This document shows positions 1 through 64,000 of a stretch of 64,000 bases of DNA, piece after piece. The stretch spans positions 38,105 through 102,104 of the forward strand of contig DYGU01000003.1 in the NCBI GenBank assembly GCA_020724525.1. The letters are read 5' to 3'. How positions within the stretch are numbered: position 1 is the stretch's first letter; every line of letters starts with the position of its first letter. A program made the position numbers and the translations under genes. This DNA is from Dehalococcoides mccartyi (GTDB taxonomy: Bacteria; Chloroflexota; Dehalococcoidia; GIF9; DYGU01). The notes beneath the pieces are model-generated. The model searched no databases, had not been told where the DNA came from, and saw only the letters and a list, made by a program, of their open reading frames with translations.

Positions 1-1390
1 TTGATTAAGGCATAAGTAGCTAAAGAACTGATGAGTCCGATGTTTGGTCCTTCTGGAGTTTCTATGGGGCAAATTCTACCATAGTGAGAATAGTGCACAT
101 CTCGAACATCAAAACCAGCCCGTTCTCGAGAAAGTCCCCCAGGTCCCATTGCTGATAAGCGCCTCTTATGAGTTAACTCAGCCAGGGGATTGGTCTGATC
201 CATAAATTGGGATAGCTGTGAACCACCAAAAAACTCCCTCAGTGCCGCCAGAAGAGGCCGGACACTAATTAAAACTGATGGAGTAGCCACTTCTGTACTA
301 ATAATACTCATGTGCTCTTTTATTGCCCGCTCCAAGCGTAATAGTCCAACACGAAACTGATTTTGTATAAGGTGCCCCACGGTACGAACTCGCCGATTAC
401 CAAGGTGGTCAATATCATCAGGTGGCTTGACACCATTATTGACTAAAACAATGTGGCGCACTATCTGGACAAAATCTTGAGGCGTCAGGATGCGCTGTGT
501 TAAAGAAATGTTAACATCTAATCTTTTATTAAGTTTATAACGCCCGACTCTACCTAAATCGTAACGCCGAGGATTAAAGAAAAGGTTATTAAGTAGGGTT
601 TGGGCATTCGCCAGGTTAGGAAGTTCGCCAGGACGCAAGCGGCGGTAAATATCAAGTAAAGCTTCTTCTTTGGTATGAACAAGAGGTTCCCGATCTATAG
701 TTGCCTGAATAAAACGGTGCTCCGGAGAGGTATCTACGTCCTGAAAAAGTTGCAACAACTCCTCATCTGTTTCATACTCTATGGCACGCAGAAGAGTGGT
801 AATCGGGATTTTTCGTTTCCCGTCTACTTTAGCTGAAATTACATCCCTGCTGGATGTTTCAAACTCAAGCCAAGCGCCATGCTCAGGTATCAGCTTTGCC
901 AAACAGACCTCCCGACCACTTGCCGGCTCCTCTTGCAAGGTAAAGTAGACACCAGGAGAACGAATAAGTTGGCTAACTACCACCCGCTCGGCACCACTGA
1001 TGATAAAAGTGCCTCTTTCTGTCATGAGGGGAAAATCCCCAAAAAATATTTCTTGCTCCGTAATTTTACCGGTTTCTTTAACTTCCAACTGAACCTTAAC
1101 ATAAAGAGGGGCGGAATAGGTCATGTCTCGCTGTCGGCATTGTTCTTGGGTGAATTGAGGTTGCCGGAATTCGTAGCCTACAAAATGTAATTCCAAGCGG
1201 CTACCAGTAAAGTCCTGGATAGGAGAGATTTCTTGAAAAAGCTCCTTCAGCCCCTCCTCCTGAAACAAACGAAAAGAATCGAGTTGAACTTGGAGCAAAT
1301 TAGGCACCAGTAAAACCTGCGGAAGCCTGGCAAAGGATTTCCTCGTCGTTAAAATAACTTCTTCCCTTTCAGGCATTAATGAAATGGACA
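1..1390 (-). CDS. rpoB: DNA-directed RNA polymerase beta subunit, N-terminal part (gene continues beyond window start)
   Basis: Reverse-strand translation from ATG at 1390 gives [24 protein letters not shown]...[26 protein letters not shown]...[14 protein letters not shown], the conserved RpoB N-terminus. No stop before position 1. The 879..1190 plus-strand ORF is antisense noise inside it. Confidence 0.9.
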
Positions 1391-1742
1391 TAGACTTAAT
1401 TCCTCCCTTTTGCTGACAGACAAAAATAATCCCAATATTTGAAGCTTATGCTTAGGAATAATAAAGAGGATGGGTAAAAAAAATTGACTGAAAGCTTTAA
1501 AAAAGCATAGATAAATTTAAAGAATAGCACTATTTAGTAAATTTGTCAAGACAACGATTTAAACCATCTAATATGTCACCAAAGGAATATTTGTTAAATC
1601 ACATAAAAAGTAACCGAAATTAGTTAAGGTATACCCCTGGTCACCACTCTCAAAGGAGGGGAAACCGGGCTACATGGAAAGGAAGGAATGAGTATCTCAA
1701 GGCATTAAGCGAGAATTTTAGCAGCGTATAGGGACGCCTTCA

Positions 1743-1816
1743 TGGCTGGGGAACCAGGATTCGAACCTGGCCTAACGGATCCAGAGTCCGCTGTCCTACC
1801 GCTAGACGATTCCCCA
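1743..1816 (-). tRNA. tRNA-Gln (anticodon CUG)
   Basis: Reverse complement TGGGGAATCGTCTAGCGGTAGGACAGCGGACTCTGGATCCGTTAGGCCAGGTTCGAATCCTGGTTCCCCAGCCA. Cloverleaf with 7-nt anticodon loop CUCUGGA (U33, anticodon CUG, R37), T-loop GGTTCGAATCC, encoded CCA. Near-identical in layout to E. coli tRNA-Gln. Confidence 0.8.
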
Positions 1817-1903
1817 GCAATGCTATTATAGCAAAGCCTAAATATTAGCGACAAGAAGCCCCCTTCCCTACTAATAAACTTGTTTGCTATACTAACTGGC
1901 AGG

Positions 1904-2599
1904 ATGCCCGACCTTCAAGCTTTACAGGAAACTTTGGGAATTTTTTTCATTAATATAGATCTGCTCGAGCAAGCTCTTGTCCATCGCTCCTTTGTTAATG
2001 AGAACCCTGGCTTTCATCTCCTTTCCAATGAACGCCTCGAGTTTTTAGGAGACGCTCTATTGAACTTTGTAGTTACAGAAAGATTGTTTCACGAGTTGCC
2101 TCATCTCTCCGAAGGCGAATTAACCGAGAGCCGAGCTTCACTAATCTGTCAAGAAACTCTAACCCACCTGGCATCCACGTTGAAGCTGGGAAGCTATCTT
2201 TATCTGGGACGAGGTGAAGAAATGAGCGGGGGAAGAGAAAAACAGGCAAATCTGGCTAATGCCCTTGAAGCAATAATTGGAGCTATTTTCCTTGACCAGG
2301 GTTTAGTTTCAGCTAAAGACTTCATTCTAAAGCTACTGAACCCATACCTTTCAAGAATAAAAGAGGGGGGTGTGACACCTAACTATAAAACTCTTCTCCA
2401 GGAATATGCCCAAGCTGAATACCATCAAACTCCAATTTACCATCTCATAAAAACTACTGGACCAGACCACGCTAAGAGCTTTACTGTTGAGGTTACCATC
2501 GGGGGTAAAAGATTGGGGAAAGGCTCAGGCAAAAGTAAGCAAACTGCCGAGATGGAAGCGGCTCGCTCAGCCTGGGAGAAGCTTAATCCTCAGATATAA
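1904..2599 (+). CDS. rnc: ribonuclease III
   Basis: MPDLQALQETLGIFFINIDLLEQALVHRSF...ERLEFLGDALL (RNase III signature) plus C-terminal dsRBD (GSGKSKQTAEMEAARSAW). The ORF track starts at TTG 1880, but ATG 1904 fits the family N-terminus better. Confidence 0.85.
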   Translation: MPDLQALQETLGIFFINIDLLEQALVHRSFVNENPGFHLLSNERLEFLGDALLNFVVTERLFHELPHLSEGELTESRASLICQETLTHLASTLKLGSYLYLGRGEEMSGGREKQANLANALEAIIGAIFLDQGLVSAKDFILKLLNPYLSRIKEGGVTPNYKTLLQEYAQAEYHQTPIYHLIKTTGPDHAKSFTVEVTIGGKRLGKGSGKSKQTAEMEAARSAWEKLNPQI

Positions 2600-2689
2600 C
2601 CTCAGGAGCGTCGCTTTACACAAGGGCTGCCCCTTTGATAAACTTACCGTAGACAATCTCTTATCTGGAAAACAAGGAGGGTGGTTTTT

Positions 2690-2833
2690 ATGGGACGCAA
2701 AGACTACAGATGGAGAGAGCCAAAGAAACCCAAGAAGGGCACCATTAAAACGACATCGACTATTATTACCCCATCAGTAACCGTGGAAGTAATCAAGAAG
2801 GGTAAGAAGACCCCACCCTCAACCGAGGAATAG
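2690..2833 (+). CDS. hypothetical small Lys/Thr-rich protein (47 aa)
   Basis: Strong SD AAGGAGGGTGG 7 nt upstream of ATG 2690. MGRKDYRWREPKKPKKGTIKTTSTIITPSVTVEVIKKGKKTPPSTEE. Stop TAG lies 6 nt before the radical-SAM start, so translational coupling is likely. No recognisable family. Confidence 0.35.
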   Translation: MGRKDYRWREPKKPKKGTIKTTSTIITPSVTVEVIKKGKKTPPSTEE

Positions 2834-2839
2834 AAATTG

Positions 2840-3766
2840 ATGCCAGCCTATTTAGAATTACAGCACAAAGGTAAGCTGGCAGAACGGATAGAAGCCGCAA
2901 GAGTCCTACTGGAAAGTTGTCGGGTTTGCCCCCGCTCCTGTGGTGTTAACCGCTTGGCTGGTGAGAAGGGGAAATGCCGCACTGGAGCCCAAACAGTAGT
3001 TTCCAGTTTCGGTCCCCATTTTGGTGAAGAAGCGCCTCTGGTAGGCAAATATGGCTCGGGCACTATCTTTTTTACCAATTGCAACCTGAGATGCCTTTTT
3101 TGCCAAAATTACTCTATAAGCCAGTTAGGTGAAGGGGTTGAGGTAACCAAACAAGAAATAGCTAAGATGATGCTTTCTCTCCAAAGCCGGGGCTGTCACA
3201 ACATAAACTTTGTGTCTCCAACTCACGTCGTACCCCAGATTCTCGAGGCTTTACAGATAGCAGTAGAATCTGGTCTTCGCCTTCCCTTGGTTTACAATTC
3301 AGGCGGTTATGATTCAATAGAAACTCTGAGACTCCTCGACGGGATTATTGATATTTACATGCCCGACATGAAGTACTCGGATGACGATATCGCCGAGAAG
3401 TTATCTGGAATCAAAGATTACTCTTCTGTGAATAAAGCAGCAGTTAAAGAAATGCACCGCCAGGTAGGCGATCTCCAGATTAACAACGAAGGGATAGCTA
3501 CTCGGGGATTACTAGTACGGCACCTGGTTCTGCCCTATGGTCTGGCGGGTACCAAAGAAATAGTAAGGTTCTTAGCCCAAGAGGTCTCGCCCAATACTTA
3601 CATAAACATTATGGCTCAGTACCATCCTTGCTATAAAGCCTTCCAGGTGCCCCAACTGGCACGCTCTCTGTCCCATCAGGAATTTAGGGAAGCAGTCGAG
3701 ATGGCTTATAAAGCCGGACTGAGTCGTCTTGACAGGATGCGTCCTGTTACTGTTAGACTTGTCTAA
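2840..3766 (+). CDS. radical SAM protein, PflX / AmmeMemoRadiSam-type (COG1313-like)
   Basis: N-terminal CRVCPRSCGVNRLAGEKGKC motif typical of the PflX-like clade. Radical SAM Cx3Cx2C in FFTNCNLRCLFCQNY. The ORF track starts at TTG 2837; ATG 2840 is preferred. Confidence 0.7.
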   Translation: MPAYLELQHKGKLAERIEAARVLLESCRVCPRSCGVNRLAGEKGKCRTGAQTVVSSFGPHFGEEAPLVGKYGSGTIFFTNCNLRCLFCQNYSISQLGEGVEVTKQEIAKMMLSLQSRGCHNINFVSPTHVVPQILEALQIAVESGLRLPLVYNSGGYDSIETLRLLDGIIDIYMPDMKYSDDDIAEKLSGIKDYSSVNKAAVKEMHRQVGDLQINNEGIATRGLLVRHLVLPYGLAGTKEIVRFLAQEVSPNTYINIMAQYHPCYKAFQVPQLARSLSHQEFREAVEMAYKAGLSRLDRMRPVTVRLV

Positions 3767-3782
3767 AAGCAAGGAGCCCAAA

Positions 3783-4064
3783 ATGCCAGAAATGGCGTCT
3801 CTTAAAGCTATTGTTGAAGGATATGTTCAAGGTGTTTTCTTCCGAGCTTATGTTTCTCGGTCGGCTAAAGCTCTGGGCTTAAAAGGCTATGTTCGTAATC
3901 TCCCGAATGGCAAGGTTGAAGTTAGAGCTGAGGGAAATAAAGAAAAATTAGAAAACTTGGTAAAACAACTGCAAATAGGTCCCCCAGAAGCTGTTGTTGA
4001 AAAGGTAGAAACAATCTGGTCAGATTATACCGGGACATTTGCTAATTTTGAGATTAGATACTGA
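3783..4064 (+). CDS. acyP: acylphosphatase
   Basis: MPEMASLKAIVEGYVQGVFFRAYVSRSAKALGLKGYVRNLPNGKVEV matches the acylphosphatase signatures (V.G.VQGV.FR, G.V.N..DG.V). RBS AAGGAG upstream of ATG 3783. Confidence 0.8.
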   Translation: MPEMASLKAIVEGYVQGVFFRAYVSRSAKALGLKGYVRNLPNGKVEVRAEGNKEKLENLVKQLQIGPPEAVVEKVETIWSDYTGTFANFEIRY

Positions 4065-4097
4065 ACACCAACAAAAGGCAGCCTACCCCTATGGACC

Positions 4098-4829
4098 CTA
4101 ACCTTCGAGCTGGACTTTGCCAGCTTCAATTAGTGTCAAATATTCTGTTTCCAGCCCAGCTATTTCAGAAGCTTCCTTATCAACCTCATAAGGCTCACCA
4201 ATAAAAATCTTGCCGTAGTCTTCCACATCTCCCCGTGTTGTATCGTCAATTCCAATAAATTTCTTACAGGCGTCAATGATGCCTAAATCAAAAGGTAAAG
4301 TGAAATAGAGGTCAGCTACCACTTTATGTATTCCCAGTTTATAGAGAGTTTCCCAACCACCCATCGCTTCACCTCTGTATTTAGCTACTGGTAACAAACT
4401 CAAAAGATTCTTTACTGTGAAACTCCCACTCCTACCGAAGACTTTAAAGGGGGCAATGCTAATAAGGTAGTCACTGGACAAGACAACATTGGGTACCCAA
4501 AAAGTAGGCACCGCATAAGGTTGCGGTAGCGGATTTTCCACTTCCACCCAGATGCAATCTTTAACATCCAGCATCAGCACTCTCGGATAATCATAGCCAA
4601 GGGCTTTATACACTTCGTAAATAGGATTACCCCAGGGAGTGCCTTCCAGAATAAGAATATCGGCATCACTTACCCGCCTGATACCTTCAATAACTAATCG
4701 TACTGTCTCCCAACTGGTAGTGACCGGATAGGGCAAAGGATAACTGGCACAGGGTTTAATTAAAACCCGCCGGGCTCGAGAAACTTGACTTGCTGGTGTA
4801 AAAACAAATTTAGAAGCTTCTAAAATCAC
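4098..4829 (-). CDS. DUF362 domain protein
   Basis: 243-aa ORF with DUF362-like composition, co-directional with and abutting mobB and moeA. Function unknown. Confidence 0.55.
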   Translation of the reverse strand: MILEASKFVFTPASQVSRARRVLIKPCASYPLPYPVTTSWETVRLVIEGIRRVSDADILILEGTPWGNPIYEVYKALGYDYPRVLMLDVKDCIWVEVENPLPQPYAVPTFWVPNVVLSSDYLISIAPFKVFGRSGSFTVKNLLSLLPVAKYRGEAMGGWETLYKLGIHKVVADLYFTLPFDLGIIDACKKFIGIDDTTRGDVEDYGKIFIGEPYEVDKEASEIAGLETEYLTLIEAGKVQLEG

Positions 4830-5485
4830 TGCTTTCCCTCAGACCTCTGTCTCAGCCAAATATTCATTTTCTTTATTTCTTTAACACCCTTAAGAGCCGA
4901 CATCATTCCCAGCAAAGTCTTGAATAAGAACTCTTTAACAAAAGGATTAAGGGGAATGGACTTATCGTTAACAAAAAGAACTATATCACCCTGACGCTTA
5001 CTAAGAAATCTGTGCTCAATAAAATCAGCTATCCCCTTAATATCGCTTGTAGAAAATTGAGCTACTGAGATATCCAGTGGTTTATCACTGACTACTGCCA
5101 GAAGTCCCTCTGGAGAACAAAGTAGACCACCTCCCAGCTCCTCCCGATAGACTTCAATCTTATAGCCTTTATCCTGTCTGTAGCCTTCCGTTAAAATAAG
5201 GTCGAAATCGGCACCAATAAAATAAGAAAGTTCCTCCAGAGAAGCATCGTGGTCTATTAACTTGACTAAAGCTAATTTTTGGGCAGAACTCAAAACCACC
5301 ACCTCAGCACCTGTTTGCGTAAGTCGCCAACTGTCTTTCCCTGAATAATCTAATTCAAAGTCTTGCCCCATGTGCTTTATCACAGCAATACGATAACCAC
5401 GACTTCGTAATTCTGGGACAAGTTTCTCTAATAGATTTGTTTTCCCAGCCGCAGATCTACCTACAATAGAAATAATAGGAACCAT
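4826..5485 (-). CDS. mobB: molybdopterin-guanine dinucleotide biosynthesis adapter protein
   Basis: MVPIISIVGRSAAGKTNLLEKLVPELRSRGYRIAVIKH, the P-loop MobB N-terminal signature. 4-nt overlap with the downstream gene. Confidence 0.8.
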   Translation of the reverse strand: MVPIISIVGRSAAGKTNLLEKLVPELRSRGYRIAVIKHMGQDFELDYSGKDSWRLTQTGAEVVVLSSAQKLALVKLIDHDASLEELSYFIGADFDLILTEGYRQDKGYKIEVYREELGGGLLCSPEGLLAVVSDKPLDISVAQFSTSDIKGIADFIEHRFLSKRQGDIVLFVNDKSIPLNPFVKEFLFKTLLGMMSALKGVKEIKKMNIWLRQRSEGKQ

Positions 5486-5497
5486 CTGCCTCCTTAT

Positions 5498-6772
5498 TCA
5501 CACTGGAAAGTCACCCCAATCAAGCATCATCACATCAACAACGTCACCGGGCTTGATTGCTTCCACATCCTCGGGGATAATAGCTAAACCATTAGCCAGC
5601 GCCATGGAAGTTAAAATTCCCGAGCCCTGAGGACTGGTAAGAGAGGCAAAATATTGACCGTCTCGTTTGGTGACTACTACTCTGGCAAAAATACGACGAC
5701 CATCGCTGTTTTTAACAGTGTCCTCTATCACCGCCTTAATTGTTGGCTTAGCCAAATTTTTCTTCCCCATCATCTTCAAAATAACCGGGCGGGCAAAAAT
5801 CTCAAAGGTTACCATAACACTTACTGGATACCCGGGTAGACCCAGATGGGGAATTCTTCTCCCCGATTCGTCTTCAAAGAAACCGAAAGCTAATGGCTTT
5901 CCTGGTTTCATCCGCACCGTCCAGAAAGTTATCTTACCTTCACTAACTAAAACATCTTTGACCATGTCATAATCACCTCGGGATACCCCCCCGGATGTTA
6001 TCACCAAGTCAGAGTCAAACGCCTGACGAAGGGACTTCCTCAGAAAATCGAAGTCATCAGGGGCAATACCTATCATTTTAGGAATGCCTCCATAATGAAT
6101 AACTTGAGCCATCAAACTGTAGCTATTACTATTATAGATTTTACCGAGAGGAAGGGGCTGATCAATGTCAACCAACTCATTACCCGTAGCTAAAATAGCT
6201 ACAACAGGACGGCGATAGACCGAGACAGTAGCCTTACCTAATGAGGCCAATACTCCAATCCCAGCTGGACGAAGTACCATTTCTTTACTCATAATTAAAG
6301 CTCCTTTTTTAATATCCTCCCCAGCCCGACGGATGTTCGAACCTTTTGGCACCTCTTGACAAATACCAATCTCAGTTAACCTACTCCCGGGCATAATAGT
6401 TTTTCGCTCAGCTTCATCACTATCTTCAAACCTAATCACAACATCAGCTCCCTTAGGTATAGGAGCTCCGGTCATAATGCGGATAGCCGTACCCGGTTCC
6501 ACTTCCCTATCTTGAATATAGCCAGCAGCTAATTCACCAATTACCTTGAGCACTTTAGGTTGTTTAGGAGTAGCTCCACCAATACTGCTGAACTGAACTG
6601 CATAACCATCCATAGCTGCACTATCTAACGGCGGAATATCAAAGGGAGAATAGATATCCTCAGCCAAGACCTGTCCTAAACATTGGGTAATAGGCTTCGT
6701 TTCAGCTTCGAGAACATTTACCGAATTAAGTATTCTTGCCAGAGCTTCATCGACACTAATCATTTCTATCAC
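5498..6772 (-). CDS. moeA: molybdopterin molybdotransferase
   Basis: ISVDEALARIL...DIPPLDSAAMDGYAV...SGGVSRGDYD, canonical MoeA motifs. 424 aa. Confidence 0.9.
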   Translation of the reverse strand: MIEMISVDEALARILNSVNVLEAETKPITQCLGQVLAEDIYSPFDIPPLDSAAMDGYAVQFSSIGGATPKQPKVLKVIGELAAGYIQDREVEPGTAIRIMTGAPIPKGADVVIRFEDSDEAERKTIMPGSRLTEIGICQEVPKGSNIRRAGEDIKKGALIMSKEMVLRPAGIGVLASLGKATVSVYRRPVVAILATGNELVDIDQPLPLGKIYNSNSYSLMAQVIHYGGIPKMIGIAPDDFDFLRKSLRQAFDSDLVITSGGVSRGDYDMVKDVLVSEGKITFWTVRMKPGKPLAFGFFEDESGRRIPHLGLPGYPVSVMVTFEIFARPVILKMMGKKNLAKPTIKAVIEDTVKNSDGRRIFARVVVTKRDGQYFASLTSPQGSGILTSMALANGLAIIPEDVEAIKPGDVVDVMMLDWGDFPV

Positions 6773-7311
6773 CCCTTTGCCAAAGTATGGTCTTTATTCT
6801 GCCTTAGTAACACTCGGACTCTCTTTAAATCAGCTATAGTATTAATATTAAAAAAGCTTAAATATCCCGGGTCAAACCTGCCCACCTCTATCTCTCCAAC
6901 ATATCGGGTTTTAACCAGACTAAAAAGCCTGGCTATTTGGAGCTCGTTCCGGGATAACAACTGCTCAATAACAGCCAAACAATTTTTAGAATAAATAGCA
7001 TGGAGTGGCTCTACCATACCCTTGACCCTGGGGACAACTAAATCAAAGCCAGGGGCAAGAGTAGCTAAGTAACGCAGAAGGGCAGGGTCAAGAAAGGGCA
7101 TATCACAAGCCACAATCAAACTATAGAAAGTATCGGCTTCAGTCAGCCCTGTATAAATACCTCCAAGAGCTCCTTTGCCCGGGTAAAGGTCAACAGTTAC
7201 CTTCGTCTTTAATTGAAGCAAAGAAGTTAGAGGCTCGACTCGCCCAGGAGCAGTAACTATAATCAATTTCTGAGTAATAGGAAAGAGGCGCTCTATAACT
7301 CGCTCAATCAA
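6769..7311 (-). CDS. mobA: molybdenum cofactor guanylyltransferase (start codon unresolved; conserved N-terminus extends to about 7398)
   Basis: The ORF-track start is TTG 7311, but the in-frame upstream translation KVAFTAIILAGGKSLRLGRDKALEKIDGQSL contains the MobA LAGGxSxR(M/L)GxDK motif. Between it and the stop at 7429 there is no ATG, GTG or TTG. Confidence 0.7.
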   Translation of the reverse strand: MIERVIERLFPITQKLIIVTAPGRVEPLTSLLQLKTKVTVDLYPGKGALGGIYTGLTEADTFYSLIVACDMPFLDPALLRYLATLAPGFDLVVPRVKGMVEPLHAIYSKNCLAVIEQLLSRNELQIARLFSLVKTRYVGEIEVGRFDPGYLSFFNINTIADLKRVRVLLRQNKDHTLAKG

Positions 7312-7468
7312 GCTTTGCCCATCAATTTTCTCCAGGGCTTTGTCCCGCCCTAATCGTAAACTCTTACCCCCAGCTAAAATTATAGCAGTAAAAGCTACTT
7401 TTCCTTGGTTGACGCTCTGTCTCCATCTCTATTTTGAATATATATTTTACCACTCCCGTCAACTCACC

Positions 7469-8116
7469 CTACAAAGCCGGTTTTAAAACTATTATTTCAG
7501 TGGTTGTCGGTAAATCTTTCGCCGTTAACTCTATCTCGCTTACTTCCAATTTCTTCACATTCTTCTTTCCCCCAATGAAATCATCAACCCCGGCAATAGG
7601 ATAATCACACTTCGGTGTCTTGAAATGCATAGGAATAATGATTTTGGGGATAAGTCTGTCCGCAACTTTAGTCGCTGTTTCAGCATTAATGGTAAAAAAA
7701 CCACCTACTGGGAGAAGCAAAACATCCACCTCACCAATCTCCAGAGCCTGCTCAGGAGTAAGCTCATGACCTAAATCACCCAAATGGCATATTTTTATAC
7801 CATCCACAGAAAAACAGAAAATAGTGTTAGTACCCCGCTGTCTTCCCTTAGCTTCATCATGGTAAGTGGCAATTCCCCTAAACTCAATCCCTTTAACCTT
7901 TTTGCTCCCGCTTCCCTTGACTATCTCTGGCTTACCTTTTATTGCTGAGACATTACTGTGGTCACCATGCCCATGGCTCACTACCACCACATCAGCAGTT
8001 TCATTAATAGGAGAGTAATTAATACCACCACCCACCTCATAAGGGTCAGTGACTATTTTTACCCCCTCCCTGGAGACAATCAAGAAGCAAGCATGACCTA
8101 ACCATTTAAGTCTCAT
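7469..8116 (-). CDS. MBL-fold metallo-hydrolase
   Basis: MRLKWLGHACFLIVS...VVVSHGHGDHS (HxHxDH motif). 215 aa. Confidence 0.75.
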   Translation of the reverse strand: MRLKWLGHACFLIVSREGVKIVTDPYEVGGGINYSPINETADVVVVSHGHGDHSNVSAIKGKPEIVKGSGSKKVKGIEFRGIATYHDEAKGRQRGTNTIFCFSVDGIKICHLGDLGHELTPEQALEIGEVDVLLLPVGGFFTINAETATKVADRLIPKIIIPMHFKTPKCDYPIAGVDDFIGGKKNVKKLEVSEIELTAKDLPTTTEIIVLKPAL

Positions 8117-8269
8117 AATTCACCCCCTTTTTAGCCCCATTATGGATAGCCTCTACCTTCTAAGTATGTCTCCAGCAATAAGCCATAATGGGGACCCCAT
8201 GACAGCTTATTGCTACAGGCAATAGTCTTCGGCTATACGATATCCGTCGTGGGGATTTTTATACCTCCT

Positions 8270-9781
8270 TTAATCTTCCTTGTTTTTAGCTAAAGTCAAA
8301 GCCAGATTAACCAGAGTCCGTACCCCAAACCCGGTAGCTCCTTTCACAGTATATCCTTTTTCTTTGTCACTCCGGGCAGTACCAGCAATATCAATATGAA
8401 CCCAGGGAGTATCCTCAACAAATTCAGCTAAAAATAAAGCCCCGGTTATAGCGCCACCATATTTGCTACCTACATTCTTAATGTCAGCAACTTCACTTTT
8501 AATTTGCTCCTTATACTCCTCAAACATTGGCATCTGCCACAGACATTCACCAGCTTTAGAGCTAACTTTAATAATTTTGTCGATTAGTTCTTGATTATTA
8601 CCAAAGACGCCAGCACAGACATCTCCCAGAGCTACCCGGCAAGCACCAGTCAGAGTAGCCACGTCTACCAAAGGCGTCAATCCTTGCTTTTTGGCATAAC
8701 ACAGGGCATCAGCCAGAATAAGTCGCCCTTCAGCATCAGTGGACACTACCTCTATAGTCTTACCACTCATAGCTTTCAAAATATCCCCCGGTTTAAAGGC
8801 ATTACCGCCGGGTAGATTTTCTGTAGCTGGAACTACAGCCATCGCATTAATCTTAGGCTTTAATTGGGCAATAGCAGCTAAAGCCGCCATAACCACAGCC
8901 CCTCCAGCCATGTCACCCTTCATCTCTTCTAACCCCTCCGCTGATTTAAGAGAAATTCCCCCGGAGTCAAAAGTTATTCCCTTACCTAAAAACCCAAGAC
9001 TATTCTTTGATGTCTCATCGCCTCTATAACTGAGGACTATCAACTTTGGTGGTTGGCGACTACCTAGGGCTACCCCAAGGAGAGCTCTCATTCCCATATT
9101 CTCCATCTCTTCCCGTTCCAATACTGTCACTTCCAGTCCATATTCCGTGGCTAATTTCTGTGCTACCTGAGCCATATTTTCAGGGGTCATATAATTAGCT
9201 GCCTCATTAGTCATATCTCGAGCCAAATTTGTTGCCTCAGCAATTACTTTACCCCTATAGCATCCCTTTTCTAAAGACCTGAGTTTTATTTCATCCCGCT
9301 CTACTATCAGCATTTCTTCAATATCACCTTCTTCAGGCTTCTTGGTTATATGTCGGCGAAAGTTATAGAGCCCGAGAAGACTTCCTTCAACTATTGCCTG
9401 GGCTGAGGCTTCAGGTTCAATGCCACCGATACCGGCACCATGAACAATAGTGGCTATTCGCTTGCAGTTTAATTGTCTCAGCTTCCGACAGACCTCAGCA
9501 CTTACATCCCGAATTTTATCCACAGTAAAATCTTCCCTCTTCCCTAAGCCAGCGATAGCCACCTTATCTGTCTTAAGCTTGCCTAAAGTGTGAATAATGC
9601 TGATTTCTCGGAACTTACCCTTTATTTCTCCCTTCTTAATAAGATAAGCAATTGCCCCATCCAAAGCTTCATCTACAGCGCCAGTAGCACCACCAGGCTG
9701 CTCTACTCCTTCAAAAAGATTGACGATGATAGCATCAGCTTGAATCTCAGTAATGTCTCCAGAAATTACTTTAATCTCCAA
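8270..9781 (-). CDS. pepA: leucyl aminopeptidase (M17)
   Basis: 503 aa with the M17 signature NTDAEGRL and conserved catalytic-domain layout. Confidence 0.9.
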   Translation of the reverse strand: MEIKVISGDITEIQADAIIVNLFEGVEQPGGATGAVDEALDGAIAYLIKKGEIKGKFREISIIHTLGKLKTDKVAIAGLGKREDFTVDKIRDVSAEVCRKLRQLNCKRIATIVHGAGIGGIEPEASAQAIVEGSLLGLYNFRRHITKKPEEGDIEEMLIVERDEIKLRSLEKGCYRGKVIAEATNLARDMTNEAANYMTPENMAQVAQKLATEYGLEVTVLEREEMENMGMRALLGVALGSRQPPKLIVLSYRGDETSKNSLGFLGKGITFDSGGISLKSAEGLEEMKGDMAGGAVVMAALAAIAQLKPKINAMAVVPATENLPGGNAFKPGDILKAMSGKTIEVVSTDAEGRLILADALCYAKKQGLTPLVDVATLTGACRVALGDVCAGVFGNNQELIDKIIKVSSKAGECLWQMPMFEEYKEQIKSEVADIKNVGSKYGGAITGALFLAEFVEDTPWVHIDIAGTARSDKEKGYTVKGATGFGVRTLVNLALTLAKNKED

Positions 9782-9831
9782 TTTTACCTCCTAAATACTC
9801 AGCTACCCAATCAATTCCGAGTTCTTGCAAT

Positions 9832-11655
9832 TTACCTGAAACCGGAACTCCTCTTATCCCATCCCATCATTGAATAAAAGACTCCCTTAGCTTCTTCAAA
9901 CTTATTTTTATCAATGATTACTCCTCGCAATGGTCCTGAAGAAAAGGGAGTAAAAAAACGCTTTGGCAGAAAATCACCATCCTTATCTAAACCCTCCCGA
10001 ATATTAAAGGCTCGGGTCATAGTCAAGCAGCGTTCACCGACCTTCATTAACTCCCAAACTGTACTATTCCACCCTGTGATTGCCCGAACTAACTCTTTCA
10101 TTTGGCGGTAATTCCAAGTTAAAGGAACAAACTGACAAAAAACAAGACAATAAAGAAAATAGTACCAGGTAATATAGTATACAAGCATACGAACCTTAGC
10201 TGGGCTGAGGTCAGCCACCGGTAACGGTTCGAGTATCCCCACTGCTTTAAAATCTTCAAGTTGAGGCCCTAGCGCCATATAAAGATTATCATGCATATTA
10301 TGGCTATGGTCAGCACCGGTAGGTGAGATGGCATAGCCCAAGCCCATTCCTTGCTTATAGCAAGGTTCGTGCATAGGAATCTCCTGCCCTTTCACATGAA
10401 GAGCAAATTCTTCAGCACCTTTGCCAATTTGAGAAGCAGCTCTGGCAACCCCCTCAGCTAACAAACCGCCAATCCCCTGCCGCCTGGCAATCTTGGTCAC
10501 CAGTTCCACCATAGCCGAGGCATTACCGAAGTTAAGCTTCAAACCATCGCTGTCTTTTTTCTTGAGGATACCCCGTTCAAAGCATTCAAAAGCAAAGGCA
10601 ATTACGGCTCCAGTGGAGATAGTGTCCATCCCGTAGGCATTACATAATTCGTTGGCTTTGGCTATAGCCGTAAGGTTATCAATACCACAGTTGGAACCTA
10701 AAGATGCCAGAGTTTCATATTCAGGACCACCATAGACAGGGTCAACTTGATAAGGCTCGGCTACCGATACAATTCTCTTGCATCGGATGGGGCAGGCATA
10801 ACAACTCCCGCGTCCAACAAGAATAGTCTCCCTCATCGTTTTGCCAGAAATCTTACCAGCACCCTCAAAAGAGCCCTCTTGAAAATTGCGTGTAGGTAGT
10901 CCGCCTTCTCGGTTCAGCCGGGTTAGAACTACCGCTGTCCCTTGGTCATGAAGATCACGGACAAGATGAATATTTTCCTTCACCCACCTACCTAAAGCAC
11001 TAACCACTTCCGGGTTTGCCAGAGGTGGACGGTTATGTCCCCTCACCGCAATTGCTTTTAAATTTTTTGACCCCATTACTGCCCCCATACCTGTCCGGCC
11101 AGCGGCATGATTAATATCATTAAGAATACAAGCGAAGCGAACCTGGTTTTCGCCCGCTGGACCAATAATAGCCGTCCGTACACCTGGGTCTTTTAATTCC
11201 TGACGAATGAATTCCTGACACTCTGCCGTAGTTTTGCCCCAGAGATGAGTCGCATCCCTTATTTCCACCACTCCATCCCTTATCCACAAATACACCGGTG
11301 TCTTCGCCCTACCTTCTACTATGATGGCATCATAACCGGCGTGCTTAAGTTCAGTCCCCCAATAGCCACCAACTTCACTATCGCCGTAACCGTTGGTTAA
11401 AGGAGATTTAGCTCCAACACTATTTCGTCCACACCCCCCTATTGGAGCCCCGGTAACCACGCCGGCAGCAAAGACCAATTTGTTCCCCTCACCTAAAGGC
11501 TCAACTCCAGCTTTTAACTCCTTAAGGAGATAATAACTGACAAAACCCCTACCACCAAAGTAGCAACGGTAAAAATTCTCTTCCGGCTCGTCTACTTCAA
11601 TATTATTAGTGGATAGATTAACACGCAATATCTTGCCATTATAACCGTAAGGCAT
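9832..11655 (-). CDS. aor: aldehyde:ferredoxin oxidoreductase (tungsten-containing AOR family)
   Basis: MPYGYNGKILRVNLSTNNIEVDEPEENFYRCYFGGRGF... 607 aa, AOR N-terminal and pterin-binding domains. Adjacent cofactor genes fit. Confidence 0.9.
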   Translation of the reverse strand: MPYGYNGKILRVNLSTNNIEVDEPEENFYRCYFGGRGFVSYYLLKELKAGVEPLGEGNKLVFAAGVVTGAPIGGCGRNSVGAKSPLTNGYGDSEVGGYWGTELKHAGYDAIIVEGRAKTPVYLWIRDGVVEIRDATHLWGKTTAECQEFIRQELKDPGVRTAIIGPAGENQVRFACILNDINHAAGRTGMGAVMGSKNLKAIAVRGHNRPPLANPEVVSALGRWVKENIHLVRDLHDQGTAVVLTRLNREGGLPTRNFQEGSFEGAGKISGKTMRETILVGRGSCYACPIRCKRIVSVAEPYQVDPVYGGPEYETLASLGSNCGIDNLTAIAKANELCNAYGMDTISTGAVIAFAFECFERGILKKKDSDGLKLNFGNASAMVELVTKIARRQGIGGLLAEGVARAASQIGKGAEEFALHVKGQEIPMHEPCYKQGMGLGYAISPTGADHSHNMHDNLYMALGPQLEDFKAVGILEPLPVADLSPAKVRMLVYYITWYYFLYCLVFCQFVPLTWNYRQMKELVRAITGWNSTVWELMKVGERCLTMTRAFNIREGLDKDGDFLPKRFFTPFSSGPLRGVIIDKNKFEEAKGVFYSMMGWDKRSSGFR

Positions 11656-11696
11656 ATTACTCTCCGTTAAGAGCTAATTTTTTAACAGATTAGGCA

Positions 11697-12287
11697 TCAC
11701 CGACTTTTAATGGCGCGAATTATTTTGTCTATAGCTGGCGTGATATCCCGCGAAGTATCCACTGCGAAATGATTACGGCGGATTTTTTCCGCATTAAGCC
11801 TCATCCTTTGATACACTTCCCAATCAGCATCCGATTTATCTTCAGGGTCGGCTTTCCTTTCTCGAGCCAATAGCCGGTGGCGAACCACAGTTGACGGTGC
11901 CTCAATGCGTACTAAAATAAGCTTGGCCCCTGTCTTATCACTAATGTGATACAAATGCTCCCGATGTCGCTCCGACAAATTAGTAGCATCAAAGATGATG
12001 GGGACTCCCTTCCCCAAGAGCTCTTCAATAACCAGATGACAGGCTGAAAATAGTTGAGCACTTTCCTCAGCACTATAAGTTGGTGCCGAAAACAGGCTTT
12101 TACGTAGAATATCACTCTCAAGAATTAGAAAAGGCATTCTTTCAGCCAGTTTGCGACAAAAGAAGGATTTGCCTGTCCCCGGCAAACCGCTAACAACAAC
12201 AAAAGGAGGCGCGACTACCAGCTCAGGAAGAGGACTTAAACTTTCTTTAATCTTAGCTACATGAACACTAATCTGGTCTTGCTCCAT
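11697..12287 (-). CDS. P-loop kinase/ATPase (AAA_33-like)
   Basis: VVVSGLPGTGKSFFCRKLAERM Walker A. 196 aa. Specific function unknown. Confidence 0.55.
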   Translation of the reverse strand: MEQDQISVHVAKIKESLSPLPELVVAPPFVVVSGLPGTGKSFFCRKLAERMPFLILESDILRKSLFSAPTYSAEESAQLFSACHLVIEELLGKGVPIIFDATNLSERHREHLYHISDKTGAKLILVRIEAPSTVVRHRLLARERKADPEDKSDADWEVYQRMRLNAEKIRRNHFAVDTSRDITPAIDKIIRAIKSR

Positions 12288-12605
12288 ATATCCATTGATG
12301 AATTATAAGATATTTTTCATCCCTCTACCAGAACTCCAGCTCAAAAATTCCTTAGAATATCAGCCGGGATTGCACCAAAATAATATACAATCTCCGTGAC
12401 CTTGACATACTGTTTATTCGCGCTTCATAAATTAAGTATATTAGTGAATACTTATAAAAAGTTAGGACCTATAATCTCGCTCCGCACTGGCGTGCCGACT
12501 CTCCGGGTAATATTAGCTATCATTCTCGTAGGACTGGCAATCTGGATGGCAGTTGAGGCATTCATGACTCCATGACAATTTTTGTGGCTAAATTCTCCCC
12601 AAAAC

Positions 12606-12634
12606 TTGCACAATCCCAAAAATAGTGGTAAACT
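12606..12634 (+). promoter_or_regulatory. sigma70-like promoter of the pyr operon (TTGCAC-N17-TAAACT)
   Basis: -35 TTGCAC at 12606..12611, 17-nt spacer, -10 TAAACT at 12629..12634, about 20 nt upstream of the PyrR-binding loop. Confidence 0.4.
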
Positions 12635-12654
12635 ATCCAAAAGGTTAAACCTTT

Positions 12655-12774
12655 AAGTCAGTCCAGCGAGGCTGGCAAGGGGAAATATGGCACAAAACTG
12701 TAATAGAGCTACACCCACATCAGAGCACTGCCCTCTGAAAACCTCTTGCCACTCAGGGGTAAGAGGTTTTCTTT
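12655..12774 (+). promoter_or_regulatory. PyrR-binding attenuator leader: binding loop plus intrinsic terminator
   Basis: AGUCAGUCCAGCGAGGCUGGCAAGGGG at 12656..12684 resembles the PyrR binding-loop consensus (UCCAG-GAGGCU-GCAAGG). Downstream hairpin AACCTCTT-N13-AAGAGGTT (12740..12768) is followed by TTTCTTT immediately before the pyrR ATG. The hairpin 3' arm contains the RBS (AAGAGG). Confidence 0.6.
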
Positions 12775-13323
12775 ATGCTTGAGAAAATTATCCTCTCGTC
12801 GGAAGACATCCAACGAGCCTTAGTCCGCATTGCCCACGAAATTGTGGAAAGAAATAAGGGGGCTCACGAACTCGTCTTTGTCGGTATGCAGACTCGAGGA
12901 GTACCCCTGGCAAAACGATTAGCCCACTTCATCCAAGAGGTCGAAGGTATCACCATTCCTGTAGGTGCCCTGGACATCACTCTTTACCGCGATGACCTCT
13001 CCTCTTTAAACCTCAAGCCAATCGTCCAGCGCACCGATATCCCCGCCAATATTACCGATAAAAGAGTCATCCTGGTTGATGATGTTCTTTATACCGGGCG
13101 GAGTATCCGAGCGGCTATGGATGCCCTCATAGACCTGGGACGACCTAAATCAATTCAATTAGTTGTGCTCATCGACCGAGGTCACCGTGAACTCCCTATC
13201 CGCGCCGATTACGCGGGCAAAAATATACCTACCTCCCGCTACGAAGAAATACAGGTCTATATAAAAGAAATAGACGGCAGAGACGAGGTGGCTATACTCA
13301 ATAGACAGGAGAATAGACTATGA
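12775..13323 (+). CDS. pyrR: bifunctional pyrimidine operon regulator / uracil phosphoribosyltransferase
   Basis: [29 protein letters not shown]...[20 protein letters not shown] (PRTase motif). 182 aa. Confidence 0.9.
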
Positions 13324-14330
13324 AAACAACACAACCAAGGGATAAGCCTAATGTAATACCCGAAACCTTTCCCCCACCACAAATAAGTATCTGGCGGCAT
13401 CAACACATCCTTGACCTGGACAGTTTTACTAAAGAAGAAATAGACCTCGTTTTTGAAATAACCGATGCTATGATGGAAGTGCTGGGACGAGAAATAAAGA
13501 AAGTCCCTACCCTCCGAGGCACTACTGTGGCAACAGTTTTCTATGAGCCGAGCACTCGAACTCGTGCCTCCTTTGAACTGGCAGCCAAAAACCTCAGCAC
13601 TGACGTCGTCAATCTTGATATCCCCAAAAGTAGTGTAACCAAAGGGGAATCTTTCCTTGATACCCTCCGCACCCTCCAGGCTCTGGGAGTTGATGTTATA
13701 GTCTTGCGTCATTCCCAATCTGGCGCTCCCTATCTGGCGGCTCAACACCTGGATATAAGCATAATAAACGGCGGAGATGGCTGGCACGCTCACCCAACTC
13801 AAGCCCTCCTCGACCTCTACACCCTACGCCGCCATTTTGGAGACTTAACCGGGCTAAAAGTAGTAATTATAGGCGATATTCTTCATAGTCGGGTAGCTCG
13901 TTCCAATATCTGGGGGATGAGCATTATGGGCTGTAAAGTAGTGCTCTGTGCCCCACCTACCCTTCTCCCCCGAGAATTAGACAACTTCATTATCCGCTGC
14001 CATCTATCTGGTATTAGCAAAGAGTATAAGTTGGAAGCGGCTCTTCAGGAGGCTGATGTCATTATGCCCTTGCGTCTGCAATTTGAGAGACAACAAAGTC
14101 GGCTTTTACCCAGCTTAAGAGAATACATTCAGCTCTATCAACTGAATTCAAAGCGGCTATCCTTAGCCAAGCCCAATGCCTTGGTACTTCATCCTGGTCC
14201 TATAAATGAAGATGTCGAGATTTCTCCTGAAGTCGCCCACAGCGCCCAATCAGTCATTGAAGAGCAAGTGACTAATGGAGTGGCGGTGCGGATGGCTCTA
14301 CTGTATTTGATCACCAGAGGTAAAAGGTAA
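13320..14330 (+). CDS. pyrB: aspartate carbamoyltransferase catalytic subunit
   Basis: [13 protein letters not shown] and HPTQAL carbamoyltransferase motifs. 4-nt overlap with pyrR. Confidence 0.9.
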
Positions 14331-14333
14331 GCA

Positions 14334-15680
14334 ATGTCCGAGGGAATACTTATAAAAGGTGGACGTATCCTTGACCCAGGTCAAGGACTAGATAGAATCG
14401 GTGACCTGCTCATCACCGACGGCAAAATCACCCGGTTCGGAGACAAGGGGGCAATACCGCCGGAAGGTTTCCATGCTCTTGATGCTAATGGCTTAATAGT
14501 CTGTCCCGGTTTTATTGACCTCCACTGCCACCTTCGCGAGCCTGGCTTTGAGGAGAAAGAAACTATTGCCACCGGGACAAGAGCTGCTACCAGGGGTGGT
14601 TTTACTACCATCTGCTGCATGTCCAATACTAACCCACCTTTAGATAACCGGGCTGCCGTTGATTATGTGAAAGCAAAAGCGGAGACACAAGGCACTGTTC
14701 GGGTCTTGCCCATAGGTTGTATTACTAAAGGCAGGAAAGGGGAAGAACTTACGGAAATGGCGGAACTGGCTGAGGCTGGAGTTATTGCCTTCAGTGACGA
14801 TGGAGAACCGGTAGTAAATTCAGCCATTATGTGCCACGCCCTTGATTACGCTTCTGCCTTAGGTCTGATGGTTATTGATCACTGTGAGGACAGGGCTTTG
14901 ACTAATGGTGGTCTTATGAACGAGGGATGGGTGGCAACTCGGCTTGGTCTAAAGGGGATACCAGCAGCCGCTGAAGAAATTATGGTGGCTCGGGATTTAG
15001 CTTTAGCCCGATTGACTAAAGCCAGACTTCATATCGCCCATATCACCACCGAAGGTTCCGTAGACCTCATCCATCGGGCTAAAGAGAAAGGAATTCTGGT
15101 TACTGCTGAAGTTACTCCCCACCACCTGACTTTGACTGAAGACAGAGTCATGGGCTGGCACTGGGGAAAGAATAATATCACCTACGATACTAACGCCAAG
15201 GTAAATCCACCCTTGCGTACTTCTAAGGACATTGATGCCCTAATCAGGGGGGTAAAGCTGGGTATAATTGATGCCATTGCTACTGACCACGCCCCCCACA
15301 CCTTAACGGACAAAATGTGCGAGTTTGGGATAGCTGCCTTCGGTATTAGCGGTCTGGAAACAGCCTTTGGTTGCCTGATGAGTCTGGTACCTGACGGCAA
15401 ACTTGACTTGGTCACTTTAATCTCCAAACTAACGGCTGAGCCTGCCAAGATTATCGGTACAAAATATAGAGAATTGGGCACTCTCAAAATAAGTGCCCCA
15501 GCCGATATTACCCTTTTTGACCCCACAAAAGAATGGATAGTTGACAGCCATAACTTTGCCTCTAAGGGCAAAAACACCCCCTTTGATGGTTACCGGTTCA
15601 AAGGCAAAATAATGGCAACCATATTCGGTGGCAAGATAGTTTATAAAGACGACTCAGTTAAACTCGAAATAAAGCAATGA
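14334..15680 (+). CDS. pyrC: dihydroorotase
   Basis: GFIDLHCHLREPG metal-binding motif. 448 aa. Confidence 0.9.
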   Translation: MSEGILIKGGRILDPGQGLDRIGDLLITDGKITRFGDKGAIPPEGFHALDANGLIVCPGFIDLHCHLREPGFEEKETIATGTRAATRGGFTTICCMSNTNPPLDNRAAVDYVKAKAETQGTVRVLPIGCITKGRKGEELTEMAELAEAGVIAFSDDGEPVVNSAIMCHALDYASALGLMVIDHCEDRALTNGGLMNEGWVATRLGLKGIPAAAEEIMVARDLALARLTKARLHIAHITTEGSVDLIHRAKEKGILVTAEVTPHHLTLTEDRVMGWHWGKNNITYDTNAKVNPPLRTSKDIDALIRGVKLGIIDAIATDHAPHTLTDKMCEFGIAAFGISGLETAFGCLMSLVPDGKLDLVTLISKLTAEPAKIIGTKYRELGTLKISAPADITLFDPTKEWIVDSHNFASKGKNTPFDGYRFKGKIMATIFGGKIVYKDDSVKLEIKQ

Positions 15681-16777
15681 CCAGAAAAACAATTTTAGCC
15701 TTAGAAGACGGCTCAGTCTACGAAGGTTATTCCTTTGGTGCTGAGACTACTACCTATGGCGAAGTCGTCTTCGATACCAGTATGACCGGCTACCAGGAGA
15801 TGCTCACCGATCCCTCCTTTGCCGGGCAAATTTTAGTCGCTACCTATCCCCTTATTGGCAATTACGGCATCAATGATGAAGATTTTGAGTCAAAACAAAT
15901 CCAGGTGAGGGGCTTCGTTGTCCGGGAATATTGTCCTGCACCCAGCCACTGGCAGAGCCAGAAAACTTTGCAGGAGTTTCTTTTAGCCAATGGCATTCCC
16001 GGGATTAGCGGCATTGATACTCGAGCTTTAACCCGCCGCCTTCGTTCAGTAGGAGTGATGATGGGCATTGTCACTTCAGAGATGACAGCAAAAGAAGCCC
16101 TGAAGGAACTTAAGAAATTACCCCGATATGATTCCACTGACTTTGTCAAAGAAGTTACCACCAGTGAGTCATACCACTGGGCATTAGCTTCCTCAAAAGA
16201 TAAGTTGGATGCTACCTTCCAGGTTGTGGTTGTTGACCTGGGTATCAAATATAATATCCTGCGCATCTTGAGCCGTCTTGGTTGCCAGGTAACTGCTGTC
16301 CCATGTACCACCTCAGCCGACGAAATTTTGAGCTTAAATCCTGACGGTATTGTCCTTTCTTCCGGTCCTGGTGACCCGGCTTTGCTCAGCTATATGGAAA
16401 AAACAGTAAAGGGACTCATTACCAAAAAGCCAATTATGGGTATTTGCCTGGGACACCAACTTATTGGGCGCGCCTTTGGGGCTAAGACTTTCAAGCTAAA
16501 ATTCGGTCACCGGGGTGGTAATCATCCCGTCCGTGGCCTTGCCACCGGCAGAGTCCATATTACCGCTCAGAACCATGGCTATGCCGTAGACGCTGATACC
16601 TTGAAAGGTGGTTTAGAAGTCAGCCACATAAATTTAAACGATGGCACCGTAGAAGGTCTGCGACATAAAGAGCTACCCACCCTGTCCATCCAGTACCACT
16701 CCGAAGCCTCTCCCGGACCAAGGGACAATGAATACTTGTTTGAAAGATTTTTGAAGATGGTAAGGGAGAAGAAATGA
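15677..16777 (+). CDS. carA: carbamoyl-phosphate synthase small (glutaminase) subunit
   Basis: CarA N-domain and GATase domain (GICLGHQLI...HRGGNHP). Overlaps the next gene by ATGA. Confidence 0.9.
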   Translation: MTRKTILALEDGSVYEGYSFGAETTTYGEVVFDTSMTGYQEMLTDPSFAGQILVATYPLIGNYGINDEDFESKQIQVRGFVVREYCPAPSHWQSQKTLQEFLLANGIPGISGIDTRALTRRLRSVGVMMGIVTSEMTAKEALKELKKLPRYDSTDFVKEVTTSESYHWALASSKDKLDATFQVVVVDLGIKYNILRILSRLGCQVTAVPCTTSADEILSLNPDGIVLSSGPGDPALLSYMEKTVKGLITKKPIMGICLGHQLIGRAFGAKTFKLKFGHRGGNHPVRGLATGRVHITAQNHGYAVDADTLKGGLEVSHINLNDGTVEGLRHKELPTLSIQYHSEASPGPRDNEYLFERFLKMVREKK

Positions 16778-18054
16778 TTCCCCAAGAAACGGTGGTAAAT
16801 ACAATTTCAGTAGTGAGCAAGGCAATAAAACAGAAAATTGAAGATTCCAGCTGGGATTACCGGGGCGAATTTACCAAAGCGTATACTCATGGGTTCCATT
16901 CTTATCCAGCTATGATGATCCCCCAAGTTGCCCGAAGATTAATACTGGAGTATAGCAACGAGGGGGATTCTTTACTTGACCCCTTTTGTGGTTCGGGAAG
17001 CGTTTTAGTGGAGGCAAAGCTAAATAAGCGTTACTCTTTCGGGATTGACCTAAATCCTCTAGCTATTTTGATTGCACGTGTTAAGACGAGACCTATTGAA
17101 CCTAAGCTACTTACTAAACAATTGTGGAATATTCTAGAAAACTTAAATGCCTTACAAATAGAAGAGATAGAAGAACCAAATTTTTTCAATATTCGTTTCT
17201 GGTTTAAGGAAATGGTCATCTTTCAACTAGCCAAACTTAAAACAATAATAAGCAATATAGAAGCAACCGAGGTGAGAGAATTCTTCCAAGTTGTTTTTAG
17301 CGAAGTTGTAAGATTAAGCTCGAATTCGCGTAGTTCTGAATTCAAATTATATCGTTACCCTTATGAGCGCTTACAAAGCCATGAGCCAGACCCAATAAAA
17401 CTTTTTAAGAACAAAGCCATGGCTAACATAGCCGGAATGGAAAAGTATTACAGCGAAGCTCGTGACCCATACTGGGCTCGACCTATTCTAGGTGACACAA
17501 CAAAACTTACCCAAGTTCTTCAACATCCGATACATATTGTAGTAACCTCTCCACCTTATGGAGATAGTCGCACTACAGTGGCTTATGGTCAATTTTCAAG
17601 GCTCTCTAGCCAGTGGTTAGGACTTGAAGGATATGAAAATGTTGATAAAAAATCTCTTGGCGGAATCTCAGTTGCAACCTTACATTGCTCGTTACCCTCA
17701 GAAACTTTAAGTGAGGTAATCAAGGTCATAGGGAAAGCGGACGAACGCCGGGCTAAAGATGTACTCAGCTTCTATATTGACTTGAATAAAGCTCTAATTG
17801 AAATCGATAAGGTGATGAAAAAGAGGGGAGTACTGTGCTTTGTTATAGGCAACAGGTCTGTCAAAGGAATCAGGTTGCCTACAGATATAATCTTAGCTGA
17901 GTTGCTGACTAATTTGGGGTATTGTCATCTGGCGACGATTATCAGGAACATACCAAGTAAGGCAATGCCTTTACGAAATAGTCCAAGTAATATTGCTGGC
18001 AGAGTATCTGACACAATACACAAAGAAAACATAGTTATTATGAGAAAGGGGTAA
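16774..18054 (+). CDS. SAM-dependent DNA amino-methyltransferase (N4-cytosine or N6-adenine; FxGxG...SPPY)
   Basis: Motif I LLDPFCGSGSVLVEA, then a 180-aa insert, then motif IV VVTSPPYGD. Visibly lower GC than flanking pyr genes. Sits between carA and carB. Confidence 0.65.
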   Translation: MIPQETVVNTISVVSKAIKQKIEDSSWDYRGEFTKAYTHGFHSYPAMMIPQVARRLILEYSNEGDSLLDPFCGSGSVLVEAKLNKRYSFGIDLNPLAILIARVKTRPIEPKLLTKQLWNILENLNALQIEEIEEPNFFNIRFWFKEMVIFQLAKLKTIISNIEATEVREFFQVVFSEVVRLSSNSRSSEFKLYRYPYERLQSHEPDPIKLFKNKAMANIAGMEKYYSEARDPYWARPILGDTTKLTQVLQHPIHIVVTSPPYGDSRTTVAYGQFSRLSSQWLGLEGYENVDKKSLGGISVATLHCSLPSETLSEVIKVIGKADERRAKDVLSFYIDLNKALIEIDKVMKKRGVLCFVIGNRSVKGIRLPTDIILAELLTNLGYCHLATIIRNIPSKAMPLRNSPSNIAGRVSDTIHKENIVIMRKG

Positions 18055-18061
18055 ATGTCCG

Positions 18062-19012
18062 ATGGCTAATGATTACAAACAACCGGTTGCCTTCGAAGAG
18101 CGGGGCGAAACTTTTGTTAACTTAAATTTAGTAAGAAATTCACTTCGAAAATTTGTGCTCGAGCGATTGAATTTTGACCCATCAGAAGCGGAGAAAGTTC
18201 CAGAATATGAAATCCCTAAACTATTCAGGAAAGAAAAGCTATCACTCCAAGATGAAAAAATAATTTACCAAGCTAAACAAAAAATTCCATCCCTCCAAAA
18301 AATCCTTAATGAGGCTATCGAGACCACTAAGAAAACAACACCCAAAATTCTTGCTCCTAGTTACATTAAAGCTCATTTCGGTGAATGCGTAACAGCATTA
18401 GAACCAAGGGCTTACAAAATTTACCTTGACTATGAAGAGAAGGCATTTCTATCAGCGATAGACTCATGGATTTTGCAGAATCAGAGCACTATAAACAGCC
18501 TTATCGAAAAAGGTTTATCACCATCTGATCTGGTTAAAGAAGCTATTAAATTATCTTACCCTTTAGTGCAGAAGCTAGAATTTGAATCTGGCCAGACACG
18601 GAAAGCCAGGGTAGGTAGAACCTTTGAATTAGTAATAGAGTATCTATTAGGTAGAATTGGCATCCCTTGTCAAAAGCCCCGAGGAAAGCAGCATAGGAAG
18701 ATTCTTAAAAGGGTAGATCTTGTCATACCTGACCAGATTACCGCAATCGAGCGTCCTGATAAAGCATATTTCTTATCTTATAAGCGGACACTTAGGGAGA
18801 GGTGGAAGCAAACTATCCCAGAACGAAAGCCAAGTTGGAGGGTTTTCCTCTTAACCCAAGATGAAGAACTAACTGAAGATAAAGCAAAAGAGATTGATGA
18901 ACTTGGTATGATTGTATACGTGAGAGATGAACTGAAAAATAAAGACTACTTAGCTCAAAAACCCTGGGTAAGGAGGTTATCCGATTTACCCAAAGATTTG
19001 AGCTTCTCATAG
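18062..19012 (+). CDS. putative type II restriction endonuclease (PD-(D/E)XK-like core)
   Basis: 316 aa, AT-rich, immediately downstream of the MTase. C-terminal half GRTFELVIEYLLGRIGIP...KRVDLVIPD...SYKRTLRERWKQ resembles an REase catalytic core (D...E.K plus TLRERWKQ-like motif). Family not identifiable without a search. Confidence 0.4.
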   Translation: MANDYKQPVAFEERGETFVNLNLVRNSLRKFVLERLNFDPSEAEKVPEYEIPKLFRKEKLSLQDEKIIYQAKQKIPSLQKILNEAIETTKKTTPKILAPSYIKAHFGECVTALEPRAYKIYLDYEEKAFLSAIDSWILQNQSTINSLIEKGLSPSDLVKEAIKLSYPLVQKLEFESGQTRKARVGRTFELVIEYLLGRIGIPCQKPRGKQHRKILKRVDLVIPDQITAIERPDKAYFLSYKRTLRERWKQTIPERKPSWRVFLLTQDEELTEDKAKEIDELGMIVYVRDELKNKDYLAQKPWVRRLSDLPKDLSFS

Positions 19013-19069
19013 AGCAAGTTGAGCTAAGCTTAGAAGAGTTTATAAAGCCACTTTGAAGGAGGGGAAGAG

Positions 19070-19294
19070 ATGGCTAAGAAATACACCATAATTCTAGAAC
19101 CCAATTATCCTGAGGAGGGGTATACTGTCAGGGTGCCTACTCTTCCTGGATGCATTACTTATGGGCGAACCAAAGAGGAGGCTCTGAAAAGAGCCAAGGA
19201 AGCCATAGAAGGCTTTATTGAAGGACTACAAAAAGCAGGCGAGCCAATCCCTGAAGAAGTTGCCCCAATAGAGTTGGACACGGTGACTGTTTAG
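19070..19294 (+). CDS. HicB-like antitoxin domain protein (UPF0150/DUF1902-like), no HicA partner
   Basis: MAKKYTIILEPNYPEEGYTVRVPTLPGCITYGRTKEEALKRAKEAIEGFIEG fits the HicB N-domain pattern (V.VP.LPGC.T.G.T.EEAL.N.KEAIE). RBS GGAGGGGAAGAG. No HicA-sized ORF nearby. Confidence 0.6.
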   Translation: MAKKYTIILEPNYPEEGYTVRVPTLPGCITYGRTKEEALKRAKEAIEGFIEGLQKAGEPIPEEVAPIELDTVTV

Positions 19295-19335
19295 GATAAA
19301 TTTATTGCTTGAAAAATTTCTGGAGGTAGTAAGGA

Positions 19336-22300
19336 ATGCCTAAAATCTCTAAAGTCCTTGTTATTGGTTCAGGACCGATAATTATCGGACAGGCAGCGGA
19401 GTTTGACTATGCCGGCACCCAAGCCTGTAAAGCTCTCCGGGAGGAAGGAGTTACTTCAGTGCTGGTAAATTCAAACCCGGCAACTATTATGACCGATGAA
19501 GGCATTGCCGATATTGTCTATATTGAGCCATTGACCGCAGAGGTCTTAGAACGAATTATTGCTCGAGAGCACCCTGATGGACTGCTGCCAACCCTGGGTG
19601 GGCAGACGGGACTCAATTTAGCCGTGGAATTAGCCGATGCCGGCATCCTCGACAAATATAATGTCAGACTTCTGGGAACACCCCTGGAGACCATCAAAAA
19701 AGCTGAGGAGAGGTCTTTATTTAAGAAATTGCTTATTGACATCGGTGAGCCGGTCCCAGAAAGTGACACCGTTCATTCTGTAGAAGAAGCCCGCCAGTTG
19801 GTAAAGAGGCTCGGACTACCGGTTATTATCCGTCCCTCTTACACCTTGGGTGGTACAGGTGGTGGTATTGCCCACACTATGGAAGAACTTGAGACCATTG
19901 TAGTCAGAGGATTAGCTGCCAGTATGAGCCATGAGGTGTTGGTAGAAAAGTCAGTCCTCGGCTGGAAAGAACTTGAGTATGAGGTGATGCGGGATGGGGC
20001 TGACAACTGCATTACTGTATGTAATATGGAAAACATAGACCCTATGGGCATCCATACCGGCGATAGCATTGTTGTCGCTCCCAGTCAGACCTTAACCGAT
20101 AAAGAATATCAGATGCTCCGCTCAGCCAGCCTCAAGATTATCCGAGCCCTGGGCATTGAAGGTGGTTGCAATATCCAGTTTGCTCTTACCCCTCATCCCA
20201 TAGTTGCCCGAAAATGGGCTCCAGACCAACTAAATGTCAAAAACAGCCAGTATTATGTCATTGAGGTTAATCCACGGGTTAGCCGTAGCTCTGCCTTAGC
20301 CAGCAAAGCTACTGGTTATCCTATTGCCCAGGTTGCTGCTAAAATTGCCATCGGTAAAAGACTGGATGAAATTCCCAATCGGGTTACGGGGAAGACCATG
20401 GCTGCTTTTGAACCAGCCTTAGATTATTGTGTGGTTAAAATCCCCCGCTGGCCCTTTGATAAATTCCCTTCCGGTGAACGTACCATAGGTACCCAAATGA
20501 AGGGAACCGGGGAGGCTATGGCAATTGAAAGAAGCTTCGAAGCTGCCTTCCAAAAAGCTGTCCGCTCCTTAGAATTCGGTAAAAGGTCTCTACTATGGGA
20601 AGATAATAACAGGGCAATGGCTAAAAACCTTAACGACTTTGCCTTACACCCAAACGACCTAAGGTTGTGGGCAATTATGGCAGCCCTAAGACGAGGCTTT
20701 AAACCTGAAGAATTAGCTGAGTACACGGGTATTGACCCCTGGTTCATATACAAATTTCTCAATATTGTTGAGATGGAAAAACGTCTGCTCAAGGAACCCC
20801 TGACTCCAGACCTCCTGTGGCGGGCTAAACGCCTCGGCTTCTCCGATGAACAAATCGGCACTTTGGCTGATAGGTTGCCAGAGCAAGTAAGACAACTCCG
20901 TCATAACTGGCAAATCCGCCCGGTGTATAAAACGGTTGATACTTGTGCTGCTGAATTTGATGCCGAAACGCCATACTTCTATAGCACTTATGAAACGGAG
21001 AACGAAACAGAGCCAATAAAAGAGAAAAAGGCTGTGGTTATCGGCAGTGGTCCAATACGAATTGGACAGGGTATCGAATTTGATTATTCCAGCGTCCATG
21101 CTACCTGGGCACTCCGTGAAGCTGGTATCAAGAGCATCATGGTCAACTCCAATCCGGAGACGGTATCTACCGACTTTGACACCAGTGACCGTCTTTACTT
21201 TGAAGCTTTGGATGAAGAGAGCCTGCGGGATATCCTCGAAAACGAAAGCCATTCACCAGGAAACCCCAACTCCACCCCACCATCTATCGTCCAGTTCGGC
21301 GGGCAAACAGCTATCAATCTAACTGAACCCTTAGCCCGTAGCGGCATGCCCATCCTCGGTTCCAGCGCTGAAACTATAGATATAGCTGAAGACCGTCATC
21401 GCTTTGAAGACTTTCTCAGCCGTTTAGGCATCCCCCAACCCCCAGGTGCTGGAGTAAATTCCTTACAAGCCGGGCTTAATGTAGCTAAACTTTTAGACTA
21501 TCCGGTACTGGTACGACCCAGTTATGTCCTTGGTGGCAGAGCTATGGAAATTGTCTACAATGAAACTGAACTAATTAGATACATGTCTCTTGCCTTAGAA
21601 TTAGACAGTCGACACCCCATATTGATTGATAAATACCTTCAAGGTAAAGAAGTTGAGGTAGATGCCATTGGCGACGGAGAACGGGTTCTCATCCCGGGTA
21701 TAATGGAGCATATAGAGCGAGCTGGCGTCCATAGTGGCGATTCTATCGCCGTCTATCCCGGCTTAAATCTTACCGAAGCTGAAGTAAACACCATTGTTGA
21801 CTACACCATCAAAATTGCCCTGGCTCTCCAAATTAAAGGCTTAATGAATATCCAGTTTGTCATTACACCCCCCACAAGAAATAGTCCGTCTTCCGTGTAT
21901 GTCCTTGAAGTAAACCCTCGTGCCAGCCGAACCGTGCCCTTCATCTCCAAAGTCACCGACATACCTATGGTCCGAATTGCTACTAAGGTAATGTTAGGCA
22001 TCAGTCTCAAAGAACAAGGTTATGAGACCGGCTTGTGGAAAAAGCAAAAACTAATAGCTATCAAGGCGCCCGTATTTTCCATGTCCAAACTGGCGGGCGT
22101 AGACAGCTACCTCGGCCCCGAGATGAAATCAACTGGCGAGGTCATGGGAATTGACTACACCTTTGAGGCTGCACTCGTCAAAGCTCTTTTAGCTTCAGGA
22201 CTTATGCTTCCCAAAAAGGGTAGCCTCCTTCTCAGTATTGCCGACCGCGATAAAGCCGAAGCCCTGCCCGTAATCAAGAAACTCTATTCTAAAGGCTACA

Positions 22301-22635
22301 GACTTTATGCTACTGAAGGTACCGCCATCATGCTCCAGGCAAGTGGTCTTTCTGTAAAAATGACCAGTAAAAAGCTAAGCGAAGGACATCCCAATGTTAT
22401 CGATATTATCAGTGATGGGGCAGTGGACGGGGTAGTAAATACCATTACCGGGGGGCGGGTACCTTTTCGGGATGGATTTTACATCCGGCGAGCCGCTGCC
22501 GAGAAAAGAATACCCTGCTTTACCTCCCTGGATACTTTCCAGGTAGCTGTGGAAGCCCTTGTTAATGGGGGACAATTCTTCACCATCCAAGCCTTGAGAG
22601 AATACTTTGGGGATTCCCTCCTGTCATTGCGGTGA
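19336..22635 (+). CDS. carB: carbamoyl-phosphate synthase large subunit
   Basis: 1099 aa, duplicated ATP-grasp halves ([31 protein letters not shown]... and [21 protein letters not shown]...) plus MGS-like C-domain. Confidence 0.95.
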
Positions 22636-22663
22636 AAATTGCCGGAAGGAGTAATATCACCTT

Positions 22664-23446
22664 TTGAAGCAAGTATTAGCTACCGTCCTCTCAAACCAGG
22701 AAATCATGCCCGGTGTCCATTTAATCCAGGCTGAGGCACCTGACATCACCGCTGAAGCTCGTCCCGGACAGTTCCTGATGGTGCGCTGCGGTCAAGATTA
22801 TGAGTTTATTCTGAGGCGTCCCTTTAGTATCCACCAGGCTAATACCGAAACCGGACAAATCTCGCTCCTTTTCGCCATAGTTGGTAGAGGCACTACCTGG
22901 CTGTCCCAACTCAAAAAAAACGATAAAGTAGACTTATTGGGACCATTAGGTAATGGCTTCTCCCTTGAGCCGGAAGCCAAGAATTTGCTTCTAATCGCTG
23001 GAGGGGTTGGCATCGCTCCGCTAATCTTTCTTAGCCAACAAGCCTTAACCCAAGGAAAATCAGTGACTTTGCTCTTAGGCGCACCCACCGCAGAGCAACT
23101 TTATCCCAAACACCTAATACCTGAAGGAACAAACTACCTAATCACTACTGAAGATGGTAGTGCCGGCAAAAAGGGACTGGTTACAGACCTTCTACCGGAA
23201 TTTATTCACTGGTGTCATCAAATTTGTGCCTGCGGACCAGTAGCTATGTGCCAAAGACTACAAGCTCAAAAACAACTTCAAAAGAAGAAATTATTTGTCC
23301 AGCTCTCTCTGGAAGTGAGACTGGGCTGTGGTATCGGTATCTGTTATGGCTGCAGCCTGGAAACCAGGCACGGTCAAAAACAGGTCTGCAGCGACGGACC
23401 TATTTTTGAACTCGATGAAATTCTATGGGATGAAGTAAAGATATAG
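22664..23446 (+). CDS. pyrK: dihydroorotate dehydrogenase electron-transfer subunit
   Basis: FAD/NAD-binding ferredoxin-reductase fold and C-terminal CGIGICYGC [2Fe-2S] motif. TTG start with RBS GGAAGGAG. No pyrD follows. Confidence 0.8.
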   Translation: MKQVLATVLSNQEIMPGVHLIQAEAPDITAEARPGQFLMVRCGQDYEFILRRPFSIHQANTETGQISLLFAIVGRGTTWLSQLKKNDKVDLLGPLGNGFSLEPEAKNLLLIAGGVGIAPLIFLSQQALTQGKSVTLLLGAPTAEQLYPKHLIPEGTNYLITTEDGSAGKKGLVTDLLPEFIHWCHQICACGPVAMCQRLQAQKQLQKKKLFVQLSLEVRLGCGIGICYGCSLETRHGQKQVCSDGPIFELDEILWDEVKI

Positions 23447-23467
23447 ACCTTAAGCAAGGAGGGAAAA

Positions 23468-23884
23468 ATGGTGGTTAGCCGGAAAATTAGTCTTAAGACA
23501 GGAGGGCTTTGCGATATCATTAACATCACTCCCCAAATAGTCAAGGAAGTGGCTGAAACAGGCATTAATAGCGGTATTGCCGCTTTATTTGTAGCCGGCT
23601 CAACCGCTGGACTGACCACCATCGAATTTGAGTCAGGGCTTATCGATGACTTCAAAAATATGTGGAATAGAGTAATACCTAAAGACATTCCCTACCGCCA
23701 TGACCAAGCCTGGGGGGAAGGTAACGGCTTTTCCCATGTCCGAGCCTCTCTTTTAGGTGCTTCTTTAACTATTCCTTTTACTAATAAAGCTTTAACTTTG
23801 GGTACCTGGCAGCAGATAGTCTTGGTTGACTTCGACAATCGTCCCCGGTCAAGAGAAATTATAGTCCAGGTGATAGGTGAATAA
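23468..23884 (+). CDS. YjbQ/UPF0047 family protein
   Basis: 138 aa. GTWQQIVLVDFDNRPRSREIIVQVIG matches the YjbQ family C-terminus. Confidence 0.65.
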   Translation: MVVSRKISLKTGGLCDIINITPQIVKEVAETGINSGIAALFVAGSTAGLTTIEFESGLIDDFKNMWNRVIPKDIPYRHDQAWGEGNGFSHVRASLLGASLTIPFTNKALTLGTWQQIVLVDFDNRPRSREIIVQVIGE

Positions 23885-24006
23885 AACAGACTATTTACCA
23901 ATGCTTATCCACTACCCTGAACAAGGCGGAGAAACCCTCTTAAACAGGGAGTTTGACACTAACTTCTATAAACTCTATACTTAATTATTGGAAAGGAAGT
24001 ATTCTG

Positions 24007-24126
24007 ATGGCAAATGAAGTTGGCAAAAGATATATTTGCAGTAAATGTGGAAGTGAATTTATTGTCACCAGGGGTGGTGAAGGTACCCTTACCTGTTGTG
24101 GACAAGTTATGGTCATCAAGAAATAG
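24007..24126 (+). CDS. desulforedoxin-like small FeS4 protein (39 aa)
   Basis: MANEVGKRYICSKCGSEFIVTRGGEGTLTCCGQVMVIKK, with C-x2-C-x15-C-C spacing and overall similarity to Desulfovibrio gigas desulforedoxin ([36 protein letters not shown]). RBS GGAAAGGAAG. Below the ORF-track size cutoff. Confidence 0.65.
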   Translation: MANEVGKRYICSKCGSEFIVTRGGEGTLTCCGQVMVIKK

Positions 24127-24144
24127 AGCTTTGTAGGTAGTCTT

Positions 24145-24288
24145 GTGGCAAATCAGTTAGGTAAAAGATATCGCTGTGGGGTTTGTGGCACTGAAGTGTT
24201 ATGTACTAAAGCCGGTGAGGGCACCGCTATTTGCTGTGAACAAGAAATGGTAGTTCAGGAACCTCGCCCAGTTCCATCATCGGACTAA
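24145..24288 (+). CDS. desulforedoxin-like small protein, second tandem paralog (47 aa, GTG start)
   Basis: VANQLGKRYRCGVCGTEVLCTKAGEGTAICCEQEMVVQEPRPVPSSD, with the same C-x2-C-x15-C-C pattern. 18 nt downstream of the first copy. Confidence 0.55.
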   Translation: MANQLGKRYRCGVCGTEVLCTKAGEGTAICCEQEMVVQEPRPVPSSD

Positions 24289-24382
24289 TCTCCTATAAAA
24301 GTGCCAAAACAGTTTCTTAAACTACAGCAATCAAAGTCCGATTAAAGTTCTTGCCCAAATTTGAAAATCTGGCTGGGTAAAA

Positions 24383-24486
24383 AGAGATTGCTGAAAAAGT
24401 CCTTATGTCTTTCCAAAGTAAACCTATGCTTAACCTGTCTCCAAATTCGGGGCCCCCTGAAAAACTTCGTTTTTCAGGGGTTTTAA
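24383..24486 (+). repeat. intergenic repeat element, copy A (about 105 nt, terminal hairpin)
   Basis: Shares about 90% identity over about 100 nt with 37344..37448. Ends in hairpin CCCTGAAAAAC-TTC-GTTTTTCAGGG followed by GTTTTA. Confidence 0.6.
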
Positions 24487-24503
24487 AAAGGAGGTATAGC
24501 AAG

Positions 24504-25754
24504 ATGAGAAAACAAAAGACCTCCCTAAGTTGGGCAATTTTAATAATAACCATAGTCCTCTTATCCGTCAGTAGTCTGATTTCGTGCCAGTCAACTGATA
24601 AAAAGACGACCCTTGACCAGAAACAAATAGCTGAGGTAAAACGCGGTAATTTAATAGTTAGCGTTGACGCTGACGGCAACCTATCCATGCCTCGCCAGGC
24701 TAAATTAGCTTTTGACACCACAGGCACAATTCAGGAGATAAAAGTAAGAGATGGGGATAAAGTAACCAAAGAACAATTGTTAGCCAGGCTGGATACCTCT
24801 GCCCTCGAATTAGCTTTAAAATTAGCCGAAAACGACCTTGAAATAGCCGAATATACCCTTATGCAGACCGCTGGGCTTACCCCGCCCGGGTGGGAAAAAG
24901 TCCGTCCTGATTATACCATTGTTTACGGGACTGATATACCCGGTGCCCGAGGCCTCTTGAAAGAAATTGAGAACTTATTAACCCGAGCCAAAGAGTTATT
25001 AACTTCGGGAGAGATTAGTCAAGCCCAATCACAGCTTCAATTAGCCTATGACAAGTTGACTTCAGCCCAGTACAAGTTAGGGGGAAAGTACTTTGCCTAT
25101 CCTCTTTCGGTTAAGTTAGCCGAATTAAAGGTAGAAAAAGCCAGAATGGCTGTAGATAAAGCTAATATAGAGCTACAAAAAGCTCTGATTATCGCCCCTT
25201 TTAATGGAATTGTGGCCAATGTGGGGGCTAAAGAAGGAGATAAATTATCTGCATTCAATTATGCCACCACTATTGTTGTCCACTTGATTGACCCCAGCAT
25301 AATAGAGATGAAAGCCTTCATAGATGAAATAGATGCCCCTAAAGTAAAATTAGGGCAAGAAGCTATTATCACCCTTGATACTTTGCCTGAAATCGAACTA
25401 AAAGGAAAAGTAACCTTCGTCTCCCCAATACCCCTTATCCAGGCTGGTGTAGTGTCTTATAAAGCCACCTTAAACCTATCACATCCTGATGGTGTTGAAC
25501 TCAAAGATGGCATGACTGCCACTGCCAGGTTTATTATTGACCGTAAAGAAAATGTATTACTATTGCCCAATCGAGCTATAAAAGGCACACCAGGGAACCA
25601 CTGGGTGGAAGTGGTTAAGAACGAGGTAACTAAACCAAGACCAGTAGTCCTTGGCGCCAGTGATGGCAAAAATACTGAAGTTATATCCGGTCTAACCGAG
25701 GGAGAGAAAGTAATAGTGGAGATAGTCCGCCCTCCAGTACCTCGACTCTTCTAA
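24504..25754 (+). CDS. efflux transporter periplasmic adaptor (HlyD/MacA family)
   Basis: N-terminal TM segment, coiled-coil and beta-barrel/lipoyl-like regions. RBS AAGGAGG before ATG 24504. The ORF track starts inside repeat copy A at 24405. Confidence 0.8.
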   Translation: MRKQKTSLSWAILIITIVLLSVSSLISCQSTDKKTTLDQKQIAEVKRGNLIVSVDADGNLSMPRQAKLAFDTTGTIQEIKVRDGDKVTKEQLLARLDTSALELALKLAENDLEIAEYTLMQTAGLTPPGWEKVRPDYTIVYGTDIPGARGLLKEIENLLTRAKELLTSGEISQAQSQLQLAYDKLTSAQYKLGGKYFAYPLSVKLAELKVEKARMAVDKANIELQKALIIAPFNGIVANVGAKEGDKLSAFNYATTIVVHLIDPSIIEMKAFIDEIDAPKVKLGQEAIITLDTLPEIELKGKVTFVSPIPLIQAGVVSYKATLNLSHPDGVELKDGMTATARFIIDRKENVLLLPNRAIKGTPGNHWVEVVKNEVTKPRPVVLGASDGKNTEVISGLTEGEKVIVEIVRPPVPRLF

Positions 25755-25812
25755 ATAAAGCCATGATTTTAAAGTCATTATAAAGTAATGTGAAACGCCT
25801 TTAGCCCAAAAT

Positions 25813-26481
25813 ATGATCAGGTTAGAGAACATAATAAAAGTTTATAAGACAGGAACCGTTGAGGTCAGAGCCTTAAATGGACTGAGCTGCCGAGTAGAAC
25901 AAGGGGAAATGGTCTCTATTATAGGACCTTCAGGTTCGGGTAAGTCTACTTTGATGCACATCATTGGCTGCCTTGATAGACCTACTTCAGGCAAGTATAT
26001 ATTAGAAGGAATGGACGTAAGTCTCCTGAGAGAAGACCAGTTAGCCAAGATAAGGAATAAGAAAGTAGGCTTCGTCTTCCAGTTTTTCAATCTATTGCCG
26101 CGGGTTACTGCCTTAGCTAATGTGGAGTTGCCTCTGATTTATGGCGGACTTCGTAACCGTCGCCAGCGTGTCCTTGATGCTTTAGAATCAGTAGGGCTGA
26201 GCCATCGAGCTCACCACCTTCCCAGTCAGTTGTCGGGGGGAGAGCACCAAAGGGTGGCTATTGCCCGGGCTCTGGTTAACAACCCAGACTTAATTTTAGC
26301 TGATGAACCTACCGGAAATCTGGATACCCAGACAAGTAAAGAGATTATGCTCATTTTGCAACAGCTAAATCAAAAAGGAATAACCATTATTATAGTGACC
26401 CATGAAGCTGATATTGCTGCCTACACCCAGAGAACTATTTATCTCCGGGATGGTCAAATAGTCAAAGAGGTAAGAAGGTGA
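25813..26481 (+). CDS. ABC transporter ATP-binding protein (MacB/LolD type)
   Basis: [12 protein letters not shown] Walker [16 protein letters not shown] signature, [11 protein letters not shown] Walker B. Confidence 0.9.
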
Positions 26482-27725
26482 GTCTGTGGGAAAGTTTTAT
26501 CACTGCCTGGCGAGCTTTATTAAATAATAAGCTACGCTCAGCCCTGACCATGCTTGGTATCATAATTGGAGTTGGTGCTATCATTTTCCTGGTATCCCTG
26601 GGAAGAGGGCATCAGGCTAATATCACTGGTATATTCGAATCTATGGGGGCTGACCTTCTTTACGCCATAGGAAGCAGCCGGATAACGACCCAAGCGCTGC
26701 AAGGAATATCTGGCGCCACCGCCTCCCTCACCCTTGAGGATGCCAAGGCTCTTAAAGACCCCATTAAAGCTCCATCTATAGCCCTTGTAGCTCCAATTAT
26801 TCAAATAATGGGCAACCTATCCTTTGAGAAAGAAAACACTACCACCACCATTGTTGGGGTTACTCCCGAAGCTCAGGACATATTAAGGTACTCTGTAGCT
26901 AATGGTGTCTTTATCTCAGAACAAGATATCAAGTTAAAAGCCAGTGTCGCTGTGCTTGGAGACAGGACAGCCAAAGACCTCTTTGGCCTGCGAGACCCCC
27001 TCGGGGAGAAGATTAAAATTAATGGGCGGAACTTTGAAGTTATCGGGGTACTGGAGAAAAAAGGGGCTTTCATGGTAACTATGGATGACTTCGTAATAAT
27101 CCCCTTAACCACAATGCAAACCAGAATCCTTGGGGTGATTACCCCGCGGGGGCAGCCTGTCCAGGCCATTGGTGTTAAGCCATTAAGTATTGACCACTTA
27201 GATGCTGCTACTGAAGAAATTGCTTCTATTCTGCGTCAGCGCCATCGGATCAGGGAAGGGGAAGACGATGACTTTGCTGTCATTAACATGCAAGAAATTC
27301 TTAATCGGATGCGGGAGGTGCTGGCTATTTTTCAAATCTTCCTGGGTAGCGTTGGCGGCATCTCTTTACTCGTTGGGGGTATCGGTATTATGAATATAAT
27401 GCTTGTCTCTGTAGCAGAAAGAACCCGAGAAATTGGCATCCGCAAAGCGGTTGGGGCTAAACATCGGGATATTCTGCGCCAATTTTTGGTCGAAGCGGCA
27501 ACACTCGGGCTTTCCGGCGGTGCTATAGGAATTCTCCTGGCTATAATAGGGATCCGTTTGATTACCGGGGTAGAGCTTGGACCTTATTCTATCAAAGCTC
27601 CTCTTTCACCCGATATTGTCATTATTGCCTTATCTGTAGCTATTTTTACCGGGCTTGCCGCCGGTCTCTATCCCGCCTTTAGAGCTGCCCGTCTTGACCC
27701 AATTCAGGCTTTACGCTACGAATAA
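26478..27725 (+). CDS. ABC transporter permease (FtsX/MacB-like)
   Basis: N-terminal TM segment, large periplasmic domain, C-terminal FtsX 4-TM bundle. 4-nt overlap with the ATPase gene. Confidence 0.85.
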   Translation: MSLWESFITAWRALLNNKLRSALTMLGIIIGVGAIIFLVSLGRGHQANITGIFESMGADLLYAIGSSRITTQALQGISGATASLTLEDAKALKDPIKAPSIALVAPIIQIMGNLSFEKENTTTTIVGVTPEAQDILRYSVANGVFISEQDIKLKASVAVLGDRTAKDLFGLRDPLGEKIKINGRNFEVIGVLEKKGAFMVTMDDFVIIPLTTMQTRILGVITPRGQPVQAIGVKPLSIDHLDAATEEIASILRQRHRIREGEDDDFAVINMQEILNRMREVLAIFQIFLGSVGGISLLVGGIGIMNIMLVSVAERTREIGIRKAVGAKHRDILRQFLVEAATLGLSGGAIGILLAIIGIRLITGVELGPYSIKAPLSPDIVIIALSVAIFTGLAAGLYPAFRAARLDPIQALRYE

Positions 27726-27727
27726 AG

Positions 27728-28294
27728 TTACCTACCCCGGACTAAAGCTAAGAATTCAGCTCTGGTAGCTGCTTTAGTCCGGAAAAGCCCCCTTGTGGCT
27801 GAAGTAATCACATTACTACCCGGTTTTTCAATCCCCCGCATAATCATACATAAGTGTTCAGCTTGAATGACTACAGCCACCCCATCAGGTTGAAGGGCTT
27901 CGAGAATAGCATCAGCAATCTGGGTTGTCATCCGCTCCTGGAGTTGGGGACGCTTGGCAAAGATTTCCACCACCCTGGCTAACTTGCTAACACCGATAAC
28001 TCGCCCATCCTTATTCGGAATATAACCAATGTGAACAACCCCATAAAAGGGAAGAAGATGATGCTCACACATAGAATAAAAGGGGATATCCTTGAGAATT
28101 ACCATCTCGTGGTGCCCCTCCTCAAAACCCACCATCAATTCTGCCTTTGGGTCCGTATCTATTCCCGAGAAAAGCTCAGCATACATCTCGGCAATCCGTT
28201 GCGGGGTATCAGCTACCCCTCCCCGTCGGGGATCCTCCCCAATAGCCTCAATAATAGATAAAGCTGCGGCTTCAATTTTTTTAAGGTCAACCAA
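27728..28294 (-). CDS. folE: GTP cyclohydrolase I
   Basis: MCEHHLLPFYGVVHIGYIP...GVSKLARVVEIFAKRPQLQERMT, canonical FolE. Confidence 0.9.
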   Translation of the reverse strand: MVDLKKIEAAALSIIEAIGEDPRRGGVADTPQRIAEMYAELFSGIDTDPKAELMVGFEEGHHEMVILKDIPFYSMCEHHLLPFYGVVHIGYIPNKDGRVIGVSKLARVVEIFAKRPQLQERMTTQIADAILEALQPDGVAVVIQAEHLCMIMRGIEKPGSNVITSATRGLFRTKAATRAEFLALVRGR

Positions 28295-28316
28295 TTTTTC
28301 CTCCTGTAATCAACAG

Positions 28317-28895
28317 TTAGCCTTTCCCGTATATTTCCCGTTCCAGAAGCCGGACACGGCTCTTATCTACTGTAGAATAAAGCTCGGCACCTAAGTAAAG
28401 GACTGGTTTTATTTGCTCTAAGTCAACAGTTTGCTTTGGCGTAAAAGCTTCTTTCTGAAAATGTACTGCCACAATTTCGCCAACTACCCAGACGTGGTCT
28501 CCGTAAGTCTTATCGTCTACCACCTTACATTCGTAAGCAGCGTAAGCCGCTGTCAATATCGGCACCCTTATCCGTATTGGTTTGTCCTGAGCAATAGCGA
28601 ATTTCTTAAATTTGTCTACCTCTTCCCCTTTACTACCCCCAACAGCCGCCACCACTTCTGCAAACTCAAAAGGGACGAAATTGACCCCAAACTCCTGGCT
28701 CTCCACAATAAGCTTGTAAGTAAACCTTTTAGGTGATATGGAAACGCCATACAAGGGAGGTTTAAGAGAAATGGAACTGTGCCAGGCGGCTGCCATAGCA
28801 TTAATCTTCTCACCAGCCCGGGCGGTAACTATAGCCGCCACCTTAGGATAATGCTGATAAAACTCACCAATACTCTCGGTAACTATTTTAGCCAT
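28317..28895 (-). CDS. flavin reductase family protein
   Basis: Flavin-reductase-like domain (KVAAIVTARAGEKINAMAAAW...VVGEIVAVH). ATG 28895 with GGAGGTG RBS, preferred over the ORF-track TTG at 28910. Confidence 0.7.
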   Translation of the reverse strand: MAKIVTESIGEFYQHYPKVAAIVTARAGEKINAMAAAWHSSISLKPPLYGVSISPKRFTYKLIVESQEFGVNFVPFEFAEVVAAVGGSKGEEVDKFKKFAIAQDKPIRIRVPILTAAYAAYECKVVDDKTYGDHVWVVGEIVAVHFQKEAFTPKQTVDLEQIKPVLYLGAELYSTVDKSRVRLLEREIYGKG

Positions 28896-28928
28896 GTCAC
28901 CTCCATTCAATTTTGTATTTATATGAGG

Positions 28929-29981
28929 CTAATGCCAGCCAAAAGCTTGCTCAATAGCTCCTATATCCGGCGGAAGTTCTAAGAAGGGTTCAGTATATTT
29001 AATAGGGATACTCGGATCCTTTAGTCCAGTACCGGTAATAACACAAACCACCCTCTTATCTCTCAAGTTAAGACCTTGTTTTGTCATCTTAATTAAACCA
29101 GCTACAGAAGCTGCTGAAGCTAATTCCCCAAAGACCCCTTCCTTAGCAGCCAAAAGCTTGTAAGCAGCCAAAATCTCCTCATCGCTGACACAATCAATAA
29201 CTCCTTTTGATTCATCCCGAGCTTTTATTGCTCCGTGCCAGCTTGCCGGATTGCCAATGCGAATAGCTGTAGCTATAGTCAGAGGACGGCGAATGACCTT
29301 TCCTTTAACAATAGGAGCGGCACCTTCAGCCTCAAAACCCATCATTCTTGGGGTTTGCTTTGCCCTGCCAGCTTGGTAATACTCGCTAAAGCCTTTCCAG
29401 TAAGCAGTAATATTACCGGCATTTCCTACTGGAATGAAAAGGTAATCAGGGGCATCGCCAAGGACGTCTACAATTTCAAAGGCGGCTGTCTTTTGCCCCT
29501 CAATACGATGAGGATTCAGTGAATTCACTAAAGTAATCGAGTGCTTTTGAGCTAAATTGCAGACTATCTCCAGAGCCTGGTCAAAATTTCCTTTAATACT
29601 AACTATTTTGGCTCCGTGGGCAATAGCTTGGGCAAACTTCCCGGGAGCCACCTTTCCTTTTGGCACCACTACAATAACCTTTAAACTAAAGCCAGCACCA
29701 TAAGCCGCCGCTGAAGCGCTGGTATTACCGGTAGAGGCACAAATTACACTGGAGCTATTTCCTTCAATCGCTTTGGCTATGGCTACTACCATACCCCGAT
29801 CTTTAAAAGAGCCAGTAGGATTACAGCCTTCCAGTTTAAAGTATAACTCACCACAGCCAACCTCTTTCTCCAAAGTATTAGACCTGACTAAAGGGGTATC
29901 TCCTTCACCAAGGGTAATAAGAGGTGTTGACGGAGTAACCGGCACAAAGTCCCGATATCTAAATAAAACGCCAGCCCCCAT
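28929..29981 (-). CDS. thrC: threonine synthase
   Basis: PLP motif NPTGSFKDRGM. 350 aa. Confidence 0.9.
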   Translation of the reverse strand: MGAGVLFRYRDFVPVTPSTPLITLGEGDTPLVRSNTLEKEVGCGELYFKLEGCNPTGSFKDRGMVVAIAKAIEGNSSSVICASTGNTSASAAAYGAGFSLKVIVVVPKGKVAPGKFAQAIAHGAKIVSIKGNFDQALEIVCNLAQKHSITLVNSLNPHRIEGQKTAAFEIVDVLGDAPDYLFIPVGNAGNITAYWKGFSEYYQAGRAKQTPRMMGFEAEGAAPIVKGKVIRRPLTIATAIRIGNPASWHGAIKARDESKGVIDCVSDEEILAAYKLLAAKEGVFGELASAASVAGLIKMTKQGLNLRDKRVVCVITGTGLKDPSIPIKYTEPFLELPPDIGAIEQAFGWH

Positions 29982-29982
29982 C

Positions 29983-31284
29983 CTAAGCTTCTACCCTGAC
30001 AAAATTGTTAATCTCCCTGACTACAGGTAAGAACTCCATCTCCCTCAAAGCCTCCCGGACCGCTTGTTCTTTAGCTGGGTGAGTCATAATAACAATCTCG
30101 GCAGTTTGGGCTATAGGGTCAGTCTCCTTCTGTATTACCGAGGAAATGCTAATAAGATGGTCACCTAATATCTTTGATATTTGTGCCAGAACACCGGGAC
30201 GGTCGGCAACATTCATCCTGAAGTAGTAGCGTGTTTCCACTTCGGACATAGGCTTAATAGTCTTGCCAACGTCAAAAGTTAGTTTCGGAAAATTACTTAT
30301 CCCATAGCTAATGCCTTGAGCCACAGCTACTACATCGGCAATAACAGCACTGGAAGTTGGCAAAGGTCCGGCACCTTGACCATAAAATATTACTTTACCT
30401 ACCAAATCTCCTTCTACCTGGACAGCATTATAAACACCATTGACTTTAGCCAGCAAAAAGTCTTCAGGAATAAAAACCGGATGTACCCTGACTTCTATTG
30501 TCTGATTACTTGCCTTGGCAATAGCCAATAGTTTTATGGCATACTCCAGCTCCCGAGCATACCTGAAGTCACGAGCTTCCAATCGCGAAATTCCTTCACA
30601 ATATATGTCCTGAAGACTCACCTTAGTGCGGAAAGCCAGAGCGGCTAATATAGCTATCTTGTAAGCCGCATCCAGCCCTTCAATGTCTTTAGTCGGGTCA
30701 CGTTCAGCATAGCCCAAATCCTGAGCCTGTCTCAAAGCTACCGAAAAATCCAGCCCTCTCTGCTCCATCTGGGTCAAGATATAATTGGCGGTGCCGTTGA
30801 TAATACCATAAATAGCCGAAATATCATTGGCTACCAGGTCCTCCTGAAATGGGGCAATCAAAGGTATTCCGCCACCAACACTGGCTTCGAAGCGAAGAGC
30901 CACCTGATGCTGTTGGGCTAAAGTCAACAATTCATACCCGTGCTTCGCCATGACTTCTTTATTAGCTGTAACCACAGGCTTGCCAGCGATAAGAGCCTCT
31001 CTTATATAGTCCGCAGCCGGACGCTCGCCACCAATAAGTTCAATAACTATGTCTATTTCAGGATGATTAACTATATCGGCAAACCTGGTTGTGAAGAGCT
31101 GTGGCTCAATTCCTAACGAGCCATGCTTACTCAAATCCTTCTCCAGGATTTTTTTCAAAACCAGGGGGCTACCGGCTTGTCTGGCTAAAATGTCCTTTTT
31201 CTCCAGCAAGACCTTAGCCACACCACTGCCAATCACGCCCAAACCCATCAAGCCGATACCAATAGTTTTTCCCTTGTTAACCAC
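29983..31284 (-). CDS. hom: homoserine dehydrogenase
   Basis: NAD-binding GLMGLGVIGSG, catalytic domain, C-terminal ACT domain. 433 aa. Confidence 0.9.
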   Translation of the reverse strand: MVNKGKTIGIGLMGLGVIGSGVAKVLLEKKDILARQAGSPLVLKKILEKDLSKHGSLGIEPQLFTTRFADIVNHPEIDIVIELIGGERPAADYIREALIAGKPVVTANKEVMAKHGYELLTLAQQHQVALRFEASVGGGIPLIAPFQEDLVANDISAIYGIINGTANYILTQMEQRGLDFSVALRQAQDLGYAERDPTKDIEGLDAAYKIAILAALAFRTKVSLQDIYCEGISRLEARDFRYARELEYAIKLLAIAKASNQTIEVRVHPVFIPEDFLLAKVNGVYNAVQVEGDLVGKVIFYGQGAGPLPTSSAVIADVVAVAQGISYGISNFPKLTFDVGKTIKPMSEVETRYYFRMNVADRPGVLAQISKILGDHLISISSVIQKETDPIAQTAEIVIMTHPAKEQAVREALREMEFLPVVREINNFVRVEA

Positions 31285-31289
31285 AGCTA

Positions 31290-32561
31290 CTATTGCCTGC
31301 CTTTAGTAACACGAGCTAATGCCCAGGATTTCTTCTTTTCATCAATATAGTTCTCTAATTTACCTTTAGCCTTCAGTTCCGAAAGCCAGTCATCAAGGGC
31401 TTGAATCCTAAGCTTCTCCAAAATATCAGCCTCAATCGGGCGATTACTATCCTTTTCTATAACCTTGACCAGCCAGTAGCCCCCTTTAGTCTGAATACCA
31501 CCAGCACGAATCGGTTCACTTACTCCCCCGAGTTCTAAAGCAAAAGCAGCCTTACTAAAATGGACGCCGCCTATAGCCCCTAACTCGTCTTCCTTCACCC
31601 AGCCCAAATCACCACCCCTGTCTTTGCTCTCAGTATGCTGAGAATATTCTTTAGCCAAAGTAGCAAAATCTGCCCCGGCTTCTAACTTCGCCTTTATCGT
31701 CTCAGCCTCTCCCTTACTCCCCAACAACATCACTTTTGCCTGAACACTCTCCCCATCTTTCTTGTCCACCACTTTTATCAGCCAGTAGCCCACATCTTTA
31801 GTAATATTAGCATCAAACACCGGCTGGCTCAGTTTCCCCGGTTCTAAAGAGAAAGCAACCTCCTCCAGAATTGGGCTTCCCACTAAAATCTTGGCTAATC
31901 CCCTGGGTAACCAGCCTAAATCACCCTTCTTGGTTCGAGTTTGTGTCTCCTGCGAAAACTCTATTACCAGAGAGGCAAAGTCATCCCCTTGCTTTAGTTT
32001 GGCAGCTACTTCCTCAGCCACTTCCTTATCTTCTAATAACATAGCCTGAACTCGGACTTGCTCTCCCGAAGGCGGGACTTTAGCTGAAAAGTAGTCTTTC
32101 ATCAACTTGTCCCGCAACAATCGGCCACCGATTATATCCCTAAACACCTTCTTGTTGGGCAAATTAAGCTGCTTAAGTTGTTTATCTATTTCCTTATCGT
32201 TTACCTTAATGTCCAGCCTGTCTGCCTCTTGTCTCATCAATTCATTTTCTTGAATAATCCCAACAGTCCGGTTAGCGATAATAGGTAACCAAGCTGGGCT
32301 TTGTCCGTGACTGTAGATACGAAAGGCTTCCAGATAGTAGCCCATATCAAAAATGGTATCATTTACCTTAATCGCTGGTTGCCGCCGTGGTCCAATTTCA
32401 TCTGTATAGTATCCATAGCCAACATAACTTAAAACAAAGATCAGAAACAGTCCTCCCAGCACCAGAGTTATGTGTTGCCTTCGTCGCTGTTGCTGCCATT
32501 TAGCCAACTGACGTTTGGTAGGGGGTCGTTTAACTTCGACCTTCTTATGTTTTTTTGCCAA
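31290..32561 (-). CDS. peptidyl-prolyl cis-trans isomerase (parvulin/SurA-PrsA-like, membrane anchored)
   Basis: Basic N-terminus plus TM (LVLGGLFLIFVLSYVGYGYY), then two parvulin-like domains (DLGWLPRG..., DLGWVKEDELG...). Confidence 0.75.
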   Translation of the reverse strand: MAKKHKKVEVKRPPTKRQLAKWQQQRRRQHITLVLGGLFLIFVLSYVGYGYYTDEIGPRRQPAIKVNDTIFDMGYYLEAFRIYSHGQSPAWLPIIANRTVGIIQENELMRQEADRLDIKVNDKEIDKQLKQLNLPNKKVFRDIIGGRLLRDKLMKDYFSAKVPPSGEQVRVQAMLLEDKEVAEEVAAKLKQGDDFASLVIEFSQETQTRTKKGDLGWLPRGLAKILVGSPILEEVAFSLEPGKLSQPVFDANITKDVGYWLIKVVDKKDGESVQAKVMLLGSKGEAETIKAKLEAGADFATLAKEYSQHTESKDRGGDLGWVKEDELGAIGGVHFSKAAFALELGGVSEPIRAGGIQTKGGYWLVKVIEKDSNRPIEADILEKLRIQALDDWLSELKAKGKLENYIDEKKKSWALARVTKGRQ

Positions 32562-32625
32562 GGCAGAAACCCTTGAATTGTGCTATTGCTGGAGTTATGA
32601 TAACATATTGCTGCCGATAAGGCGA

Positions 32626-32702
32626 CGGGGTGTAGCGCAGCCTGGTAGCGCACCTGAATGGGGTTCAGGTGGTCGGCGGTTCAAATCCGCCCACCCCGAC
32701 CA
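32626..32702 (+). tRNA. tRNA-Pro (anticodon GGG)
   Basis: CGGGGTGTAGCGCAGCCTGGTAGCGCACCTGAATGGGGTTCAGGTGGTCGGCGGTTCAAATCCGCCCACCCCGACCA. Anticodon loop AUGGGGU, T-loop GGTTCAAATCC, encoded CCA. Confidence 0.85.
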
Positions 32703-32737
32703 TGATAAAGCTTCAAAAGTTTAATTTTGTTTCGCGG

Positions 32738-33538
32738 TCATTCGATAGCTTCAATTCTGTAATATAAAACACCCGCTGGAGCTGAAACTTCAATGGTCTC
32801 TCCAGGCTTATGACCTATTATCGCTTTACCAATAGGTGAAGCCATAGAAATTCTACCGGCAGCAGGCTTGGCTTCACTGGGACTAACCAGGGTATAACGC
32901 ACCTCTTCCCCCAAGGCTAAATCCCGGAGAACAACGGTACTGCCAATACCTGCCTTAGTCATAGAAACTAACTCCGCCTCAGTAACAGTGGCTGCTTTCA
33001 GCATCGCTTCTATGGCTCTGATACGGGCTTCCATTTGACCTTGATACTCCCGGGCAGCCTCTAAGGGAGCATTTTCGCGAAAATCTTTATCCGCAGCAGC
33101 TCGGCGCAATTCCTCAGCAATGCGAGGTCGCTCCGATTTGAGAGCTGCCAGCTCTGCTTCAAGTTGGGCATATCCCTGGGGAGTTAAGGAAACAGGTGAT
33201 GAGGATGATTGTTTTAAAGAGGCAGCAAAACGAGGCAGTGTTTTCCTCACCCGGAGGTGGGCAGCCAGGTTGGTTTTGATGAGACCCTCTTTACGAGCAT
33301 AATTAAGGAGGGCTTTCACCGGCTCCAGTTTTTTTAATGGCTCAAATGCAGAAGCAGTAACCTGCTCGGCATAATTACTCAGTTCAGGAGCCGTAATTTC
33401 AGCTAAAGACCGTCCCCAACCATACCAGCGAACAAACTTGAAAACTTCAGACTGAGTCAGTTCCCTTTCCCTAGGAGGCAAATTAGCCAAAAATTTGGTT
33501 GCTATCTCTCCCAGGGAAGACTCTCGCGCCATTTCCAT
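32738..33538 (-). CDS. greA: transcription elongation factor GreA with about 110-aa N-terminal extension
   Basis: C-terminal 155 aa match GreA (ELAALKSERPRIAEELRRAAADKDFRENAPLEAAREYQGQMEARIRAIE...SPIGKAIIGHKPGETIEV). The N-terminal 110 aa have no obvious family. Confidence 0.8.
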   Translation of the reverse strand: MEMARESSLGEIATKFLANLPPRERELTQSEVFKFVRWYGWGRSLAEITAPELSNYAEQVTASAFEPLKKLEPVKALLNYARKEGLIKTNLAAHLRVRKTLPRFAASLKQSSSSPVSLTPQGYAQLEAELAALKSERPRIAEELRRAAADKDFRENAPLEAAREYQGQMEARIRAIEAMLKAATVTEAELVSMTKAGIGSTVVLRDLALGEEVRYTLVSPSEAKPAAGRISMASPIGKAIIGHKPGETIEVSAPAGVLYYRIEAIE

Positions 33539-33704
33539 TCTCCCAAACTATAAATAATACGGCAAACCATGACCGGGGTCAATCGGTTTAAAGAAAAGAT
33601 TGTTTACTAGTGTAGTGCGAGGCTAAAGCCTCGCTACAGAAAAGTGACCCTGAAGGGTCACCCTAAGGTGAGGGTGACAAAATAAACACTCTTTTAAACT
33701 GCGA

Positions 33705-34817
33705 TTATATTCCGAGCTCAGTCCGAACACGCAGGAAATGGAGTAAACCATCACGAGCTACCATGCCAATCACTTTACTACCCTCCACTACCGGTAGCTG
33801 ATTTACATCTCCTTCATCCATTAGTTCCAGCAAGCTTACTGCTGATTGTTCAGGATGGATCACCTTAAGTTGACTGGTAGGCGTCATTATTTCCCTTACT
33901 GAAGTAGAATCCCAACGCTCTTGAGGTATCATTTTTACATTATGTAAAGTAACGACACCCTCCAGACTTCCGTCTTTAGTCACCAAAAAACAACGGCGAC
34001 CTGTGGGTAGTATATAATCCCGGACTAATTGGCCTAGGGTAATTTCCCGAGAAATAGAAGGGTAGTCCACAGTCATTACATCGCGGACAGTAAAACCATG
34101 GAGGGCATCTCTTAATAATGCCTGACGGTAACTGGTCATAGCTGCATTCTCCAAAAACCAGCCAATAAATGCCAGCCACAACCCGGTAAACCATTGGCCC
34201 AAGACAATCATAATCACAATACCCCCCAGAATGAAAAGAAAACCGATACCCCTTCCGGCCAAGGTAGCAATGCGGGTTGCCTTACTATAATCTCCCGTCC
34301 TCATCCACAAAAAAGCTCTAAAGATCCTGCCTCCATCCAGAGGAAAGCCAGGAATAAGATTGAATAAAGCCAGCATTACATTTATAAAAACCAGCCACTG
34401 GACCAACACGGCAACTATAACATCACCAGTCCTTACTAAGAACAAATGAGCCAGAGAAAATACCCCGGCAATTATCAAACTGGACAAAGGTCCAACCACA
34501 GCTATTAAAAACTCAACAATAGGCTTGGTGGCTTCCTTAGTTATCTGAGATACTCCACCAAAGATGAAGAGAGTTATGCCTTTCACCGGGATACCGTTGC
34601 GAATAGCTATCAGGCTATGAGCTAACTCATGAGCAACTATAGAAGTAAAGAGAAGTAAACTGGTGGCTATCCCAAAGATTATCCGCTGCCATAAAGGATA
34701 AGCCTCAGGAAAATTAGTCACCAGTGCTGCCGTTATCAAAGTGAAAATAAGAAACCAGGTATAATGAAGATATATTGGGATGCCCAAAAATTTACCTAAA
34801 TTCATGACAACTGTCAC
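33705..34817 (-). CDS. site-2 protease family (M50) zinc metalloprotease with tandem CBS domains
   Basis: HELAHS zinc motif in a polytopic membrane domain. C-terminal CBS pair. Confidence 0.8.
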   Translation of the reverse strand: MTVVMNLGKFLGIPIYLHYTWFLIFTLITAALVTNFPEAYPLWQRIIFGIATSLLLFTSIVAHELAHSLIAIRNGIPVKGITLFIFGGVSQITKEATKPIVEFLIAVVGPLSSLIIAGVFSLAHLFLVRTGDVIVAVLVQWLVFINVMLALFNLIPGFPLDGGRIFRAFLWMRTGDYSKATRIATLAGRGIGFLFILGGIVIMIVLGQWFTGLWLAFIGWFLENAAMTSYRQALLRDALHGFTVRDVMTVDYPSISREITLGQLVRDYILPTGRRCFLVTKDGSLEGVVTLHNVKMIPQERWDSTSVREIMTPTSQLKVIHPEQSAVSLLELMDEGDVNQLPVVEGSKVIGMVARDGLLHFLRVRTELGI

Positions 34818-35725
34818 CTTTTCTCCCTTAAAGTAGTATAACCAATTAACTTATAAGCCAGCTTAGCCGCTAAAAAAGCACAAGAAAGCGGTCCTTCCCG
34901 AGGACAAAGCTCCATAAGGTCAAAACCAACAACATTCCGTTCCCGGACAATCCCTTTAAGTAAATTTATGACTTCCGCCCAGTGGAGACCACCAGGTTCA
35001 GGATTACTTACTGCGGGCATAACTGCCGGGTCAAAAACATCCAAATCAATAGTTATATAAACATTTTCGGAAAGAGATGAAACTATCTCCGCCAAGGAAT
35101 CAGGAGGAATAGCCCCTCCTGAAGCAAAAAAGAGGTACACTCTATCCTGGTTCAAGAATTGCTGCTCCTCCCAGCTTAAACTTCTTATTCCTACTTGAAC
35201 TATAGAACAAAGCTCAAACAACCGATGCATGACACAAGCATGATTATATTTAGTCCCCATATATTCGTCCCGGAAGTCAGCATGAGCATCCAATTGCAAA
35301 ACACTTAAGTCAGAAAACTTCTCCTTATAAGCCTTGACCATTCCCAGAGTAAGGGTATGTTCGCCACCAAGCATTACAACCAATTTCCCTTCTTTGATTA
35401 ACCCCGTGGCAATTTCATAAACTCGGTGCACCATGGCTTCAGGTCCACTCATCAGAGGCTGGACTTCGGGTAAAGTGTGAATTCCCACCTTATATGTCTC
35501 CAAACCCAATTCCAGGTCATACAATTCTAAATATTGTGAGGCATCAATGATGGCTTTAGGACCATCCCGAGAGCCACTACGCCATTCTGTAGTGCTATCA
35601 TAAGGCACCGGCAGGATTACCACCCGAGCCTGCTGTCTGTCTGTATATGGTGGAAGAATACTACCAAAACCCCGAGGGGGGAAAAAAAGTTCCTCTTCAT
35701 TCTTCATTGGGGTAAAATTCCACAA
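34814..35725 (-). CDS. speB: agmatinase (ureohydrolase family)
   Basis: Arginase/agmatinase fold with Mn-binding GGEHTLT and DAHAD-type motifs. 4-nt overlap with the S2P gene. Confidence 0.8.
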   Translation of the reverse strand: MWNFTPMKNEEELFFPPRGFGSILPPYTDRQQARVVILPVPYDSTTEWRSGSRDGPKAIIDASQYLELYDLELGLETYKVGIHTLPEVQPLMSGPEAMVHRVYEIATGLIKEGKLVVMLGGEHTLTLGMVKAYKEKFSDLSVLQLDAHADFRDEYMGTKYNHACVMHRLFELCSIVQVGIRSLSWEEQQFLNQDRVYLFFASGGAIPPDSLAEIVSSLSENVYITIDLDVFDPAVMPAVSNPEPGGLHWAEVINLLKGIVRERNVVGFDLMELCPREGPLSCAFLAAKLAYKLIGYTTLREKR

Positions 35726-36101
35726 CCTTACTTGGGCTAACAGAGCAAGGAGCTACCCACTCCCTGTCTATTAGATAACTTTTTAATTTCGTCAGCCGAA
35801 ATTTTTCTTTCAAATCATTAATCACCTGTTGAGCATTAAAATCCCGACAGGAGAAAACATCAATATTGACATAGCACCGCTCAACAAAAGTATGGAGACT
35901 AATATGGCTTTCAGCAATAAATACGAAACCAGATATCCCCCGGTCTTCGGGACGAGACCCAAGATACCTGAAGATAAAAGGAGATGAAATCTTGGTCATC
36001 CCAATTTTGGAGGGGTAAGAGTCTAACCACTGATATAGAAACCTCTCATCCTGTAAAATTTGCGGTTCGCTACTATACCCATCAATAATTAGATGCATCA
36101 A
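35697..36101 (-). CDS. speH: S-adenosylmethionine decarboxylase proenzyme (SpeH type)
   Basis: GFVFIAESHISLHTF, the self-processing ES site of small AdoMetDC. 134 aa. Confidence 0.75.
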   Translation of the reverse strand: MMHLIIDGYSSEPQILQDERFLYQWLDSYPSKIGMTKISSPFIFRYLGSRPEDRGISGFVFIAESHISLHTFVERCYVNIDVFSCRDFNAQQVINDLKEKFRLTKLKSYLIDREWVAPCSVSPSKVVEFYPNEE

Positions 36102-37332
36102 TGCTCCCTTCCAGTAAAATTCTCCTCAACTCAAAAAGAGCCGCCAAAGCCGCCCTGTGCTTTAATTGTTGTGGAGAGCCGGGATATTTCCGGGTAAAGT
36201 TCTGCCTATTCTTGCCATCGTCAATGCTAATAAATATAGTATCTACTGCCTTATTTTCTGTTTCACCAAACCCTGTAACTCCACTAACAGCTATACCAAT
36301 AGCAGCTTTAAATCTCTGCCGGGCTATTGTTGCCATAGCCTCAGCTACTTCAGGACTCATAGCTCCATATTGAGCCAAAAGCCGGTCATCAACACCAAAA
36401 GCTAACGCCATCTCTCGGGAATGAACTACCAAGCCACCTTTAAAATAAGCTGAACTCCCCGGGACATTGGTAATGAGGTTAGCTAAAAAGCCACCAGTAC
36501 CAAATTCCATAGTCGCCAAACTTAATTTCTTACTTATTAACAAATTGCCAATTATAGCTTCCAGAGTCTCCGAATCTACTCCCCAAATATATTCCTTTAG
36601 AATCGCTCGGATATCAGCCTCTCTCCGGTCAAGTTTTTCTTTAGCTTCTTTCACTTCCCGAGCTTTGGTCGCAACCCGTAAATGAATCCCATCTGGTTTA
36701 GCATAAGTAGCCAGAGTTGGGTCATTTGCTGAAAGGAAAGGGCTTACCAGTTCATCTACTTTAGCTTCAGGCAAACCGAAGGTTTTAATTGTTCGTGACA
36801 GGATAACTGCCTCACTCTTTTGTTGTAATTTCGGGAAAACTGCCTTCTCCCACATTAATTGCATCTCCCCTGGCGGTCCAGGCATGGTGATAATGGTTCG
36901 TCCTCCCTTCTCCACCCACCAACCCGGTGCTGTACCCCGAGGATTGGGAATTATTTCGGCTGAAGTAATAACCGAAGCCTGCTTAACATTACTCGGCGGC
37001 ATTTCCAAACCACGCCGACCAAAGAAAGCTTTTAATTCCTGGGCTAATGCCACATCTATTTTTATCTCTTCATTAAGCAACTCAGCAATAGCTTCGCGGG
37101 TAATATCATCCTGAGTCGGTCCTAAACCACCCGTAGTAATAATAATGTCTGAGCGCTCCCAGGCTCGCCTTAACGTCTCAACCAACCTTTTCTGGTTATC
37201 ACCAACTGTTGAAATAAAATAAAGGTCAATGCCAAGTAAGGGCAACTGACTGGCGAGAAAAGAGGCATTATTATCTGTTATTTCTCCGAGCAAAAGCTCA
37301 GTACCAATAGAAATTATCTCGGCTTTCACCAA
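36082..37332 (-). CDS. cinA: competence/damage-inducible protein CinA (MoCF-binding plus nicotinamide-nucleotide amidase domains)
   Basis: MVKAEIISIGTELLLGEITDNNASFLASQL N-terminus and C-terminal PncC-like domain. 416 aa. Confidence 0.85.
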   Translation of the reverse strand: MVKAEIISIGTELLLGEITDNNASFLASQLPLLGIDLYFISTVGDNQKRLVETLRRAWERSDIIITTGGLGPTQDDITREAIAELLNEEIKIDVALAQELKAFFGRRGLEMPPSNVKQASVITSAEIIPNPRGTAPGWWVEKGGRTIITMPGPPGEMQLMWEKAVFPKLQQKSEAVILSRTIKTFGLPEAKVDELVSPFLSANDPTLATYAKPDGIHLRVATKAREVKEAKEKLDRREADIRAILKEYIWGVDSETLEAIIGNLLISKKLSLATMEFGTGGFLANLITNVPGSSAYFKGGLVVHSREMALAFGVDDRLLAQYGAMSPEVAEAMATIARQRFKAAIGIAVSGVTGFGETENKAVDTIFISIDDGKNRQNFTRKYPGSPQQLKHRAALAALFELRRILLEGSIDASNY

Positions 37333-37343
37333 TTTTTGCCATT

Positions 37344-37448
37344 AAGAGATTGTTGAAAAAGTCCTCATGTCTTTCCAAAGTAAACCTATGCTTAACCCCT
37401 CTCTAAATTCGGGGCTCCCTGAAAAACGAAATTTTTCAGGGGTTTTAT
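37344..37448 (+). repeat. intergenic repeat element, copy B
   Basis: About 90% identical to 24383..24486. Hairpin CCCTGAAAAA-CGAAA-TTTTTCAGGG with a compensatory loop change. Sits between thiC stop and cinA start. Confidence 0.6.
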
Positions 37449-38743
37449 TAACACCGAACTGCTGAAATTCCTAAATATTTTTCTACCAGTGCCATAGCAC
37501 AATATTTACCACACATACTACAAGCTGGTCCCTTGGTAGCATATTTGCTATGGACTTGTCGCACCCGTTCCGGGTCTAAAGATAATTTAGCTTGAGTCTC
37601 CCAATCAAGCTGCTTACGTGCCACAGACATATTTTTGTCCCATTCCCAAGCCCCTTTTACACCCTTAACAATATCAGCAGCATGGGCAGCAATTCGGGAG
37701 GCAATCACCCCCATTTTTACATCTTCAGCATCGGGTAAAGACAGGTGCTCCGCTGGAGTCACGTAACACAGAAAATCAGCACCTGCCGCCGCAGCTATCG
37801 CACCCCCAATAGCACAGGTAATATGGTCGTAGCCAGCACCAATATCTGTTACCAATGGACCTAAAACATAAAAGGGGGCACCCCGGCACAAACTTTTCTC
37901 CAAACGAACATTAGTTGTTATCTGGTCTAAGGGTAAATGACCTGGACCTTCTACCATTACCTGCACACCTGCCTGCCAAGCACGCTCCACTAACTCACCG
38001 AGAACGATTAACTCCTCAACCTGAGCCCGATCAGTAGCATCAGCTAAACTTCCGGGGCGCATGCCATCACCAAGACTCAAAGTAATGTCAAACTGGCGAG
38101 CTATATTCAGTAATCGGTCATAGTATTCATAAAGAGGATTCTCGCGCTCATTATGCAGCATCCAACCTATGAGGAAAGCACCGCCTCGGGAGACAACATC
38201 GGTCACTCTCTGCTGACGCCGCAACCGGTCAATGGCTGCCTGAGTGACTCCACAATGGACTGTTATAAAATCAACGCCTTCCTTAGCCTGCTCTTCGATG
38301 ACAGCAAAAATACTGTCAACAGTCATATTCACTATGGCACCAGAACTGTCAATAGCTTCAATCCCAGCCTGGTATATAGGGACAGTACCCAAAGGTAATG
38401 GACAATTAGCCATAATCGCCTGCCTAACTACTTTTATATCACCACCAGTGCTCAAATCCATAACTGTATCAGCCCCCGAACTAATAGCTACCCGGAGTTT
38501 TTCAAGTTCACCGCCTATAGTAGCCAGATCTGAAGAAGTGCCGATATTAGCATTAACTTTGGTCCGTAGTCCTTTACCTATGCCACAGGCAATAAGCCCA
38601 ACATGGTTGATATTTGCCGGAATAATAATCTTACCCTCAGCCAGACCTTTCTGGACAAGTTCTACATCAAGTTTTTCGACCTGGGCTACATGCTCCATCT
38701 GAGATGAGATAATACCTTTACGCGCCAGCTCAAGTTGAGTCAT
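37448..38743 (-). CDS. thiC: phosphomethylpyrimidine synthase
   Basis: [20 protein letters not shown]... and radical-SAM-like ThiC C-terminus ([10 protein letters not shown]). ATG 38743 with GGAGGA RBS, preferred over TTG 38761. Confidence 0.9.
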
Positions 38744-38762
38744 CTGTCCTCCAAAACACAAA

Positions 38763-38905
38763 AACCAGGGCGTAGATAAGCAATACTAAACCCTGGTTAG
38801 TACTGCTTTCCTACGCTCGCATTAACGAGATCAGGTTCCAAGGGTTCCCCGTAACTAACCGCGGGATCTCAGCCAAAGCTTTTACCCAAGCACCCCCAGC
38901 AGCAA
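38763..38905 (-). ncRNA. TPP (THI-box) riboswitch with terminator-type expression platform
   Basis: Minus-sense GGGGUGCUUGGGUAAAAGCUUUGGCUGAGAUCCCG...GGGAACCCUUGGAACCUGAUCUCGUUAAUGCGAGCGUAGGAAA carries the conserved CUGAGA and ACCUGAUCU/GCGUAGG elements. Followed by hairpin AACCAGGG-N21-CCCTGGTT plus a U-run directly upstream of the thiC RBS. Confidence 0.85.
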
Positions 38906-39079
38906 ACTAAATTGTTTTAAATAATATACAATATTCCAGATTAAAAAACAATCTGCCGGAAGAGAAATTGTTTACCTATGCTTATCTACCATCATGAACA
39001 AAGTCAGAAACCCGTACCCACCCTCTCCCTTGAAGGGAGAGGAATAAGGTAAGGGTGACAAAATTGGAAGGGCAGGTAA

Positions 39080-40042
39080 TTAGACCCGTCGCCGCAGTAT
39101 CAGAGCCAGGGCACCAAAGTAGCGGCAAAGATTAAGGAAGGCTATACCAATAATGAGAGCCGAACTTGGCCCTGGAACAACAGTTTTGGCAACTCCGACC
39201 ACGGTGAAATAACCCTCTCGCCCATCAACAACCACATGATAAGTGCCAGGCTGAGTCTTGTAGACCGTGAAAGTCACCTGGATGGTGATGCGAGCGGCTA
39301 CTGTTAGGCTCTGAGTTTGCTCCACAACCCCGTTTATAGTTAAGGTAAGGTTGATAGCTCCAGGCATCCCACCAGCATTGGTCACATTGACTGAGACTAC
39401 TACCGGCTGATTGGGCTGGACTTGAGTTGCCGAAAGACCAAAATCACTTATAAACACGGCTGCCGGAGTTAGTGGTAGGCGGGGGACTGGAGGTGGTGGC
39501 GGTGGAGGTGGTGGAGGCGGTGGAGGTGGTGGAGGCGGTAGTAGAACAGCCGGTCCACCCTGGTCATCAATCACCCCATTAGCCACGCCATCATCGTCCC
39601 CGATGCCGCCATCAGTCAGGGTTAAAGTCAAAATATTATCGCCATCATTGCTGCCTAAAAATGGGGTCATATTAATCCAGCCTTCGGGGACATGATATTT
39701 CCAGTATTCAGTGCCTACTGGAAGAGGCGATGAGAAGGTAATGGTTACAACGACGGTTGCACCTAGAGTGATATTGGTGATGTTAAACGAGAAAAATCCA
39801 TGAGGGAAAATAACTCCTGTTGGTTTACCCTCTGTGGGCAGTGCCCCTTCAGCTATCGCAAACAGGTTGGTAATATTGCCCAGATTAGATGAAAAAGAAG
39901 TCACTCCAGTGCCAGTAGCCATGCCTGTCGCTTGAGTTGCCCCCGGGACAAAATTGACGGTAGTACTTACTTTGTATTGCGCCTCAGGGACGCCCGGACC
40001 ATGTGGTGCCGAGGCTGTTACTGTGGCTGTTTCCACAGTCAT
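39080..40042 (-). CDS. C-terminal fragment of large surface protein (Pro18 linker, C-terminal TM anchor); separated from its N-terminal part by a frameshift
   Basis: The frame is open upstream to 40276 and encodes an Ig-like Thr-rich segment (...ISAVPTSIAIGGAATSTITADLTRNSAGEVTGPPYIPDGTQIIFTTDKGSIGNTTVTK...) contiguous with the 40192..42249 ORF in another frame. Contains PPPPPPPPPPPPPPPPPPVP encoded by a (GGN)n tract at 39481..39540. C-terminal hydrophobic anchor plus RRRV. Confidence 0.6.
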   Translation of the reverse strand: MTVETATVTASAPHGPGVPEAQYKVSTTVNFVPGATQATGMATGTGVTSFSSNLGNITNLFAIAEGALPTEGKPTGVIFPHGFFSFNITNITLGATVVVTITFSSPLPVGTEYWKYHVPEGWINMTPFLGSNDGDNILTLTLTDGGIGDDDGVANGVIDDQGGPAVLLPPPPPPPPPPPPPPPPPVPRLPLTPAAVFISDFGLSATQVQPNQPVVVSVNVTNAGGMPGAINLTLTINGVVEQTQSLTVAARITIQVTFTVYKTQPGTYHVVVDGREGYFTVVGVAKTVVPGPSSALIIGIAFLNLCRYFGALALILRRRV

Positions 40043-40191
40043 AGATGAGGTCAGGGTAGCTGTCGCCTTGCCATTAGTGGTTGTTTTGGTTACTGTGGTA
40101 TTACCAATAGAACCCTTGTCCGTGGTAAAGATAATTTGTGTGCCATCGGGGATGTAAGGCGGACCGGTGACCTCTCCTGCCGAGTTCCTGG

Positions 40192-42249
40192 TCAGGTCAG
40201 CAGTGATGGTAGAAGTGGCTGCCCCACCAATGGCAATGCTGGTTGGAACGGCGCTGATGTTAAGGACAAGCCATGGTCATAGTCAACATAATCCGAGACC
40301 TTATCACCACTGCCGGGGCTGGTTCTCGGTCCATCATTAGCCCCCCACCAGTTGTTGGTGGCATTGACTTTAAGCTTACTTTCGTTTAAAACACCGTAGT
40401 TTGAATTACCCACGATGATATTACCGGGACTGATGATGACCCGGTAATCTTCCGCCATACCGTAGATGTATATGCCGTCCGCGAGATTCCCGGAGATGGC
40501 GTTACTGACAATGACTACTTCGCCATACTTATCCACGTCATAGATGCATATGCCGCAGAGAGCATTGCCCGGGTATTGCAACCCCTTACCTATGATGTTA
40601 TCACTGATAGTGAGCAACGCTTGCTCTACGCTAAAACTGAATATCCCATGACCAAAGTTGCCGCAGATAAAGTTAGTAGTAATTTCAACATTGCTACCAC
40701 CCACAACCCAGTTCAAGTATATGCCGTGAGCTTCCTCGGGACCATTAGTGGCGATTTTATTCTTAGAGATAATGACGCTGCTATCTTCCGAAACATCGTG
40801 CTCGAAGAATATGCCGCTATATGTGTTCTCGGAGATGGTGTTGCCGCTGATGCTGGCACTGCTCTTATATACATAAGCGATGTATAGCCCATAACCAAAG
40901 TTTTTGCTGATCAAGTTGTTGTTCACGATGTAAGTAGCACTATCTGAGATTCCCTCGTGGTATATGCCGCCATAATACCAAATACTGCCGTTGTTCGTAA
41001 TTTCGTTAGCGCTAATGGTGATGCTGCTCCCATATGCAAGTGAGCGGAGGCGTATGCCAGCAGAAGGGTTTCCGGAGATTTTATTTTGGTCGATGGTAAC
41101 ATTGGTGCCAAACAGCCAAAACTGAGTTTGGTGTATCCCGTAAAGGGAATTGTTGCTGATGGTGTTGCCCTGGATGAGGACAATGGGACCGAAGTACCAC
41201 TGGGGAATTTCCTCGTCTTCCCAGAAATAGTCACCATACACACCGAAGGACCCCAATCTTATGCCATCATAATAAGGCTTTTCCGAACCATTTCCGGAGA
41301 TGTCATTGCCCCGGATGGTGAGCTTGCTGGCAAAATCCATATGAAGGATATTTATCCCGCTATAGCCGTTGAATTCTATAGTGTTCTCATCAATAATAAT
41401 TTTGCTCTTACCATATTGCTGAAAGTAACTGTAGTAGGTATCCGGGTCTTCCACGGGGTCAAAGCCGACGGAGCCAATGAATATCCCTTCATAGCTGTTA
41501 TTGGAGATGCCATTTTTCTTTATGGTCACAGTGCTGCCATAGTCCACATAGTCAATAGTTACCCCTGGACGATTGTTATCCTTAACAACATTACCCTTAA
41601 TGGTAAGCCTGCTGCCCCAGTATACCTCTTCAACGTATATCCCCTCACTGCCGTGTCCGGAGATAGTGTTAGCCTCAGCCTGATTAGCACCACCAATGGT
41701 AACCATGCTCCTGTAATGCAGCTTGTTAGTGTAGATGCCGTAGTGCGCGTTGTCATCAATAACATTGCCCCAGATTGTAACTGTGCTTTTCCCATTCACC
41801 ACCTCGAGTTTTATCCCGTACTCGTTTCCATGGATGATATTTTGGCTAATGGTAAGTTTACTTTTATTGATTATCTGGGCATATATCCCGGCCTCGCCGC
41901 CAGTGACGGTAAACCCTTGAAAGACGACCATCTCAGCGTCAAGTATGATGGTAACTACATGGTTCGCGACGGCCAAGGCGTCAATGATAGTCACCTCAGC
42001 ATTAACACTGGACTTCAGGGTTAGAGACTTATCAATTGTTATATTCTCTTCATATACTCCCGGCGCCACAAGGATGGTGTCCTTGGCGTTGGCAGCATTA
42101 ATGGCTGCCTGAATGGTAGCGTAAGGCTTCCCTGGTCCAACCTCAAGGAACGCTGCCGCCACCGGGCTTGCCGGAACTATGGCTACTCCGAGCGCTAAAA
42201 CCAGCGCCGTAATCACCAGTAGCAAAACAATTTTGTTCCCTTTAGCCAT
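40192..42249 (-). CDS. N-terminal part of secreted right-handed parallel beta-helix repeat protein (signal peptide plus PbH1 repeats)
   Basis: Signal peptide MAKGNKIVLLLVITALVLALGVAIVPASPVAAA. More than 15 PbH1-like repeats (NxIxxNxxxGIxxxxS...). 685 aa, terminating 60 nt after the frameshift point. Confidence 0.7.
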   Translation of the reverse strand: MAKGNKIVLLLVITALVLALGVAIVPASPVAAAFLEVGPGKPYATIQAAINAANAKDTILVAPGVYEENITIDKSLTLKSSVNAEVTIIDALAVANHVVTIILDAEMVVFQGFTVTGGEAGIYAQIINKSKLTISQNIIHGNEYGIKLEVVNGKSTVTIWGNVIDDNAHYGIYTNKLHYRSMVTIGGANQAEANTISGHGSEGIYVEEVYWGSRLTIKGNVVKDNNRPGVTIDYVDYGSTVTIKKNGISNNSYEGIFIGSVGFDPVEDPDTYYSYFQQYGKSKIIIDENTIEFNGYSGINILHMDFASKLTIRGNDISGNGSEKPYYDGIRLGSFGVYGDYFWEDEEIPQWYFGPIVLIQGNTISNNSLYGIHQTQFWLFGTNVTIDQNKISGNPSAGIRLRSLAYGSSITISANEITNNGSIWYYGGIYHEGISDSATYIVNNNLISKNFGYGLYIAYVYKSSASISGNTISENTYSGIFFEHDVSEDSSVIISKNKIATNGPEEAHGIYLNWVVGGSNVEITTNFICGNFGHGIFSFSVEQALLTISDNIIGKGLQYPGNALCGICIYDVDKYGEVVIVSNAISGNLADGIYIYGMAEDYRVIISPGNIIVGNSNYGVLNESKLKVNATNNWWGANDGPRTSPGSGDKVSDYVDYDHGLSLTSAPFQPALPLVGQPLLPSLLT

Positions 42250-42413
42250 TTTTAAGCCTCTTTTACAGTCAGCATCTCTTTACCGGTGCCAATATTAAGA
42301 GCTGAACATAGGTATTGTCAATAGGTCGGTTTAAAACCCCTGCCTTGACGGTCCCAGTTTAGTTGTCTAAACTTGAAGTAGCAGATTAAAAAGGGGTATA
42401 GGGGTTGATAGAG

Positions 42414-42608
42414 ATGAGTTTCTGGGAACTATTGGCCTTGGCCGGGACTATGGCAACCATCTTTGGTATATTTACTACAATTTATGCCGTAATAAATGGC
42501 AGAAGTACCAGGAAGATACTCAGTAGAATAGAGCAGGGACAGACCGAAGCCAGAAGAGAAATGGCTGAGGCTATAAAGTTCCTTGGACAGCTAATTAAAG
42601 CCCCATGA
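42414..42608 (+). CDS. hypothetical small membrane protein
   Basis: 64 aa from ATG 42414 with one TM helix (LLALAGTMATIFGIFTTIYAVI) and an amphipathic tail. Weak support. Confidence 0.3.
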   Translation: MSFWELLALAGTMATIFGIFTTIYAVINGRSTRKILSRIEQGQTEARREMAEAIKFLGQLIKAP

Positions 42609-42649
42609 AAAATTTGCTTCGCTATTATCACCCCACCAAATCTTCGATT

Positions 42650-42730
42650 TGGTGGGGAACCCCGGGACCCCGCTTGAAGTGAAAGTAAATTCGGGATCCT
42701 CTGAAAAACTTTGTTTTCAGGGGTAATTAA
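42650..42730 (+). repeat. intergenic repeat element, divergent copy C
   Basis: AAATTCGGGATCCTCTGAAAAAC-TTT-GTTTTCAGGGGTAATTAATT shares the 3' hairpin module and AAATTCGGG lead-in with copies A and B. Stem differences are compensatory. Confidence 0.45.
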
Positions 42731-42821
42731 TTGACTCTGAATCGGAAAAGACAAGGCAGGTGCTTAAAGCCCAGCCCTGATTAGTATTTTTAGTTTACTA
42801 CCTGAGCCAACCTTGATGAAA

Positions 42822-44009
42822 TCACCCCGGATTAATACCAAAAATAGCCACACAACTTACCTGAGGATGACCACCAAGGGTATGTGCTAAACCCACCTCA
42901 GCCCTCTTTAATTGACGGGCTGGTAGTTCAGCTTTCCCTTGAAGTTGTTTATAAACTTCGTAGGTCATCCTCAGTCCACTGGCGCCTATCGGGTGCCCAA
43001 AAGCCTTTAGTCCCCCATCACTATTAACAGGCAAATCCCCCTCCAAAGCAAAGTTTCCAGCTTCGACATCTTCCTTAGCCCTCCCCTTCGGGCTGAAACC
43101 AAAATCTTCATATATTATGAGTTCAGTAATAGTAAAGCAATCATGGACTTCGGCTAAGTCTAATTGCTCCCGCGGCTTAGTTATCCCAGCTTGCTGATAG
43201 GCTTGTCGGCTGGCAATTCGGTTTACTTCAAAGCCAGTCCAGTCAAAATTAGGTTCAAAATGAGGCATCATCGGGTTCTGGGATAACCCTATTCCTTTTA
43301 TATAAATAGGGTTGTCTTTAAATTTTTTAGCTATATCACCTCTAACCAGGATTGCCGCTGCCGCCCCATCGCTGTTACCACAACAATCAAACAGCCCCAA
43401 GGGCCAGGCAATAATAGGAGCATTTAATACTTGCTCCAAGGTCACCTCTCTCCGCAAATGAGCCTTAGGATCCAGGCTCCCATTACGATGGTTTTTAACG
43501 GCAATCTTAGCCAGAACTCTTTTACCTTCGTTAGGACTTAGTCCATAGGTATAAAAATACCTGGTAGCAATTAAAGCAAAAGAGCCAGGAGCAGTACGCC
43601 GCATCTCTAAAACTGGGTGCATCCCCCTACCAACACCGAGTCCCGGAAAACCCGTGTCCTTCAGTTTTTCAAAACCTAAGGCTAATACTATGTCATACAT
43701 ACCACTGGCAATACCAAAGGTCGCGTTTCTCAGGGCTTCATGTCCGGTAGTACAATAATTTTCTACCCGCGTCACTGGAATCCGGGGCAGCTTTAAAGGT
43801 TCCGCTAAACACAAACCACCCATACCCACCCAGTGAGCACTTACTGTCCCCACCCAAGCGGCCTGAATATCCTTAGGCTCTATACCAGCATCAGTATAAG
43901 CTTCATAGGCTGCCTCTATTATCATATCCCCAGAATCCTGCTCCCAGTTCTCCCCAAACTTAGTGCAACCCATACCAATAATAGCTACCTTGTCCTTAAT
44001 ACTTTCCAT
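42822..44009 (-). CDS. thiolase-like protein (acetyl-CoA C-acyltransferase family, archaeal-type)
   Basis: MESIKDKVAIIGMGCTKFGE... with catalytic-Cys context (LFDCCGNSDGAAA) and GHPIGASG near the C-terminus. 395 aa. Confidence 0.85.
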   Translation of the reverse strand: MESIKDKVAIIGMGCTKFGENWEQDSGDMIIEAAYEAYTDAGIEPKDIQAAWVGTVSAHWVGMGGLCLAEPLKLPRIPVTRVENYCTTGHEALRNATFGIASGMYDIVLALGFEKLKDTGFPGLGVGRGMHPVLEMRRTAPGSFALIATRYFYTYGLSPNEGKRVLAKIAVKNHRNGSLDPKAHLRREVTLEQVLNAPIIAWPLGLFDCCGNSDGAAAAILVRGDIAKKFKDNPIYIKGIGLSQNPMMPHFEPNFDWTGFEVNRIASRQAYQQAGITKPREQLDLAEVHDCFTITELIIYEDFGFSPKGRAKEDVEAGNFALEGDLPVNSDGGLKAFGHPIGASGLRMTYEVYKQLQGKAELPARQLKRAEVGLAHTLGGHPQVSCVAIFGINPG

Positions 44010-44012
44010 AAC

Positions 44013-45449
44013 TCACCCTTCTCTTACCGGTCGGCATTTCCAAAAATAATTGTGGAAGCCACCGAACTGATGAAATTTGCGTAATACCATCTCCACAGGC
44101 ATGTCCACCTTGACCTCTTCAGCCTCACAGTCCGTCATCAGACAATAGATTCTGGCTCCTCCCTCAGATTCAACCACCGTCTGCACTACTGGTGGCTGGG
44201 GTGTACCCGCCAAGTAGTCCAAGGAGAAAGTGAAGACCTTTCCTCTTTTATCGGTAAGTCTTACCTCTTCATATTCATCTTTAGACTGGCAACCGTAGCA
44301 AACCCGCTGTATAGGAAAGGTGACTAAGCCGCACCGTTTGCATTTACTGCCATGACCCGCCAAGACCCAGTTCCGTGTCCGCCACACTACCGTCGCTGAA
44401 GGAAAAAGACGGACAAATTCTTCCGACTGGGCCACCAGTTGCCGGAAAAGTAAATACTTCTCATAAGCAGGCAAGGCTCTTTTTGTTGTTAGATATCCTT
44501 CTATATCCCGACGACTCTTAACCCCTTCAATTTCTTGGGTCGCTTGCAAAAGGAAAGCATCACTGCCATCACCGTAACTGGCTAAAAGAATCTTATCACC
44601 AAGTTTGGCTTCACTTAAAGCAGAAGCTAACATAAGTAAAGGATGAGCCACCCCCGTGTTGCCCACACTATCCAGCAGCGAATCTTGCAGCTGAGAATCG
44701 GAAAGTCCCAAGTCCCGTGCCAGCTCCCGATGGCTTCTGCCCTCAGGGGCATAAAATACAGCCTTCGTCAGGTCACCAGTAGCTAAGTTATTTTCTTTCA
44801 TAACCTTCAATATAGCCTCTTTCATATTCCTGGCATAACCATAGCTCAGCACCCAACGGTCTTCCCAGGAACGGACAAAGGTATCTGTGTCCAGCCTCCA
44901 GACATCAATTATATCGTCAGTAGAAGATACCATCTTCTCTACGTTAGCGACAGTTTGAGAATTCCCAATAAGGATAGCCGCTGCCCCATCACCAAAAGCC
45001 TGCTCTTGTACTGACTGAGGGTAGCCAAGACGACAATCAGCAGCTACCACCAAAATATTCCGGGCTGACCCGTTACTGACTGTGTCCAGAGCTAATCTCA
45101 GAGCATTGGTACCACTCCGCAAGGAATTGGCAAAGTCAATAGTAATAATATCCCGACGCAAATCCACGGCTGCCGCCACTATACTGGCACACTGCTTCTC
45201 TTTATAAGGGGAAGTTGTGGAGACGAAAAATAAGCCGTCAACTTCGTCTCGGTTAATCCCACCAAGGCAGTTAATAGCTGCTTGTACTGCCATAGTTATG
45301 CTGTCTTCATCGTGATTAGCTACACTTCTTTCACCTCCCATAGACCGTCCACCCCAAGCCTTGGCTATCAAATCCCGGCTCAACCGATAATAGGGCACAT
45401 AAACACCAAAAGAAACAATACCTGCTTTCAAGCTTCTCCTTTCTATCAA
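44013..45449 (-). CDS. HMG-CoA-synthase-like protein fused to C-terminal Zn-ribbon/OB-fold (DUF35) domain
   Basis: N-terminal GIVSFGVYVPYYRL (HMGCS/KAS-III-like) and C-terminal CKRCGLVTFPIQRVCYGCQS zinc ribbon plus OB fold. 3-nt gap to the thiolase gene. Confidence 0.75.
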   Translation of the reverse strand: MIERRSLKAGIVSFGVYVPYYRLSRDLIAKAWGGRSMGGERSVANHDEDSITMAVQAAINCLGGINRDEVDGLFFVSTTSPYKEKQCASIVAAAVDLRRDIITIDFANSLRSGTNALRLALDTVSNGSARNILVVAADCRLGYPQSVQEQAFGDGAAAILIGNSQTVANVEKMVSSTDDIIDVWRLDTDTFVRSWEDRWVLSYGYARNMKEAILKVMKENNLATGDLTKAVFYAPEGRSHRELARDLGLSDSQLQDSLLDSVGNTGVAHPLLMLASALSEAKLGDKILLASYGDGSDAFLLQATQEIEGVKSRRDIEGYLTTKRALPAYEKYLLFRQLVAQSEEFVRLFPSATVVWRTRNWVLAGHGSKCKRCGLVTFPIQRVCYGCQSKDEYEEVRLTDKRGKVFTFSLDYLAGTPQPPVVQTVVESEGGARIYCLMTDCEAEEVKVDMPVEMVLRKFHQFGGFHNYFWKCRPVREG

Positions 45450-45605
45450 GGCAAAACTGTAATAGTTTAAGTCTAACTTCCACCTAAATCAAGCCTCCGG
45501 TTGTAAAGTGTTTATCAACAATTTATTTTCAATGTAGTGCGACCCCCCATGAAGTGAAGGGGTGGCAATCTCATTGCTTAGTAATCCCTACTTTCATTTC
45601 TACTT

Positions 45606-46337
45606 GTGCCAAAGTATAATTTTGGTATGGAAAAGCTTATTGAGGGAACTGCCGCCCTCGGGCTAAAACTTACCCCACAGCAACAGGAACAATTCCATTA
45701 CTACTACCAAGAACTGATAAAATGGAATAAGAAGGTAAACCTTACTCGTATAGTCGACTACAATGAAGTCCAGGTTAAACACTTTGTGGACTCCTTGACA
45801 GTGACCTTAGCCCTCAGCCAAGTACCCAAGGGCTTAAAAGTTATAGATGTTGGCACCGGAGCCGGTTTACCCGGTCTTCCCCTTAAGATAGTTTTTAACC
45901 ACATTAAACTGGTGCTTCTGGAATCCGTAGCCAAAAAGACAGCTTTCCTTAAACATCTTATTAAACAATTAGAGCTAAAAGAGGTAGAAGTAGTCACTGG
46001 ACGGGCTGAGGAAATAGCTCATCAGCCCCAATACCGGGAGCAATTCTTAGTAGTTCTCTCCCGGGCTGTGGCTAAGTTACCCGCCCTGGCTGAACTGACC
46101 TTACCCTTCTGCCATCTCAATGGTCGGGTTATTCTGCTTAAAAAGGGTCAAATCAAACAGGAAGTTGACCAAGCAATTAAAGCTATAGACACTTTAGGGG
46201 GGAGCCTTCAGGAAATAAAGAAAATAGACCTGCCTGGCCTTTCTGACCGGAGATACCTGGTAATTATTGACAAGATTCGACTGACACCGCTAAATTACCC
46301 TCGTCATCCCGGAGTACCGGCACGACGACCAATCTAA
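45606..46337 (+). CDS. rsmG: 16S rRNA (guanine527-N7)-methyltransferase
   Basis: LIKWNKKVNLTRI...VIDVGTGAGLPGLPLKI (GidB SAM-binding motif). The start may be the internal ATG at 45627. Confidence 0.85.
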   Translation: MPKYNFGMEKLIEGTAALGLKLTPQQQEQFHYYYQELIKWNKKVNLTRIVDYNEVQVKHFVDSLTVTLALSQVPKGLKVIDVGTGAGLPGLPLKIVFNHIKLVLLESVAKKTAFLKHLIKQLELKEVEVVTGRAEEIAHQPQYREQFLVVLSRAVAKLPALAELTLPFCHLNGRVILLKKGQIKQEVDQAIKAIDTLGGSLQEIKKIDLPGLSDRRYLVIIDKIRLTPLNYPRHPGVPARRPI

Positions 46338-46368
46338 AAGCGGCTGAAATTAAAAGGAGGTGAGAAAA

Positions 46369-46557
46369 ATGTGGCATCGCCGACGCTTCTGGAGTTTCCG
46401 TTTTGGTTTTCCACCCTTCGGCTTCTTCATCTACGGTCCCAGACCCTTCCCCAGCCGTGAAGAATATCTGCACATGCTTGAAGAATATAAAAAGGAACTG
46501 GAGGAAGAGCTAAAGGAAGTAGAAAAAGAGATAGAGGAGTTGAAGAAGGGCTCTTAG
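46369..46557 (+). CDS. hypothetical small protein (aromatic/Gly/Pro-rich N-terminus, acidic coiled-coil C-terminus)
   Basis: AAGGAGG SD 7 nt before ATG 46369. MWHRRRFWSFRFGFPPFGFFIYGPRPFPSREEYLHMLEEYKKELEEELKEVEKEIEELKKGS. Confidence 0.4.
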   Translation: MWHRRRFWSFRFGFPPFGFFIYGPRPFPSREEYLHMLEEYKKELEEELKEVEKEIEELKKGS

Positions 46558-46566
46558 ACTTATTGA

Positions 46567-47818
46567 TTATAGCCTGACCCAACCCTGCCGGAGCAGGTTA
46601 TAAAGCCCGACTCCTACAACGAAGGCAGCCAGCATATTCCACATGGCTAATCCCGCTGTAACTATCATTACATAGAGGTCCTTCTTCTCAGGACTAATAT
46701 CCCAGGCTGTGACTGCCAGCTCCGCCCCAGCAAAGAACAGGATCACTCCCAGGATCGCCGCTGGGAACATCCCAAAAAATACATTTACTGAGTCGCTAAA
46801 AAAGATAGCCAGCACGAGGATGAGAGAGCCGAGAATCACCAATGCCCCGCCATACCTCCGGCCCCATGGCACAACGGGACACCACCAACCAGAGGTGATA
46901 AAAGGTTCATAAGTCCCGTAGTGATGGAGAGCTTACGTTCCGAGACTCTGCGATGAGGAAAAAGTTCATTATTTTCAGCAGCGGTAGCAATGATAGCATT
47001 CCCCAGGGTGAGCAGCACCTGGGGAAGTGCCAAGAACAAAGCTCCCATAGCCATATCCTGCCAGGTGAGGTTACCCAAAGCAAACCTCGGAAGGTGGAAA
47101 CGGAGACTCACTTGTGAAAGCTCTTTGACTAAACCGGTGTCCTACCACAAGGCTACCACTCCCCCTAATACTAATAACACAAACATAGCTGGTATCCTGG
47201 GGCTGGACAGAAGGAAAAGGGTGAGAACCATAGCCATACCAGCTAACCACGGGGTAGGTAACATCATCTTCACCCCCTCAGCTATGAAAAGAAACCCAAA
47301 ACCAAGCATTATACTCCACACCACAGGTTTAGCTGCCAGCTTTGCCACTACTCCTATCAGATTAGTCACTCCAAGCACTAGCCAGACTAAACCAGTAACT
47401 ATACCAGCCCCATAGAGCATCCCAGGCGTTATAGCGCCCGCCTGGACAATGGCACTGGCGCCAATAGCTTTCATGGGTTGGACAGGCACAGGCGTCTTGT
47501 AAAAAAGTCCACAGCAATCTTGGCAACCCCAAAGGGCAGGAGCACTCCAAGGGGATCCAGCTTCATTACCGAAATATAAGCCACTACAAAAGGAATGAGA
47601 GTGCCGAGGTCGCCAAAAGCCCTCGCTCATTCTGTAAGAGAGTAAACATTGCCAGGCTTGACTTCCCCGATGGCAGACGGACGTTGCTCCAAGGGTATCA
47701 TAGACCTCAGACGGCGACGCCAGGCAGAAAATCGTTGGCTTCCCCAGCCCATGCTTTCCCCCAGGCAACCATTATAAGGCAATGTCAACGATTGAGCCAA
47801 AACTACGTGTTGCGTCAA
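46567..47818 (-). pseudogene. MOT1/SulP-related putative molybdate/sulfate transporter, disrupted (in-frame TGA plus at least 3 frameshifts)
   Basis: Family motifs are spread over three reading frames: AFGDLGTLIPFVVAYISVMKL (preceded directly by in-frame TGA), ...PMKAIGASAIVQAG..., ...GGVPLCHGAGGMAGHW then RRYGGALVILGSLILVL... Four overlapping partial ORFs (46567..46872, 46836..47111, 47142..47768, 47627..47818). Confidence 0.5.
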
Positions 47819-48080
47819 AATAAACTGTTACCCCATACCTCAACACATTCCGTCCAACCACTGGCTACATCCACTGAGGTGCACTCTGCTTTCATGTTAC
47901 ATGTTACCTTTTTACTGGGAGTGTACCACTTGAGTTCACTTTTCAGCTTTTAACAGTCCACTTTTGAATTTTATTTAACAATTTCAATTCCGACTATTGA
48001 TAGAACGGAATCCATTTATTAGACTTATTAGACACTGCGGTTGACAACTTGTAATTCATTAGGCGAAAGGAGGGAGTGTT

Positions 48081-49448
48081 ATGGTTGATAACTCTTTGTC
48101 GCCACACGGAGGCAAATTGGTGGAGAGAGTTATGGAGCCAGAGAAGGCGCGGGAGGGAAGCCTTGCCGAGCCTTATTTGCTTGAGGAGACAAGCATGACT
48201 ATCCTGGTAATTGGCGGTGGTATTACAGGTATGACCGCTGCTCTTGGGGCAGCTGATGCTGGTTATAATGTTGTGCTTATTGAGAAAAATGCTGAGCTTG
48301 GCGGCTGGGCTAAAAAACTACACAAACAGTTACCACAAAGCTATCCTTTTGAAACCCTTGAGGAGGTAAATGTTAAATCCATTATTGAAAAGGTCAAAAC
48401 CCACCCCAATATTGAGGTTTTGACTTCCTTTGAAATAGAGGAAATGGAAGAGATAGCCTCAAAAGGTAAGATTACTCGACCTTCAGATGGCAAAATAGCA
48501 AAAAGGGTGGCTTTTATCCAATATGCCGGCTCACGTGAGCCAAACCACTTACCTTATTGTTCATCATTTTGCTGTCTTACATCATTAAAGCAGGCTCTTT
48601 ATGTAAGAGAAAAGAACCCTCATTCAATGGCATATATTCTCTATAAAGATATGAGGACACCAGCTCAATACGAACTTTCTATAAGAAAATACAGGCTGAC
48701 CCGGGTATTATGCTCACCAAAGGTGAAGTAACTGGAGTCAGTGAGGTAACTAATGGTAATCTGTTTGTTGATGCTAAAGACTGTACACCCAAGGGCATGG
48801 GACCAGACTTGTCCAGAAGTTTTCCTCCAGAGGTGTACTGCTTGTAAGAGGTGTACTGAAGAATGTCCCTTTGGCGCAGTAGATGAAGATGAAAAGGCTA
48901 TTCCTTACCATAAGATTACTCGCTGCCGTAGATGCGGTACTTGTCTCGGCTCCTGTTCTGAAAGGATTATATCATTTAAAGATTTCCACATTGATATGAT
49001 AAGTTCAATGTTCAGATCAGTAGATTTACCAGAAGAGGAGTTGACACTTATAGGGCTTGTGTGTGAAAACGATGCTTATCCCGCCCTGGATACAACAGCA
49101 ATAAAGCGGCAAAAGCTTCATCCGGCAATAAGGTTTGTCCCAGTTAGATGTCTTGGCACATTGAATTTAGTCTGAATTTCTGATGCCCTAGCCAGAGGCA
49201 TTGATGGTATGATATTACCTGGCTGTAAGTTCGGAGAAAACTACCAGTGTCATTTTATTAAAGGAAGTGAACTTGCTGATTATAGACTTGGAAAACTTCA
49301 TGAGACACTGGACAGGCTTAAGCTTGAATCCGAAAGGGTCCAGTTAGTGCAGCTTTCAATAACAGAATATGATAAGTTGCCACAGATATTGAATGAGTTT
49401 GTCCAAAGGCTTGAGGAGATAGGTCTAAATCCGTTTAAGGGATTGTAA
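48081..49448 (+). pseudogene. HdrA-like FAD/FeS oxidoreductase fused to MvhD-like domain, disrupted (2 frameshifts plus in-frame TGA)
   Basis: ILVIGGGITGMTAALGAADAGYNVVLIEKNAELGGW and RVAFIQYAGSREPNHLPYCSSFCC (HdrA). After the frameshift, FYKKIQADPGIMLTKGEVTGVSEV. Then the ferredoxin insert CTACKRCTEECPFGAV...CRRCGTCLGSCS. Then the MvhD-like VRCLGTLNLV-TGA-ISDALARGIDGMILPGCKFGENYQCHF. Confidence 0.55.
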
Positions 49449-49465
49449 ATGTAGGAGTTTTTAAA

Positions 49466-50725
49466 ATGAATATTCTGAGAGGAGTTTTTGAATTTCTTAA
49501 GATGGGATCAGTTGCCCAGGCGAAGTGGGAGTATGAGGTTTCGACGAACATCATAAGGAATCGAAAGAAACTCCTGATCCTTATGATTTTGCTCCTGCCA
49601 ATACTATTCACGGTGGTTGCCGAAGCAGCCGACATACTTGGAGGCAAGGCTGCTTATGCCCCTCTCTCCTATTCAACGACTGTTTTTCTCGTTTCAATGG
49701 CCATAGGTCTGATAGCAGGACTTATTACAGGATGTATCGGGGCTGGTGGAGGCTTTATTATAATCCCCGCCCTGATGGCTGCCGGTGTCAGAGGTATTAT
49801 GGCAGTTGGGACAGATGTTTTCCATATATTTGCCAAAGCAATAATGGGCACTACTGTCCACAGGAAATTGGGAAATGTCTGTGTAACTTTAGCTATGGCA
49901 TTTGTCATAGGTTCTGTCGGAGGTGCCACTTTAGGTGGCTATATAAACAGGACAGTCTATGACATTGACCCAGTTCTGAGTGATGCCTTTATCAGCTTAG
50001 TCTATGCGGCAATACTCCTTTTTCTGGGCTCCTATGCCTTTTATGACTTCATTAAATTAAGAAAGGTAAGTAAGTCTGTAAGTGCCCATGATGGGGGTGA
50101 ACCTGTTCAACCGCTTACAACCACAGCCCTGGCATTAAAATTACAGGCTTTAAAGCTTTCCCCCAGAATTAAGTTTGATGAAGATTTCGTGCCTGGAGGC
50201 AGAAGACTACCCGCCCTTGTTGTAGTCATTGGTGGCTTTTTTGTCGGAGTTATTGCAGCAATAATGGGGGTCGGTGGTGGGTTTATAACCTTTCCCATGT
50301 TCGTCTATCTCTTCGGCATATCCACAATGACGACTGTAGGGACGGATATCCTCCAGATAATCTTTACTGCCGGTTATGCCTCCATATCGCAATATGCAAT
50401 CTACGGCTATGTTTTCTATACTCTGGCTATGGGATTGCTTTTAGGTTCGCTTATCGGTGTCCAAGTAGGAGCACTGACAACAGAGGTGATAAGGGGGATA
50501 GATATTAGAGGATTTTATGCTTGTTGTATCCTTGCCGGGTTTATAAACAGGGCGAGTGTGCTTCCTAAACAGTTCACAGAACTCGGCTATATAGAACTAT
50601 CAAAACCCGTGGCATCAGGTATAGAGGCTTTTGGATTCTTTGCTTTCTGGATAATACTTGCCATTTTTTGTATCTGGGTTCTCAGCAAGTTTTTTGGAAA
50701 CATTAAGGCACTAAGGGAAGAATAG
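49466..50725 (+). CDS. TSUP family (TauE/SafE-like) membrane transporter
   Basis: Two 4-TM repeats each with GAGGGFIIIP / GVGGGFITFPM motifs. 419 aa. AT-rich. Confidence 0.8.
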   Translation: MNILRGVFEFLKMGSVAQAKWEYEVSTNIIRNRKKLLILMILLLPILFTVVAEAADILGGKAAYAPLSYSTTVFLVSMAIGLIAGLITGCIGAGGGFIIIPALMAAGVRGIMAVGTDVFHIFAKAIMGTTVHRKLGNVCVTLAMAFVIGSVGGATLGGYINRTVYDIDPVLSDAFISLVYAAILLFLGSYAFYDFIKLRKVSKSVSAHDGGEPVQPLTTTALALKLQALKLSPRIKFDEDFVPGGRRLPALVVVIGGFFVGVIAAIMGVGGGFITFPMFVYLFGISTMTTVGTDILQIIFTAGYASISQYAIYGYVFYTLAMGLLLGSLIGVQVGALTTEVIRGIDIRGFYACCILAGFINRASVLPKQFTELGYIELSKPVASGIEAFGFFAFWIILAIFCIWVLSKFFGNIKALREE

Positions 50726-50727
50726 GT

Positions 50728-51441
50728 ATGATAATAAGACATAAAAAATCCTTTGTTCTAGGGATTATCCTCACCTTTTCATTCTTTATACTGTTATTTC
50801 TCATATTTTTACCTATATTTGGCGAGGGTAAAAATGGTCTCGAGTTTGCTGATGAAATGTTTAACAAACTGGCTAAAGGCTCATCCTATTTTATCCCTGA
50901 GGTTATAAAAAGTAACGAGAAGTTTATCGGTAAAACGTTTACTACCAGTATAAGGCTTGACACGCCTGAGGATGCTGAAAAAACAGCAAAATTATTTACT
51001 ATTGCTGGGGCAATGGTAGAAGTTAAGGGAGCCGAATTAAAGATAGCGGGGGACTTGGGTAAGACCCTTAATGGAGCTCTACAAGATGCCGATGTCATGT
51101 ACCATAATAAAGGGGCTGAGATTTCAGGTTTATACGGATATGATGAGAAGGCTGTAATGAAAAACTGGTGGCAAGCACTAAGCCAGATGGAAAAAACATT
51201 TGAGAAGGAAAAGATGATTGCCGAGGCTAAGATTGTATCCGATGTAAAAAAGAAGGCTATTGAGACAGCCTATAACTACTATAACATTGATGCCGTAAAG
51301 ATTAAAGATAAAATTGGTCTTACGACATTTATGCTAACATTCTATGTAGGCTATACAATTTGGTGGGGATTTGCTGTGCTTTATCTGCTGGATGGGCTGG
51401 GGCTTAGCGCGAAGAAGGCAAAGGTAAGGAAAGAGGTCTAA
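50728..51441 (+). CDS. hypothetical membrane protein (N- and C-terminal TM helices)
   Basis: 237 aa, 3 nt after the TSUP gene. No recognisable family. Confidence 0.45.
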   Translation: MIIRHKKSFVLGIILTFSFFILLFLIFLPIFGEGKNGLEFADEMFNKLAKGSSYFIPEVIKSNEKFIGKTFTTSIRLDTPEDAEKTAKLFTIAGAMVEVKGAELKIAGDLGKTLNGALQDADVMYHNKGAEISGLYGYDEKAVMKNWWQALSQMEKTFEKEKMIAEAKIVSDVKKKAIETAYNYYNIDAVKIKDKIGLTTFMLTFYVGYTIWWGFAVLYLLDGLGLSAKKAKVRKEV

Positions 51442-51892
51442 GCTTACGAGTGATTTCACTGGTTCTGTCTAAAAATGGTAGTTAAGGCTGAAGATAAAGT
51501 TGAATATATTGTGCCCGATTACGATTTCATCAAAAGATAATCCAGTCGGGGGGAGAATCCTTAAAGAAGTGCTTCCAGTATGGTAATTGCTCAGTGATTT
51601 GCTCCTTATCTCCTCAAAAAAGCCCTTCCCGAGGAAAGAAATGATATGGGCTTAGTGGGGATTGAAGGACAGGCTCTTCGAAGACCCTGATGTCTGGGTA
51701 TGCCACAATTGCTAAGAAATTATGGCATTGTATATTTTGCTCTTCCAAGCTTTTTGGCAAAATCCTTCTCCAGGTTCACATATCTGCTTTTTGCTTTAGT
51801 TACCCCCCATTTTCCTGCCTTTTTTACCAATCACTTATACTCAAGCCCAGATTGTCTTTTTTATAGTCACTGGTTTAGTATCTGTCATTGTT

Positions 51893-52408
51893 ATGACTTC
51901 ACTCCTAAGATTTTGGAAAAATATCAGCCAATTCGAGAGTAAGTCAGCTTCAACACAGATGTATTCTGGAGGTAGTGCTGAGCTTGTAACTCAGAAAGAT
52001 TTCTTAACGAGCTTTGTTTCGTCTTTGGTTGAAATATTATTACATAGCAATTTCAAAAAGTGTGGAATAAATAAAGGCAATTATTTACCGCATTTTCTCA
52101 TATTCTACGGATTTGTCGCCCTATTCGTTACCTGTTTTGGTGCTCCAATTTATTCACTAACCGGGGCAGGGTTACCGCTTCCTCTGACTAACCCACTTAA
52201 AATTCTTGGAATTATGGGGGATTTAACACTTTTCGTTGACTTGACTCTTGTTATCTACAGCCGGCTATTTAGAAAAGGTGAGACGGCTAAAGCAACTTAT
52301 TATGACTGGTTCTTTATAGCGTTGCTTTACCGAATCTTAGCCATGACCTATGTCAAGCAAATAGGAAGAGAGATAGCAACTGGAGTCTCTGTAGGAAAGG
52401 GGATATAA
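51893..52408 (+). CDS. hypothetical polytopic membrane protein, possibly a gene fragment
   Basis: 171-aa ORF with 3-4 TM helices preceded by about 450 nt of broken short ORFs. Low-confidence coding call. Confidence 0.3.
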   Translation: MTSLLRFWKNISQFESKSASTQMYSGGSAELVTQKDFLTSFVSSLVEILLHSNFKKCGINKGNYLPHFLIFYGFVALFVTCFGAPIYSLTGAGLPLPLTNPLKILGIMGDLTLFVDLTLVIYSRLFRKGETAKATYYDWFFIALLYRILAMTYVKQIGREIATGVSVGKGI

Positions 52409-52451
52409 CCAAGCTATGAAAATATTGGCTCTGGGACAGGCTCTCCCTCTC

Positions 52452-52883
52452 CTAAGTAGATACCTCTTCCTTAACTGAAACAGCTATTTTATACAAGATG
52501 GTGAGTATAAGTAACCCCAGCGCCCAGACACCAAGTGTGATCAATACCTCAGGCGCTGTTGGCACATATTCCAATATTTCACCTATAGGTGAAGGAATAA
52601 ACCCCGGCACAATCAGACCGAGCCCCTTATCTATCCATATAGAAACAAAGACTGCGGCGTAGGCTGTGGCTTCTTCTTTTATCTCAAAGCCCAGTTTTTC
52701 AATTATTCTAAAAAGCCTCTTTTCAGAAACCTCACTATTATCAAATTCTATCCAAGCTTCACCGTTTCGTTCATCAATATTACTGTCGACTACCCCCTCC
52801 AAGACATCGACTTCGGTTTCAATCAAAGCTTTATCATTTTGAGAGCAGATGCCCTCTATTTGAAATTTAATTTCTGTCAACAT
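52452..52883 (-). CDS. degenerate HMA-like domain plus 2 TM helices, possible truncated remnant of a P1B-type ATPase N-terminus
   Basis: KFQIEGICSQNDKALIETEVDVLEGVVDSNIDERNGEAWIEFDNSEVSEKRLFRIIEKLGFEI follows the HMA fold pattern but lacks the CxxC metal site (ICSQND). Two TM helices follow. 143 aa. Confidence 0.35.
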   Translation of the reverse strand: MLTEIKFQIEGICSQNDKALIETEVDVLEGVVDSNIDERNGEAWIEFDNSEVSEKRLFRIIEKLGFEIKEEATAYAAVFVSIWIDKGLGLIVPGFIPSPIGEILEYVPTAPEVLITLGVWALGLLILTILYKIAVSVKEEVST

Positions 52884-53359
52884 ACTTTTCCCTGCTTATA
52901 GTAATTACTTATGAAAAAGTTTGGTGACCTTTAAAATTTCTTCTATCATTTACTGTTTTCTTTTCTCATTCTTTGTTCCCATTGCTTTCTTAAAGCAAGG
53001 GTTAAGATGATTTTCCATTAGCATTTGATGGGCGGATTTTAAAAGTCCAATAATTGCTAAATTTTGCTGCCTGATATCAAAGCAGCATTGGTTGTCTTGG
53101 ACATTTGGATAATTTTAGCAATTAGGCTTTGGGCTTGTTAAAATTGATACGGTTTTTTCTTTTTGGGTAGACATACTTTTAAAAAATGTAGCATGTCGAA
53201 GAGCTAACATTTCCCCTAGGGATTACCCATAAAAAGAACTATCTTGTCTCTGAAAGTCCGTCAATACGGTCAGTGCCCATAGCAACTGTGGTAGGGACAC
53301 CTGTAAGATAAATCATGGCGGCACTTCTCCTGGCAGTGGTGACCTTTCTCCAAATCCAT

Positions 53360-53386
53360 TGACTTGCTTAAATAATGTTTATAATA
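53360..53386 (+). promoter_or_regulatory. candidate sigma70 promoter for pdxST (TTGACT-N15-TATAAT)
   Basis: TTGACT at 53360..53365 and TATAAT at 53381..53386 (the spacer is 15 to 17 nt depending on register), about 65 nt upstream of the pdxS ATG within a 567-nt AT-rich noncoding stretch. Confidence 0.35.
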
Positions 53387-53450
53387 GTAAAATATAAACA
53401 AAAGGGCGCGGTAGGCGCTCAATTTTAATCACGAATACTAAAGGGCACTA

Positions 53451-54335
53451 ATGATAGAGAAGGGAACCTGGAAAGTTAAAGCCGGATTAGCCCAGATGCT
53501 TAAAGGGGGGGTGATTATGGATGTAGTCACCCCGGAGCAGGCAAAAATTGCTGAAGAAGCAGGGGCTTGTGCGGTTATGGCACTGGAAAGAGTGCCCGCA
53601 GATATACGAGCCACTGGGGGGGTAGCCCGAATGGCTGACCCAGCCATAATTTTGGCAATAATGGAAGCAGTCACTATCCCGGTTATGGCTAAATGCCGCA
53701 TCGGTCATTTTGTTGAAGCTCAAGTACTGGAAGCGCTGAGGGTTGATTTTATTGACGAGTCGGAAGTGCTAACTCCGGCTGATGAAAGCCATCATGTCTG
53801 GAAACACGACTTTAAAGTCCCCTTCGTCTGTGGTTGCCGTGACCTGGGCGAAGCCTTACGCCGAATTGCTGAAGGAGCGGCTATGATTCGAACAAAAGGA
53901 GAGGCCGGCACCGGTAATATTGTTGAAGCCGTTAGACATATGCGAGCTGTTCAAGATGGTATCCGCAAACTCCAAGCTCTCCCTGTAGATGAATTAGCTG
54001 CTGAAGCTAAGGCTCTTGGTGCCCCCTTAGAATTGGTAATAGAAGTTCACAAGACAGGAAAACTGCCTGTTGTCAATTTTGCTGCTGGTGGTATAGCCAC
54101 CCCCGCCGATGCTGCTTTAATGATGCAACTGGGGGCTGATGGGGTCTTCGTCGGTTCCGGGATCTTTAAATCGGCTAACCCCGAAGTCAGGGCTAAAGCT
54201 ATTGTAAAAGCTACTACTCACTACCGCGACCCGGCTATTATTGCTGAAGTATCGAAAGCTTTAGGTGCCCCCATGCCCGGGCTGGACATAAAGACTATCC
54301 CACCACAAGAGCTATTGGCGCCTCGGGGCTGGTAA
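53451..54335 (+). CDS. pdxS: pyridoxal 5'-phosphate synthase lyase subunit
   Basis: [36 protein letters not shown]... canonical PdxS. 294 aa. Confidence 0.95.
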
Positions 54336-54336
54336 A

Positions 54337-54918
54337 ATGAAAATTGGTGTCCTTTCCCTCCAAGGAGGCGTCGCGGAACATATAACTATGCTCAACCGTC
54401 TCGGTGCCCAAGCCACAGAAGTGCGTTTGCCCGTAGAATTAAACGACTTGGATGGGCTGATAATCTCCGGTGGTGAGAGCACTACTATCACCCGGTTAAT
54501 GTCAGACTACAACCTCGCCGAACCTATTAAGAAACTGGCTATCCAAGGCTTTCCCATCTTCGGCACCTGTGCCGGAATGATTCTTTTGGCTAAAAGGGTG
54601 AGTGATTCCAGCCTGAGACCTTTAGGAGTCCTGGATATCGAAGTCCAGAGAAACGCCTTCGGCAGGCAGAAGGATAGTTTTGAAATTGACCTGTCTATTC
54701 CCATCCTCGGTCAGGAGAAATTCCGCGGCATCTTTATCCGAGCCCCAATAATAACCGGAGTAAATTCCGGCTTTGACGTCTTATGTCAATTAAATGAGGA
54801 CGAAAATGTAGCTGTAAGGCAAGGAAAATTGTTAGCTTGTACTTTCCATCCTGAGTTAACGGATGACTTAAGGTTCCACGACTATTTTCTTAGCCTGGTC
54901 AGGGGAAAAGTAACTTAA
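54337..54918 (+). CDS. pdxT: pyridoxal 5'-phosphate synthase glutaminase subunit
   Basis: MKIGVLSLQGGVAEH...FGTCAGMILLA (catalytic Cys)...CTFHPELT. Confidence 0.9.
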   Translation: MKIGVLSLQGGVAEHITMLNRLGAQATEVRLPVELNDLDGLIISGGESTTITRLMSDYNLAEPIKKLAIQGFPIFGTCAGMILLAKRVSDSSLRPLGVLDIEVQRNAFGRQKDSFEIDLSIPILGQEKFRGIFIRAPIITGVNSGFDVLCQLNEDENVAVRQGKLLACTFHPELTDDLRFHDYFLSLVRGKVT

Positions 54919-54921
54919 GAG

Positions 54922-56430
54922 ATGGCTTTAGAAAAGGTAATTACTGATGACCTGGATGCCCTGTTAGACATTTTACCACCCGCTATTCGTGAGTCTCTGT
55001 TTCAGCAGCCCGACCGTAGTGAATTACTGGAAGTAGTCTTGGACTTAGGTCGCCCCTGTGAAGCCCGTTTCCCCCACCAAGAACTAACCCTTTCACCCGA
55101 AGAAGTCTGTCAAACTGACATAGAATACATTACCAGCCGTGTCGGCAGCTTCGGTGGTGACAACCGTGCTGGAATTGAACGCACTCTCCACCGCATTTCG
55201 GCTATACGCAACCGCGAGGGACGAATTATCGGGGTAACCTGCCGGGTTGGCAGAGCCGTCTTCGGCACCGTAAAGATAATCCAGGACTTAGTTGAGTCAG
55301 GGAAAAGTGTTCTCCTCTTAGGAAGACCGGGGGTAGGTAAGACAACTATGCTCCGAGAAGTAGCCCGAGTCCTGGCAGACCACCTGAAGAAAAGAGTTAT
55401 TGTGGTTGATACTTCCAACGAAATTGCTGGAGATGGCGACATTCCCCATCCGGCTATAGGACATGCCCGACGGATGCAAGTGCCAGTACCTGCGATGCAA
55501 CATGCGGTGATGATTGAGGCTGTGGAAAATCACATGCCCGAGGTTATTATAATTGATGAGATTGGCACCGAGTTAGAAGCCCAGGCAGCCCGAACCATTG
55601 CTGAACGAGGCGTCCAGTTAGTTGGTACTGCCCACGGCAATACCTTAGAAAATCTGATTCTCAACCCTACCCTTTCTGACCTCGTGGGCGGCATCCAAAC
55701 AGTAACTTTGGGTGATGAAGAAGCCAGACGGCGAGGTACTCAAAAATCAATCTTAGAGCGTAAAGCCCCACCTACTTTTCAAATAGTCGTTGAAATCCAG
55801 GACTGGGATAAAGTAACCATCCATCCCAGTGTCGCCAATGCTATAGATGCTATCCTGCGCGGACAACTACCCCAGGCAGAAGTCCGCTGGATAGATAAAA
55901 GTGGTAAGATGAGAAAAGCAAAAGCCATGCCCCTTTCAGCACCAGCCACTAAAGAGATAACTTCACCAGAAAAACCACCCCGATTATATCTTTTCGGCGT
56001 CAATCGGGCTCGACTGGAGGAAGCTGCCAGGGAAAGGCAACTTCATCTGGAAATTGTTTCCAGCCTGAAGGAAGCCAGCCTGCTCCTGACGACCCGCAAT
56101 TATTACCGCCGCAAACCTCAGAAAATACGAGACGCTGAAGCTGCCGGTATACCAATTTATGTTCTCAAAAGTAACAACCCACCCCAGATAAGGCAATGCC
56201 TAAGTACCTTTTATCCTCCCCAAGCTACCCCTGCCAGTCTGGCCCTAAAAGAAACCAGAGACGCAATCACCCAGGTAGTCACCGGGAGAGATTCAGTAGA
56301 GCTTCATCCTCAAAATGCCTTTATTCGCCGTCTGCAACACCTCTTAGCTGAACGCCATAACCTTATCTCCCGCAGTCTGGGCAAGGAACCCAAAAGACGA
56401 GTGATTATTTCCAAAAAGTCTATGGATTAG
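54922..56430 (+). CDS. Ycf45-like P-loop ATPase with R3H-type nucleic-acid-binding region
   Basis: [21 protein letters not shown] Walker [10 protein letters not shown] Walker B, conserved [13 protein letters not shown], basic C-terminal extension. 502 aa. Confidence 0.65.
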
Positions 56431-56440
56431 AGAATCGCCC

Positions 56441-57082
56441 TTGAGTCTTTTTATTACTTTTGAAGGTGTTGAAGGCTGTGGCAAAAGCACTCAAGCTAAA
56501 GCTCTGGAGCAAAAGTTTCGCCGACAAGGCATTCCCGTAATCCTGGCCCATGAGCCCGGCGGCACTCCTTTAGGAATGGAAATCAGGCATATTCTCAAAA
56601 AAAGCCGCCTTAACCCTCCTTTTGCCATAACTGAGTTGCTCCTTTTCGCTGCCTCCCGTGCCCAGTTGGTAACTGGAGTAATCCGCCCTAACTTAAAGCA
56701 AGGAAAGGTAGTAATTTGTGACCGATTTGCCGACTCTACTTTAGCCTATCAAGGCTACGGGCGAGGGATAAACTTAAACACAATTGCACCCATAAATAGC
56801 CTGGCAACCAAAGGGCTGAAACCAGACCTCACCATTCTCCTTGACCTTCCGGCTGAGTCCAGTTTATCCCGGCTTGGGGATAAAAGACGTGACCGTTTTG
56901 AACAGGAGGGGCTGGATTTCCACCAACGAGTCAGAGATAGTTACCTTAAGTTGGCAGCCCAGGAGCCAAACCGATGGTTAGTAATAGAGGCTACTCTACC
57001 TAAACAAAAAATTGGTAAAATCATCTGGGAAAAAGTTAGCCAGTTATTATCGGCTAAAGGAGTAGCCTTGAAACATGCTTAA
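56441..57082 (+). CDS. tmk: thymidylate kinase
   Basis: MSLFITFEGVEGCGKSTQAKAL...DRFADSTLAYQGYGRG. Confidence 0.9.
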   Translation: MSLFITFEGVEGCGKSTQAKALEQKFRRQGIPVILAHEPGGTPLGMEIRHILKKSRLNPPFAITELLLFAASRAQLVTGVIRPNLKQGKVVICDRFADSTLAYQGYGRGINLNTIAPINSLATKGLKPDLTILLDLPAESSLSRLGDKRRDRFEQEGLDFHQRVRDSYLKLAAQEPNRWLVIEATLPKQKIGKIIWEKVSQLLSAKGVALKHA

Positions 57083-58193
57083 GGGGAAAGTAGTTGCTGC
57101 CCTGAGTGGTGGTGTTGATTCCTCCGTAGCCGCTCTCCTTCTTAAAGAAGCCGGCTACGAAGTCATCGGCATAACTATGCACCTATGGTGTGAGGAAAAA
57201 TGGGGGCCGGTGAACCAACGGCGTCCCTGTTGCTCTATGGACAGTATCCACAATGCTGAGCAAGTTTGCCATCTCCTTGGCATTCCTTTTTATGTCCTTA
57301 ACTTAGAAAAGGAATTTCAGCAATATGTGGTTGACTACTTCTGTCAGGAATATCGGCAGGGACGGACACCAAACCCCTGCATCGCCTGCAATCAATACAT
57401 AAAGTCCCACTTTTTGCTTCATCACAGCCTGGCTCTGGGGGCACAATATCTGGCTACTGGTCACTATGCCCGAATTATTTTCTCCCAAAATCGCTACCAT
57501 CTCCTTAAAGCCGGGGATGCAAACAAGGACCAGTCCTATGTGCTTTATATGTTGGGGCAAGAAGAACTAAGATATCTCCTTTTCCCCATAGGCAATTATT
57601 CTAAAGCAGAGGTCAGGCACTTAGCTCGTGACAGGGAGTTACCTGTTGCTGACAAACCGGATAGTCAAGACCTGTGTTTTATCAGTGATGATTACCGTAA
57701 TTTTCTCAATCGTTTTCACCCCTCTTTCCCCGGGGACATCGTTGATACTAAAGGCAAAGTAATAAAGAAACACCAAGGGCTATTCAGATATACCGTTGGA
57801 CAAAGATATACGGCAAAAACTCATCCCGACGAACGTCTCTATATCCTGAGAATAGATCCCATCCGAAATCAAATTACCGTGGGTAGAGAAGACGGGCTTT
57901 ACACTCAGAAACTTACCGCCCAAGGCATCAAATGGGTATCGGGAATAGCTCCTGAAGAACCTATAACTATTACCGCCAAAATCCGCTATAACTCCCCAGA
58001 AACATCGGCTATTCTTTACCCCCATCCCGATTTTGTGGAGGTAATCTTTGACCAGCCTCAACGAGCGGTTACCCCAGGGCAAGCCGTTGTCTTCTACCAA
58101 GGGGATGAGGTGCTCGGGGGCGGGACTATCTGTGACCCAGAACTACTTTTTGAGTCCAAACCGACTTACAGCCTCAACTATTGGAAGAGATAA
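57075..58193 (+). CDS. mnmA: tRNA 2-thiouridine(34) synthase
   Basis: KVVAALSGGVDSSVAA PP-loop, catalytic Cys pair, C-terminal barrel. 372 aa. Confidence 0.9.
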   Translation: MLKGKVVAALSGGVDSSVAALLLKEAGYEVIGITMHLWCEEKWGPVNQRRPCCSMDSIHNAEQVCHLLGIPFYVLNLEKEFQQYVVDYFCQEYRQGRTPNPCIACNQYIKSHFLLHHSLALGAQYLATGHYARIIFSQNRYHLLKAGDANKDQSYVLYMLGQEELRYLLFPIGNYSKAEVRHLARDRELPVADKPDSQDLCFISDDYRNFLNRFHPSFPGDIVDTKGKVIKKHQGLFRYTVGQRYTAKTHPDERLYILRIDPIRNQITVGREDGLYTQKLTAQGIKWVSGIAPEEPITITAKIRYNSPETSAILYPHPDFVEVIFDQPQRAVTPGQAVVFYQGDEVLGGGTICDPELLFESKPTYSLNYWKR

Positions 58194-58197
58194 GCCC

Positions 58198-58839
58198 ATG
58201 CCCTTACTACCTGACTTAACTGAAGAAAAACAACTCTGGTCTCAGGGATACCACCTGATAGCCGGAATTGATGAAGCTGGACGGGGGGCTTTAGCCGGCC
58301 CAGTAGTAGCTTGCGCCCTCGTCTTACCTCTTAACTTTAATCCACCTTGGTTTAGCCTTGTCCGAGACAGTAAACAGCTTTCGCCAGCCCGACGGGAATT
58401 CCTGTTCAATGCTATTCGGGATGAAACCACAGCTATCGGCATCGGTATCACCCCAACTCAGGACATTGACTCTTTAGGTATCTTGAAAGCCACTTATTTA
58501 GCTATGGAAACAGCTATTCACCAATTGCCTTTTTCCCCCCACTTCCTCCTCATTGATGGCACTTCCCTATCCAACACGACCATACCCCAAAGAAAGATAA
58601 TCCGGGGCGACAAAGTCTGCTTTTCCATCGCCTGTGCTTCTATCATTGCTAAAGTTACCCGGGACAGGATTATGGTAGAACTTCATGAAATTTACCCGAA
58701 CTACGGCTTGGCTCACCACAAAGGTTATGGCACCGAAGAGCACTTATCCCGCTTACGATACTTTGGTCCTTCCCCTATCCATCGTTTCTCTTTTACTCCC
58801 GTTAAAGACGCCAGCAGGATAGGAGCAACTCAAAGATAA
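58198..58839 (+). CDS. rnhB: ribonuclease HII
   Basis: LIAGIDEAGRGALAGPVVACAL (DEAGRG motif). ATG 58198 right after the mnmA stop. The ORF-track 58048 start overlaps mnmA and is rejected. Confidence 0.85.
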   Translation: MPLLPDLTEEKQLWSQGYHLIAGIDEAGRGALAGPVVACALVLPLNFNPPWFSLVRDSKQLSPARREFLFNAIRDETTAIGIGITPTQDIDSLGILKATYLAMETAIHQLPFSPHFLLIDGTSLSNTTIPQRKIIRGDKVCFSIACASIIAKVTRDRIMVELHEIYPNYGLAHHKGYGTEEHLSRLRYFGPSPIHRFSFTPVKDASRIGATQR

Positions 58840-59040
58840 CAATTAAAATCGACTTACTATGCGAGTGTTTTTTGTTATTGCGAGGAGCGTTAGCAACGAA
58901 GCAATTCCGATGTAAGTGTGACATTGGTTCTCCCTCACTTCGCTCGGGTCGCAATGACAGGCGAGAGTTACCAAACGCTTTGTTGAACTATTGTGCTTAT
59001 CCCCCTGACAGTTTATAATTGCCTCTGGAGATAGTCTCTA

Positions 59041-60459
59041 ATGAGAAAGAGCCAGAAAGGGAAAAGGGCTGGAGCCGGAAATATTACGGTACCTCAGGAA
59101 GCCGAAAGTCAAAGGGAGGCTATAAATAGCCTCCTCAGCCTTTTTGCTACTAAGTCATCCCGAAAGGAATATCTGGAGGCGGTGGTGGAGAGAATTGGTC
59201 TCTGGAGCGGTTGCCGCTGTGTTGGTATCCGGGTACTTGACGAGTCTGGGAATATTCCTTATGACTCCTATGTGGGCTTCAGTCAGGAGTTCTGGGAGGA
59301 AGAGAATTTCCTTACTATTACGAAGGACAAGTGCATTTGTACCCGAATAATTAGCGGGCTACCAGAACCAGAAGATGCCCCTTACCTGACCCCGGTGGGC
59401 TCTTTCCGTTGTGATAATACGAAAGAGTTCATAAGCGGGATTTCAGAAGAGGGAAGAGCTAAATATAGAGGCACTTGTCTCCGGGTGGGCTTCATCTCGC
59501 TGGCAGTCATACCCATCCGCTATCGTGAGCAGATAATTGGCTTAATACATCTGGCTGACGAAAGAGAAGGTACTGTGCCGCTGACTGTGGTGGAATTCAT
59601 CGAGTCTATGTCACCCCTTATTGGCGAAGCAATGAACCGGTTTAACTTAGAGGAAGAACTCCAGCGAGACTACCAGATTCAAACCGTCATCAGCAAATTG
59701 GTAACCATTTCCCTGGAGAAGATTCCGCTGGAGGAAATACTGGAGCGCGCCATTGACATTGTCTTTTCTGTAGAGTGGATTGCCTTTCAGGGGAAAGGGG
59801 GTATTTCACTGGTAGAAGCTGAGCCGGAGGTGCTGGTGTTAAAAGTCCAGCGAGGGCTTGCCCCACAAATACAGGAGGTGTGCGCCCGGGTTCCTTTTGG
59901 CAGATGCCTTTGTGGTCGAGCAGCGTTGAAAAGGGAAATAGAGTTCGCTGACCATGTTGGTGAACTCTATGAAACTCGATATGAAGGTATCATACCTCAC
60001 GGTCATTACTGCGTTCCTATCCTGTCAACAGGCAAGGTACTGGGGGTGCTTAACCTATACCTTAAAGAAGGGCACCGCCGCTATGAAAGAGAGGAAGCAT
60101 TTCTACAGGTGGTAGCCAACACCCTGGCGGGAGTTATTGAGCGAAAGCTGGCAGAGAAAGAACTTGAGAAGACCCTTAATAAGTTGCAAAGAGCTGTGAA
60201 GGGGAGCATTCAGACTGCAGCATCTATGGTAGAAGTAAGAGACCCGTACACAGCCGGGCATCAGCGGCGGGTAACCAGCCTGGCTTGTGCTATGGCTCGG
60301 GAGATGGGGCTTCCCAAAGAGCGAATTGAAGCCCTTCGGATGGCGGGGGCTATTCATGATATCGGTAAAATATACATACCAGCCGAAATTCTGAGTAAGC
60401 CCGGCAGGATAACGGAAATTGAGTTCAGTGTCATCAAAACTCATCCCCAGGTTACTTAA
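59041..60459 (+). CDS. GAF-GAF-HD-GYP phosphodiesterase, upstream portion (frameshift splits the HD-GYP domain)
   Basis: Two GAF domains then HD start HQRRVTSLACAMAREMGL...GAIHDIGKIYIP...IKTHPQVT-stop. Confidence 0.7.
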   Translation: MRKSQKGKRAGAGNITVPQEAESQREAINSLLSLFATKSSRKEYLEAVVERIGLWSGCRCVGIRVLDESGNIPYDSYVGFSQEFWEEENFLTITKDKCICTRIISGLPEPEDAPYLTPVGSFRCDNTKEFISGISEEGRAKYRGTCLRVGFISLAVIPIRYREQIIGLIHLADEREGTVPLTVVEFIESMSPLIGEAMNRFNLEEELQRDYQIQTVISKLVTISLEKIPLEEILERAIDIVFSVEWIAFQGKGGISLVEAEPEVLVLKVQRGLAPQIQEVCARVPFGRCLCGRAALKREIEFADHVGELYETRYEGIIPHGHYCVPILSTGKVLGVLNLYLKEGHRRYEREEAFLQVVANTLAGVIERKLAEKELEKTLNKLQRAVKGSIQTAASMVEVRDPYTAGHQRRVTSLACAMAREMGLPKERIEALRMAGAIHDIGKIYIPAEILSKPGRITEIEFSVIKTHPQVT

Positions 60460-60760
60460 TCTAATAAAAAACGTAGAGTTGCCGTACCCGGTTGCCGAAA
60501 TAGCTTACCAGCATCATGAACGGATGGACGGCTCCGGATATCCGCAAGGTCTTTCTGGAGAAAACATTCTCCTAGAGGCGAGGATTTTACCCGTAGCTGA
60601 TGTTATAGAAGCCATGGCTTCTTACCGCCCCTACCGACCGGCTCTGGGTATAGACAGGGCACTGGTGGAAATAATGCAGAAAAAGGGTATCCTTTATGAC
60701 CCGGATGTGGTAGATACATGCCTCCGGCTCTTTACCGAAAAAGGATTTAAGCTGGAATAG
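60419..60760 (+). CDS. HD-GYP domain C-terminal portion (continuation of 59041..60459 in +1 frame)
   Basis: ...LIKNVELPYPVAEIAYQHHERMDGSGYPQGLSGENILLEARILPVADVIEAM carries the HHExxDGxGYP signature. Joining needs removal of one T near 60451..60457. Confidence 0.7.
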   Translation: MSSVSSKLIPRLLNLIKNVELPYPVAEIAYQHHERMDGSGYPQGLSGENILLEARILPVADVIEAMASYRPYRPALGIDRALVEIMQKKGILYDPDVVDTCLRLFTEKGFKLE

Positions 60761-60925
60761 CCTCACCCCCTTTCCGTCCTTGCGAGCCCCGAGAGGAAAC
60801 GAGGGTCGGAGCAATCTCAATAGACAAAAGACATTGCTTGAGATTGCCACGCCTCCGGCTCGCAATGATAAGAGGGTGACTGGTAATGACACAAAAATTT
60901 AGCTGGCATTGACGAGAGAAGGCTA

Positions 60926-61285
60926 ATGAAACGAAAAGAACTGGGTGTCTTAGGCGAAAAATTAGCCAGAGCTTTCCTCAAAAAGAAAGGCTACCGCATC
61001 CGGGAGACAAACTTCCACTGCCATGAGGGTGAGATTGACATTATTGCCCAAAAAGATGACTATTTGGTCTTTGTGGAAGTCCGCACCAAAAGCAGTAGCG
61101 ATTTCGGCATACCTGAAGAATCAGTAACTCACACCAAAAAAGAAAGGCTCATCACTACGGCACTAACTTACTTGAAGAGCCACCAGGACTTGCCGCCTTC
61201 ATGGCGCATAGACATTGTGGCTATAGAACTGGACGAAAAGAATAAAGCCAAACGAATTGAACTTATTGAAAATGCTATTAATTAA
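60926..61285 (+). CDS. yraN: YraN family endonuclease (UPF0102)
   Basis: LGEKLARAFLKKKGYRIRETNFHCHEGEIDIIAQKDDYLVFVEVRTK. 119 aa. Confidence 0.85.
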   Translation: MKRKELGVLGEKLARAFLKKKGYRIRETNFHCHEGEIDIIAQKDDYLVFVEVRTKSSSDFGIPEESVTHTKKERLITTALTYLKSHQDLPPSWRIDIVAIELDEKNKAKRIELIENAIN

Positions 61286-61287
61286 AA

Positions 61288-62027
61288 ATGGAAAGGTTTG
61301 AAGGACAAGTAATAGCCTATCTCGTCTTCGCCATACCTGCCCTCCTATTGGCAGCCCTGTTCTACTCTTTTGCTCGGACTGATATCCGCTATGTTCCTCA
61401 GCCTGACGTTCCCGCAGCCACTAACGGAGCCCCCATGACCTCAGTGGTTTTATCCTTGGCACTCATCTTTACCATAGCTATACTGAATGGTTTTATTTAC
61501 CGGGGTATAGTTACCTTCCTACCCCTATATCTCGGTGAACGAGTCTCAGGGGCTTTTAAAATTCAGATAGCCAGTTATTAGCCGGTTCGTTCACCACCAT
61601 AGCCCTTGCCTTCGGAATTGGTGGTCAGTTTATCGGGGGCTACCTCTCAGACCGAAAGCGCCGGGAAGTCCTCGCCGTTACCGTAACTGCCACAACAAGC
61701 CCTCTCCTTGTGGCAGTAGCCGGTAGCCAGGGGCTCATATTGATGATGGCTGCCATCATTTTTGCCTTCTTCCATTTTATGGGGCAACCAATTTATAACA
61801 GCCTTGTTGCTGACTACAGCCCAACTGCTTGGCGAGGGCGCAGTTTTGGAATCTACTTTTTCTTTACCTTTGGTCTTGGCTCTTTCTCGGCAAGTATACT
61901 GGGCTACGCTGCTGACAAATGGGGCATCAATTGGAGTTTTGTCGTCGCTGCTGGGTTTGCTCTTATCGCTTTAGTCTGTGCTACCCTCGTTTCAGAGAGA
62001 CTGGTGACAGTGCCTGGAAAGAAGTAG
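61288..62027 (+). pseudogene. MFS transporter C-terminal half (6 TM), frameshifted. N-terminal half absent
   Basis: Two ORFs (61288..61581, 61710..62027) are joined by a 1-nt shift at 61576..61581 (SY-stop vs SYLAGSFTTIALAFGIGGQFIGGYLSDRKRRE...). Starts right after yraN with the mid-loop of an MFS. No first six TMs anywhere upstream. Confidence 0.5.
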
Positions 62028-63097
62028 AAGAGGCAATGCTGGCTAAGGCGCATCAGGGTGGTTTTCGCATTATTGGTCCTAACTGCCTTGGTGTCTATTC
62101 TCCAGAAAGTAGACTCCCCCTCTTTGAGGGTGTGATGGGGAATCCGGGCACAGTTGGCTTCGTTTCCCAAAGTGGCAGCTTATCAGCCGAGTTAATCAAC
62201 CTTGGTATAGCCTGTGGCATAAATTATAGCAAAGGCATCAGCTTTAGAAATGGTATTGACCTTGATGTTATTGATTCTCTGGGATACCTAACCGCTGACC
62301 CTAAGACCAAAGTCATCGGTGTTTATATTGAAGGGATAAAAGACGGACGTTACTTTTCCAATAGGGTAAAAAAGGCAGCTAAAGCTAAACCTTTGATTAT
62401 ATGGAAATGGGGAAGGACACAGGCTGGCGCTACTGCCGCTGCCTCTCACACCGGCTCTTTGACCAGTTCCATTACCGCCTGGTCAATAGCTATAAAACAA
62501 GCTGGTGCTATTTAAGTTTACAGCCTGGAGGAGCTGGCTGACACTTTACTCTTATTCCAGCAGCTCAACCGGTGGCAAGGCAACAATGTGGCTATTATTA
62601 CTAGGCTTTATGGTGCTGGCGGGGGCGCCTCTGTCTCTGCTGCCGATACCTGTGCCCGGTTCGGGCTTAATGTTGCGCCCCTTTCTCCCCAGATAAGAGA
62701 TAGTTTAATGAAGTTATTAGGTCCTGTAGTTAGTATCTTATGTAATCTTCTGGACATAACCCCAATTCTCGGCTCCCCTTCCCTTTTAGAAAGAGTCATG
62801 GAATTAGTAATCTCCAAGCCGGCTATTGAACTCATACTGATCCAGGAAGATGTGGACATAATTTTAGCCTATGCTCCTATGGAACAACTTCAGCAATTAA
62901 ACAATGTTTTCCTCAACTTCGCCGATCGGCAAAACAAGTCTGTAATAGTTGTTCTACCGCCGGGGAATGCTGAGGTAGAACGCTTGAAATTAGCCCAAAT
63001 GCTAAATCAAGGTGGGATAGCTGTCTTCCCATCTATGGAGCGCGCCGCTAAGGCTATTGTAAATATGCGACGATACTTCCGTTTCCGTAGTTCCTGA
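61985..63097 (+). pseudogene. acyl-CoA synthetase (NDP-forming) alpha-like gene, N-terminally truncated and with in-frame TAA
   Basis: RETGDSAWKEVEEAMLAKAHQGGFRIIGPNCLGV...GFVSQSGSL...QAGAI-TAA-VYSLEELADTL...IITR...ADTCARFGLNVAPL. ORFs 61919..62515 and 62588..63097 are in the same frame, separated only by TAA 62513..62515. The CoA-binding N-domain is missing. Homology starts where the MFS remnant ends. Confidence 0.5.
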
Positions 63098-63338
63098 CAC
63101 CCCTTGCCCCACCAGCCACCAAAAACTCCCCTCCGTTTCCGGCACCAATAGATAATAGCCATAGAACTAAAAATTCTCCGACTGAAAAAGGTTGATATGG
63201 AACTAACGGGTATTTGAACAAAGTAGCGCTTTGTGACTTTGGCAAGGTCGTTACGCTAGAGAAGGCCAACTGTTTACCTGCTATTAGCCAGGTGGTATAC
63301 TGAGCTAAACCATGTGGTTGCCTTGAATTGAGGGGGAT

Positions 63339-64000
63339 TTGAAAATACTACTCGTTTATCCGCAGTATCCAGATACTTTCTGGAGCTTTAAACATGCGCT
63401 AAGATTTATCTCTAAAAAAGCAGCCTTCCCGCCTCTGGGCTTGTTAACCGTGGCAGCCATGCTTCCCCACGAGTGGCAGAAAAAGCTCATAGATACGAAT
63501 GTCAAAACCCTAACTGATGGAGACCTTAGATGGGCTGATTATGTGTTTGTTAGTGCCATGTCCATACAGAAAGAGGCAGTAGAAAATGTCATCGGCAGAT
63601 GTAACCGATTAAACGTCAAGGTTGTTGCTGGCGGCCCTCTGTTTACTACTGGGCGTGACCAATTTAAAGGCGTTGACCACTTTGTGCTTAACGAGGCCGA
63701 AGTCACGCTTCCAGCCTTTGTGAAAGATTTGGAGAGTGGCCGCGCCAAACATGTTTACACTAGTGGTGAATGGCCAGACATAACGAGCAGCCCTATCCCG
63801 TTGTGGGAACTCGTGGATATGAGAAACTATGCTTGGATGAGTGTTCAGTATTCTCGTGGCTGCCCTTTTGACTGTGAATTTTGCGATGTTGTCGTCCTCA
63901 ACGGGCATAGGCCGCGAACCAAAGAGAAAGGCCAGCTATTGGCCGAGCTGGAGGCATTTTATAGTCATGGTTGGAGGGGTGGCGTGTTTGTGGTCGATGA
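63339..64000 (+). CDS. B12-binding domain radical SAM protein (partial, continues past window end)
   Basis: From TTG 63339 (RBS GAGGGGGA): KILLVYPQYPDTFWSFKHALRFISKKAAFPPLGLLTVAAMLP (B12-binding-like) ...SRGCPFDCEFCD (radical SAM Cx3Cx2C). No stop before position 64000. Absent from the ORF track because it is open-ended. Confidence 0.7.
   Translation, partial: MKILLVYPQYPDTFWSFKHALRFISKKAAFPPLGLLTVAAMLPHEWQKKLIDTNVKTLTDGDLRWADYVFVSAMSIQKEAVENVIGRCNRLNVKVVAGGPLFTTGRDQFKGVDHFVLNEAEVTLPAFVKDLESGRAKHVYTSGEWPDITSSPIPLWELVDMRNYAWMSVQYSRGCPFDCEFCDVVVLNGHRPRTKEKGQLLAELEAFYSHGWRGGVFVVD

Follow-up and report, generated by a model that had tools for sequence, protein, structure and literature searches.

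A predicted PspGI/MvaI-like restriction-modification pair and an orphan HicB gene at the carA-carB junction of a Dehalococcoidia pyr operon

The closest described relatives of the locus considered here are the restriction-modification (R-M) systems of PspGI (R.PspGI and M.PspGI, CCWGG) and Ecl18kI/SsoII (CCNGG), together with EcoRII-C. In PspGI, the active site comprises E105, D138, K160, and E173, and the recognition residues are Q94, R164, E165, and R166 (PMC2577326). The pocket for the flipped base is formed by E60 and F64 in PspGI and by R57 and W61 in Ecl18kI (PMC2577355). Partner methyltransferases (MTases) of about 410-430 aa with an SPPY motif have been reported, namely M.PspGI and M.MvaI (PMC2532716, PMC2577326, PMC2577355). 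The SPPY motif is unique to N4-cytosine methyltransferases and is present in M.PspGI (PMC2532716). R-M units have also been described to insert with target duplication over start or stop sites, and into operon-like clusters, the duplications being 46 to about 420 bp long and mostly above 90% identical (PMC2853133).

The window, by which we mean the whole 64-kb stretch of Dehalococcoidia DNA analyzed, carries an insert between carA and carB of its pyr operon. Based on the current evidence, this insert is likely to be a conventional PspGI/MvaI-like type IIP R-M pair plus an orphan HicB, both of which are cargo of a recurrent accessory slot between carA and carB in the pyr operons of the Dehalococcoidia.

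The insert within the pyr operon

The insert measures 2.56 kb and consists of three co-oriented, tightly packed genes encoding one MTase, one restriction endonuclease (REase), and one HicB-like protein (Table 1). The spacers along the series carA, MTase, REase, HicB, carB are -4, 7, 57, and 41 nt. Upstream, the neighbors among pyrR, pyrB, pyrC, and carA overlap or lie 3 nt apart. The operon is preceded by a PyrR-binding element (60.6 bits, gathering threshold 54, E = 1.5e-6), which includes a terminator hairpin at 12737-12771 with a 14-bp stem and a T-rich tail just before the pyrR ATG. No convincing + strand terminator was found inside 16774-19335, and transcription of carB and pyrK, downstream of the insert, must pass through it. 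At the left boundary, the carA stop overlaps the MTase start in an ATGA, and a GGGAG Shine-Dalgarno sequence lies 5 nt upstream. This overlap recurs, together with an MI(P/S)QE N-terminus, in the independent lineage L111. The MTase start itself is ambiguous. Most homologues are 408-413 aa long and their Met1 aligns with GTG 16813, making this codon an alternative to ATG 16774. Overall, the insert is an accessory R-M module inside the attenuated operon, probably co-transcribed with carA and translationally coupled to it. The same contig was present, without differences, at JGI and NCBI and in multiple independent SRA runs, indicating that the arrangement is not an assembly artifact. The first-pass annotation had described the same three open reading frames between carA and carB, an attenuated operon, and an R-M module coupled to it through the ATGA overlap, and in these respects it was correct.

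That annotation had also called the insert visibly lower in GC and suggested that both GC and codon usage be compared. The MTase and REase genes are indeed low (0.397 and 0.385, where the genes of the window average 0.459; z = -2.2 and -2.6), and just one other among 38 reference ORFs (50728-51441) is as low. In contrast, the HicB gene has a native-like GC of 0.464, and the codon usage of all three genes is host-like, with none of them aberrant.

Table 1. Features of the pyr operon and its insert (window coordinates)
Feature	Position	Strand	Length or detail	Basis
PyrR-binding attenuator leader of the pyr operon	12646..12776	+		Rfam RF00515
pyrR, pyrB, pyrC, carA (upstream operon genes)	12775..16777	+		ORFs; Pfam labels precomputed on identical contig
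carA	15677-16777	+		ORF list; Pfam CPSase_sm_chain and GATase
Left direct-repeat copy	16736..16765	+	30 nt; functional carA 3' end	Repeat comparison
MTase ORF (type II DNA MTase, alpha motif order)	16774-18054	+	426 aa	Pfam, PADLOC, motifs
REase ORF (putative type IIP REase, CCGG family, Ecl18kI/PspGI/EcoRII-C; predicted CCWGG cutter)	18062-19012	+	316 aa	Pfam, PDB, fold, residues
hicA toxin gene remnant	19009..19056	+	last 15 codons and stop	Match to intact hicA 3' ends
HicB-like ORF (orphan HicB-like antitoxin)	19070-19294	+	74 aa	Pfam HicB_lk_antitox; PDB HicB chains
Right direct-repeat copy	19305..19334	+	relic of original carA 3' end, with carB Shine-Dalgarno	Repeat comparison
carB	19336-22635	+		ORF list; Pfam
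carB and pyrK (downstream operon genes)	19336..23446	+		ORFs and Pfam

The methyltransferase and the restriction endonuclease

The first gene of the insert had been annotated as an amino-methyltransferase from its FxGxG and SPPY motifs. The protein matches Pfam N6_N4_Mtase (67.7 bits, cutoff 26.7) and PADLOC MTase_II (PDLC03322, 1.3e-128), with the SAM motif as FCGSG at residue 71 and SPPY at residue 259. The gap between motifs I and IV, 188 residues, gives the alpha order (motif I, target-recognition region, motif IV) in the classification of methyltransferases by motif order that is said to go back to Malone et al. in 1995. From this order and the SPPY motif, the product of the enzyme is probably N4-methylcytosine; JGI names some of its homologues cytosine-N4-specific.

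The 316-aa protein encoded by the second gene, previously noted for a PD-(D/E)XK-like core, falls by Pfam, PADLOC, PDB, and Foldseek only into the CCGG family of PD-(D/E)XK REases. It matches Pfam EcoRII-C (PF09019) with 34.6 bits against a gathering threshold of 25, over model positions 33-157 of 165, as well as PADLOC REase_II (5e-13) and the PDB sequences of Ecl18kI (3.8e-13) and PspGI (1.3e-7). The AF2 model has a pLDDT of 88.2, and its only Foldseek matches at E <= 0.001 are Ecl18kI (TM 0.64/0.69), PspGI (0.53/0.63), and EcoRII. In the alignment, E189, D219, K241, and E254 correspond in order to the four active-site residues of PspGI, while Q178 and the K241-x3-R245-E246-R247 motif correspond to its CC:GG recognition residues. 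Among 80 homologues, D219 and K241 are invariant, E189 and E254 are at least 90% conserved, and conservation at the recognition positions is complete or at least 90%. Judged by sequence and modeled fold, the protein belongs to the Ecl18kI/PspGI/EcoRII-C group as a classical type IIP restriction enzyme. Moreover, its flipped-base pocket, E114/Y118, is like that of PspGI and not that of Ecl18kI, and on this resemblance the target is predicted to be CCWGG.

It could be supposed that the pair no longer restricts, either because an orphan methylase is accompanied by an inactive or barely expressed nuclease or because the whole is a decaying relic. In the 64-kb window, CCWGG is not under-represented (188 sites observed, 192 expected) while GGCC, CTAG, GATC, and CAGCTG are strongly avoided, so that long-standing strong restriction at CCWGG is not evident. 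In addition, the pair has neither a controller protein nor a dedicated promoter, and its downstream place in an attenuated biosynthetic operon could lower expression. However, the MTase and REase ORFs have the full length of their homologues and all catalytic residues are intact. The C-terminus of the REase is conserved in archaeal homologues, which likewise indicates an intact ORF. Furthermore, all three genes of the insert have dN/dS values under about 0.15, and the REase value of about 0.1-0.15 across lineages argues for maintained function. A pair that has lost restriction is improbable.

Relatives, the orphan HicB, and the carA-carB slot

In the closest relative, L011, the site is empty: carA and carB overlap, and the repeat that flanks the insert in the window is present as a single copy. 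The two copies in the window are identical in 24 of their 30 nt (z = 6.0 against shuffles). The right copy translates to 13 residues, whose counterpart at the carA end of L011 is YLFEKFLEMVRSES followed by a stop codon. The copy before carB appears to be the scar of an insertion with target duplication. No other comparable flanking repeat was found among 39 cargo-bearing loci, and neither the carA 3' nor the carB 5' flank gave a detectable donor-derived mosaic.

At least four other lineages of the Dehalococcoidia carry homologous cassettes between carA and carB. The same three genes lie at this junction in the L091 group and in L096/L013, and the MTase, REase, and HicB genes are adjacent in at least four lineages, namely the window, these two, and L114. 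Because relatives carry the same genes, the cassette is not a private, very recent acquisition. The horizontal acquisition that the first-pass annotation had proposed agrees with the empty site in L011. Of the counter-evidence that it had named, relatives with the same genes and a native composition, the genes are present and the native composition is not.

Alternatively, the cassette may have resided in the operon for long, being inherited vertically and lost repeatedly, its methylase perhaps domesticated (e.g., for epigenetic control), rather than a mobile selfish module. Its recurrence at the same junction in several lineages is consistent with this, as is the similarity of the between-lineage amino acid divergence figures for the MTase (77-78%) and REase (73-74%) to those for carA (76-77%) and carB (79-80%). 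So too are the host-like codon usage and the fixation of the insert in every contig of the population. However, the distribution of the cassette over the carA tree is patchy, the site is empty in L011 and in most of the L091/L096 clade, and the architecture of the empty sites differs between the two clades (an overlap versus a 21-24-nt spacer). Left junctions and gene orders vary among the cassette lineages, the duplication scar is seen in the window only, and the GC of the cassette is about 8 points below that of its flanks. In each of the three lineage pairs, the cassette genes also show less synonymous divergence than their flanks, although the argument that the cassette is younger is soft because these divergences are near saturation. 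Long vertical residence is quite improbable.

The third gene was confirmed as the HicB-like gene of the original description (Pfam HicB_lk_antitox, PF15919, 48.1 bits against 27; PDB HicB chains, 1e-5). Its product consists of the N-terminal HicB domain only, without a DNA-binding domain, and shares 81-83% identity with the HicB proteins from the hicAB pairs that occupy this junction in L038 and L056. Before it lies the 3' remnant of a hicA gene, IEQVELSLEEFIKPL followed by the stop codon, in which 30 of 48 nt are identical, ungapped, to the 3' end of the intact hicA of these two lineages (binomial P about 3e-6). No intact HicA ORF was found in the block or in the whole 64-kb window (best tblastn E = 0.15). 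A HicAB toxin-antitoxin (TA) system in the block was therefore rejected, the HicA gene being absent save for this remnant. Instead, the HicB is a leftover orphan antitoxin that stands outside the R-M system. The first-pass annotation had raised an uncharacterised defence system in case the 316-aa protein were not a classical nuclease. A single novel system made up of all three genes, with HicB as functional partner, regulator, or antitoxin of the pair, agrees with their adjacency and with the strong purifying selection on HicB (dN/dS about 0.04-0.07), but it is very improbable given that the REase has the complete catalytic and recognition motifs of a classical type IIP enzyme, that its homologues in other phyla always adjoin the same ~410-aa MTase family and never HicB, that the pair lies at the junction without HicB in L111, that HicB accompanies HicA without any R-M in L038 and L056, that HicB is upstream of the R-M genes rather than downstream in L114, that the hicA remnant separates REase and HicB, and that HicB lacks a DNA-binding domain.

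The insert belongs to a wider pattern. While carA and carB had been taken to be normally adjacent, in 37 of the 67 Dehalococcoidia species genomes sampled 0.3-4 kb of cargo with a lower GC content lies between them; other junctions of the pyr operon are rarely or never occupied. The cargo includes TIR, HEPN, PIN, HicAB, Schlafen, and AbiJ genes, other R-M genes, and further endonucleases (GIY-YIG, HNH, DUF559, and REases). One N-terminal module of ~100 aa is found repeatedly, joined to either a TIR or a Ymh effector domain, and several cargo proteins match no family. With constant flanks and variable cargo enriched in defence and TA genes, the junction is a defence hotspot. No integrase was found among the cargo ORFs scanned with Pfam, a set that takes in part of the small ORFs, and the sole mobility gene seen was an IS200-type transposase in L111.

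Free-standing homing endonucleases spread between conserved phage genes by break-induced gene conversion. A bolder proposal, which we consider unlikely, is that the junction is a class-wide, integrase-free cassette slot in which promoterless defence and TA genes are swapped via the conserved flanks, the PyrR-attenuated promoter serving for their expression. The immune genes would thereby be expressed according to pyrimidine status, and endonuclease cargo might drive the exchange by such gene conversion. If this is true, the immune genes of the slot could rise when phage replication drains UMP and UTP.

Proposed mechanism and comparison with known systems

For an R-M pair with an orphan HicB, the following course may be envisaged. 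The hicAB pair would have been an earlier resident of the slot, and the arrival of the R-M genes would have removed hicA except for its last 15 codons. The harmless antitoxin would then have been kept under purifying selection. In the lineage of the window, the cassette would have entered an L011-like overlapping carA/carB junction, duplicating about 30-40 nt and thereby preserving the C-terminus of carA and the ribosome-binding region of carB. The whole block would be transcribed within the pyr polycistron from the promoter under the PyrR attenuator. The MTase would be translated first, its start coupled to the carA stop where the carB start sits in the empty site, and would methylate N4 of one cytosine in CCWGG. 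The REase, encoded immediately downstream, would dimerize, read the CC:GG halves through Gln178 and Arg245-Glu246-Arg247, flip the central W pair into the E114/Y118 pocket, and cut unmethylated CCWGG with E189, D219, K241, and E254. If the cassette were lost, sites would be left unprotected, and the resulting post-segregational killing would help to retain the insert in an operon that the cell cannot lose.

The cassette adds a member from a bacterial, mesophilic lineage to the PspGI/Ecl18kI family and is a clean example of an R-M unit placed between two translationally coupled genes by junction duplication. The hotspot is the more interesting result. It offers a constant and readily located site at which to look for new defence genes in an uncultivated class, and a natural test of whether defence and TA genes exploit operon context via PyrR control.

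With the PspGI, Ecl18kI/SsoII, and EcoRII-C enzymes, the REase of the window shares its fold and Pfam family. It has the catalytic E-D-K-E and Q...R-E-R recognition residues of PspGI and the same pocket type, a Glu with an aromatic residue, and its partner resembles M.PspGI and M.MvaI in size and SPPY motif. In contrast, its identity to the enzymes of this group with solved structures is only about 20-22%, and it has an extra helical N-terminal region of ~60-100 residues. Unlike the PspGI system of Pyrococcus, the pair belongs to a bacterium (Dehalococcoidia), and the genes stand in M-then-R order in a biosynthetic operon without their own promoter or controller protein.

As in the long target duplications of R-M units (Nobusato et al., 2000; Furuta, Abe and Kobayashi, 2010), the insert is flanked by a repeat that is single in the empty site of a relative, and it has no transposase or integrase. 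This repeat also spans a stop/start junction, so that both neighboring genes stay intact. At 30 nt and 80% identity, it is shorter and weaker than the published examples. The unit differs further in adding an unrelated orphan antitoxin and in occupying a slot that also takes many other types of cargo. With hicAB modules, the third gene shares the HicB N-terminal domain (PF15919; PDB HicB), whereas its hicA is cut to 48 nt and the DNA-binding domain is missing, as it also is from the HicB of L038 and L056.

Defence hotspots and islands flanked by core genes in other bacteria combine conserved flanks with variable, low-GC defence or TA cargo and a patchy distribution, and the carA-carB slot has all of these features. 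It differs from them in that neither an integrase nor a tRNA or att-type feature was seen at the slot and the inserts are small, 0.3-4 kb. Moreover, the cargo genes nearly always share one orientation and lie close together, as though they lacked promoters, and the slot lies inside an operon, between the genes for the two subunits of carbamoyl-phosphate synthetase.

Layout and enzymes of the insert

The genes pyrR, pyrB, pyrC, carA, three additional ORFs, carB and pyrK all lie on the forward strand of the window, and the spacers from carA to carB are, in order, -4, 7, 57 and 41 nt. The first-pass annotation had read an ATGA overlap between the carA stop and the methylase start, and this is borne out, with a GGGAG motif 5 nt upstream. 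The operon is also attenuated, as had been assumed, since the PyrR element scores above the Rfam gathering threshold and contains a 14-bp terminator hairpin directly before pyrR. Within the insert, searches for internal terminators and promoters returned weak consensus matches at chance frequency. The same gene arrangement is found on identical contigs in JGI and NCBI data and in several SRA assemblies. The host is an uncultivated member of the Dehalococcoidia.

Location of features in the window and in other Dehalococcoidia genome loci holding carA-carB regions (L handles)
Feature	Location	Strand	Remark
PyrR element	12646-12776		Rfam
pyrR	12775-13323	+	ORF call; then pyrB, pyrC
carA	15677-16777	+	ORF call
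Methylase ORF, 426 aa	16774-18054	+	ORF call
Nuclease ORF, 316 aa	18062-19012	+	ORF call
Inverted repeat, 10 nt, perfect	18949-18958 / 19019-19028		CTTAGCTCAA / TTGAGCTAAG
hicA remnant, 48 nt	19009-19056		
HicB-like ORF, 74 aa	19070-19294	+	ORF call
carA 3' end / its 30-nt copy	16736-16765 / 19305-19334		
carB	19336-22635	+	ORF call; then pyrK
237-aa ORF	50728-51441		
CAP12/Pycsar-type TIR proteins	L063, L068, L070, L072		
Hypoth_Ymh proteins	L015, L018, L075		
HEPN AbiU2	L055, L071, L077, L079		
VapB/PIN	L087 to L090		VapB partner identified only in L088, L089
HicAB	L038, L056		
Schlafen/AlbA_2	L037		
AbiJ	L045		
GIY-YIG	L055, L070		
DUF559	L081		
MTase + MTaX1-HNH	L086		another R-M
8xMP membrane proteins	L030, L049, L065, L081		
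DUF6308	L043		
PEP carboxylase, archaeal-type	L038:10734-12254, L072:10110-11564		
Putative carbonic anhydrase	L020:3630-4061		
~100-aa module + CAP12/Pycsar-type TIR domain	L063:10210-11340		
~100-aa module + Hypoth_Ymh domain	L015:2361-3122		
~100-aa module alone	L049:10099-10389, L073:7990-8274, L084:10097-10408		94-103-aa protein
~100-aa module	L114:122-889		also present
carA remnant, 55 aa, C-terminal	L111:305-472		directly after pyrC
IS200-type (Y1_Tnp) transposase	L111:4190-4885		in gap before carB

The lower GC initially attributed to the whole insert holds for only part of it. Windowed GC is 0.47-0.50 in the flanks and drops to 0.36-0.42 within the insert, and the methylase (0.397, z = -2.2) and nuclease (0.385, z = -2.6) genes rank with the lowest of the large ORFs of the window, but the HicB gene is native-like (0.464) and a CAI-type index is unremarkable in all three. 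The sole other large ORF of the window with GC this low (0.385) encodes a 237-aa product with no Pfam match, and may be another acquired gene.

The 316-aa protein is matched above threshold by Pfam EcoRII-C and also by PADLOC type II REase models, and its only PDB sequence matches are Ecl18kI (3.8e-13), PspGI (1.3e-7) and EcoRII. The same three were the only significant Foldseek matches of an AlphaFold model built from 80 homologues (pLDDT 88.2), with TM 0.64/0.69 to Ecl18kI. PspGI residues (PMC2577326) were transferred through the PDB sequence-search alignment and the residue identities checked. The catalytic residues E105, D138, K160 and E173 of PspGI correspond to E189, D219, K241 and E254, the CC:GG readers Q94, R164, E165 and R166 to Q178, R245, E246 and R247, and the flipped-base pocket E60 and F64 to E114 and Y118. 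The mapped positions are kept across the family in the homologue alignment. The pocket pair is R57/W61 in Ecl18kI and R222/Y226 in EcoRII-C (PMC2577355). Because the pocket pair and the local motif (LEPRAYKIY, LEEKAFEIY in PspGI) resemble those of PspGI, we infer that a CCWGG specificity is favoured over CCNGG. In a search for phage carriage, IMG/VR yielded only distant relatives of the nuclease (27-33% identity).

The methylase matches Pfam N6_N4_Mtase and a PADLOC type II MTase model (1.3e-128). Its motifs, FCGSG at residue 71 and SPPY at residue 259, are separated by 188 residues, an order that corresponds to the alpha arrangement with the target-recognition region in between. M.PspGI belongs to the alpha class. 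The SPPY motif is stated to occur only in N4-cytosine methyltransferases, among them M.PspGI, which has a mass of ~50 kDa and resembles M.MvaI (PMC2532716), and some methylase homologues are labeled cytosine-N4-specific by JGI. Homologues are mostly 408-413 aa long, with Met1 aligned with GTG 16813. Nevertheless, ATG 16774 is favoured as the start because in L111, a locus with the same R-M pair, the methylase likewise begins with MI(P/S)QE and overlaps the carA remnant through ATGA. Many homologues (among P0171-P0240), mostly from Patescibacteria and ~50% identical, are ~620 aa long and consist of a LexA repressor (LexA_DNA_bind and Peptidase_S24) fused to the methylase family.

The ORFs are full-length and under purifying selection and their motifs are intact, all of which argues for function. 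Site avoidance gives no support either way, as CCWGG occurs 188 times in the window against 192 expected and CCSGG and CCNGG are likewise at expectation. The CCWGG count does speak against strong restriction over a long period. Several palindromes are strongly avoided in the window, namely CTAG, GGCC, CAGCTG, GATC and TGCA (0.14, 0.15, 0.22, 0.23 and 0.43 of Markov expectation), and GGCC avoidance among relatives spans 0.02 to 0.83.

The orphan HicB and the hicA remnant

The 74-aa product comprises the N-terminal domain of HicB and lacks a DNA-binding domain, and no intact hicA was found in the block or the 64-kb window (best E = 0.15). At the same junction in L038 and L056, a complete hicA (77 aa, Pfam HicA_toxin) is followed by a hicB (73 aa) 81-83% identical to that of the window. 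Homology to these loci extends, ungapped, into a 48-nt hicA remnant in the window (30/48 nt identical, P ~3e-6), which translates as IEQVELSLEEFIKPL and a stop, compared with LEQADLTLDEFTGLL and a stop at the end of the intact hicA. The remnant begins at the nuclease stop codon. The nuclease C-terminus (WVRRLSDLPKDL) is kept even in archaeal homologues without hic context; therefore, the nuclease ORF is complete. This conservation also rules out that the hicA similarity reaches, in another frame, into the nuclease 3' end, and only the last 48 nt to the remnant stop were counted. Together with the intact hicAB of L038 and L056, the remnant suggests that the R-M pair displaced most of hicA and left HicB as an orphan antitoxin. 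The window HicB is under purifying selection (dN 0.05-0.10, dS 1.1-1.9). The inverted repeat that flanks the nuclease 3' end and the remnant start may be due to chance, or may be a recombination or structural site.

The suggestion that the three genes form a single, uncharacterised defence system did not hold, as nuclease and methylase are paired elsewhere without HicB, and HicB occurs elsewhere with HicA. In other phyla, nuclease homologues always adjoin a 407-424-aa methylase of the same family and were never seen beside HicB; orientations vary, integrases or recombinases lie nearby, and an HTH controller-like gene occurs once. In L111, a Schlafen-domain gene follows the R-M pair in place of HicB. 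In L114, carA is followed in turn by a gene for a 255-aa protein, HicB, methylase and nuclease.

A variable slot between carA and carB

Among 67 species-representative genomes with carA and the carB start on one contig, surveyed from the best 80, 37 have 0.3-4 kb between the two genes. The cargo is lower in GC than its flanks in every case, its ORFs are nearly all co-oriented, and in the carA-carB intervals of L012-L090 (16778-19335 in the window) it consists mostly of defence and TA-type genes. PADLOC places several cargo genes in the candidate systems PDC-S35, PDC-S32 and PDC-S50; several proteins have no family match. Unknown cargo includes proteins of 181 aa in L012, 262 aa in L064, 276 aa in L069 and 371 aa in L096. 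The Pfam scan, which took in part of the small ORFs, found no integrase. Three cargo genes are metabolic, namely two for PEP carboxylase and one for a putative carbonic anhydrase. These genes are bicarbonate-related and may be functionally linked to their neighbours, since carbamoyl-phosphate synthetase uses bicarbonate as a substrate. An N-terminal module of ~100 aa with no Pfam match is shared by the Ymh protein of L015 and the TIR protein of L063, and resembles a common sensor or adaptor whose effectors can be exchanged.

The remaining operon junctions are occupied far less often. Gaps above 250 bp were found at 0/50 loci for pyrR-pyrB, 0/31 for carB-pyrK and 7/60 for pyrC-carA; the ~380-nt pyrB-pyrC "gap" is a fused PyrI domain, as seen in the L091 and L096/L013 loci. 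This control is unfit for carA-carB, where the internal repeat of carB merges HSPs wrongly, and the counts for that junction are those of the 67-genome survey. The pyrC-carA junction is a minor second variable site of 250-950 bp (including L043, L064, L065, L069, L079 and L090), and in L046 the interval is 3.3 kb. A literature search found no paper describing a carA-carB hotspot or Dehalococcoidia defence islands; an apparent match, a Dolosigranulum preprint, mentions neither carA nor carB.

Distribution and insertion of the cassette

In L096/L013 and the L091 group, too, carA is followed by the methylase, nuclease and HicB genes. Further cargo precedes carB, with MNT/HEPN and a NucS-like gene found in L091 and unknown genes in L096. 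The first-pass annotation would have been refuted by relatives with the same genes at this position and native-like composition; relatives do carry the genes there, but the composition is not native-like. These lineages are scattered on the carA tree among species whose site is empty or holds other cargo. In comparisons of the window with L091 or L096, amino acid identity and dS are 77-78% and 1.4-1.5 for the methylase, 73-74% and 1.1-1.6 for the nuclease, and 86-90% and 1.05-1.3 for HicB, compared with 76-77% and 2.7 to saturated for carA and 79-80% and saturated for carB. The L091/L096 pair follows the same trend (methylase dS 0.64, carA 1.34, carB 1.75). With dS near saturation the inference is soft, but the lower values suggest that the cassette postdates the host splits; this would imply lateral spread among the Dehalococcoidia. 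L111, with its carA remnant and transposase, may represent a degenerate pyr locus or a second one.

In the closest species representative, L011 (carA 81% and carB 88% identical), the site is empty and the genes overlap, with the carB GTG inside the last carA codons. Empty-site relatives of the L091 and L096 lineages have a 21-24-nt spacer instead of an overlap. In the window, a copy of the carA 3' end lies directly upstream of carB (24/30 nt identical, z = 6.0) and, when translated, is nearer to the L011 carA-end state, and the methylase ATG sits at the position equivalent to the carB start. The repeat and the placement of this ATG indicate that the junction was duplicated, giving carB as well as the first cargo gene an initiation region and leaving the carA C-terminus in place. 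The duplicate is confined to the window (0/39 other cargo-bearing loci), ruling it out as a general hotspot signature. Because sliding-window identity gave no signal of a donor-derived mosaic in the carA 3' and carB 5' flanks, homology-facilitated illegitimate recombination stays conjecture.

In conclusion, the insert is a classical type II R-M pair with an orphan antitoxin, which entered an attenuated essential operon by a known route. The pair is ordinary as a system, and of moderate interest as one case of a class-wide intra-operon slot for accessory genes. Insertion with long target duplication has been described for R-M units, including cases with repeats across start or stop sites and insertion into operon-like clusters (Furuta et al., PMC2853133). 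The window insert has the same pattern, although its repeat is shorter and more diverged than in those cases.

Follow-up and report, generated by a model that had tools for sequence, protein, structure and literature searches.

Desulforedoxin (Dx) appears so far to have been viewed in two ways, as an uncommon homodimeric protein peculiar to Desulfovibrio gigas and as the module that forms the N terminus of desulfoferrodoxin (Dfx). The D. gigas protein (1dxg/1cfw) is the product of a single gene, a chain of 36 aa that binds one Fe in a distorted tetrahedral Cys4 site, and its fold has two Cys knuckles with short beta strands around them. It is a homodimer (Archer et al. 1995, as cited in PMC3116461); the metal-ligand motif of Dx is defined as C-x2-C-x15-C-C (PMC3116461). 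In Dfx, a 2Fe-superoxide reductase (1dfx, 1vzg, 2ji1), an N-terminal domain of the same fold, covered by PF06397, is joined to a neelaredoxin/SOR catalytic domain, with its [Fe(His)4Cys] site, in a protein of about 125 aa. Loss of the cysteines from a Dx domain also has a precedent, in the atypical, or class III, SOR of Treponema pallidum and in the "ncDx" of SORGOdb (PMC3116461).

Here, we analyze two short open reading frames (ORFs), A and B, in a 64-kb stretch of Dehalococcoides mccartyi DNA, which we refer to as the window. They resemble D. gigas Dx in fold, in the C-x2-C-x15-C-C motif, and in being standalone chains of some 36 to 40 aa that begin with MAN(E/Q). The single-gene homodimer that defines D. 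gigas Dx does not describe them, however, since here two distinct types of chain are co-encoded or fused. In addition, D. gigas Dx lacks three features of B: a cysteine at position 20, a His, Asp, or Asn as fourth ligand, and a conserved tail of 9 to 10 residues. With Dfx they share PF06397 and the fold but not the catalytic domain.

Results

Locus architecture and expression signals

The features of the locus are listed in Table 1. Upstream of the pair, the window carries carB, a pyrK-like gene, and UPF0047/YjbQ; downstream there is an efflux operon and, past it on the opposite strand, folE and a flavin reductase gene. A preliminary description of this DNA had placed the two ORFs between pyrK-yjbQ and an efflux operon, and both flanks are indeed as it named them. 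A six-frame HMM scan of the whole 64 kb recovered A and B as the only Dx-like ORFs in the window. A permissive Rfam search confined to the locus (23800-24600) returned no RNA family and therefore gives no RNA-element explanation. The GTG codon is assigned as the start of B on the basis of the conserved N terminus MANQLGKRY.

Table 1. Positions of the A-B genes and associated features in the window
Feature	Position	Strand	Details
Predicted sigma-70-type promoter of the A-B unit	23953-23981	+	TTGACA (23953-23958), 17-nt spacer, TATACT (23976-23981)
Shine-Dalgarno-like GGAAAGGAAG, 5' of ORF A	23990-23999	+	From sequence
ORF A	24007-24126	+	ATG start to stop, 39 aa, MANEVGKRYICSKCGSEFIVTRGGEGTLTCCGQVMVIKK
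A-B spacer	24127-24144	+	18 nt, with weak SD-like GTAGGTAG
ORF B	24145-24288	+	GTG start to stop, 47 aa, MANQLGKRYRCGVCGTEVLCTKAGEGTAICCEQEMVVQEPRPVPSSD
Hairpin CCCCTGAAAAA-cttcg-TTTTTCAGGGG, then TTTT	24454-24484	+	From sequence and RNA fold; 166 nt past the B stop, immediately 5' of GGAGG
GGAGG	24490-24494		Precedes the ATG at 24504
MacA/MacB-type efflux operon	24504-27725		ATG at 24504 starts the membrane-fusion lipoprotein gene

The predicted promoter matches the sigma-70 consensus at 11 of 12 positions in the window. Matches of at least 10/12, located no more than 130 nt upstream of A, were found in 52 of 78 related loci, 25 of them being perfect (12/12), compared with 1.8% of shuffled controls; these promoter calls, like the terminator calls below, are consensus matches only. 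We infer that A-B forms its own transcription unit with its own promoter and that this unit is probably strongly expressed. The gap between the A stop and the B start measures 0 to 70 nt in 79 of 80 loci, and exactly 0 nt in 11, which suggests that the two genes are co-transcribed and perhaps translationally coupled. An SD-like motif lies ahead of A in 77 and ahead of B in 74 of these 80 loci.

Where the transcript would end is less certain. The hairpin downstream of B may terminate transcription of A-B or belong to the leader of the efflux operon, and its assignment is uncertain; a consensus terminator scan was silent on it because only four T residues follow the stem. Among the relatives, a clear hairpin with a T run was found after B in only 11 of 80.

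Coding status of the two ORFs

The set of orthologous ORFs comprised 80 loci, namely, the window and 79 related genome loci. The pN/pS ratio was 0.197 for A (74 orthologues) and 0.205 for B, and mean pairwise differences at codon positions 1, 2, and 3 were 0.22, 0.12, and 0.56 for A and 0.20, 0.14, and 0.54 for B. Length is also maintained: A has 39 aa in 74 of 80 loci, and B has 46 to 47 aa in all 80. According to these comparisons, A and B are real genes under purifying selection. Conservation in relatives, on which the preliminary description had made its proposal depend, is thus present for both ORFs, which are kept in the 80 loci at a pN/pS of about 0.2.

Family membership and predicted fold

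Both ORFs carry Cys11, Cys14, Cys30, and Cys31, that is, the C-x2-C-x15-C-C pattern; the two desulforedoxin-like peptides of 39 and 47 aa that had been proposed for this DNA, and their motif, are therefore confirmed. Aligned to Pfam PF06397 (Desulfoferrod_N), as the same proposal had recommended, A scores 32.2 bits and B scores 30.6 bits, both above the gathering cut-off of 23, and 38 of 39 B-family members match this model at an E value of ≤0.01. The top solved-structure match for both A and B was D. gigas desulforedoxin (1dxg/1cfw; E values of 2.5e-4 and 3.4e-4, respectively). With family profiles these E values improve to 2e-5 and 7.5e-5, A being slightly closer (27.5 versus 26.3 bits for B). 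The PF06397 scores exclude a coincidental spacing of the cysteines. NCBIfam TIGR00319 (desulf_FeS4), a stricter model of the same domain, gave 23.9 bits for A and 25.4 bits for B, under its curated cut-off of 36.05.

Two neighboring families were considered and rejected. The model TIGR00320 (desulfoferrodoxin/2Fe-SOR; cut-off of 146.9 bits) gave 21.3 bits for A and 25.0 bits for B, the alignments covering just the 36 N-terminal positions of the profile; the chains end at 39 and 47 aa, no neelaredoxin domain was found after B, and no ORF longer than 41 aa is present there. A and B are thus not desulfoferrodoxins, since they have no SOR domain. Nor are they rubredoxins, whose chains of about 45 to 55 aa have two C-x2-C knuckles: the second knuckle of A and B is an adjacent C-C pair, and rubredoxin chains match only at an E value of ~0.9.

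The AlphaFold2 (AF2) model of B (pLDDT of 80.8) contains three short strands, with weaker last residues (mean of 61). In a Foldseek search with this model, the top matches were 1vzg (the Dfx N-domain) and 1dxg (Dx), with a probability of 1.0 and a TMt of 0.78; 1y07 was present among the weaker matches. Taken together, sequence and predicted fold identify A and B as genuine desulforedoxin-fold homologs.

Conservation of the A-B pair

The family extends well beyond the window. A profile scan with one genome per species found relatives of B in at least 367 species genomes. At 90% identity B falls into more than 100 clusters, nearly all of 46 to 47 aa, and the B profile, used in an exhaustive HMM search, gathered 1,226 representatives at 50% identity (E ≤ 1e-3). 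The best 80 loci of the profile scan come mostly from Dehalococcoidia, with others from Acidobacteriota, Leptospirales, and metagenome-assembled genomes (MAGs) labelled Deltaproteobacteria, Desulfobacteraceae, or Desulfatiglandales. Overall, relatives of the family span Chloroflexota, "Deltaproteobacteria"/Desulfobacterota-type MAGs, Acidobacteriota, Bacillota, and Actinomycetota.

When loci were seeded with B, an A-type ORF was found directly before B on the same strand in 80 of 80 scorable loci, including the window; one locus (L067) was left out of this count because its contig ends there. A scan of metagenome contigs with the A profile gave more than 547 matches, and among the best 80 of these a single locus (L143) has room downstream but no B. 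Both best-80 lists are biased toward close relatives of the query. Within these surveys, A followed by B is the rule for the family, in hundreds of genomes that span several phyla.

Two types of chain and their natural fusions

Sequence identity averages 0.74 between A proteins and 0.73 between B proteins and falls to 0.55 between A and B; inside one genome, A and B are no more alike (0.56) than they are between genomes. The types also differ at defined positions (A/B: Ile19/Leu19, Val20/Cys20, and Pro34/Glu34), in addition to the B tail. By these measures, together with a profile-profile comparison, A and B are separate, anciently diverged ortholog groups, each of them conserved. The preliminary description had called the tandem copies unusual, by implication a duplication; the identities speak against this view, and the A-then-B arrangement is the usual one. 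Where it had suggested looking for Dx duplications in other genomes, we found a conserved two-type pair instead.

Single-chain fusions of the form A-linker-B account for at least 45 of the best 150 representatives; they are 80 to 120 aa long, with linkers of 5 to 30 residues, and several show two PF06397 stretches. Every A-B fusion keeps one domain of each type. Some of those with short linkers, such as P0143 (5 to 6 residues), could be assembly or read-through artefacts. Natural fusions of this kind are classic evidence, of the Rosetta-stone type, for physical association, and they would point to such an association between A and B. In the AF2 model of one natural fusion, P0146 (pLDDT of 78 and pTM of 0.67), the strand pattern is repeated in the two halves, and one half superposes on 1dxg_A with an rmsd of 0.8 Å over 36 residues (TMt of 0.90). 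Confidence is low in the linker (mean pLDDT of 54, residues 41 to 50) and at the end of the chain (mean of 47 over residues 91 to 95, with residues 93 to 95 below 50). That the pTM reaches 0.67 despite a disordered linker is consistent with packing of the two halves against each other, without proving it.

A third class of B proteins comprises about 17 representatives, in which B is joined not to A but to an unrelated N-terminal domain that has no Pfam match; B therefore does not always need A. One further protein, P0265, begins with a B-like domain and presumably continues into sequence recognized as Dfx-like.

Conserved residues, ligands, and the B tail

In A, the ligand positions are nearly fixed, with Cys11, Cys14, and Cys31 in 74 of 74 sequences and Cys30 in 73 of 74; Lys13 is invariant, and a C-terminal KK is conserved. 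Judging from this alignment, A resembles a canonical Cys4 desulforedoxin.

The pattern in B is different, as seen in an alignment of 124 diverse B domains with complete ends. The terminal Asp47 is present in all 124 and Gly6 and Arg8 are each present in 123, followed by Cys30 (117), Cys14 (112), Cys11 (110), and Cys20 (78, with Val in 31). Position 31, the fourth ligand, is Cys in 73, His in 32, Asp in 10, and Asn in 5. By these counts, the most conserved positions of B are not its ligands. The tail follows the consensus Q-E-P-[RK]-x-[LIV]-P-S-[SA]-D and is predicted with low confidence, or as disordered, yet it ends in the invariant Asp. In the window, B has both the extra Cys20 and the conserved tail (QEPRPVPSSD). 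The alignment thus describes B as a derived type, set apart by the extra Cys20, a relaxed fourth ligand, and the PSSD tail.

In some fused sub-families most or all cysteines are gone, whereas GKRY, E-V-L-x-T-K-x-G, and the tail are kept. Examples are a marine Acidimicrobiia group (alignment A3) and an actinobacterial group that includes P0295 of Mycolicibacterium thermoresistibile. These Cys-less fused forms matched no Pfam or NCBIfam model. They recall the class III SOR and ncDx proteins, in which a Dx-fold domain likewise persists without metal ligands; the latter, however, are N-terminal domains of enzymes, whereas the Cys-less A-B fusions are free-standing and have a conserved tail.

These observations bear on the FeCys4 assignment that the preliminary description gave to both peptides. 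The ligands that such a site would need are present in both window ORFs. For B a FeCys4 redox reading is insecure, since the fourth ligand is often not Cys (Cys in 73 of 124) and whole sub-families lack the cysteines while keeping the other motifs.

Genomic context in related loci

No universal neighbor gene of A-B was found in the surveyed related loci, which fall into at least three distinct contexts. In the first, shared by 29 of 80 loci, pyrK, yjbQ, A, and B are followed by folE on the opposite strand; the window belongs to this type, with the MacAB-type operon inserted between B and folE. In the second, seen in 35 of 80 loci (~44%), at least one gene for CoA_transf_3, ECH (enoyl-CoA hydratase), AMP-binding, or Amidohydro_3 proteins lies within 4 kb. 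An AMP-binding ligase gene immediately precedes A in 14 loci, and a family III CoA-transferase gene immediately follows B in 23. Similar acyl-CoA neighbors flank the fused homologs of Acidimicrobiia and of a Bacillota MAG, and in M. thermoresistibile fusion P0295 stands after an AMP-ligase and before a P450, in a locus that also contains a family III CoA-transferase. In the third context, MTHFR, A, and B are followed by lipA on the opposite strand.

Going by gene neighborhood, acyl-CoA enzymes are the only recurrent candidates for a partner of A-B. A tblastn search of the 64-kb window found no family III CoA-transferase, ECH, AMP-ligase, or Amidohydro_3 protein. The neighborhood of the pair in the window is also without any conserved partner gene, an observation that sits uneasily with the docking model proposed below.

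Discussion

A model for the A-B pair

Our preferred reading, which we hold with moderate confidence, is that A-B is a self-contained two-gene unit with its own promoter that encodes a Dx-like 1:1 A-B heteromer, with the tail of B docking on a partner. A and B would be co-transcribed from their near-consensus promoter and would assemble 1:1, as a heterotypic counterpart of the D. gigas homodimer. Subunit A would keep the canonical Cys4 site and behave like a classical Dx. Subunit B would have a Cys3+(Cys/His/Asp) site, the extra Cys20, and a flexible but strictly conserved tail, Q-E-P-R/K-x-x-P-S-S-D-COOH, which, with the N-terminal G-K-R-Y motif, would most likely dock the complex onto a partner enzyme. 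The sequences show the homology, the coding status, the fusions, and the conservation of the pair, its motifs, and its promoter; formation of the heteromer, the identity of the metal, tail docking, and the partner are all elements that we infer.

Since all ligands are present, each window chain should bind a single ion of Fe or Zn. With Fe bound, the pair could act as a rubredoxin-like one-electron carrier, and the window copies, in which all ligands are kept, could be redox active. Across the family, the role of the metal is probably mainly structural because Cys-less relatives survive, and Cys3His variants favor the same view; the conserved function would then lie in the fold and the tail. 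A comparable situation exists for the C+/C- zinc-ribbon ribosomal proteins, whose metal cysteines are lost in some lineages while function is retained. These are likewise small and presumably highly expressed ribbons, but the parallel is one of analogy only, as they have no sequence kinship to A-B.

More tentatively, the model may be extended to the family as a whole. A-B would then be a multi-phylum mini-protein family whose function lies in the Dx-fold scaffold and the B tail, as a docking or accessory (possibly carrier-like) component of acyl-CoA metabolism; in lineages like that of the window, it would be an independent, strongly expressed unit. The acyl-CoA pathway in that reading is uncharacterised and would involve family III CoA-transferase, enoyl-CoA hydratase, AMP-ligase, and Amidohydro_3 enzymes.

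Alternative explanations

The pair could instead be a non-redox adaptor or accessory subunit of acyl-CoA enzymes, stabilized by Zn (and metal free in some lineages), with the B tail docking on or into a CoA-transferase, ECH, or ligase. The 35 of 80 loci with acyl-CoA genes within 4 kb would fit this explanation, as would the ligases directly upstream of A (14 loci), the CoA-transferases directly downstream of B (23 loci), and the same neighbors beside fused homologs in Acidimicrobiia, the Bacillota MAG, and M. thermoresistibile. The Cys-less relatives that retain G-K-R-Y, E-V-L-x-T-K-x-G, and the tail point the same way, and so does the His found as fourth ligand in 32 of 124 B domains, which gives a Cys3His set, more typical of Zn sites. 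However, the 64 kb of the window contain no such genes, and 29 of 80 loci have the same pyrK-yjbQ/folE surroundings as the window and an independent promoter. Because these phyla are rich in paralogues of CoA-transferase and ECH, some of the adjacency may also be background. We consider this explanation possible but doubtful.

It is very unlikely that an ordinary Dx gene was recently duplicated in tandem to give two homodimeric FeCys4 electron carriers with redundant roles. Such an origin would account for the fact that both proteins pass PF06397, share the MAN-x-x-GKRY-x-C N terminus and the C-x2-C-x15-C-C motif, and are 55% identical to each other. It is contradicted by the within-type identities (0.74 and 0.73), which exceed the between-type value (0.55), by a same-genome identity (0.56) that is not raised, and by the conserved order of the pair. 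In addition, the lengths of 39 and 46 to 47 aa and the type-specific residues are kept across phyla, and the fusions always retain one domain per type.

A third explanation, which we find very unlikely, takes B as a carrier similar to LysW, with an adjacent adenylating enzyme tethering substrates to its C-terminal Asp or to the neighboring serines. LysW has the same general architecture, a tiny metal-ribbon globule with a flexible, conserved C-terminal tail and an acidic last residue, just as B combines a small metal-ribbon globule with a flexible tail and an invariant acidic end. Furthermore, an ANL-family AMP-binding enzyme is the immediate upstream neighbor in at least 14 loci and in Mycolicibacterium. 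Yet A-B has no significant similarity to LysW; a fused homolog scored 15 bits with TIGR01206, against a threshold of 53. The chemistry of the tail is also different, Pro/Ser rich (PSSD) rather than of the acidic EDWGE type. Neither an ATP-grasp (LysX-type) ligase nor a conserved biosynthetic operon was found among the Pfam-identified neighbors, and the window locus has no ligase nearby. The resemblance is one of analogy only.

Finally, that A and B are chance open frames or non-functional remnants of a decayed Dfx gene is extremely improbable: although the ORFs are very short, score under the curated NCBIfam cut-offs, and are represented by only one of the two in each public annotation of the same DNA, this notion is contradicted by a pN/pS near 0.2 with third-position variation of 0.54 to 0.56, by lengths, starts, and stops kept in 80 loci with conserved promoters and SD-like sequences, by more than 1,200 representatives at 50% identity, and, for a Dfx remnant, by the lack of a neelaredoxin domain or any ORF of >41 aa after B.

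Novelty and annotation

The family-level pattern appears to be undescribed; the window locus itself is unremarkable within this widespread family. The literature searched held nothing on a heterotypic or fused Dx pair, a PSSD tail, or a link to CoA clusters; most subscription journals lay outside its scope, so that an earlier description is possible. What emerges is a large family that keeps two unlike Dx-type chains side by side or joins them in one fusion, and one of the two chains carries an invariant tail at its C terminus. It leads to the hypothesis of a heterodimer, to a probable docking motif, and to a candidate for the metabolic setting, and its Cys-containing and Cys-less members constitute a natural experiment on the metal dependence of a mini metalloprotein fold.

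The family also exposes two systematic annotation faults: one gene of the pair regularly escapes annotation, and the other frequently bears the wrong name "desulfoferrodoxin." For identical DNA, the JGI annotation has A alone and the NCBI annotation has B alone, which bears out the earlier remark that these ORFs are easily missed; in more distant ENA contigs, B alone is annotated though A is present. In public records, the 47-aa protein is named "hypothetical," "desulforedoxin," "desulfoferrodoxin," or "desulfoferrodoxin-like iron-binding protein." The "desulfoferrodoxin" names are over-annotations, since these 47-aa proteins have no neelaredoxin/SOR catalytic domain.

Genomic setting of the Dx pair

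The two desulforedoxin-like (Dx) micro-ORFs, A and B, lie downstream of a pyrimidine operon headed by a PyrR leader, after which come pyrR, pyrB and pyrC. In the window this operon is interrupted in the carA/carB interval by a restriction-modification pair and a HicB-like ORF, and the interrupting stretch (16774–19294) resembles a mobile insertion among biosynthesis genes.

The downstream side of the pair also carries additional genes. The efflux operon that separates ORF B from folE appears to be a lineage-specific insertion, since folE directly adjoins B in 26 related loci, with a median gap of about 10 nt. A second such event near the pair may be represented by the flavin reductase gene, if the threonine-synthase-like PALP gene directly follows folE elsewhere. 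In the related loci, the PALP gene starts at a median of about 650 nt past B, and from this B-to-PALP distance we read it as lying directly after folE. A redox link between the flavin reductase and A-B is conceivable, albeit hypothetical.

Features of the window around the Dx pair
Feature	Position	Strand	Remarks
tRNA-Gln(CTG)	1743–1816	-	
PyrR leader	12646–12776		start of pyrimidine operon
carA	15677–16777		pyrimidine operon
N6/N4 DNA methylase	16774–18054		restriction-modification pair; between carA and carB
EcoRII-C-type endonuclease	18062–19012		restriction-modification pair; between carA and carB
HicB-like antitoxin ORF	19070–19294		between carA and carB
carB	19336–22635		pyrimidine operon
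Non-coding stretch, 215 nt	24289–24503		between ORF B and efflux operon
MacA-like lipoprotein membrane-fusion protein, ABC ATPase, MacB/FtsX permease	24504–27725		efflux operon; between ORF B and folE
Flavin-reductase-domain gene	28317–28910	-	between folE and PALP gene
tRNA-Pro(GGG)	32626–32702	+	
TPP riboswitch	38791–38907	-	70.7 bits

The TPP riboswitch and the two tRNA genes are ordinary features that bear no relation to the Dx pair.

Transcription signals

Among the related loci (L003–L082), 25 have a perfect (12/12) TTGACA-N17/18-TATAAT promoter match in the 130 nt upstream of ORF A. This promoter is mostly absent where an AMP-ligase gene directly precedes A, which suggests that A-B would be co-transcribed with the ligase in those loci. 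On the other side of the pair in the window, the non-coding stretch downstream of ORF B is closed by a strong hairpin (24454–24480) followed by TTTT, directly 5' of the Shine-Dalgarno sequence and ATG of the efflux operon. The stretch has a fold z-score of -2.2 and no match in Rfam; it could be the terminator of A-B or, alternatively, a leader or attenuator of the efflux genes.

Annotation of the micro-ORFs

Two database entries contain the same DNA as window positions 24007–24288, and each is annotated with a single micro-ORF: A in JGI Ga0246235_100075 (L001) and B in NCBI QZGF01001078.1 (L002). In five ENA contigs (L083–L087), B is likewise the only one annotated. The 47-aa proteins, which have no superoxide reductase (SOR) domain, are frequently named "desulfoferrodoxin."

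Other architectures and hosts of B-type domains

A third architecture has, in place of an A domain, a conserved and unrelated N-terminal domain of ~60 aa ahead of the B-type domain and its PSSD tail. This arrangement is found in 17 proteins (P0171, P0182, P0193, P0199, P0204, P0206, P0208, P0209, P0217, P0219, P0229, P0241, P0247, P0268, P0274, P0278, and P0280). The N-terminal domain follows the pattern ..P..FRW.I.G..Y.R..L..E.E.GS..G.., and no Pfam family was found in it in the 10 proteins scanned.

The cultured actinobacterium Mycolicibacterium thermoresistibile (L168–L171) encodes a Cys-poor fused A-B homologue of 103 aa (P0295; L169, 6001–6312), annotated as "hypothetical protein." Its gene is flanked by an AMP-binding ligase on one side and a cytochrome P450 on the other, in a cluster that also includes aldehyde dehydrogenase, SDR, thiolase-like/ChsH2-OB, acyl-CoA dehydrogenase, and family III CoA-transferase genes. 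This species may offer tractable genetic access.

Follow-up and report, generated by a model that had tools for sequence, protein, structure and literature searches.

Why so many genes are broken within a short piece of chromosome, and whether the damage is real, local or part of a genome-wide process, is the question raised by a ~24-kb region (positions 39,080-63,097) in a 64,000-nucleotide stretch of DNA (the window) from an uncultured population of Dehalococcoidia (Chloroflexota) found in fracture fluid deep below a continent. The first-pass annotation had reported an unusually high density of disrupted genes here, counting seven. A census of the region confirmed the density and raised the count to eight, with 8 of 20 loci broken compared to 0 of 34 in positions 1-39,000 of the window (Fisher exact p = 1.2e-4). 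The clustering of disrupted loci thus exceeds chance, and the fraction of sequence coding for intact genes is 46% in the region vs 88% in positions 1-39,000. Interleaved with the pseudogenes are 12 housekeeping or other intact genes, which either match L004, a relative with ~78% amino acid identity and conserved gene order, in length or have full Pfam coverage. Additionally, rpoBC, which lies within the 5 kb upstream of the window and was read on contig L091, is undamaged. The sequence examined was one ~75-kb genome stretch. Scanned with Rfam and for tRNAs, the gaps of the region yielded no RNA genes.

Lesions were mapped to the base against intact counterparts for all eight loci, the references being L004, L083, P0365, P0001, P0124 and others. 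They comprise stop codons in place of conserved Trp, Lys, Glu and Gln residues, frameshifts of 1-2 nt, and missing domains, with deletions across the loci ranging from 31 to ~453 bp. As is characteristic of unitary pseudogenes, each of the eight loci bears a disabling lesion relative to the intact form, and intact homologs exist in relatives for MOT1, MFS, ACD, QmoB, QmoC, the surface protein and HD-GYP, with NrfD homologs found as well.

We consider it about 85% probable that the region is a run of true pseudogenes in an accessory part of the chromosome, produced by ordinary local gene decay. The interspersed housekeeping genes are all intact, and the pattern is therefore best described as local decay, biased towards deletion, that affects dispensable genes of a clonal population living in fracture fluid. 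In mechanistic terms, the affected genes (those for two transporters, a surface protein, a signalling protein of c-di-GMP type and an acyl-CoA synthetase subunit, and what is left of an APS-reductase-associated QmoABC/NrfD-type electron-transfer module) would have turned dispensable and been inactivated by ordinary spontaneous mutation, through nonsense changes of a single base, indels of 1-2 nt and deletions of the sizes given above. The resulting pseudogenes would since have been shrinking through the deletional bias typical of bacteria, and purifying selection would have preserved the interleaved essential genes. Gene decay of this type is an already known phenomenon.

Table 1. Disrupted loci of the region, and the intact genes lying between two of them (window coordinates).
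Feature	Position	Strand	Remark
Cell-surface protein pseudogene	42249->39080	-	1-nt deletion at 40275-40276
MOT1-like (MFS_MOT1/SulP-related) anion transporter pseudogene	47770->46567	-	four lesions
qmoB relic	48081-49448	+	455 codons vs 746 aa intact
TauE/SafE-family permease (419 aa) and unassigned 237-aa membrane protein	49466-51441	+	both intact
qmoC relic	51498-52408	+	tblastn and DNA alignment to L083 QmoC
Chimeric 143-aa ORF	52455-52883	-	HMA-like stub and NrfD-family C-terminus
GAF/HD-GYP signalling phosphodiesterase pseudogene	59041-60760	+	frameshift at ~60449-60452
MFS transporter relic	61288-62027	+	~453-bp deletion, net -1 frameshift, 3' truncation
ADP-forming acyl-CoA synthetase alpha-type (ACD-like) relic	61991-63097	+	409-bp deletion, in-frame TAA

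The lightest damage is found in the surface protein and GAF/HD-GYP genes. In the former, GAC CCA TGG has become GACCATGG, yielding ORFs of 685 and 320 aa, and the alternative frame past the break runs on as 'PWLVLNISAVPTSIAIGG'. P0365, an intact 965-aa homolog, spans the junction uninterrupted ('VVYEPWLKLNISAFPTSIAVGG'). The domain order of this protein is signal/TM, right-handed beta-helix, Big-like, choice-of-anchor U, poly-Pro linker, CARDB and TM anchor. The GAF/HD-GYP gene is broken into ORFs of 472 and 113 aa, the first carrying the HD motif and the second the HHERMDGSGYP motif. Positions 4-84 and 85-170 of the Pfam HD_5 profile match separate frames, and THPQVGYDILK is continuous in a single frame in HD-GYP homologs, P0124 and others being intact proteins of this type. 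No intact close ortholog of this gene was found among 5.8 billion proteins, the next best match being at 56%. The split products of both genes could be partly functional.

Three further loci have intact orthologs in L004. The MOT1 ortholog there (411 aa, 6260-7495) matches the window across three frames, and the window copy carries two nonsense codons, TGA at 47627-47629 and TAG at 47142-47144, where the ortholog has Trp and Lys, respectively, as well as deletions of 1 nt at 47510 and of 31 nt at 46851. The MFS relic retains its start codon, but compared with its ortholog (392 aa, 14185-15363) residues ~10-160 are gone at 61321-61360, and the net frameshift lies at 61548-61557. Its 3' end was removed by the deletion at 61984, which also took the spacer between the two genes and 106 codons from the start of the ACD-like gene, and with them the CoA-binding domain. 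The ortholog of the latter gene (475 aa, 15433-16860) has its CoA_binding_2 domain at residues 16-142. Further downstream in the ACD-like relic, TAA at 62513-62515 stands in place of Glu.

The gene previously described as 'HdrA/MvhD-like' is a qmoB relic, and its top homologs are all QmoB proteins of 741-751 aa. At its 5' end, ~78 N-terminal residues are gone, along with small further deletions, and deletions of 168 bp at 48444, 1 bp at 48677 and 413 bp at 48780 follow, the second of which throws the reading frame and the third regains it. In the FlpD/MvhD-like domain, a TGA at 49173-49175 replaces Trp656 (P0001 numbering). In all, the relic is without ~290 residues, or ~40% of its length, and its C-terminal block has up to 89% amino acid identity to QmoB. 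The first-pass annotation had described in-frame stops at conserved positions in three genes of the region, which holds for the MOT1-like TGA, the qmoB TGA at 49173 and the ACD-like TAA, but not for the two TAA triplets of qmoB, at 48729 and 48747, since this stretch is out of frame after the 1-bp deletion at 48677 and these are not nonsense substitutions. The N-terminal 'PHGGKLVERV' of the relic was also considered as a remnant of ATP sulfurylase (sat) left by a sat-apr-qmo fusion deletion, but it corresponds to QmoB's own 'PGNLVERV' segment.

The qmoC relic has a 1-nt deletion at 51623, a TAG at 51653 at a Gln position, more 1-nt insertions and stops, a 58-bp deletion at 51707-51713 that takes out a CxxC cluster motif, and an in-frame 144-bp deletion at 52325, with Fe-S motifs and helices lost. 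The L083 QmoC to which it was aligned scores above the NCBIfam qmoC equivalog cutoff (342.7 > 300 bits). Adjacent to it, residues 1-72 of the chimeric ORF are an orphan HMA-like stub with a weak HMA match, and residues 73-143 (52458-52670, minus strand) are the C-terminal end (71 aa) of a quinone-interacting membrane subunit of the NrfD family (PF03916), the remainder of which is absent here. An intact subunit of this family has ~400 aa. Here tblastn gave 83% identity over the 71 aa with no match upstream. Homologs of the chimeric ORF are all NrfD/HybB-like and cover only ~50% of it, and all those retrieved are contig-end fragments.

The qmoB and qmoC genes are intact in L083 and L098-L100. 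The complete aprB-aprA-qmoA-qmoB-qmoC order is found in L098 and L099, whereas aprA and an additional CxxCxxCC gene are present in L083, and L096 runs only from qmoA through qmoB into the beginning of the following gene. In L083, L096 and L098-L100, qmoB directly adjoins qmoC, and such intact clusters lack the gap that the TauE/SafE permease and 237-aa ORF create between the two relics here. By tblastn, no match to qmoA or aprA beyond paralogous similarity was detected in the window, nor were further NrfD, AprA or QmoA remnants detected in the non-coding gaps at 47770-48080 and 52884-53450. A functional QmoABC comprises complete qmoA, qmoB and qmoC; in the window the first is missing and the other two are fragmentary, and judging from the sequence, a Qmo complex made from these relics is predicted to be unable to work. 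The relics appear to be the remains of an aprBA-qmoABC-type cluster for electron transfer in sulfate respiration, the whole of which was probably once present.

The eight loci differ in how far decay has proceeded. We compared codon positions between each remnant and its intact ortholog, expressing the differences as the ratio of the mean of positions 1 and 2 to position 3. This ratio is 0.31-0.40 for MOT1, ACD and qmoB, in which differences are still mostly at third positions, compared to 0.52 for MFS and 0.66 for qmoC, which are more relaxed, and 0.25-0.33 for intact accessory-type neighbours. The values for the remnants overlap those of the intact neighbours. Relaxed selection is the presumed cause of decay, and the remaining third-position bias suggests that some loci were inactivated recently. 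Lesion counts likewise point to an age series, in which the surface protein and HD-GYP genes, with one lesion each, would be the youngest, MOT1, MFS and ACD, with two to four each, would be intermediate, and qmoB, qmoC and nrfD, with many lesions and much length gone, would be the oldest.

It is possible, although we hold this tentatively and at somewhat under even odds, that the qmoB-tauE-orf237-qmoC-nrfD block (48-53 kb) is a failed horizontal transfer, foreign DNA that was incomplete or never useful and decayed, with the other pseudogenes being unrelated native losses. The named top QmoB matches are all from Nitrospirota/Thermodesulfovibrionia and none from Chloroflexota, and the block is missing from L004, where a single unrelated gene of the TauE family occupies the place, and from the other 79 relatives. 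Its GC content is 41% compared to 45% for the window, and its nucleotide identity to L083, at 82%, is higher than that between the window and L004 for housekeeping genes (70-82%; 76% for the R3H-domain gene). Against such an origin, mobile-element signatures were not found at the flanks of the block. Around the TauE/ORF237 insert and the qmo block, a search for repeats, whether direct or inverted, gave none that were meaningful. A failed transfer of this kind refines the reading of local gene decay rather than contradicting it.

The region could instead be a sample of genome-wide reductive evolution, in a lineage that is eroding by drift because its population is tiny, isolated or confined to a host. 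The very high local density of broken loci would fit this, as would the isolated habitat (fracture fluid 1.34 km deep), a population that looks clonal over at least 6 runs, and the failure to find an intact close HD-GYP ortholog in so large a set of proteins. Since the DNA is the same in different runs from an isolated aquifer, a clonal population that has passed through a bottleneck is plausible. However, all 34 genes in the adjoining 39 kb are intact, as is rpoBC further upstream, accessory functions alone are affected, and there is neither low-GC drift (45% GC) nor any sign of host association. No IS elements, transposase domains or integrase domains were found among the called genes of the stretch examined. 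Within these ~75 kb, pseudogene density is not elevated outside the region and IS expansion is not seen, and the same DNA occurs in a fracture-fluid metagenome; we regard genome-wide reduction as unlikely, and the earlier comparison to erosion in host-restricted lineages is not supported for this organism. Rather improbable, too, is a combined scenario of early genome-wide, drift-driven reduction in an isolated deep aquifer with recent abandonment of an APS-reductase/Qmo-linked sulfur respiration module. If it were true, these graded pseudogenes, unchanged over several sequencing campaigns, would show, as a rare natural record, how fast genes decay in the slow-growing deep biosphere.

All of these readings take the lesions to be present in the organism's DNA, while the first-pass annotation had allowed that the frameshifts might be indel errors, with sequencing noise superimposed on erosion. 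Some 1-nt indels do lie beside short single-base runs (of T at 48677, of A at 51623 and of C at 40275), as expected if sequencing or assembly artefacts, whether homopolymer indels or SNP errors, mimicked disruption in intact genes. The same sequence is nevertheless recovered in independent assemblies and runs. Logan contigs from SRR13164376 are 100% identical to the window over 39021-42657 and 45516-64000, as are SRR5011273 over 48703-51927 and SRR28264343 over 49195-50830, and QZGF01001094.1, from Illumina HiSeq data of the BE326 metagenome, is 99.92% identical over 39801-42351, with 2 SNPs and 0 gaps. For individual loci, the surface-protein frameshift recurs in an SRR13164376 contig (5 samples) and in QZGF01001094.1, L085 (4 samples) is identical over the MOT1-like pseudogene, L085 and L086 (SRR5011273) are identical at the qmoB relic, and L002 is identical over the GAF/HD-GYP gene. 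The SRR13164376 assembly and the JGI contig possibly share one source library, so that independence over 52.5-64 kb (HD-GYP, MFS and ACD) comes only from a different assembler and from '2 samples with this contig'. Moreover, many lesions are substitutions or deletions of 31 bp or more that indel noise cannot produce, and single loci bear up to four or more independent lesions. The disruptions are true mutations rather than sequencing errors, and an artefact is very improbable.

Recoding, in which TGA would be read as selenocysteine, or as Trp or Gly by an alternative code, with programmed frameshifts besides, has a negligible probability: two in-frame stops are TGA at Trp positions, but TAG and TAA occur in-frame as well, the same genes bear large deletions, and tRNA scanning of the window found no tRNA-Sec or suppressor tRNA. 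The HdrA/MvhD family includes selenoproteins, and TGA 49173 was considered on this account; as with the other TGA, it lines up with Trp and not with Cys or Sec, in a gene that has also lost much of its length. Reassignment under genetic codes 4 and 25 was rejected, as all three stops end intact genes (TAA 21, TGA 16 and TAG 9 among 46), and programmed ribosomal frameshifting in the HD-GYP and surface-protein genes was rejected given single-frame homologs and no slippery heptamer at either site.

Pseudogenes usually average ~1-5% in free-living bacteria, and the local density of 40% of loci found here is far above this, yet limited to 24 kb. Mycobacterium leprae is a pseudogene-rich, host-restricted genome, and Sodalis glossinidius is another pseudogene-rich and recently host-restricted case (PMC7067036, PMC3091646). 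As in both, recognisable multi-lesion gene corpses adjoin intact essential genes, but unlike in either, the adjacent 39 kb is pristine, IS elements are not seen and the habitat is fracture water. In such host-restricted genomes, decay is genome-wide and accompanied by IS proliferation. More generally, bacterial pseudogenes form and vanish under deletional bias (PMC2817411, PMC2916853, PMC6054270), and the loci described here resemble such cases in combining nonsense mutations and small indels with larger later deletions, in ranging from single-lesion to near-erased, and in affecting accessory genes. They differ in that the known cases come from enteric pathogens and insect symbionts, whereas this is an uncultured deep-subsurface Dehalococcoidia. 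The aprBA-qmoABC cluster is a system of sulfate reducers (PMC3333476), and dissimilatory sulfur genes have been reported from Dehalococcoidia (PMC4959651, PMC10591310). The relics are homologous to QmoB and QmoC, whose intact homologs lie in such clusters, but qmoA and aprBA are missing here and two unrelated intact genes lie between qmoB and qmoC.

For annotation, these results imply that the eight loci should be labelled pseudogenes and that neither Qmo-linked sulfate respiration nor MOT1-type anion uptake nor the ACD of this region should be attributed to the MAG. They also illustrate that, where a close relative is available, a MAG allows gene decay to be followed down to single bases. For the organism itself, the relics suggest that this uncultured Dehalococcoidia lineage formerly had part of an aprBA-qmoABC-type module, since lost, and if the pattern were to extend genome-wide, it would bear on the roles of drift and selection in energy-starved deep subsurface genomes.

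The local density of broken genes is unusual. Between 39 and 63.1 kb, 8 of 20 loci were disrupted (surface protein, MOT1, qmoB, qmoC, nrfD, HD-GYP, MFS, and ACD), compared with none of the 34 protein genes at 1-39 kb (Fisher p = 1.2e-4), so that the high density reported in the first-pass annotation stands, while its count of seven rises to eight. Coding density by intact genes is 46% in this region versus 88% at 1-39 kb, where all 34 genes, including pyr/car, moeA/mobAB, AFOR, hom, a thrC-type PALP gene, greA, speB, speD, cinA, and thiC, are closely spaced and show full-length coverage of their domains. Twelve intact genes are interspersed with the relics (thiolase, HMG-CoA synthase, rsmG, tauE, orf237, pdxS, pdxT, R3H ATPase, tmk, mnmA, rnhB, and yraN), with lengths equal to their orthologs in L004, the closest syntenic relative (72-95% amino-acid identity in shared genes), or full Pfam coverage. 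Because these genes are intact and the neighboring 1-39 kb is unbroken, the damage is selective for dispensable genes.

As read from the assembled sequences, all lesions are genuine and in the organism's DNA, each being spanned, base-identically, by at least one contig of another assembly. Independence of the assemblies is weakest at 52.5-64 kb, because the JGI assembly may itself have been built from the SRR13164376 reads. The earlier claim that the in-frame stops and missing domains are not indel noise is borne out both by these identical copies and by the substitutions and 31-413 bp deletions, which lie beyond the reach of homopolymer errors. Recoding of the in-frame stops is ruled out, as all three stop codons terminate intact genes (TAA 21, TGA 16, and TAG 9 among the 46 in the window). 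The in-frame TGAs correspond to Trp in homologs, not Cys or Sec, the genes are also broken by TAG and TAA, and a tRNA scan found no tRNA-Sec or suppressor tRNA within the window.

Lesions, spanning contigs, and other features, in window coordinates
Feature	Position	Detail
Surface protein break	40275-40276	
Proline run	39500-39570 (-)	21 consecutive proline codons within the 320-aa ORF of the surface protein; linker from choice-of-anchor U to CARDB
MOT1 lesion	47627-47629	TGA; Trp in ortholog
MOT1 lesion	47510	1-nt deletion
MOT1 lesion	47142-47144	TAG; Lys position
MOT1 lesion	46851	31-nt deletion
qmoB lesion	48444	168-bp in-frame deletion
qmoB lesion	48677	1-bp deletion
qmoB lesion	48780	413-bp deletion; frame restored
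qmoB lesion	49173-49175	TGA; inside 89%-identical block; Trp656 of P0001 (intact QmoB)
TauE/SafE-family permease and 237-aa membrane protein	49466-51441	intact
qmoC relic	51498-52408	
qmoC lesion	51623	1-nt deletion
qmoC lesion	51653	TAG; Gln
NrfD-family ORF	52455-52883	143 aa; strand opposite qmoC relic
Non-coding gap	47770-48080	311 bp
Non-coding gap	52884-53450	567 bp
HD-GYP break	about 60449-60452	
MFS lesion	61548-61557	net -1 shift
MFS/ACD lesion	61984	409-bp deletion; MFS end fused to ACD codon 107
ACD lesion	62513-62515	TAA; Glu position
Contig L089	39021-42657	SRR13164376 (5 samples)
Contig L090	39801-42351	QZGF, Illumina
Contig L085	45516-52493	SRR13164376 (4 samples)
Contig L086	48703-51927	SRR5011273
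Contig L002	52466-64000	SRR13164376 (2 samples)
Ga0246235_100075 (JGI metagenome contig of 106,668 bp that includes the window)	39,466-64,000	100% identity
Molybdenum/tungsten cofactor and AFOR genes	4098-11655	moeA, mobB, mobA-like, aldehyde:ferredoxin oxidoreductase; intact
PyrR-binding leader	12646-12776 (+)	upstream of pyr operon; above Rfam gathering score
carA	15677-16777	
N6_N4_Mtase methyltransferase and EcoRII-C-like endonuclease genes	16774-19012	between carA and carB
carB	19336-22635	
TPP riboswitch	38791-38907 (-)	upstream of thiC; above Rfam gathering score
HMG-CoA synthase fusion	42822-45449 (-)	fused to DUF35/ChsH2-type zinc-ribbon and OB domain; adjoins thiolase; kept in L004

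Same-family fragments were found in neighboring ORFs for MFS_MOT1, FAD/Fer4/FlpD, HD_5, MFS_1, and Succ_CoA_lig with Ligase_CoA_2 (ORF lists, Pfam). At the surface-protein break, the upstream frame of GACCATGG gives 'D H G' and the downstream frame 'P W', and an intact 965-aa homolog, P0365, reads 'VVYEPWLKLNISAFPTSIAVGG' uninterrupted over the junction. The modules of the downstream piece are Big-like, choice-of-anchor U, poly-Pro, CARDB, and TM-anchor; in homologs they nearly always close a longer protein at its C terminus. In the GAF/HD-GYP gene, Pfam HD_5 positions 4-84 and 85-170 lie in separate frames, while homologs hold 'THPQVGYDILK...HHERMDGSGYP' within one; a 2-nt deletion would fit the segment length best.

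At the matching positions, L004 (contig JBHOQK010000011.1) has each of MOT1 (411 aa), MFS (392 aa), and ACD (475 aa) as one uninterrupted ORF. Alignment to the L004 ortholog spread the MOT1 relic over three frames. The MFS relic retains its start codon immediately 3' of yraN, as in L004, but is missing ~453 bp (residues ~10-160). The 409-bp deletion removed the ACD CoA-binding domain (CoA_binding_2, residues 16-142 of the L004 protein). With the MOT1-type putative molybdate/anion transporter dead near intact cofactor genes, the organism must have another route for Mo/W uptake.

The gene first described as HdrA/MvhD-like is identified by homology as qmoB: apart from one partial sequence of 674 aa, its top 120 homologs are all 741-751 aa long, QmoB is the annotation of many, and the closest shares 89% identity over the C-terminal block. 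Compared with L083, a contig with an intact aprA-(CxxCxxCC)-qmoA-qmoB-qmoC cluster, the relic lacks ~78 N-terminal residues and has small 5' deletions. In-frame stops had been placed at conserved positions; this holds for the TGAs of MOT1 and qmoB and the TAA of ACD, but not for TAA 48729 and 48747, which fall between the 1-bp deletion and the later frame-restoring deletion, where the reading is out of frame. The qmoC relic, whose reference protein scores above the NCBIfam qmoC equivalog cutoff, also has further 1-nt insertions, a 144-bp deletion, and a 58-bp deletion removing one Cys motif. The NrfD-family match covers only the last 71 residues of its ORF (83% identity), and no remainder was detectable upstream; intact NrfD-type subunits are ~400 aa, which would leave about 330 residues missing. 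In the gaps bordering the decayed block, no ORF, RNA family, or protein remnant could be detected; these gaps may be what is left of genes that have eroded completely.

The order aprB-aprA-qmoA-qmoB-qmoC-H+-PPase is found in L098 and L099, and from aprA on in L100, where the nearby contig end leaves aprB out of view. qmoB abuts qmoC in each of the intact clusters examined, whereas here two intact genes intervene, with no repeats or mobile-element marks around them; qmoA and aprBA are absent within the window. It is plausible that the block is a decayed horizontal acquisition, given that the named top QmoB matches are Thermodesulfovibrionia/Nitrospirota, that it is absent from L004 and the other retrieved relatives, that its GC is lower (41% versus 45%), and that its DNA is 82% identical to L083. 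Some Dehalococcoidia are known to carry dissimilatory sulfur genes (PMC4959651, PMC10591310).

Read against the orthologs, the two Trp-to-stop changes must have been TGG to TGA, and each of the remaining nonsense codons is a single base change away from CAG, AAG, or GAA. Large events are without exception losses in the window copy, and the whole matches how bacterial pseudogenes are generally understood to arise and then be lost by deletion (PMC2817411, PMC2916853, PMC6054270). Lesion counts suggest an age series running from the surface protein and HD-GYP (one each) through ACD and MFS (two each) and MOT1 (four) to qmoB, qmoC, and nrfD (at least five; 15-80% of length lost), which would be the older end. 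In MOT1, ACD, and qmoB, most differences from intact orthologs still fall at third codon positions (ratio of the mean of positions 1 and 2 to position 3, 0.31-0.40; intact neighbors 0.09-0.33, the less conserved ones 0.25-0.33), which suggests that divergence accrued mostly under selection and that inactivation was recent. MFS (0.52) and qmoC (0.66) look more relaxed.

Two further arrangements were observed. The methyltransferase and endonuclease genes within the pyrimidine operon are apparently a restriction-modification pair. The HMG-CoA synthase region shares the archaeal-type thiolase/HMGS/DUF35 arrangement, but differs in the fusion of two of the three parts and in occurring in a bacterium.

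The organism is assigned as an uncultured member of the Dehalococcoidia, because the 80 loci with relatives of the R3H-domain protein are nearly all labeled as Dehalococcoidia, Dehalococcoidales, or Chloroflexota MAGs. Independent Logan assemblies of at least six SRA runs (SRR13164376, SRR5011273, SRR28264341, SRR28264343, SRR1587769, and SRR7867194) gave contigs that match stretches of the window at 100% identity, and NCBI contig QZGF01001094.1, from the BE326 assembly, differs over 39801-42351 (2.5 kb) by two substitutions and no gaps. QZGF and SRR7867194 belong to the same metagenome, BE326 BH2, made from fracture fluid of the Beatrix gold mine at a depth of 1.34 km; its reads came from an Illumina HiSeq 2000, and SPAdes was the assembler (PMC6256629). 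Across these sampling campaigns, the population looks remarkably clonal (loci L002, L085-L087, L089-L090, and L092-L095).

Gene decay is thus real, with lesions mapped against intact orthologs and confirmed by other assemblies. The genome-wide erosion or host restriction first proposed was not demonstrated, given the 34 of 34 intact genes at 1-39 kb and an intact rpoB in the 5 kb upstream of the window (rpoC is present there only as its start, running off the retrieved stretch). Instead, the data support accessory genes decaying locally, a fossil Qmo-type module among them, in a subsurface population that is clonal and free-living; this is a new instance of a well-known phenomenon.

Follow-up and report, generated by a model that had tools for sequence, protein, structure and literature searches.

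The DNA at positions 48081-49448 (+ strand) of the window, the whole 64-kb stretch that was analysed, is derived from qmoB and, judging from sequence comparison, is probably a non-functional relic of a canonical sat-aprBA-qmoABC operon lying within an eroding sulfate-reduction locus. QmoABC is the quinone-interacting membrane-bound oxidoreductase which supplies APS reductase with electrons during dissimilatory sulfate reduction; its flavo-iron-sulfur subunit QmoB is HdrA-like and has an MvhD-like domain at the C-terminus. The position of the remnant among other dead genes of sulfur metabolism argues for ordinary gene decay, and against both a selenoprotein and recoding.

Identity of the remnant and its lesions

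The protein search, run in a space of 5.8 billion sequences, returned 4433 matches for the remnant. The best were QmoB proteins of about 721 aa from Thermodesulfovibrionia/Nitrospirota MAGs, with 75% identity to the top match (P0001), and no relative closer than 75% was found among the proteins and loci searched. The top 120 of the 4433 matches were 600-730 aa long, and many of them are named "quinone-modifying oxidoreductase subunit QmoB" by JGI. In tblastn qmoA gave only weaker cross-matches to the remnant. Pfam searches of the stitched translation detected the start of an FAD/NAD-binding Rossmann fold (NAD_binding_8/FAD_oxidored, aa 41-81), a 2x[4Fe-4S] ferredoxin (Fer4_9, aa 252-297) and a complete FlpD/MvhD domain (aa 325-449, E 4e-35), in the order expected for the QmoB lineage, with MvhD/FlpD at the C-terminus. 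Together with three-frame translation, these domains bear out the first-pass annotation, which had described an N-terminal FAD-binding segment, a ferredoxin insert and an MvhD-like domain. Its designation of the gene as an HdrA-like/MvhD-like oxidoreductase is correct at the superfamily level, because the remnant and an intact QmoB (P0009) both match HdrA2 and VhuD below the family cutoffs; it is too generic for a gene that its best matches and context identify as qmoB. NCBIfam is without a qmoB model, and HdrA2 (E 3e-71) and VhuD (E 3e-15) were its best models for the remnant, the same two as for P0009. The HdrA2 score was 241 bits for the remnant and 401 bits for the intact protein, both under the curated cutoff of 1100 bits. 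A methanogen-type HdrA/HdrA2 was rejected as the identity of the gene on this score, and on the genomic context and best matches, which indicate QmoB.

The gene order in two related loci (L005 and L006) is sat-(DUF6955)-aprB-aprA-qmoA-qmoB-qmoC, and in 80 further metagenomic qmoB loci every contig that was long enough showed (adk)-sat-aprBA-qmoABC-(hppA), with qmoC directly after qmoB. The remnant occupies the corresponding place, being preceded by the 5' end of sat and followed by a qmoC remnant, with aprBA and qmoA deleted, so that nearest relatives, domain order and operon position all fit a qmoB origin. In L006 (ERZ25039515 contig_23858) we also noted that aprB/aprA are present at 6160-8482 as short fragments of 108, 141, 106, 175 and 99 aa, while qmoABC and sat look intact; this may reflect decay of apr or a low-quality long-read assembly.

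The lesions were mapped from three-frame translation, tblastn with P0001, an MSA with 109 homologues and nucleotide comparison with relatives (Table 1). Three ORF pieces are present on the + strand, at 48081-48731 (216 aa), 48753-49175 (140 aa) and 49209-49448 (79 aa), and stops at 48731, 48847 and 49175 break translation of the remnant. Homology to P0001 runs through frame 1 at 48144-48689, frame 3 at 48677-48781 and frame 1 again at 48780-49439. The 5' end comes from another gene: aa 44-69 of the L005 Sat matched 48081-48155 with 65% identity (tblastn, E 2.6e-5), and the only PDB match of the sat-derived peptide, although weak (E 1.7), was to the N-terminus of ATP sulfurylase (aa 7-29) at the equivalent position. 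Since the start codon and the first approximately 29 codons derive from sat, the ORF is a sat'-'qmoB chimera generated by deletion. At the junction the window reads AGCCTTGCCGAGCC, compared with AAACTTGCCAGC in sat and GACTTTCCTGAGCC in qmoB. The deletion, whose size of about 5.7 kb was estimated from gene spacing in L005, took most of sat, DUF6955, aprB, aprA, qmoA and about 120 codons of qmoB encoding the N-terminal domain.

Table 1. Features of the qmoB remnant and of the adjoining genes and relics, in positions of the window
Feature	Position	Strand	Basis
MOT1/SulP-like (PF16983) anion transporter pseudogene, at least 2 frameshifts and 2 in-frame stops	46567..47700	-	Pfam, three-frame reading
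RBS AGGAGG ahead of retained sat start codon	48068..48073	+	sequence
sat-derived 5' end, ATG and about 29 codons, MVDNSLSPHGGKLVERVMEPEKAREGSLA	48081..48167	+	tblastn, nucleotide comparison
Junction of ~5.7-kb deletion, sat codon ~30 / qmoB codon ~120, CTTGCC/CTTTCC microhomology	48162..48167	+	nucleotide comparison
qmoB segment A, frame 1, FAD-binding GGGxxG region	48168..48673	+	tblastn, P0001 aa 47-284 including 56-residue gap
56-codon in-frame deletion in segment A	~48444-48449	+	tblastn gap, MSA with 109 homologues
Cys to Tyr (TGC to TAT), invariant Cys of FIQCAGSR	48522-24	+	MSA; unique to window sequence
qmoB segment B, frame 3, FYKKIQADPGIMLTKGEVTGVSEVTNGNLFVDAKD	48674..48781	+	tblastn, P0001 aa 281-315, 77% identity
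Frameshift, one T lost from T-run; ancestral GAA xTx TTC TAT, now GAACTTTCTAT	48676..48678	+	nucleotide comparison
Junction of 137-codon (+2 nt) deletion, P0001 aa 316-452 lost, return to frame 1	48781..48782	+	tblastn, MSA
qmoB segment C, frame 1, ferredoxin and MvhD/FlpD to native stop	48783..49448	+	P0001 aa 453-672, 75%, E 2e-109
Pro to Ser after last cluster Cys	48957-59	+	homologue comparison
In-frame TGA, from TGG at invariant Trp	49173..49175	+	alignment, 109 homologues
Leu to Pro in segment C	49218-20	+	homologue comparison
Intact tauE/TSUP-family membrane protein gene, starts 17 nt past qmoB stop behind GGAG	49466..50725	+	Pfam TauE, E 6e-37
Intact gene of 237-aa membrane-anchored partner of tauE	50728..51441	+	synteny
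qmoC pseudogene, frameshift near 51620, in-frame stops, lost Cys, truncated 3' end	51519..52408	+	tblastn, NCBIfam
Chimeric, intact 143-aa ORF, degenerate HMA (aa 3-68) and last 72 residues of DsrP	52452..52883	-	NCBIfam, protein search

A frame-aware alignment had been proposed by the first-pass annotation as a check; carried out with tblastn and the MSA, it placed the lesions and established homology to QmoB. The frame breaks, deletions and TGA found in this way agree with the multi-lesion pseudogene that had been described. Both of the frameshifts assigned to it (about 48652..48680 and 48753..48810) could be located; the first is the loss of a single T, after which 36 codons in frame 3 are still QmoB-like, and the second turned out to be the junction of the 137-codon (+2 nt) deletion. 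Likewise, the long central HdrA region reported as missing is indeed absent, through two separate deletions of 56 and 137 codons, to which the loss of about 120 N-terminal codons has to be added. Three changes at invariant residues (C147Y, P292S and W364stop) were each unique to the window sequence. The uninterrupted frame of about 700-720 aa of a functional QmoB was not found; there are three pieces, which carry a frameshift and a TGA and lack approximately 313 residues. Despite four indel events, the qmoB stop is still in frame with the sat ATG; the chance of this is roughly 1 in 27 as judged post hoc, and it is mildly odd for pure decay.

A chimeric joining of sat to qmoB combined with homopolymer errors might be suspected in a MAG whose proteins were met only in JGI, NCBI, GEM and Logan, and one of the lesions falls in a T-run; however, homopolymer errors do not make large deletions, and we consider an artefact of sequencing or assembly highly unlikely. 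JGI Ga0246235_100075 matched the sequence from 46301 to 52500 with 100% identity and no gaps; that contig and the window may come from one and the same assembly. In Logan, the assembly of another run (SRR13164376) was identical over 46301-52493 with every junction included, SRR5011273 covered the 48781 junction and the TGA, and SRR28264343 covered the region downstream of the TGA only. Because other assemblies contain identical DNA, the lesions are real. Outside this region, about 45 long ORFs of the window are intact and have housekeeping functions (pyr operon, molybdopterin synthesis, thiC, pdxST, mnmA, rnhB and others), so sequence quality is not the cause. Error was rejected on these two grounds, and the damage is local and biological.

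The in-frame TGA and the frameshift site

The in-frame TGA was visible in the three-frame translation where the first-pass annotation had placed it, and it stands at a column that is Trp in all 109 full-length homologues, as part of the motif RC(L/M)GS.N.VW(I/V)SDAL. In the nearest intact gene (L007) the codons are GTA TGG ATT, compared with GTC TGA ATT in the window, which amounts to a single change from TGG to TGA. The first-pass annotation had held that the TGA lies at a non-cysteine position and that selenocysteine recoding is unlikely, and it had suggested looking for a SECIS hairpin downstream of 49175. The Trp column confirms the former point. No SECIS-like fold was found around or downstream of the TGA, where the 96 nt from 49165 to 49260 gave z = 0.12 relative to shuffles, and Rfam returned no match at E <= 1 over 45000-54000. 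The 64-kb window contained no tRNA-Sec, its only tRNAs being tRNA-Gln and tRNA-Pro. TGA is the stop of 15 of the 45 long ORFs in the window, including carB (19336-22635), in agreement with the earlier remark that carB ends in TGA and that this codon is a normal stop here. Selenocysteine insertion and other recoding of the TGA, including TGA-to-Trp, were rejected in view of the invariant Trp, the lack of a SECIS and the common use of TGA as a stop in the window. The TGA is a plain nonsense mutation.

The frameshift site gave a similar result. Homologues read GAA-TTA-TTC-TAC in one frame throughout, and programmed ribosomal frameshifting was rejected since GAACTTTCTAT does not follow the X XXY YYZ pattern of slippery heptamers and the homologues are uninterrupted there. 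The production of a shortened functional HdrA/MvhD-type protein by recoding of the TGA, as selenocysteine or otherwise and possibly with programmed frameshifting, would be in keeping with the coincidence of the reading frames on either side of the shifted stretch. In such a product the N-terminal domain and 193 internal residues would nevertheless be missing, as would a conserved Cys, and its synthesis would demand recoding at a Trp column, of a codon that ends intact ORFs nearby, next to no SECIS-like structure and downstream of a site that is not slippery; we regard it as extremely improbable. VhuD and HdrA of Methanococcales include selenoproteins, in which Sec stands in place of Cys, whereas in the qmoB remnant TGA replaces Trp.

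Neighbouring relics and an intact transporter pair

Decay was observed across 46.5-52.9 kb of the window. The transporter pseudogene is divergent from the sat start, and MFS_MOT1 was detected on three consecutive ORF fragments in different frames, with one domain split between 46836-47111 and 46567-46872. No homologue of this MOT1-like transporter was found in the related loci retrieved. SulP-family transporters of the PF16983 type are present in the genomes of several sulfate reducers, and one was detected in a proteomic study of Desulfobacula toluolica; according to Marietou et al. transporters of this type most likely carry molybdate (PMC5840216). Between rsmG and the transporter pseudogene lies a 65-aa ORF (46360-46557, + strand) with a sub-threshold match to DUF5320 (24.6 bits, cutoff 27 bits).

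On the other side of the qmoB remnant, QmoC of both L005 and L006 mapped onto the qmoC pseudogene in two frames (tblastn). The NCBIfam qmoC model NF038018 matched it with E 1e-23 and 84 bits, compared with a cutoff of 300 bits; CYQCSTC has become CFQYGNC and the C-terminus is missing. Unlike in most of the longer related loci, no hppA follows, and tblastn found no adk or hppA remnants near the locus. The DsrP part of the chimeric ORF farther downstream corresponds to positions 275-346 of the 346 in the NCBIfam profile NF045798 (E 3.8e-26). Database matches of the chimera were confined to its C-terminal half (NrfD, PF03916), and in the HMA part GICSQN replaces the usual GMxCxxC metal-binding motif. 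This HMA-'dsrP fusion, which appears to be unique to this genome, points to a second large deletion in which dsrMKJO and most of dsrP would have gone. Since the transporter, qmoC and the dsrP tail are relics as well, the unit of decay is the whole sulfate-reduction locus, and their parallel decay, as viewed in the 64-kb window, suggests that this copy of the sulfate-reduction pathway has been lost, or is being lost, in the lineage. Elsewhere in the window, between carA (15677-16777) and carB, an N6_N4_Mtase DNA methylase and an EcoRII-C-like endonuclease are encoded at 16774-19012 (+ strand); this pair inside the pyrimidine operon is probably an inserted restriction-modification cassette.

The two genes between the qmoB and qmoC remnants are intact. 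The tauE protein aligned over its full length (1-419) to 80 homologues, and the gene for the 237-aa protein, which matched no Pfam or NCBIfam family, was found directly downstream of tauE in 78 of 80 GTDB loci (L008-L087), often in two copies. The hosts of the pair are Nitrospirota, Desulfovibrionales, Syntrophobacteraceae and Magnetobacterium. In the 80 tauE loci no qmo, apr or sat gene lay within 10 kb of the pair, and the pair was found between qmoB and qmoC in none of these 80 loci and in none of the 80 qmoB loci. Its position in the former qmoB-qmoC gap is lineage-specific.

This arrangement raises the possibility that the relic has been kept as a leader, the sat promoter and ribosome-binding site and the qmoB remnant now driving the tauE/237-aa pair, which would be compatible with a dead QmoB protein; translation of the last small ORF may also aid expression of the pair. 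The intact, full-length state of both genes and their placement exactly in the former intergenic gap, seen in none of 160 related loci, are consistent with this, as are a 17-nt spacer that holds only GGAG with no room for a promoter, the lack of a terminator-like site on the + strand from 48081 to 49466, and the frame shared by the sat ATG and the qmoB stop. However, the three stops in the remnant end translation well before tauE, and promoter-like matches in the region (18) were no more frequent than in shuffles (13.7 +/- 3.0), and promoters may also lie inside the remnant; a weak sigma-70-like match at 47997-48025 (9 of 12) in the promoter scan was likewise no better than shuffles. Retention as a leader therefore seems rather unlikely. 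Still more doubtful, in our estimation, is the fuller scenario in which a Thermodesulfovibrionia-related lineage would be at an early stage of losing dissimilatory sulfate reduction and would have co-opted the sat'-'qmoB chimera as the promoter-bearing leader of a newly inserted tauE/237-aa pair. If it were true, a former sulfate-respiration promoter would now drive an anion transporter, possibly one for sulfite or sulfonate.

Mode of decay and relation to known systems

For the preferred reading, a non-functional qmoB relic in an eroding locus, we propose the following order of events. The ancestor would have carried a canonical (adk)-sat-(DUF6955)-aprB-aprA-qmoA-qmoB-qmoC-(hppA) operon, in which one deletion of about 5.7 kb would have joined sat codon ~30 in frame to qmoB codon ~120, leaving the ribosome-binding site and ATG of sat in front of a headless qmoB. 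Later lesions of qmoB, listed here in no particular order, would comprise the 56-codon deletion, the loss of 1 nt from the T-run, the 137-codon (+2 nt) deletion and the change of TGG to TGA, along with substitutions at invariant residues, from Cys to Tyr in FIQCAGSR and from Pro to Ser after the last cluster Cys. The decay of qmoC, the MOT1/SulP-like transporter and dsrP would have proceeded in parallel. A role of mobile elements in the rearrangements was rejected, as neither the deletions nor the tauE insertion had IS-like direct or inverted repeats beside them.

In the C-terminal 220 aa, Tajima's relative-rate test detected no acceleration (13-23 versus 20-26 changes, all p > 0.07), although this finding, taken by itself, would equally be expected of a sequence that is still constrained, and only 8 lineage-unique changes were found at conserved columns. 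These two results suggest that the decay has been dominated by indels and is probably recent when set against the 25% by which the nearest sequenced relatives differ. Evidence for long-standing decay from substitution load (18 violations in 170 conserved columns versus 1.2 in homologues) was withdrawn because it is clade-biased, intact close relatives showing 10-15 violations at the same columns, compared with 17 for the window sequence.

The locus has a bearing on how genomes are read. Automated pipelines call three ORFs with FAD, Fer4 and FlpD domains here, as well as qmoC-like and DsrP-like fragments, so a marker-based survey could score the genome as Qmo, Hdr or Dsr capable even though the locus is dead; this calls for caution in marker-gene-based metabolic inference for Nitrospirota MAGs. 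The region also offers a clean natural case of pathway erosion in Nitrospirota, with large deletions, in-frame chimeras and an oddly placed, intact transporter pair adjoining them, and it bears on the route by which sulfate reduction is lost within Thermodesulfovibrionia.

The remnant resembles the QmoB of sat-aprBA-qmoABC operons, found in sulfate reducers and some sulfur oxidisers, in its 75% identity over the ferredoxin and MvhD part, in the order of its FAD, ferredoxin and FlpD/MvhD domains and in the canonical order of the flanking sat and qmoC remnants. It differs from intact QmoB in lacking about 313 of about 721 residues (the N-terminal ~120, then 56, then 137) and in having one frameshift, one nonsense codon, the Cys to Tyr change in FIQCAGSR and a start codon taken from sat. 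In contrast to the canonical qmo operon, aprBA and qmoA are absent, and tauE and the 237-aa gene lie between qmoB and qmoC. The HdrA2/HdrA-MvhD fusions and VhuD of methanogens belong to the same superfamily as the remnant, whose scores are far below the cutoffs of those families.

When sulfate reduction is not in use, its genes can be lost through mutation, as has been described (Hillesland et al. 2014, as cited in bioRxiv 10.1101/197269), and internal stops and frameshifts served as the criterion for dsr/apr pseudogenes in bioRxiv 10.1101/197269. Such loss is already established, and the window is a further example of it that involves no new mechanism or recoding event. As in the known case, inactivating lesions cluster in sat, apr, qmo, dsr and transporter genes and the neighbouring housekeeping genes are intact. 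Whereas the known case is an experimental Desulfovibrio line, the window belongs to a natural Nitrospirota MAG, and here multi-kb deletions dominate and have produced in-frame chimeras (sat'-'qmoB and HMA-'dsrP).
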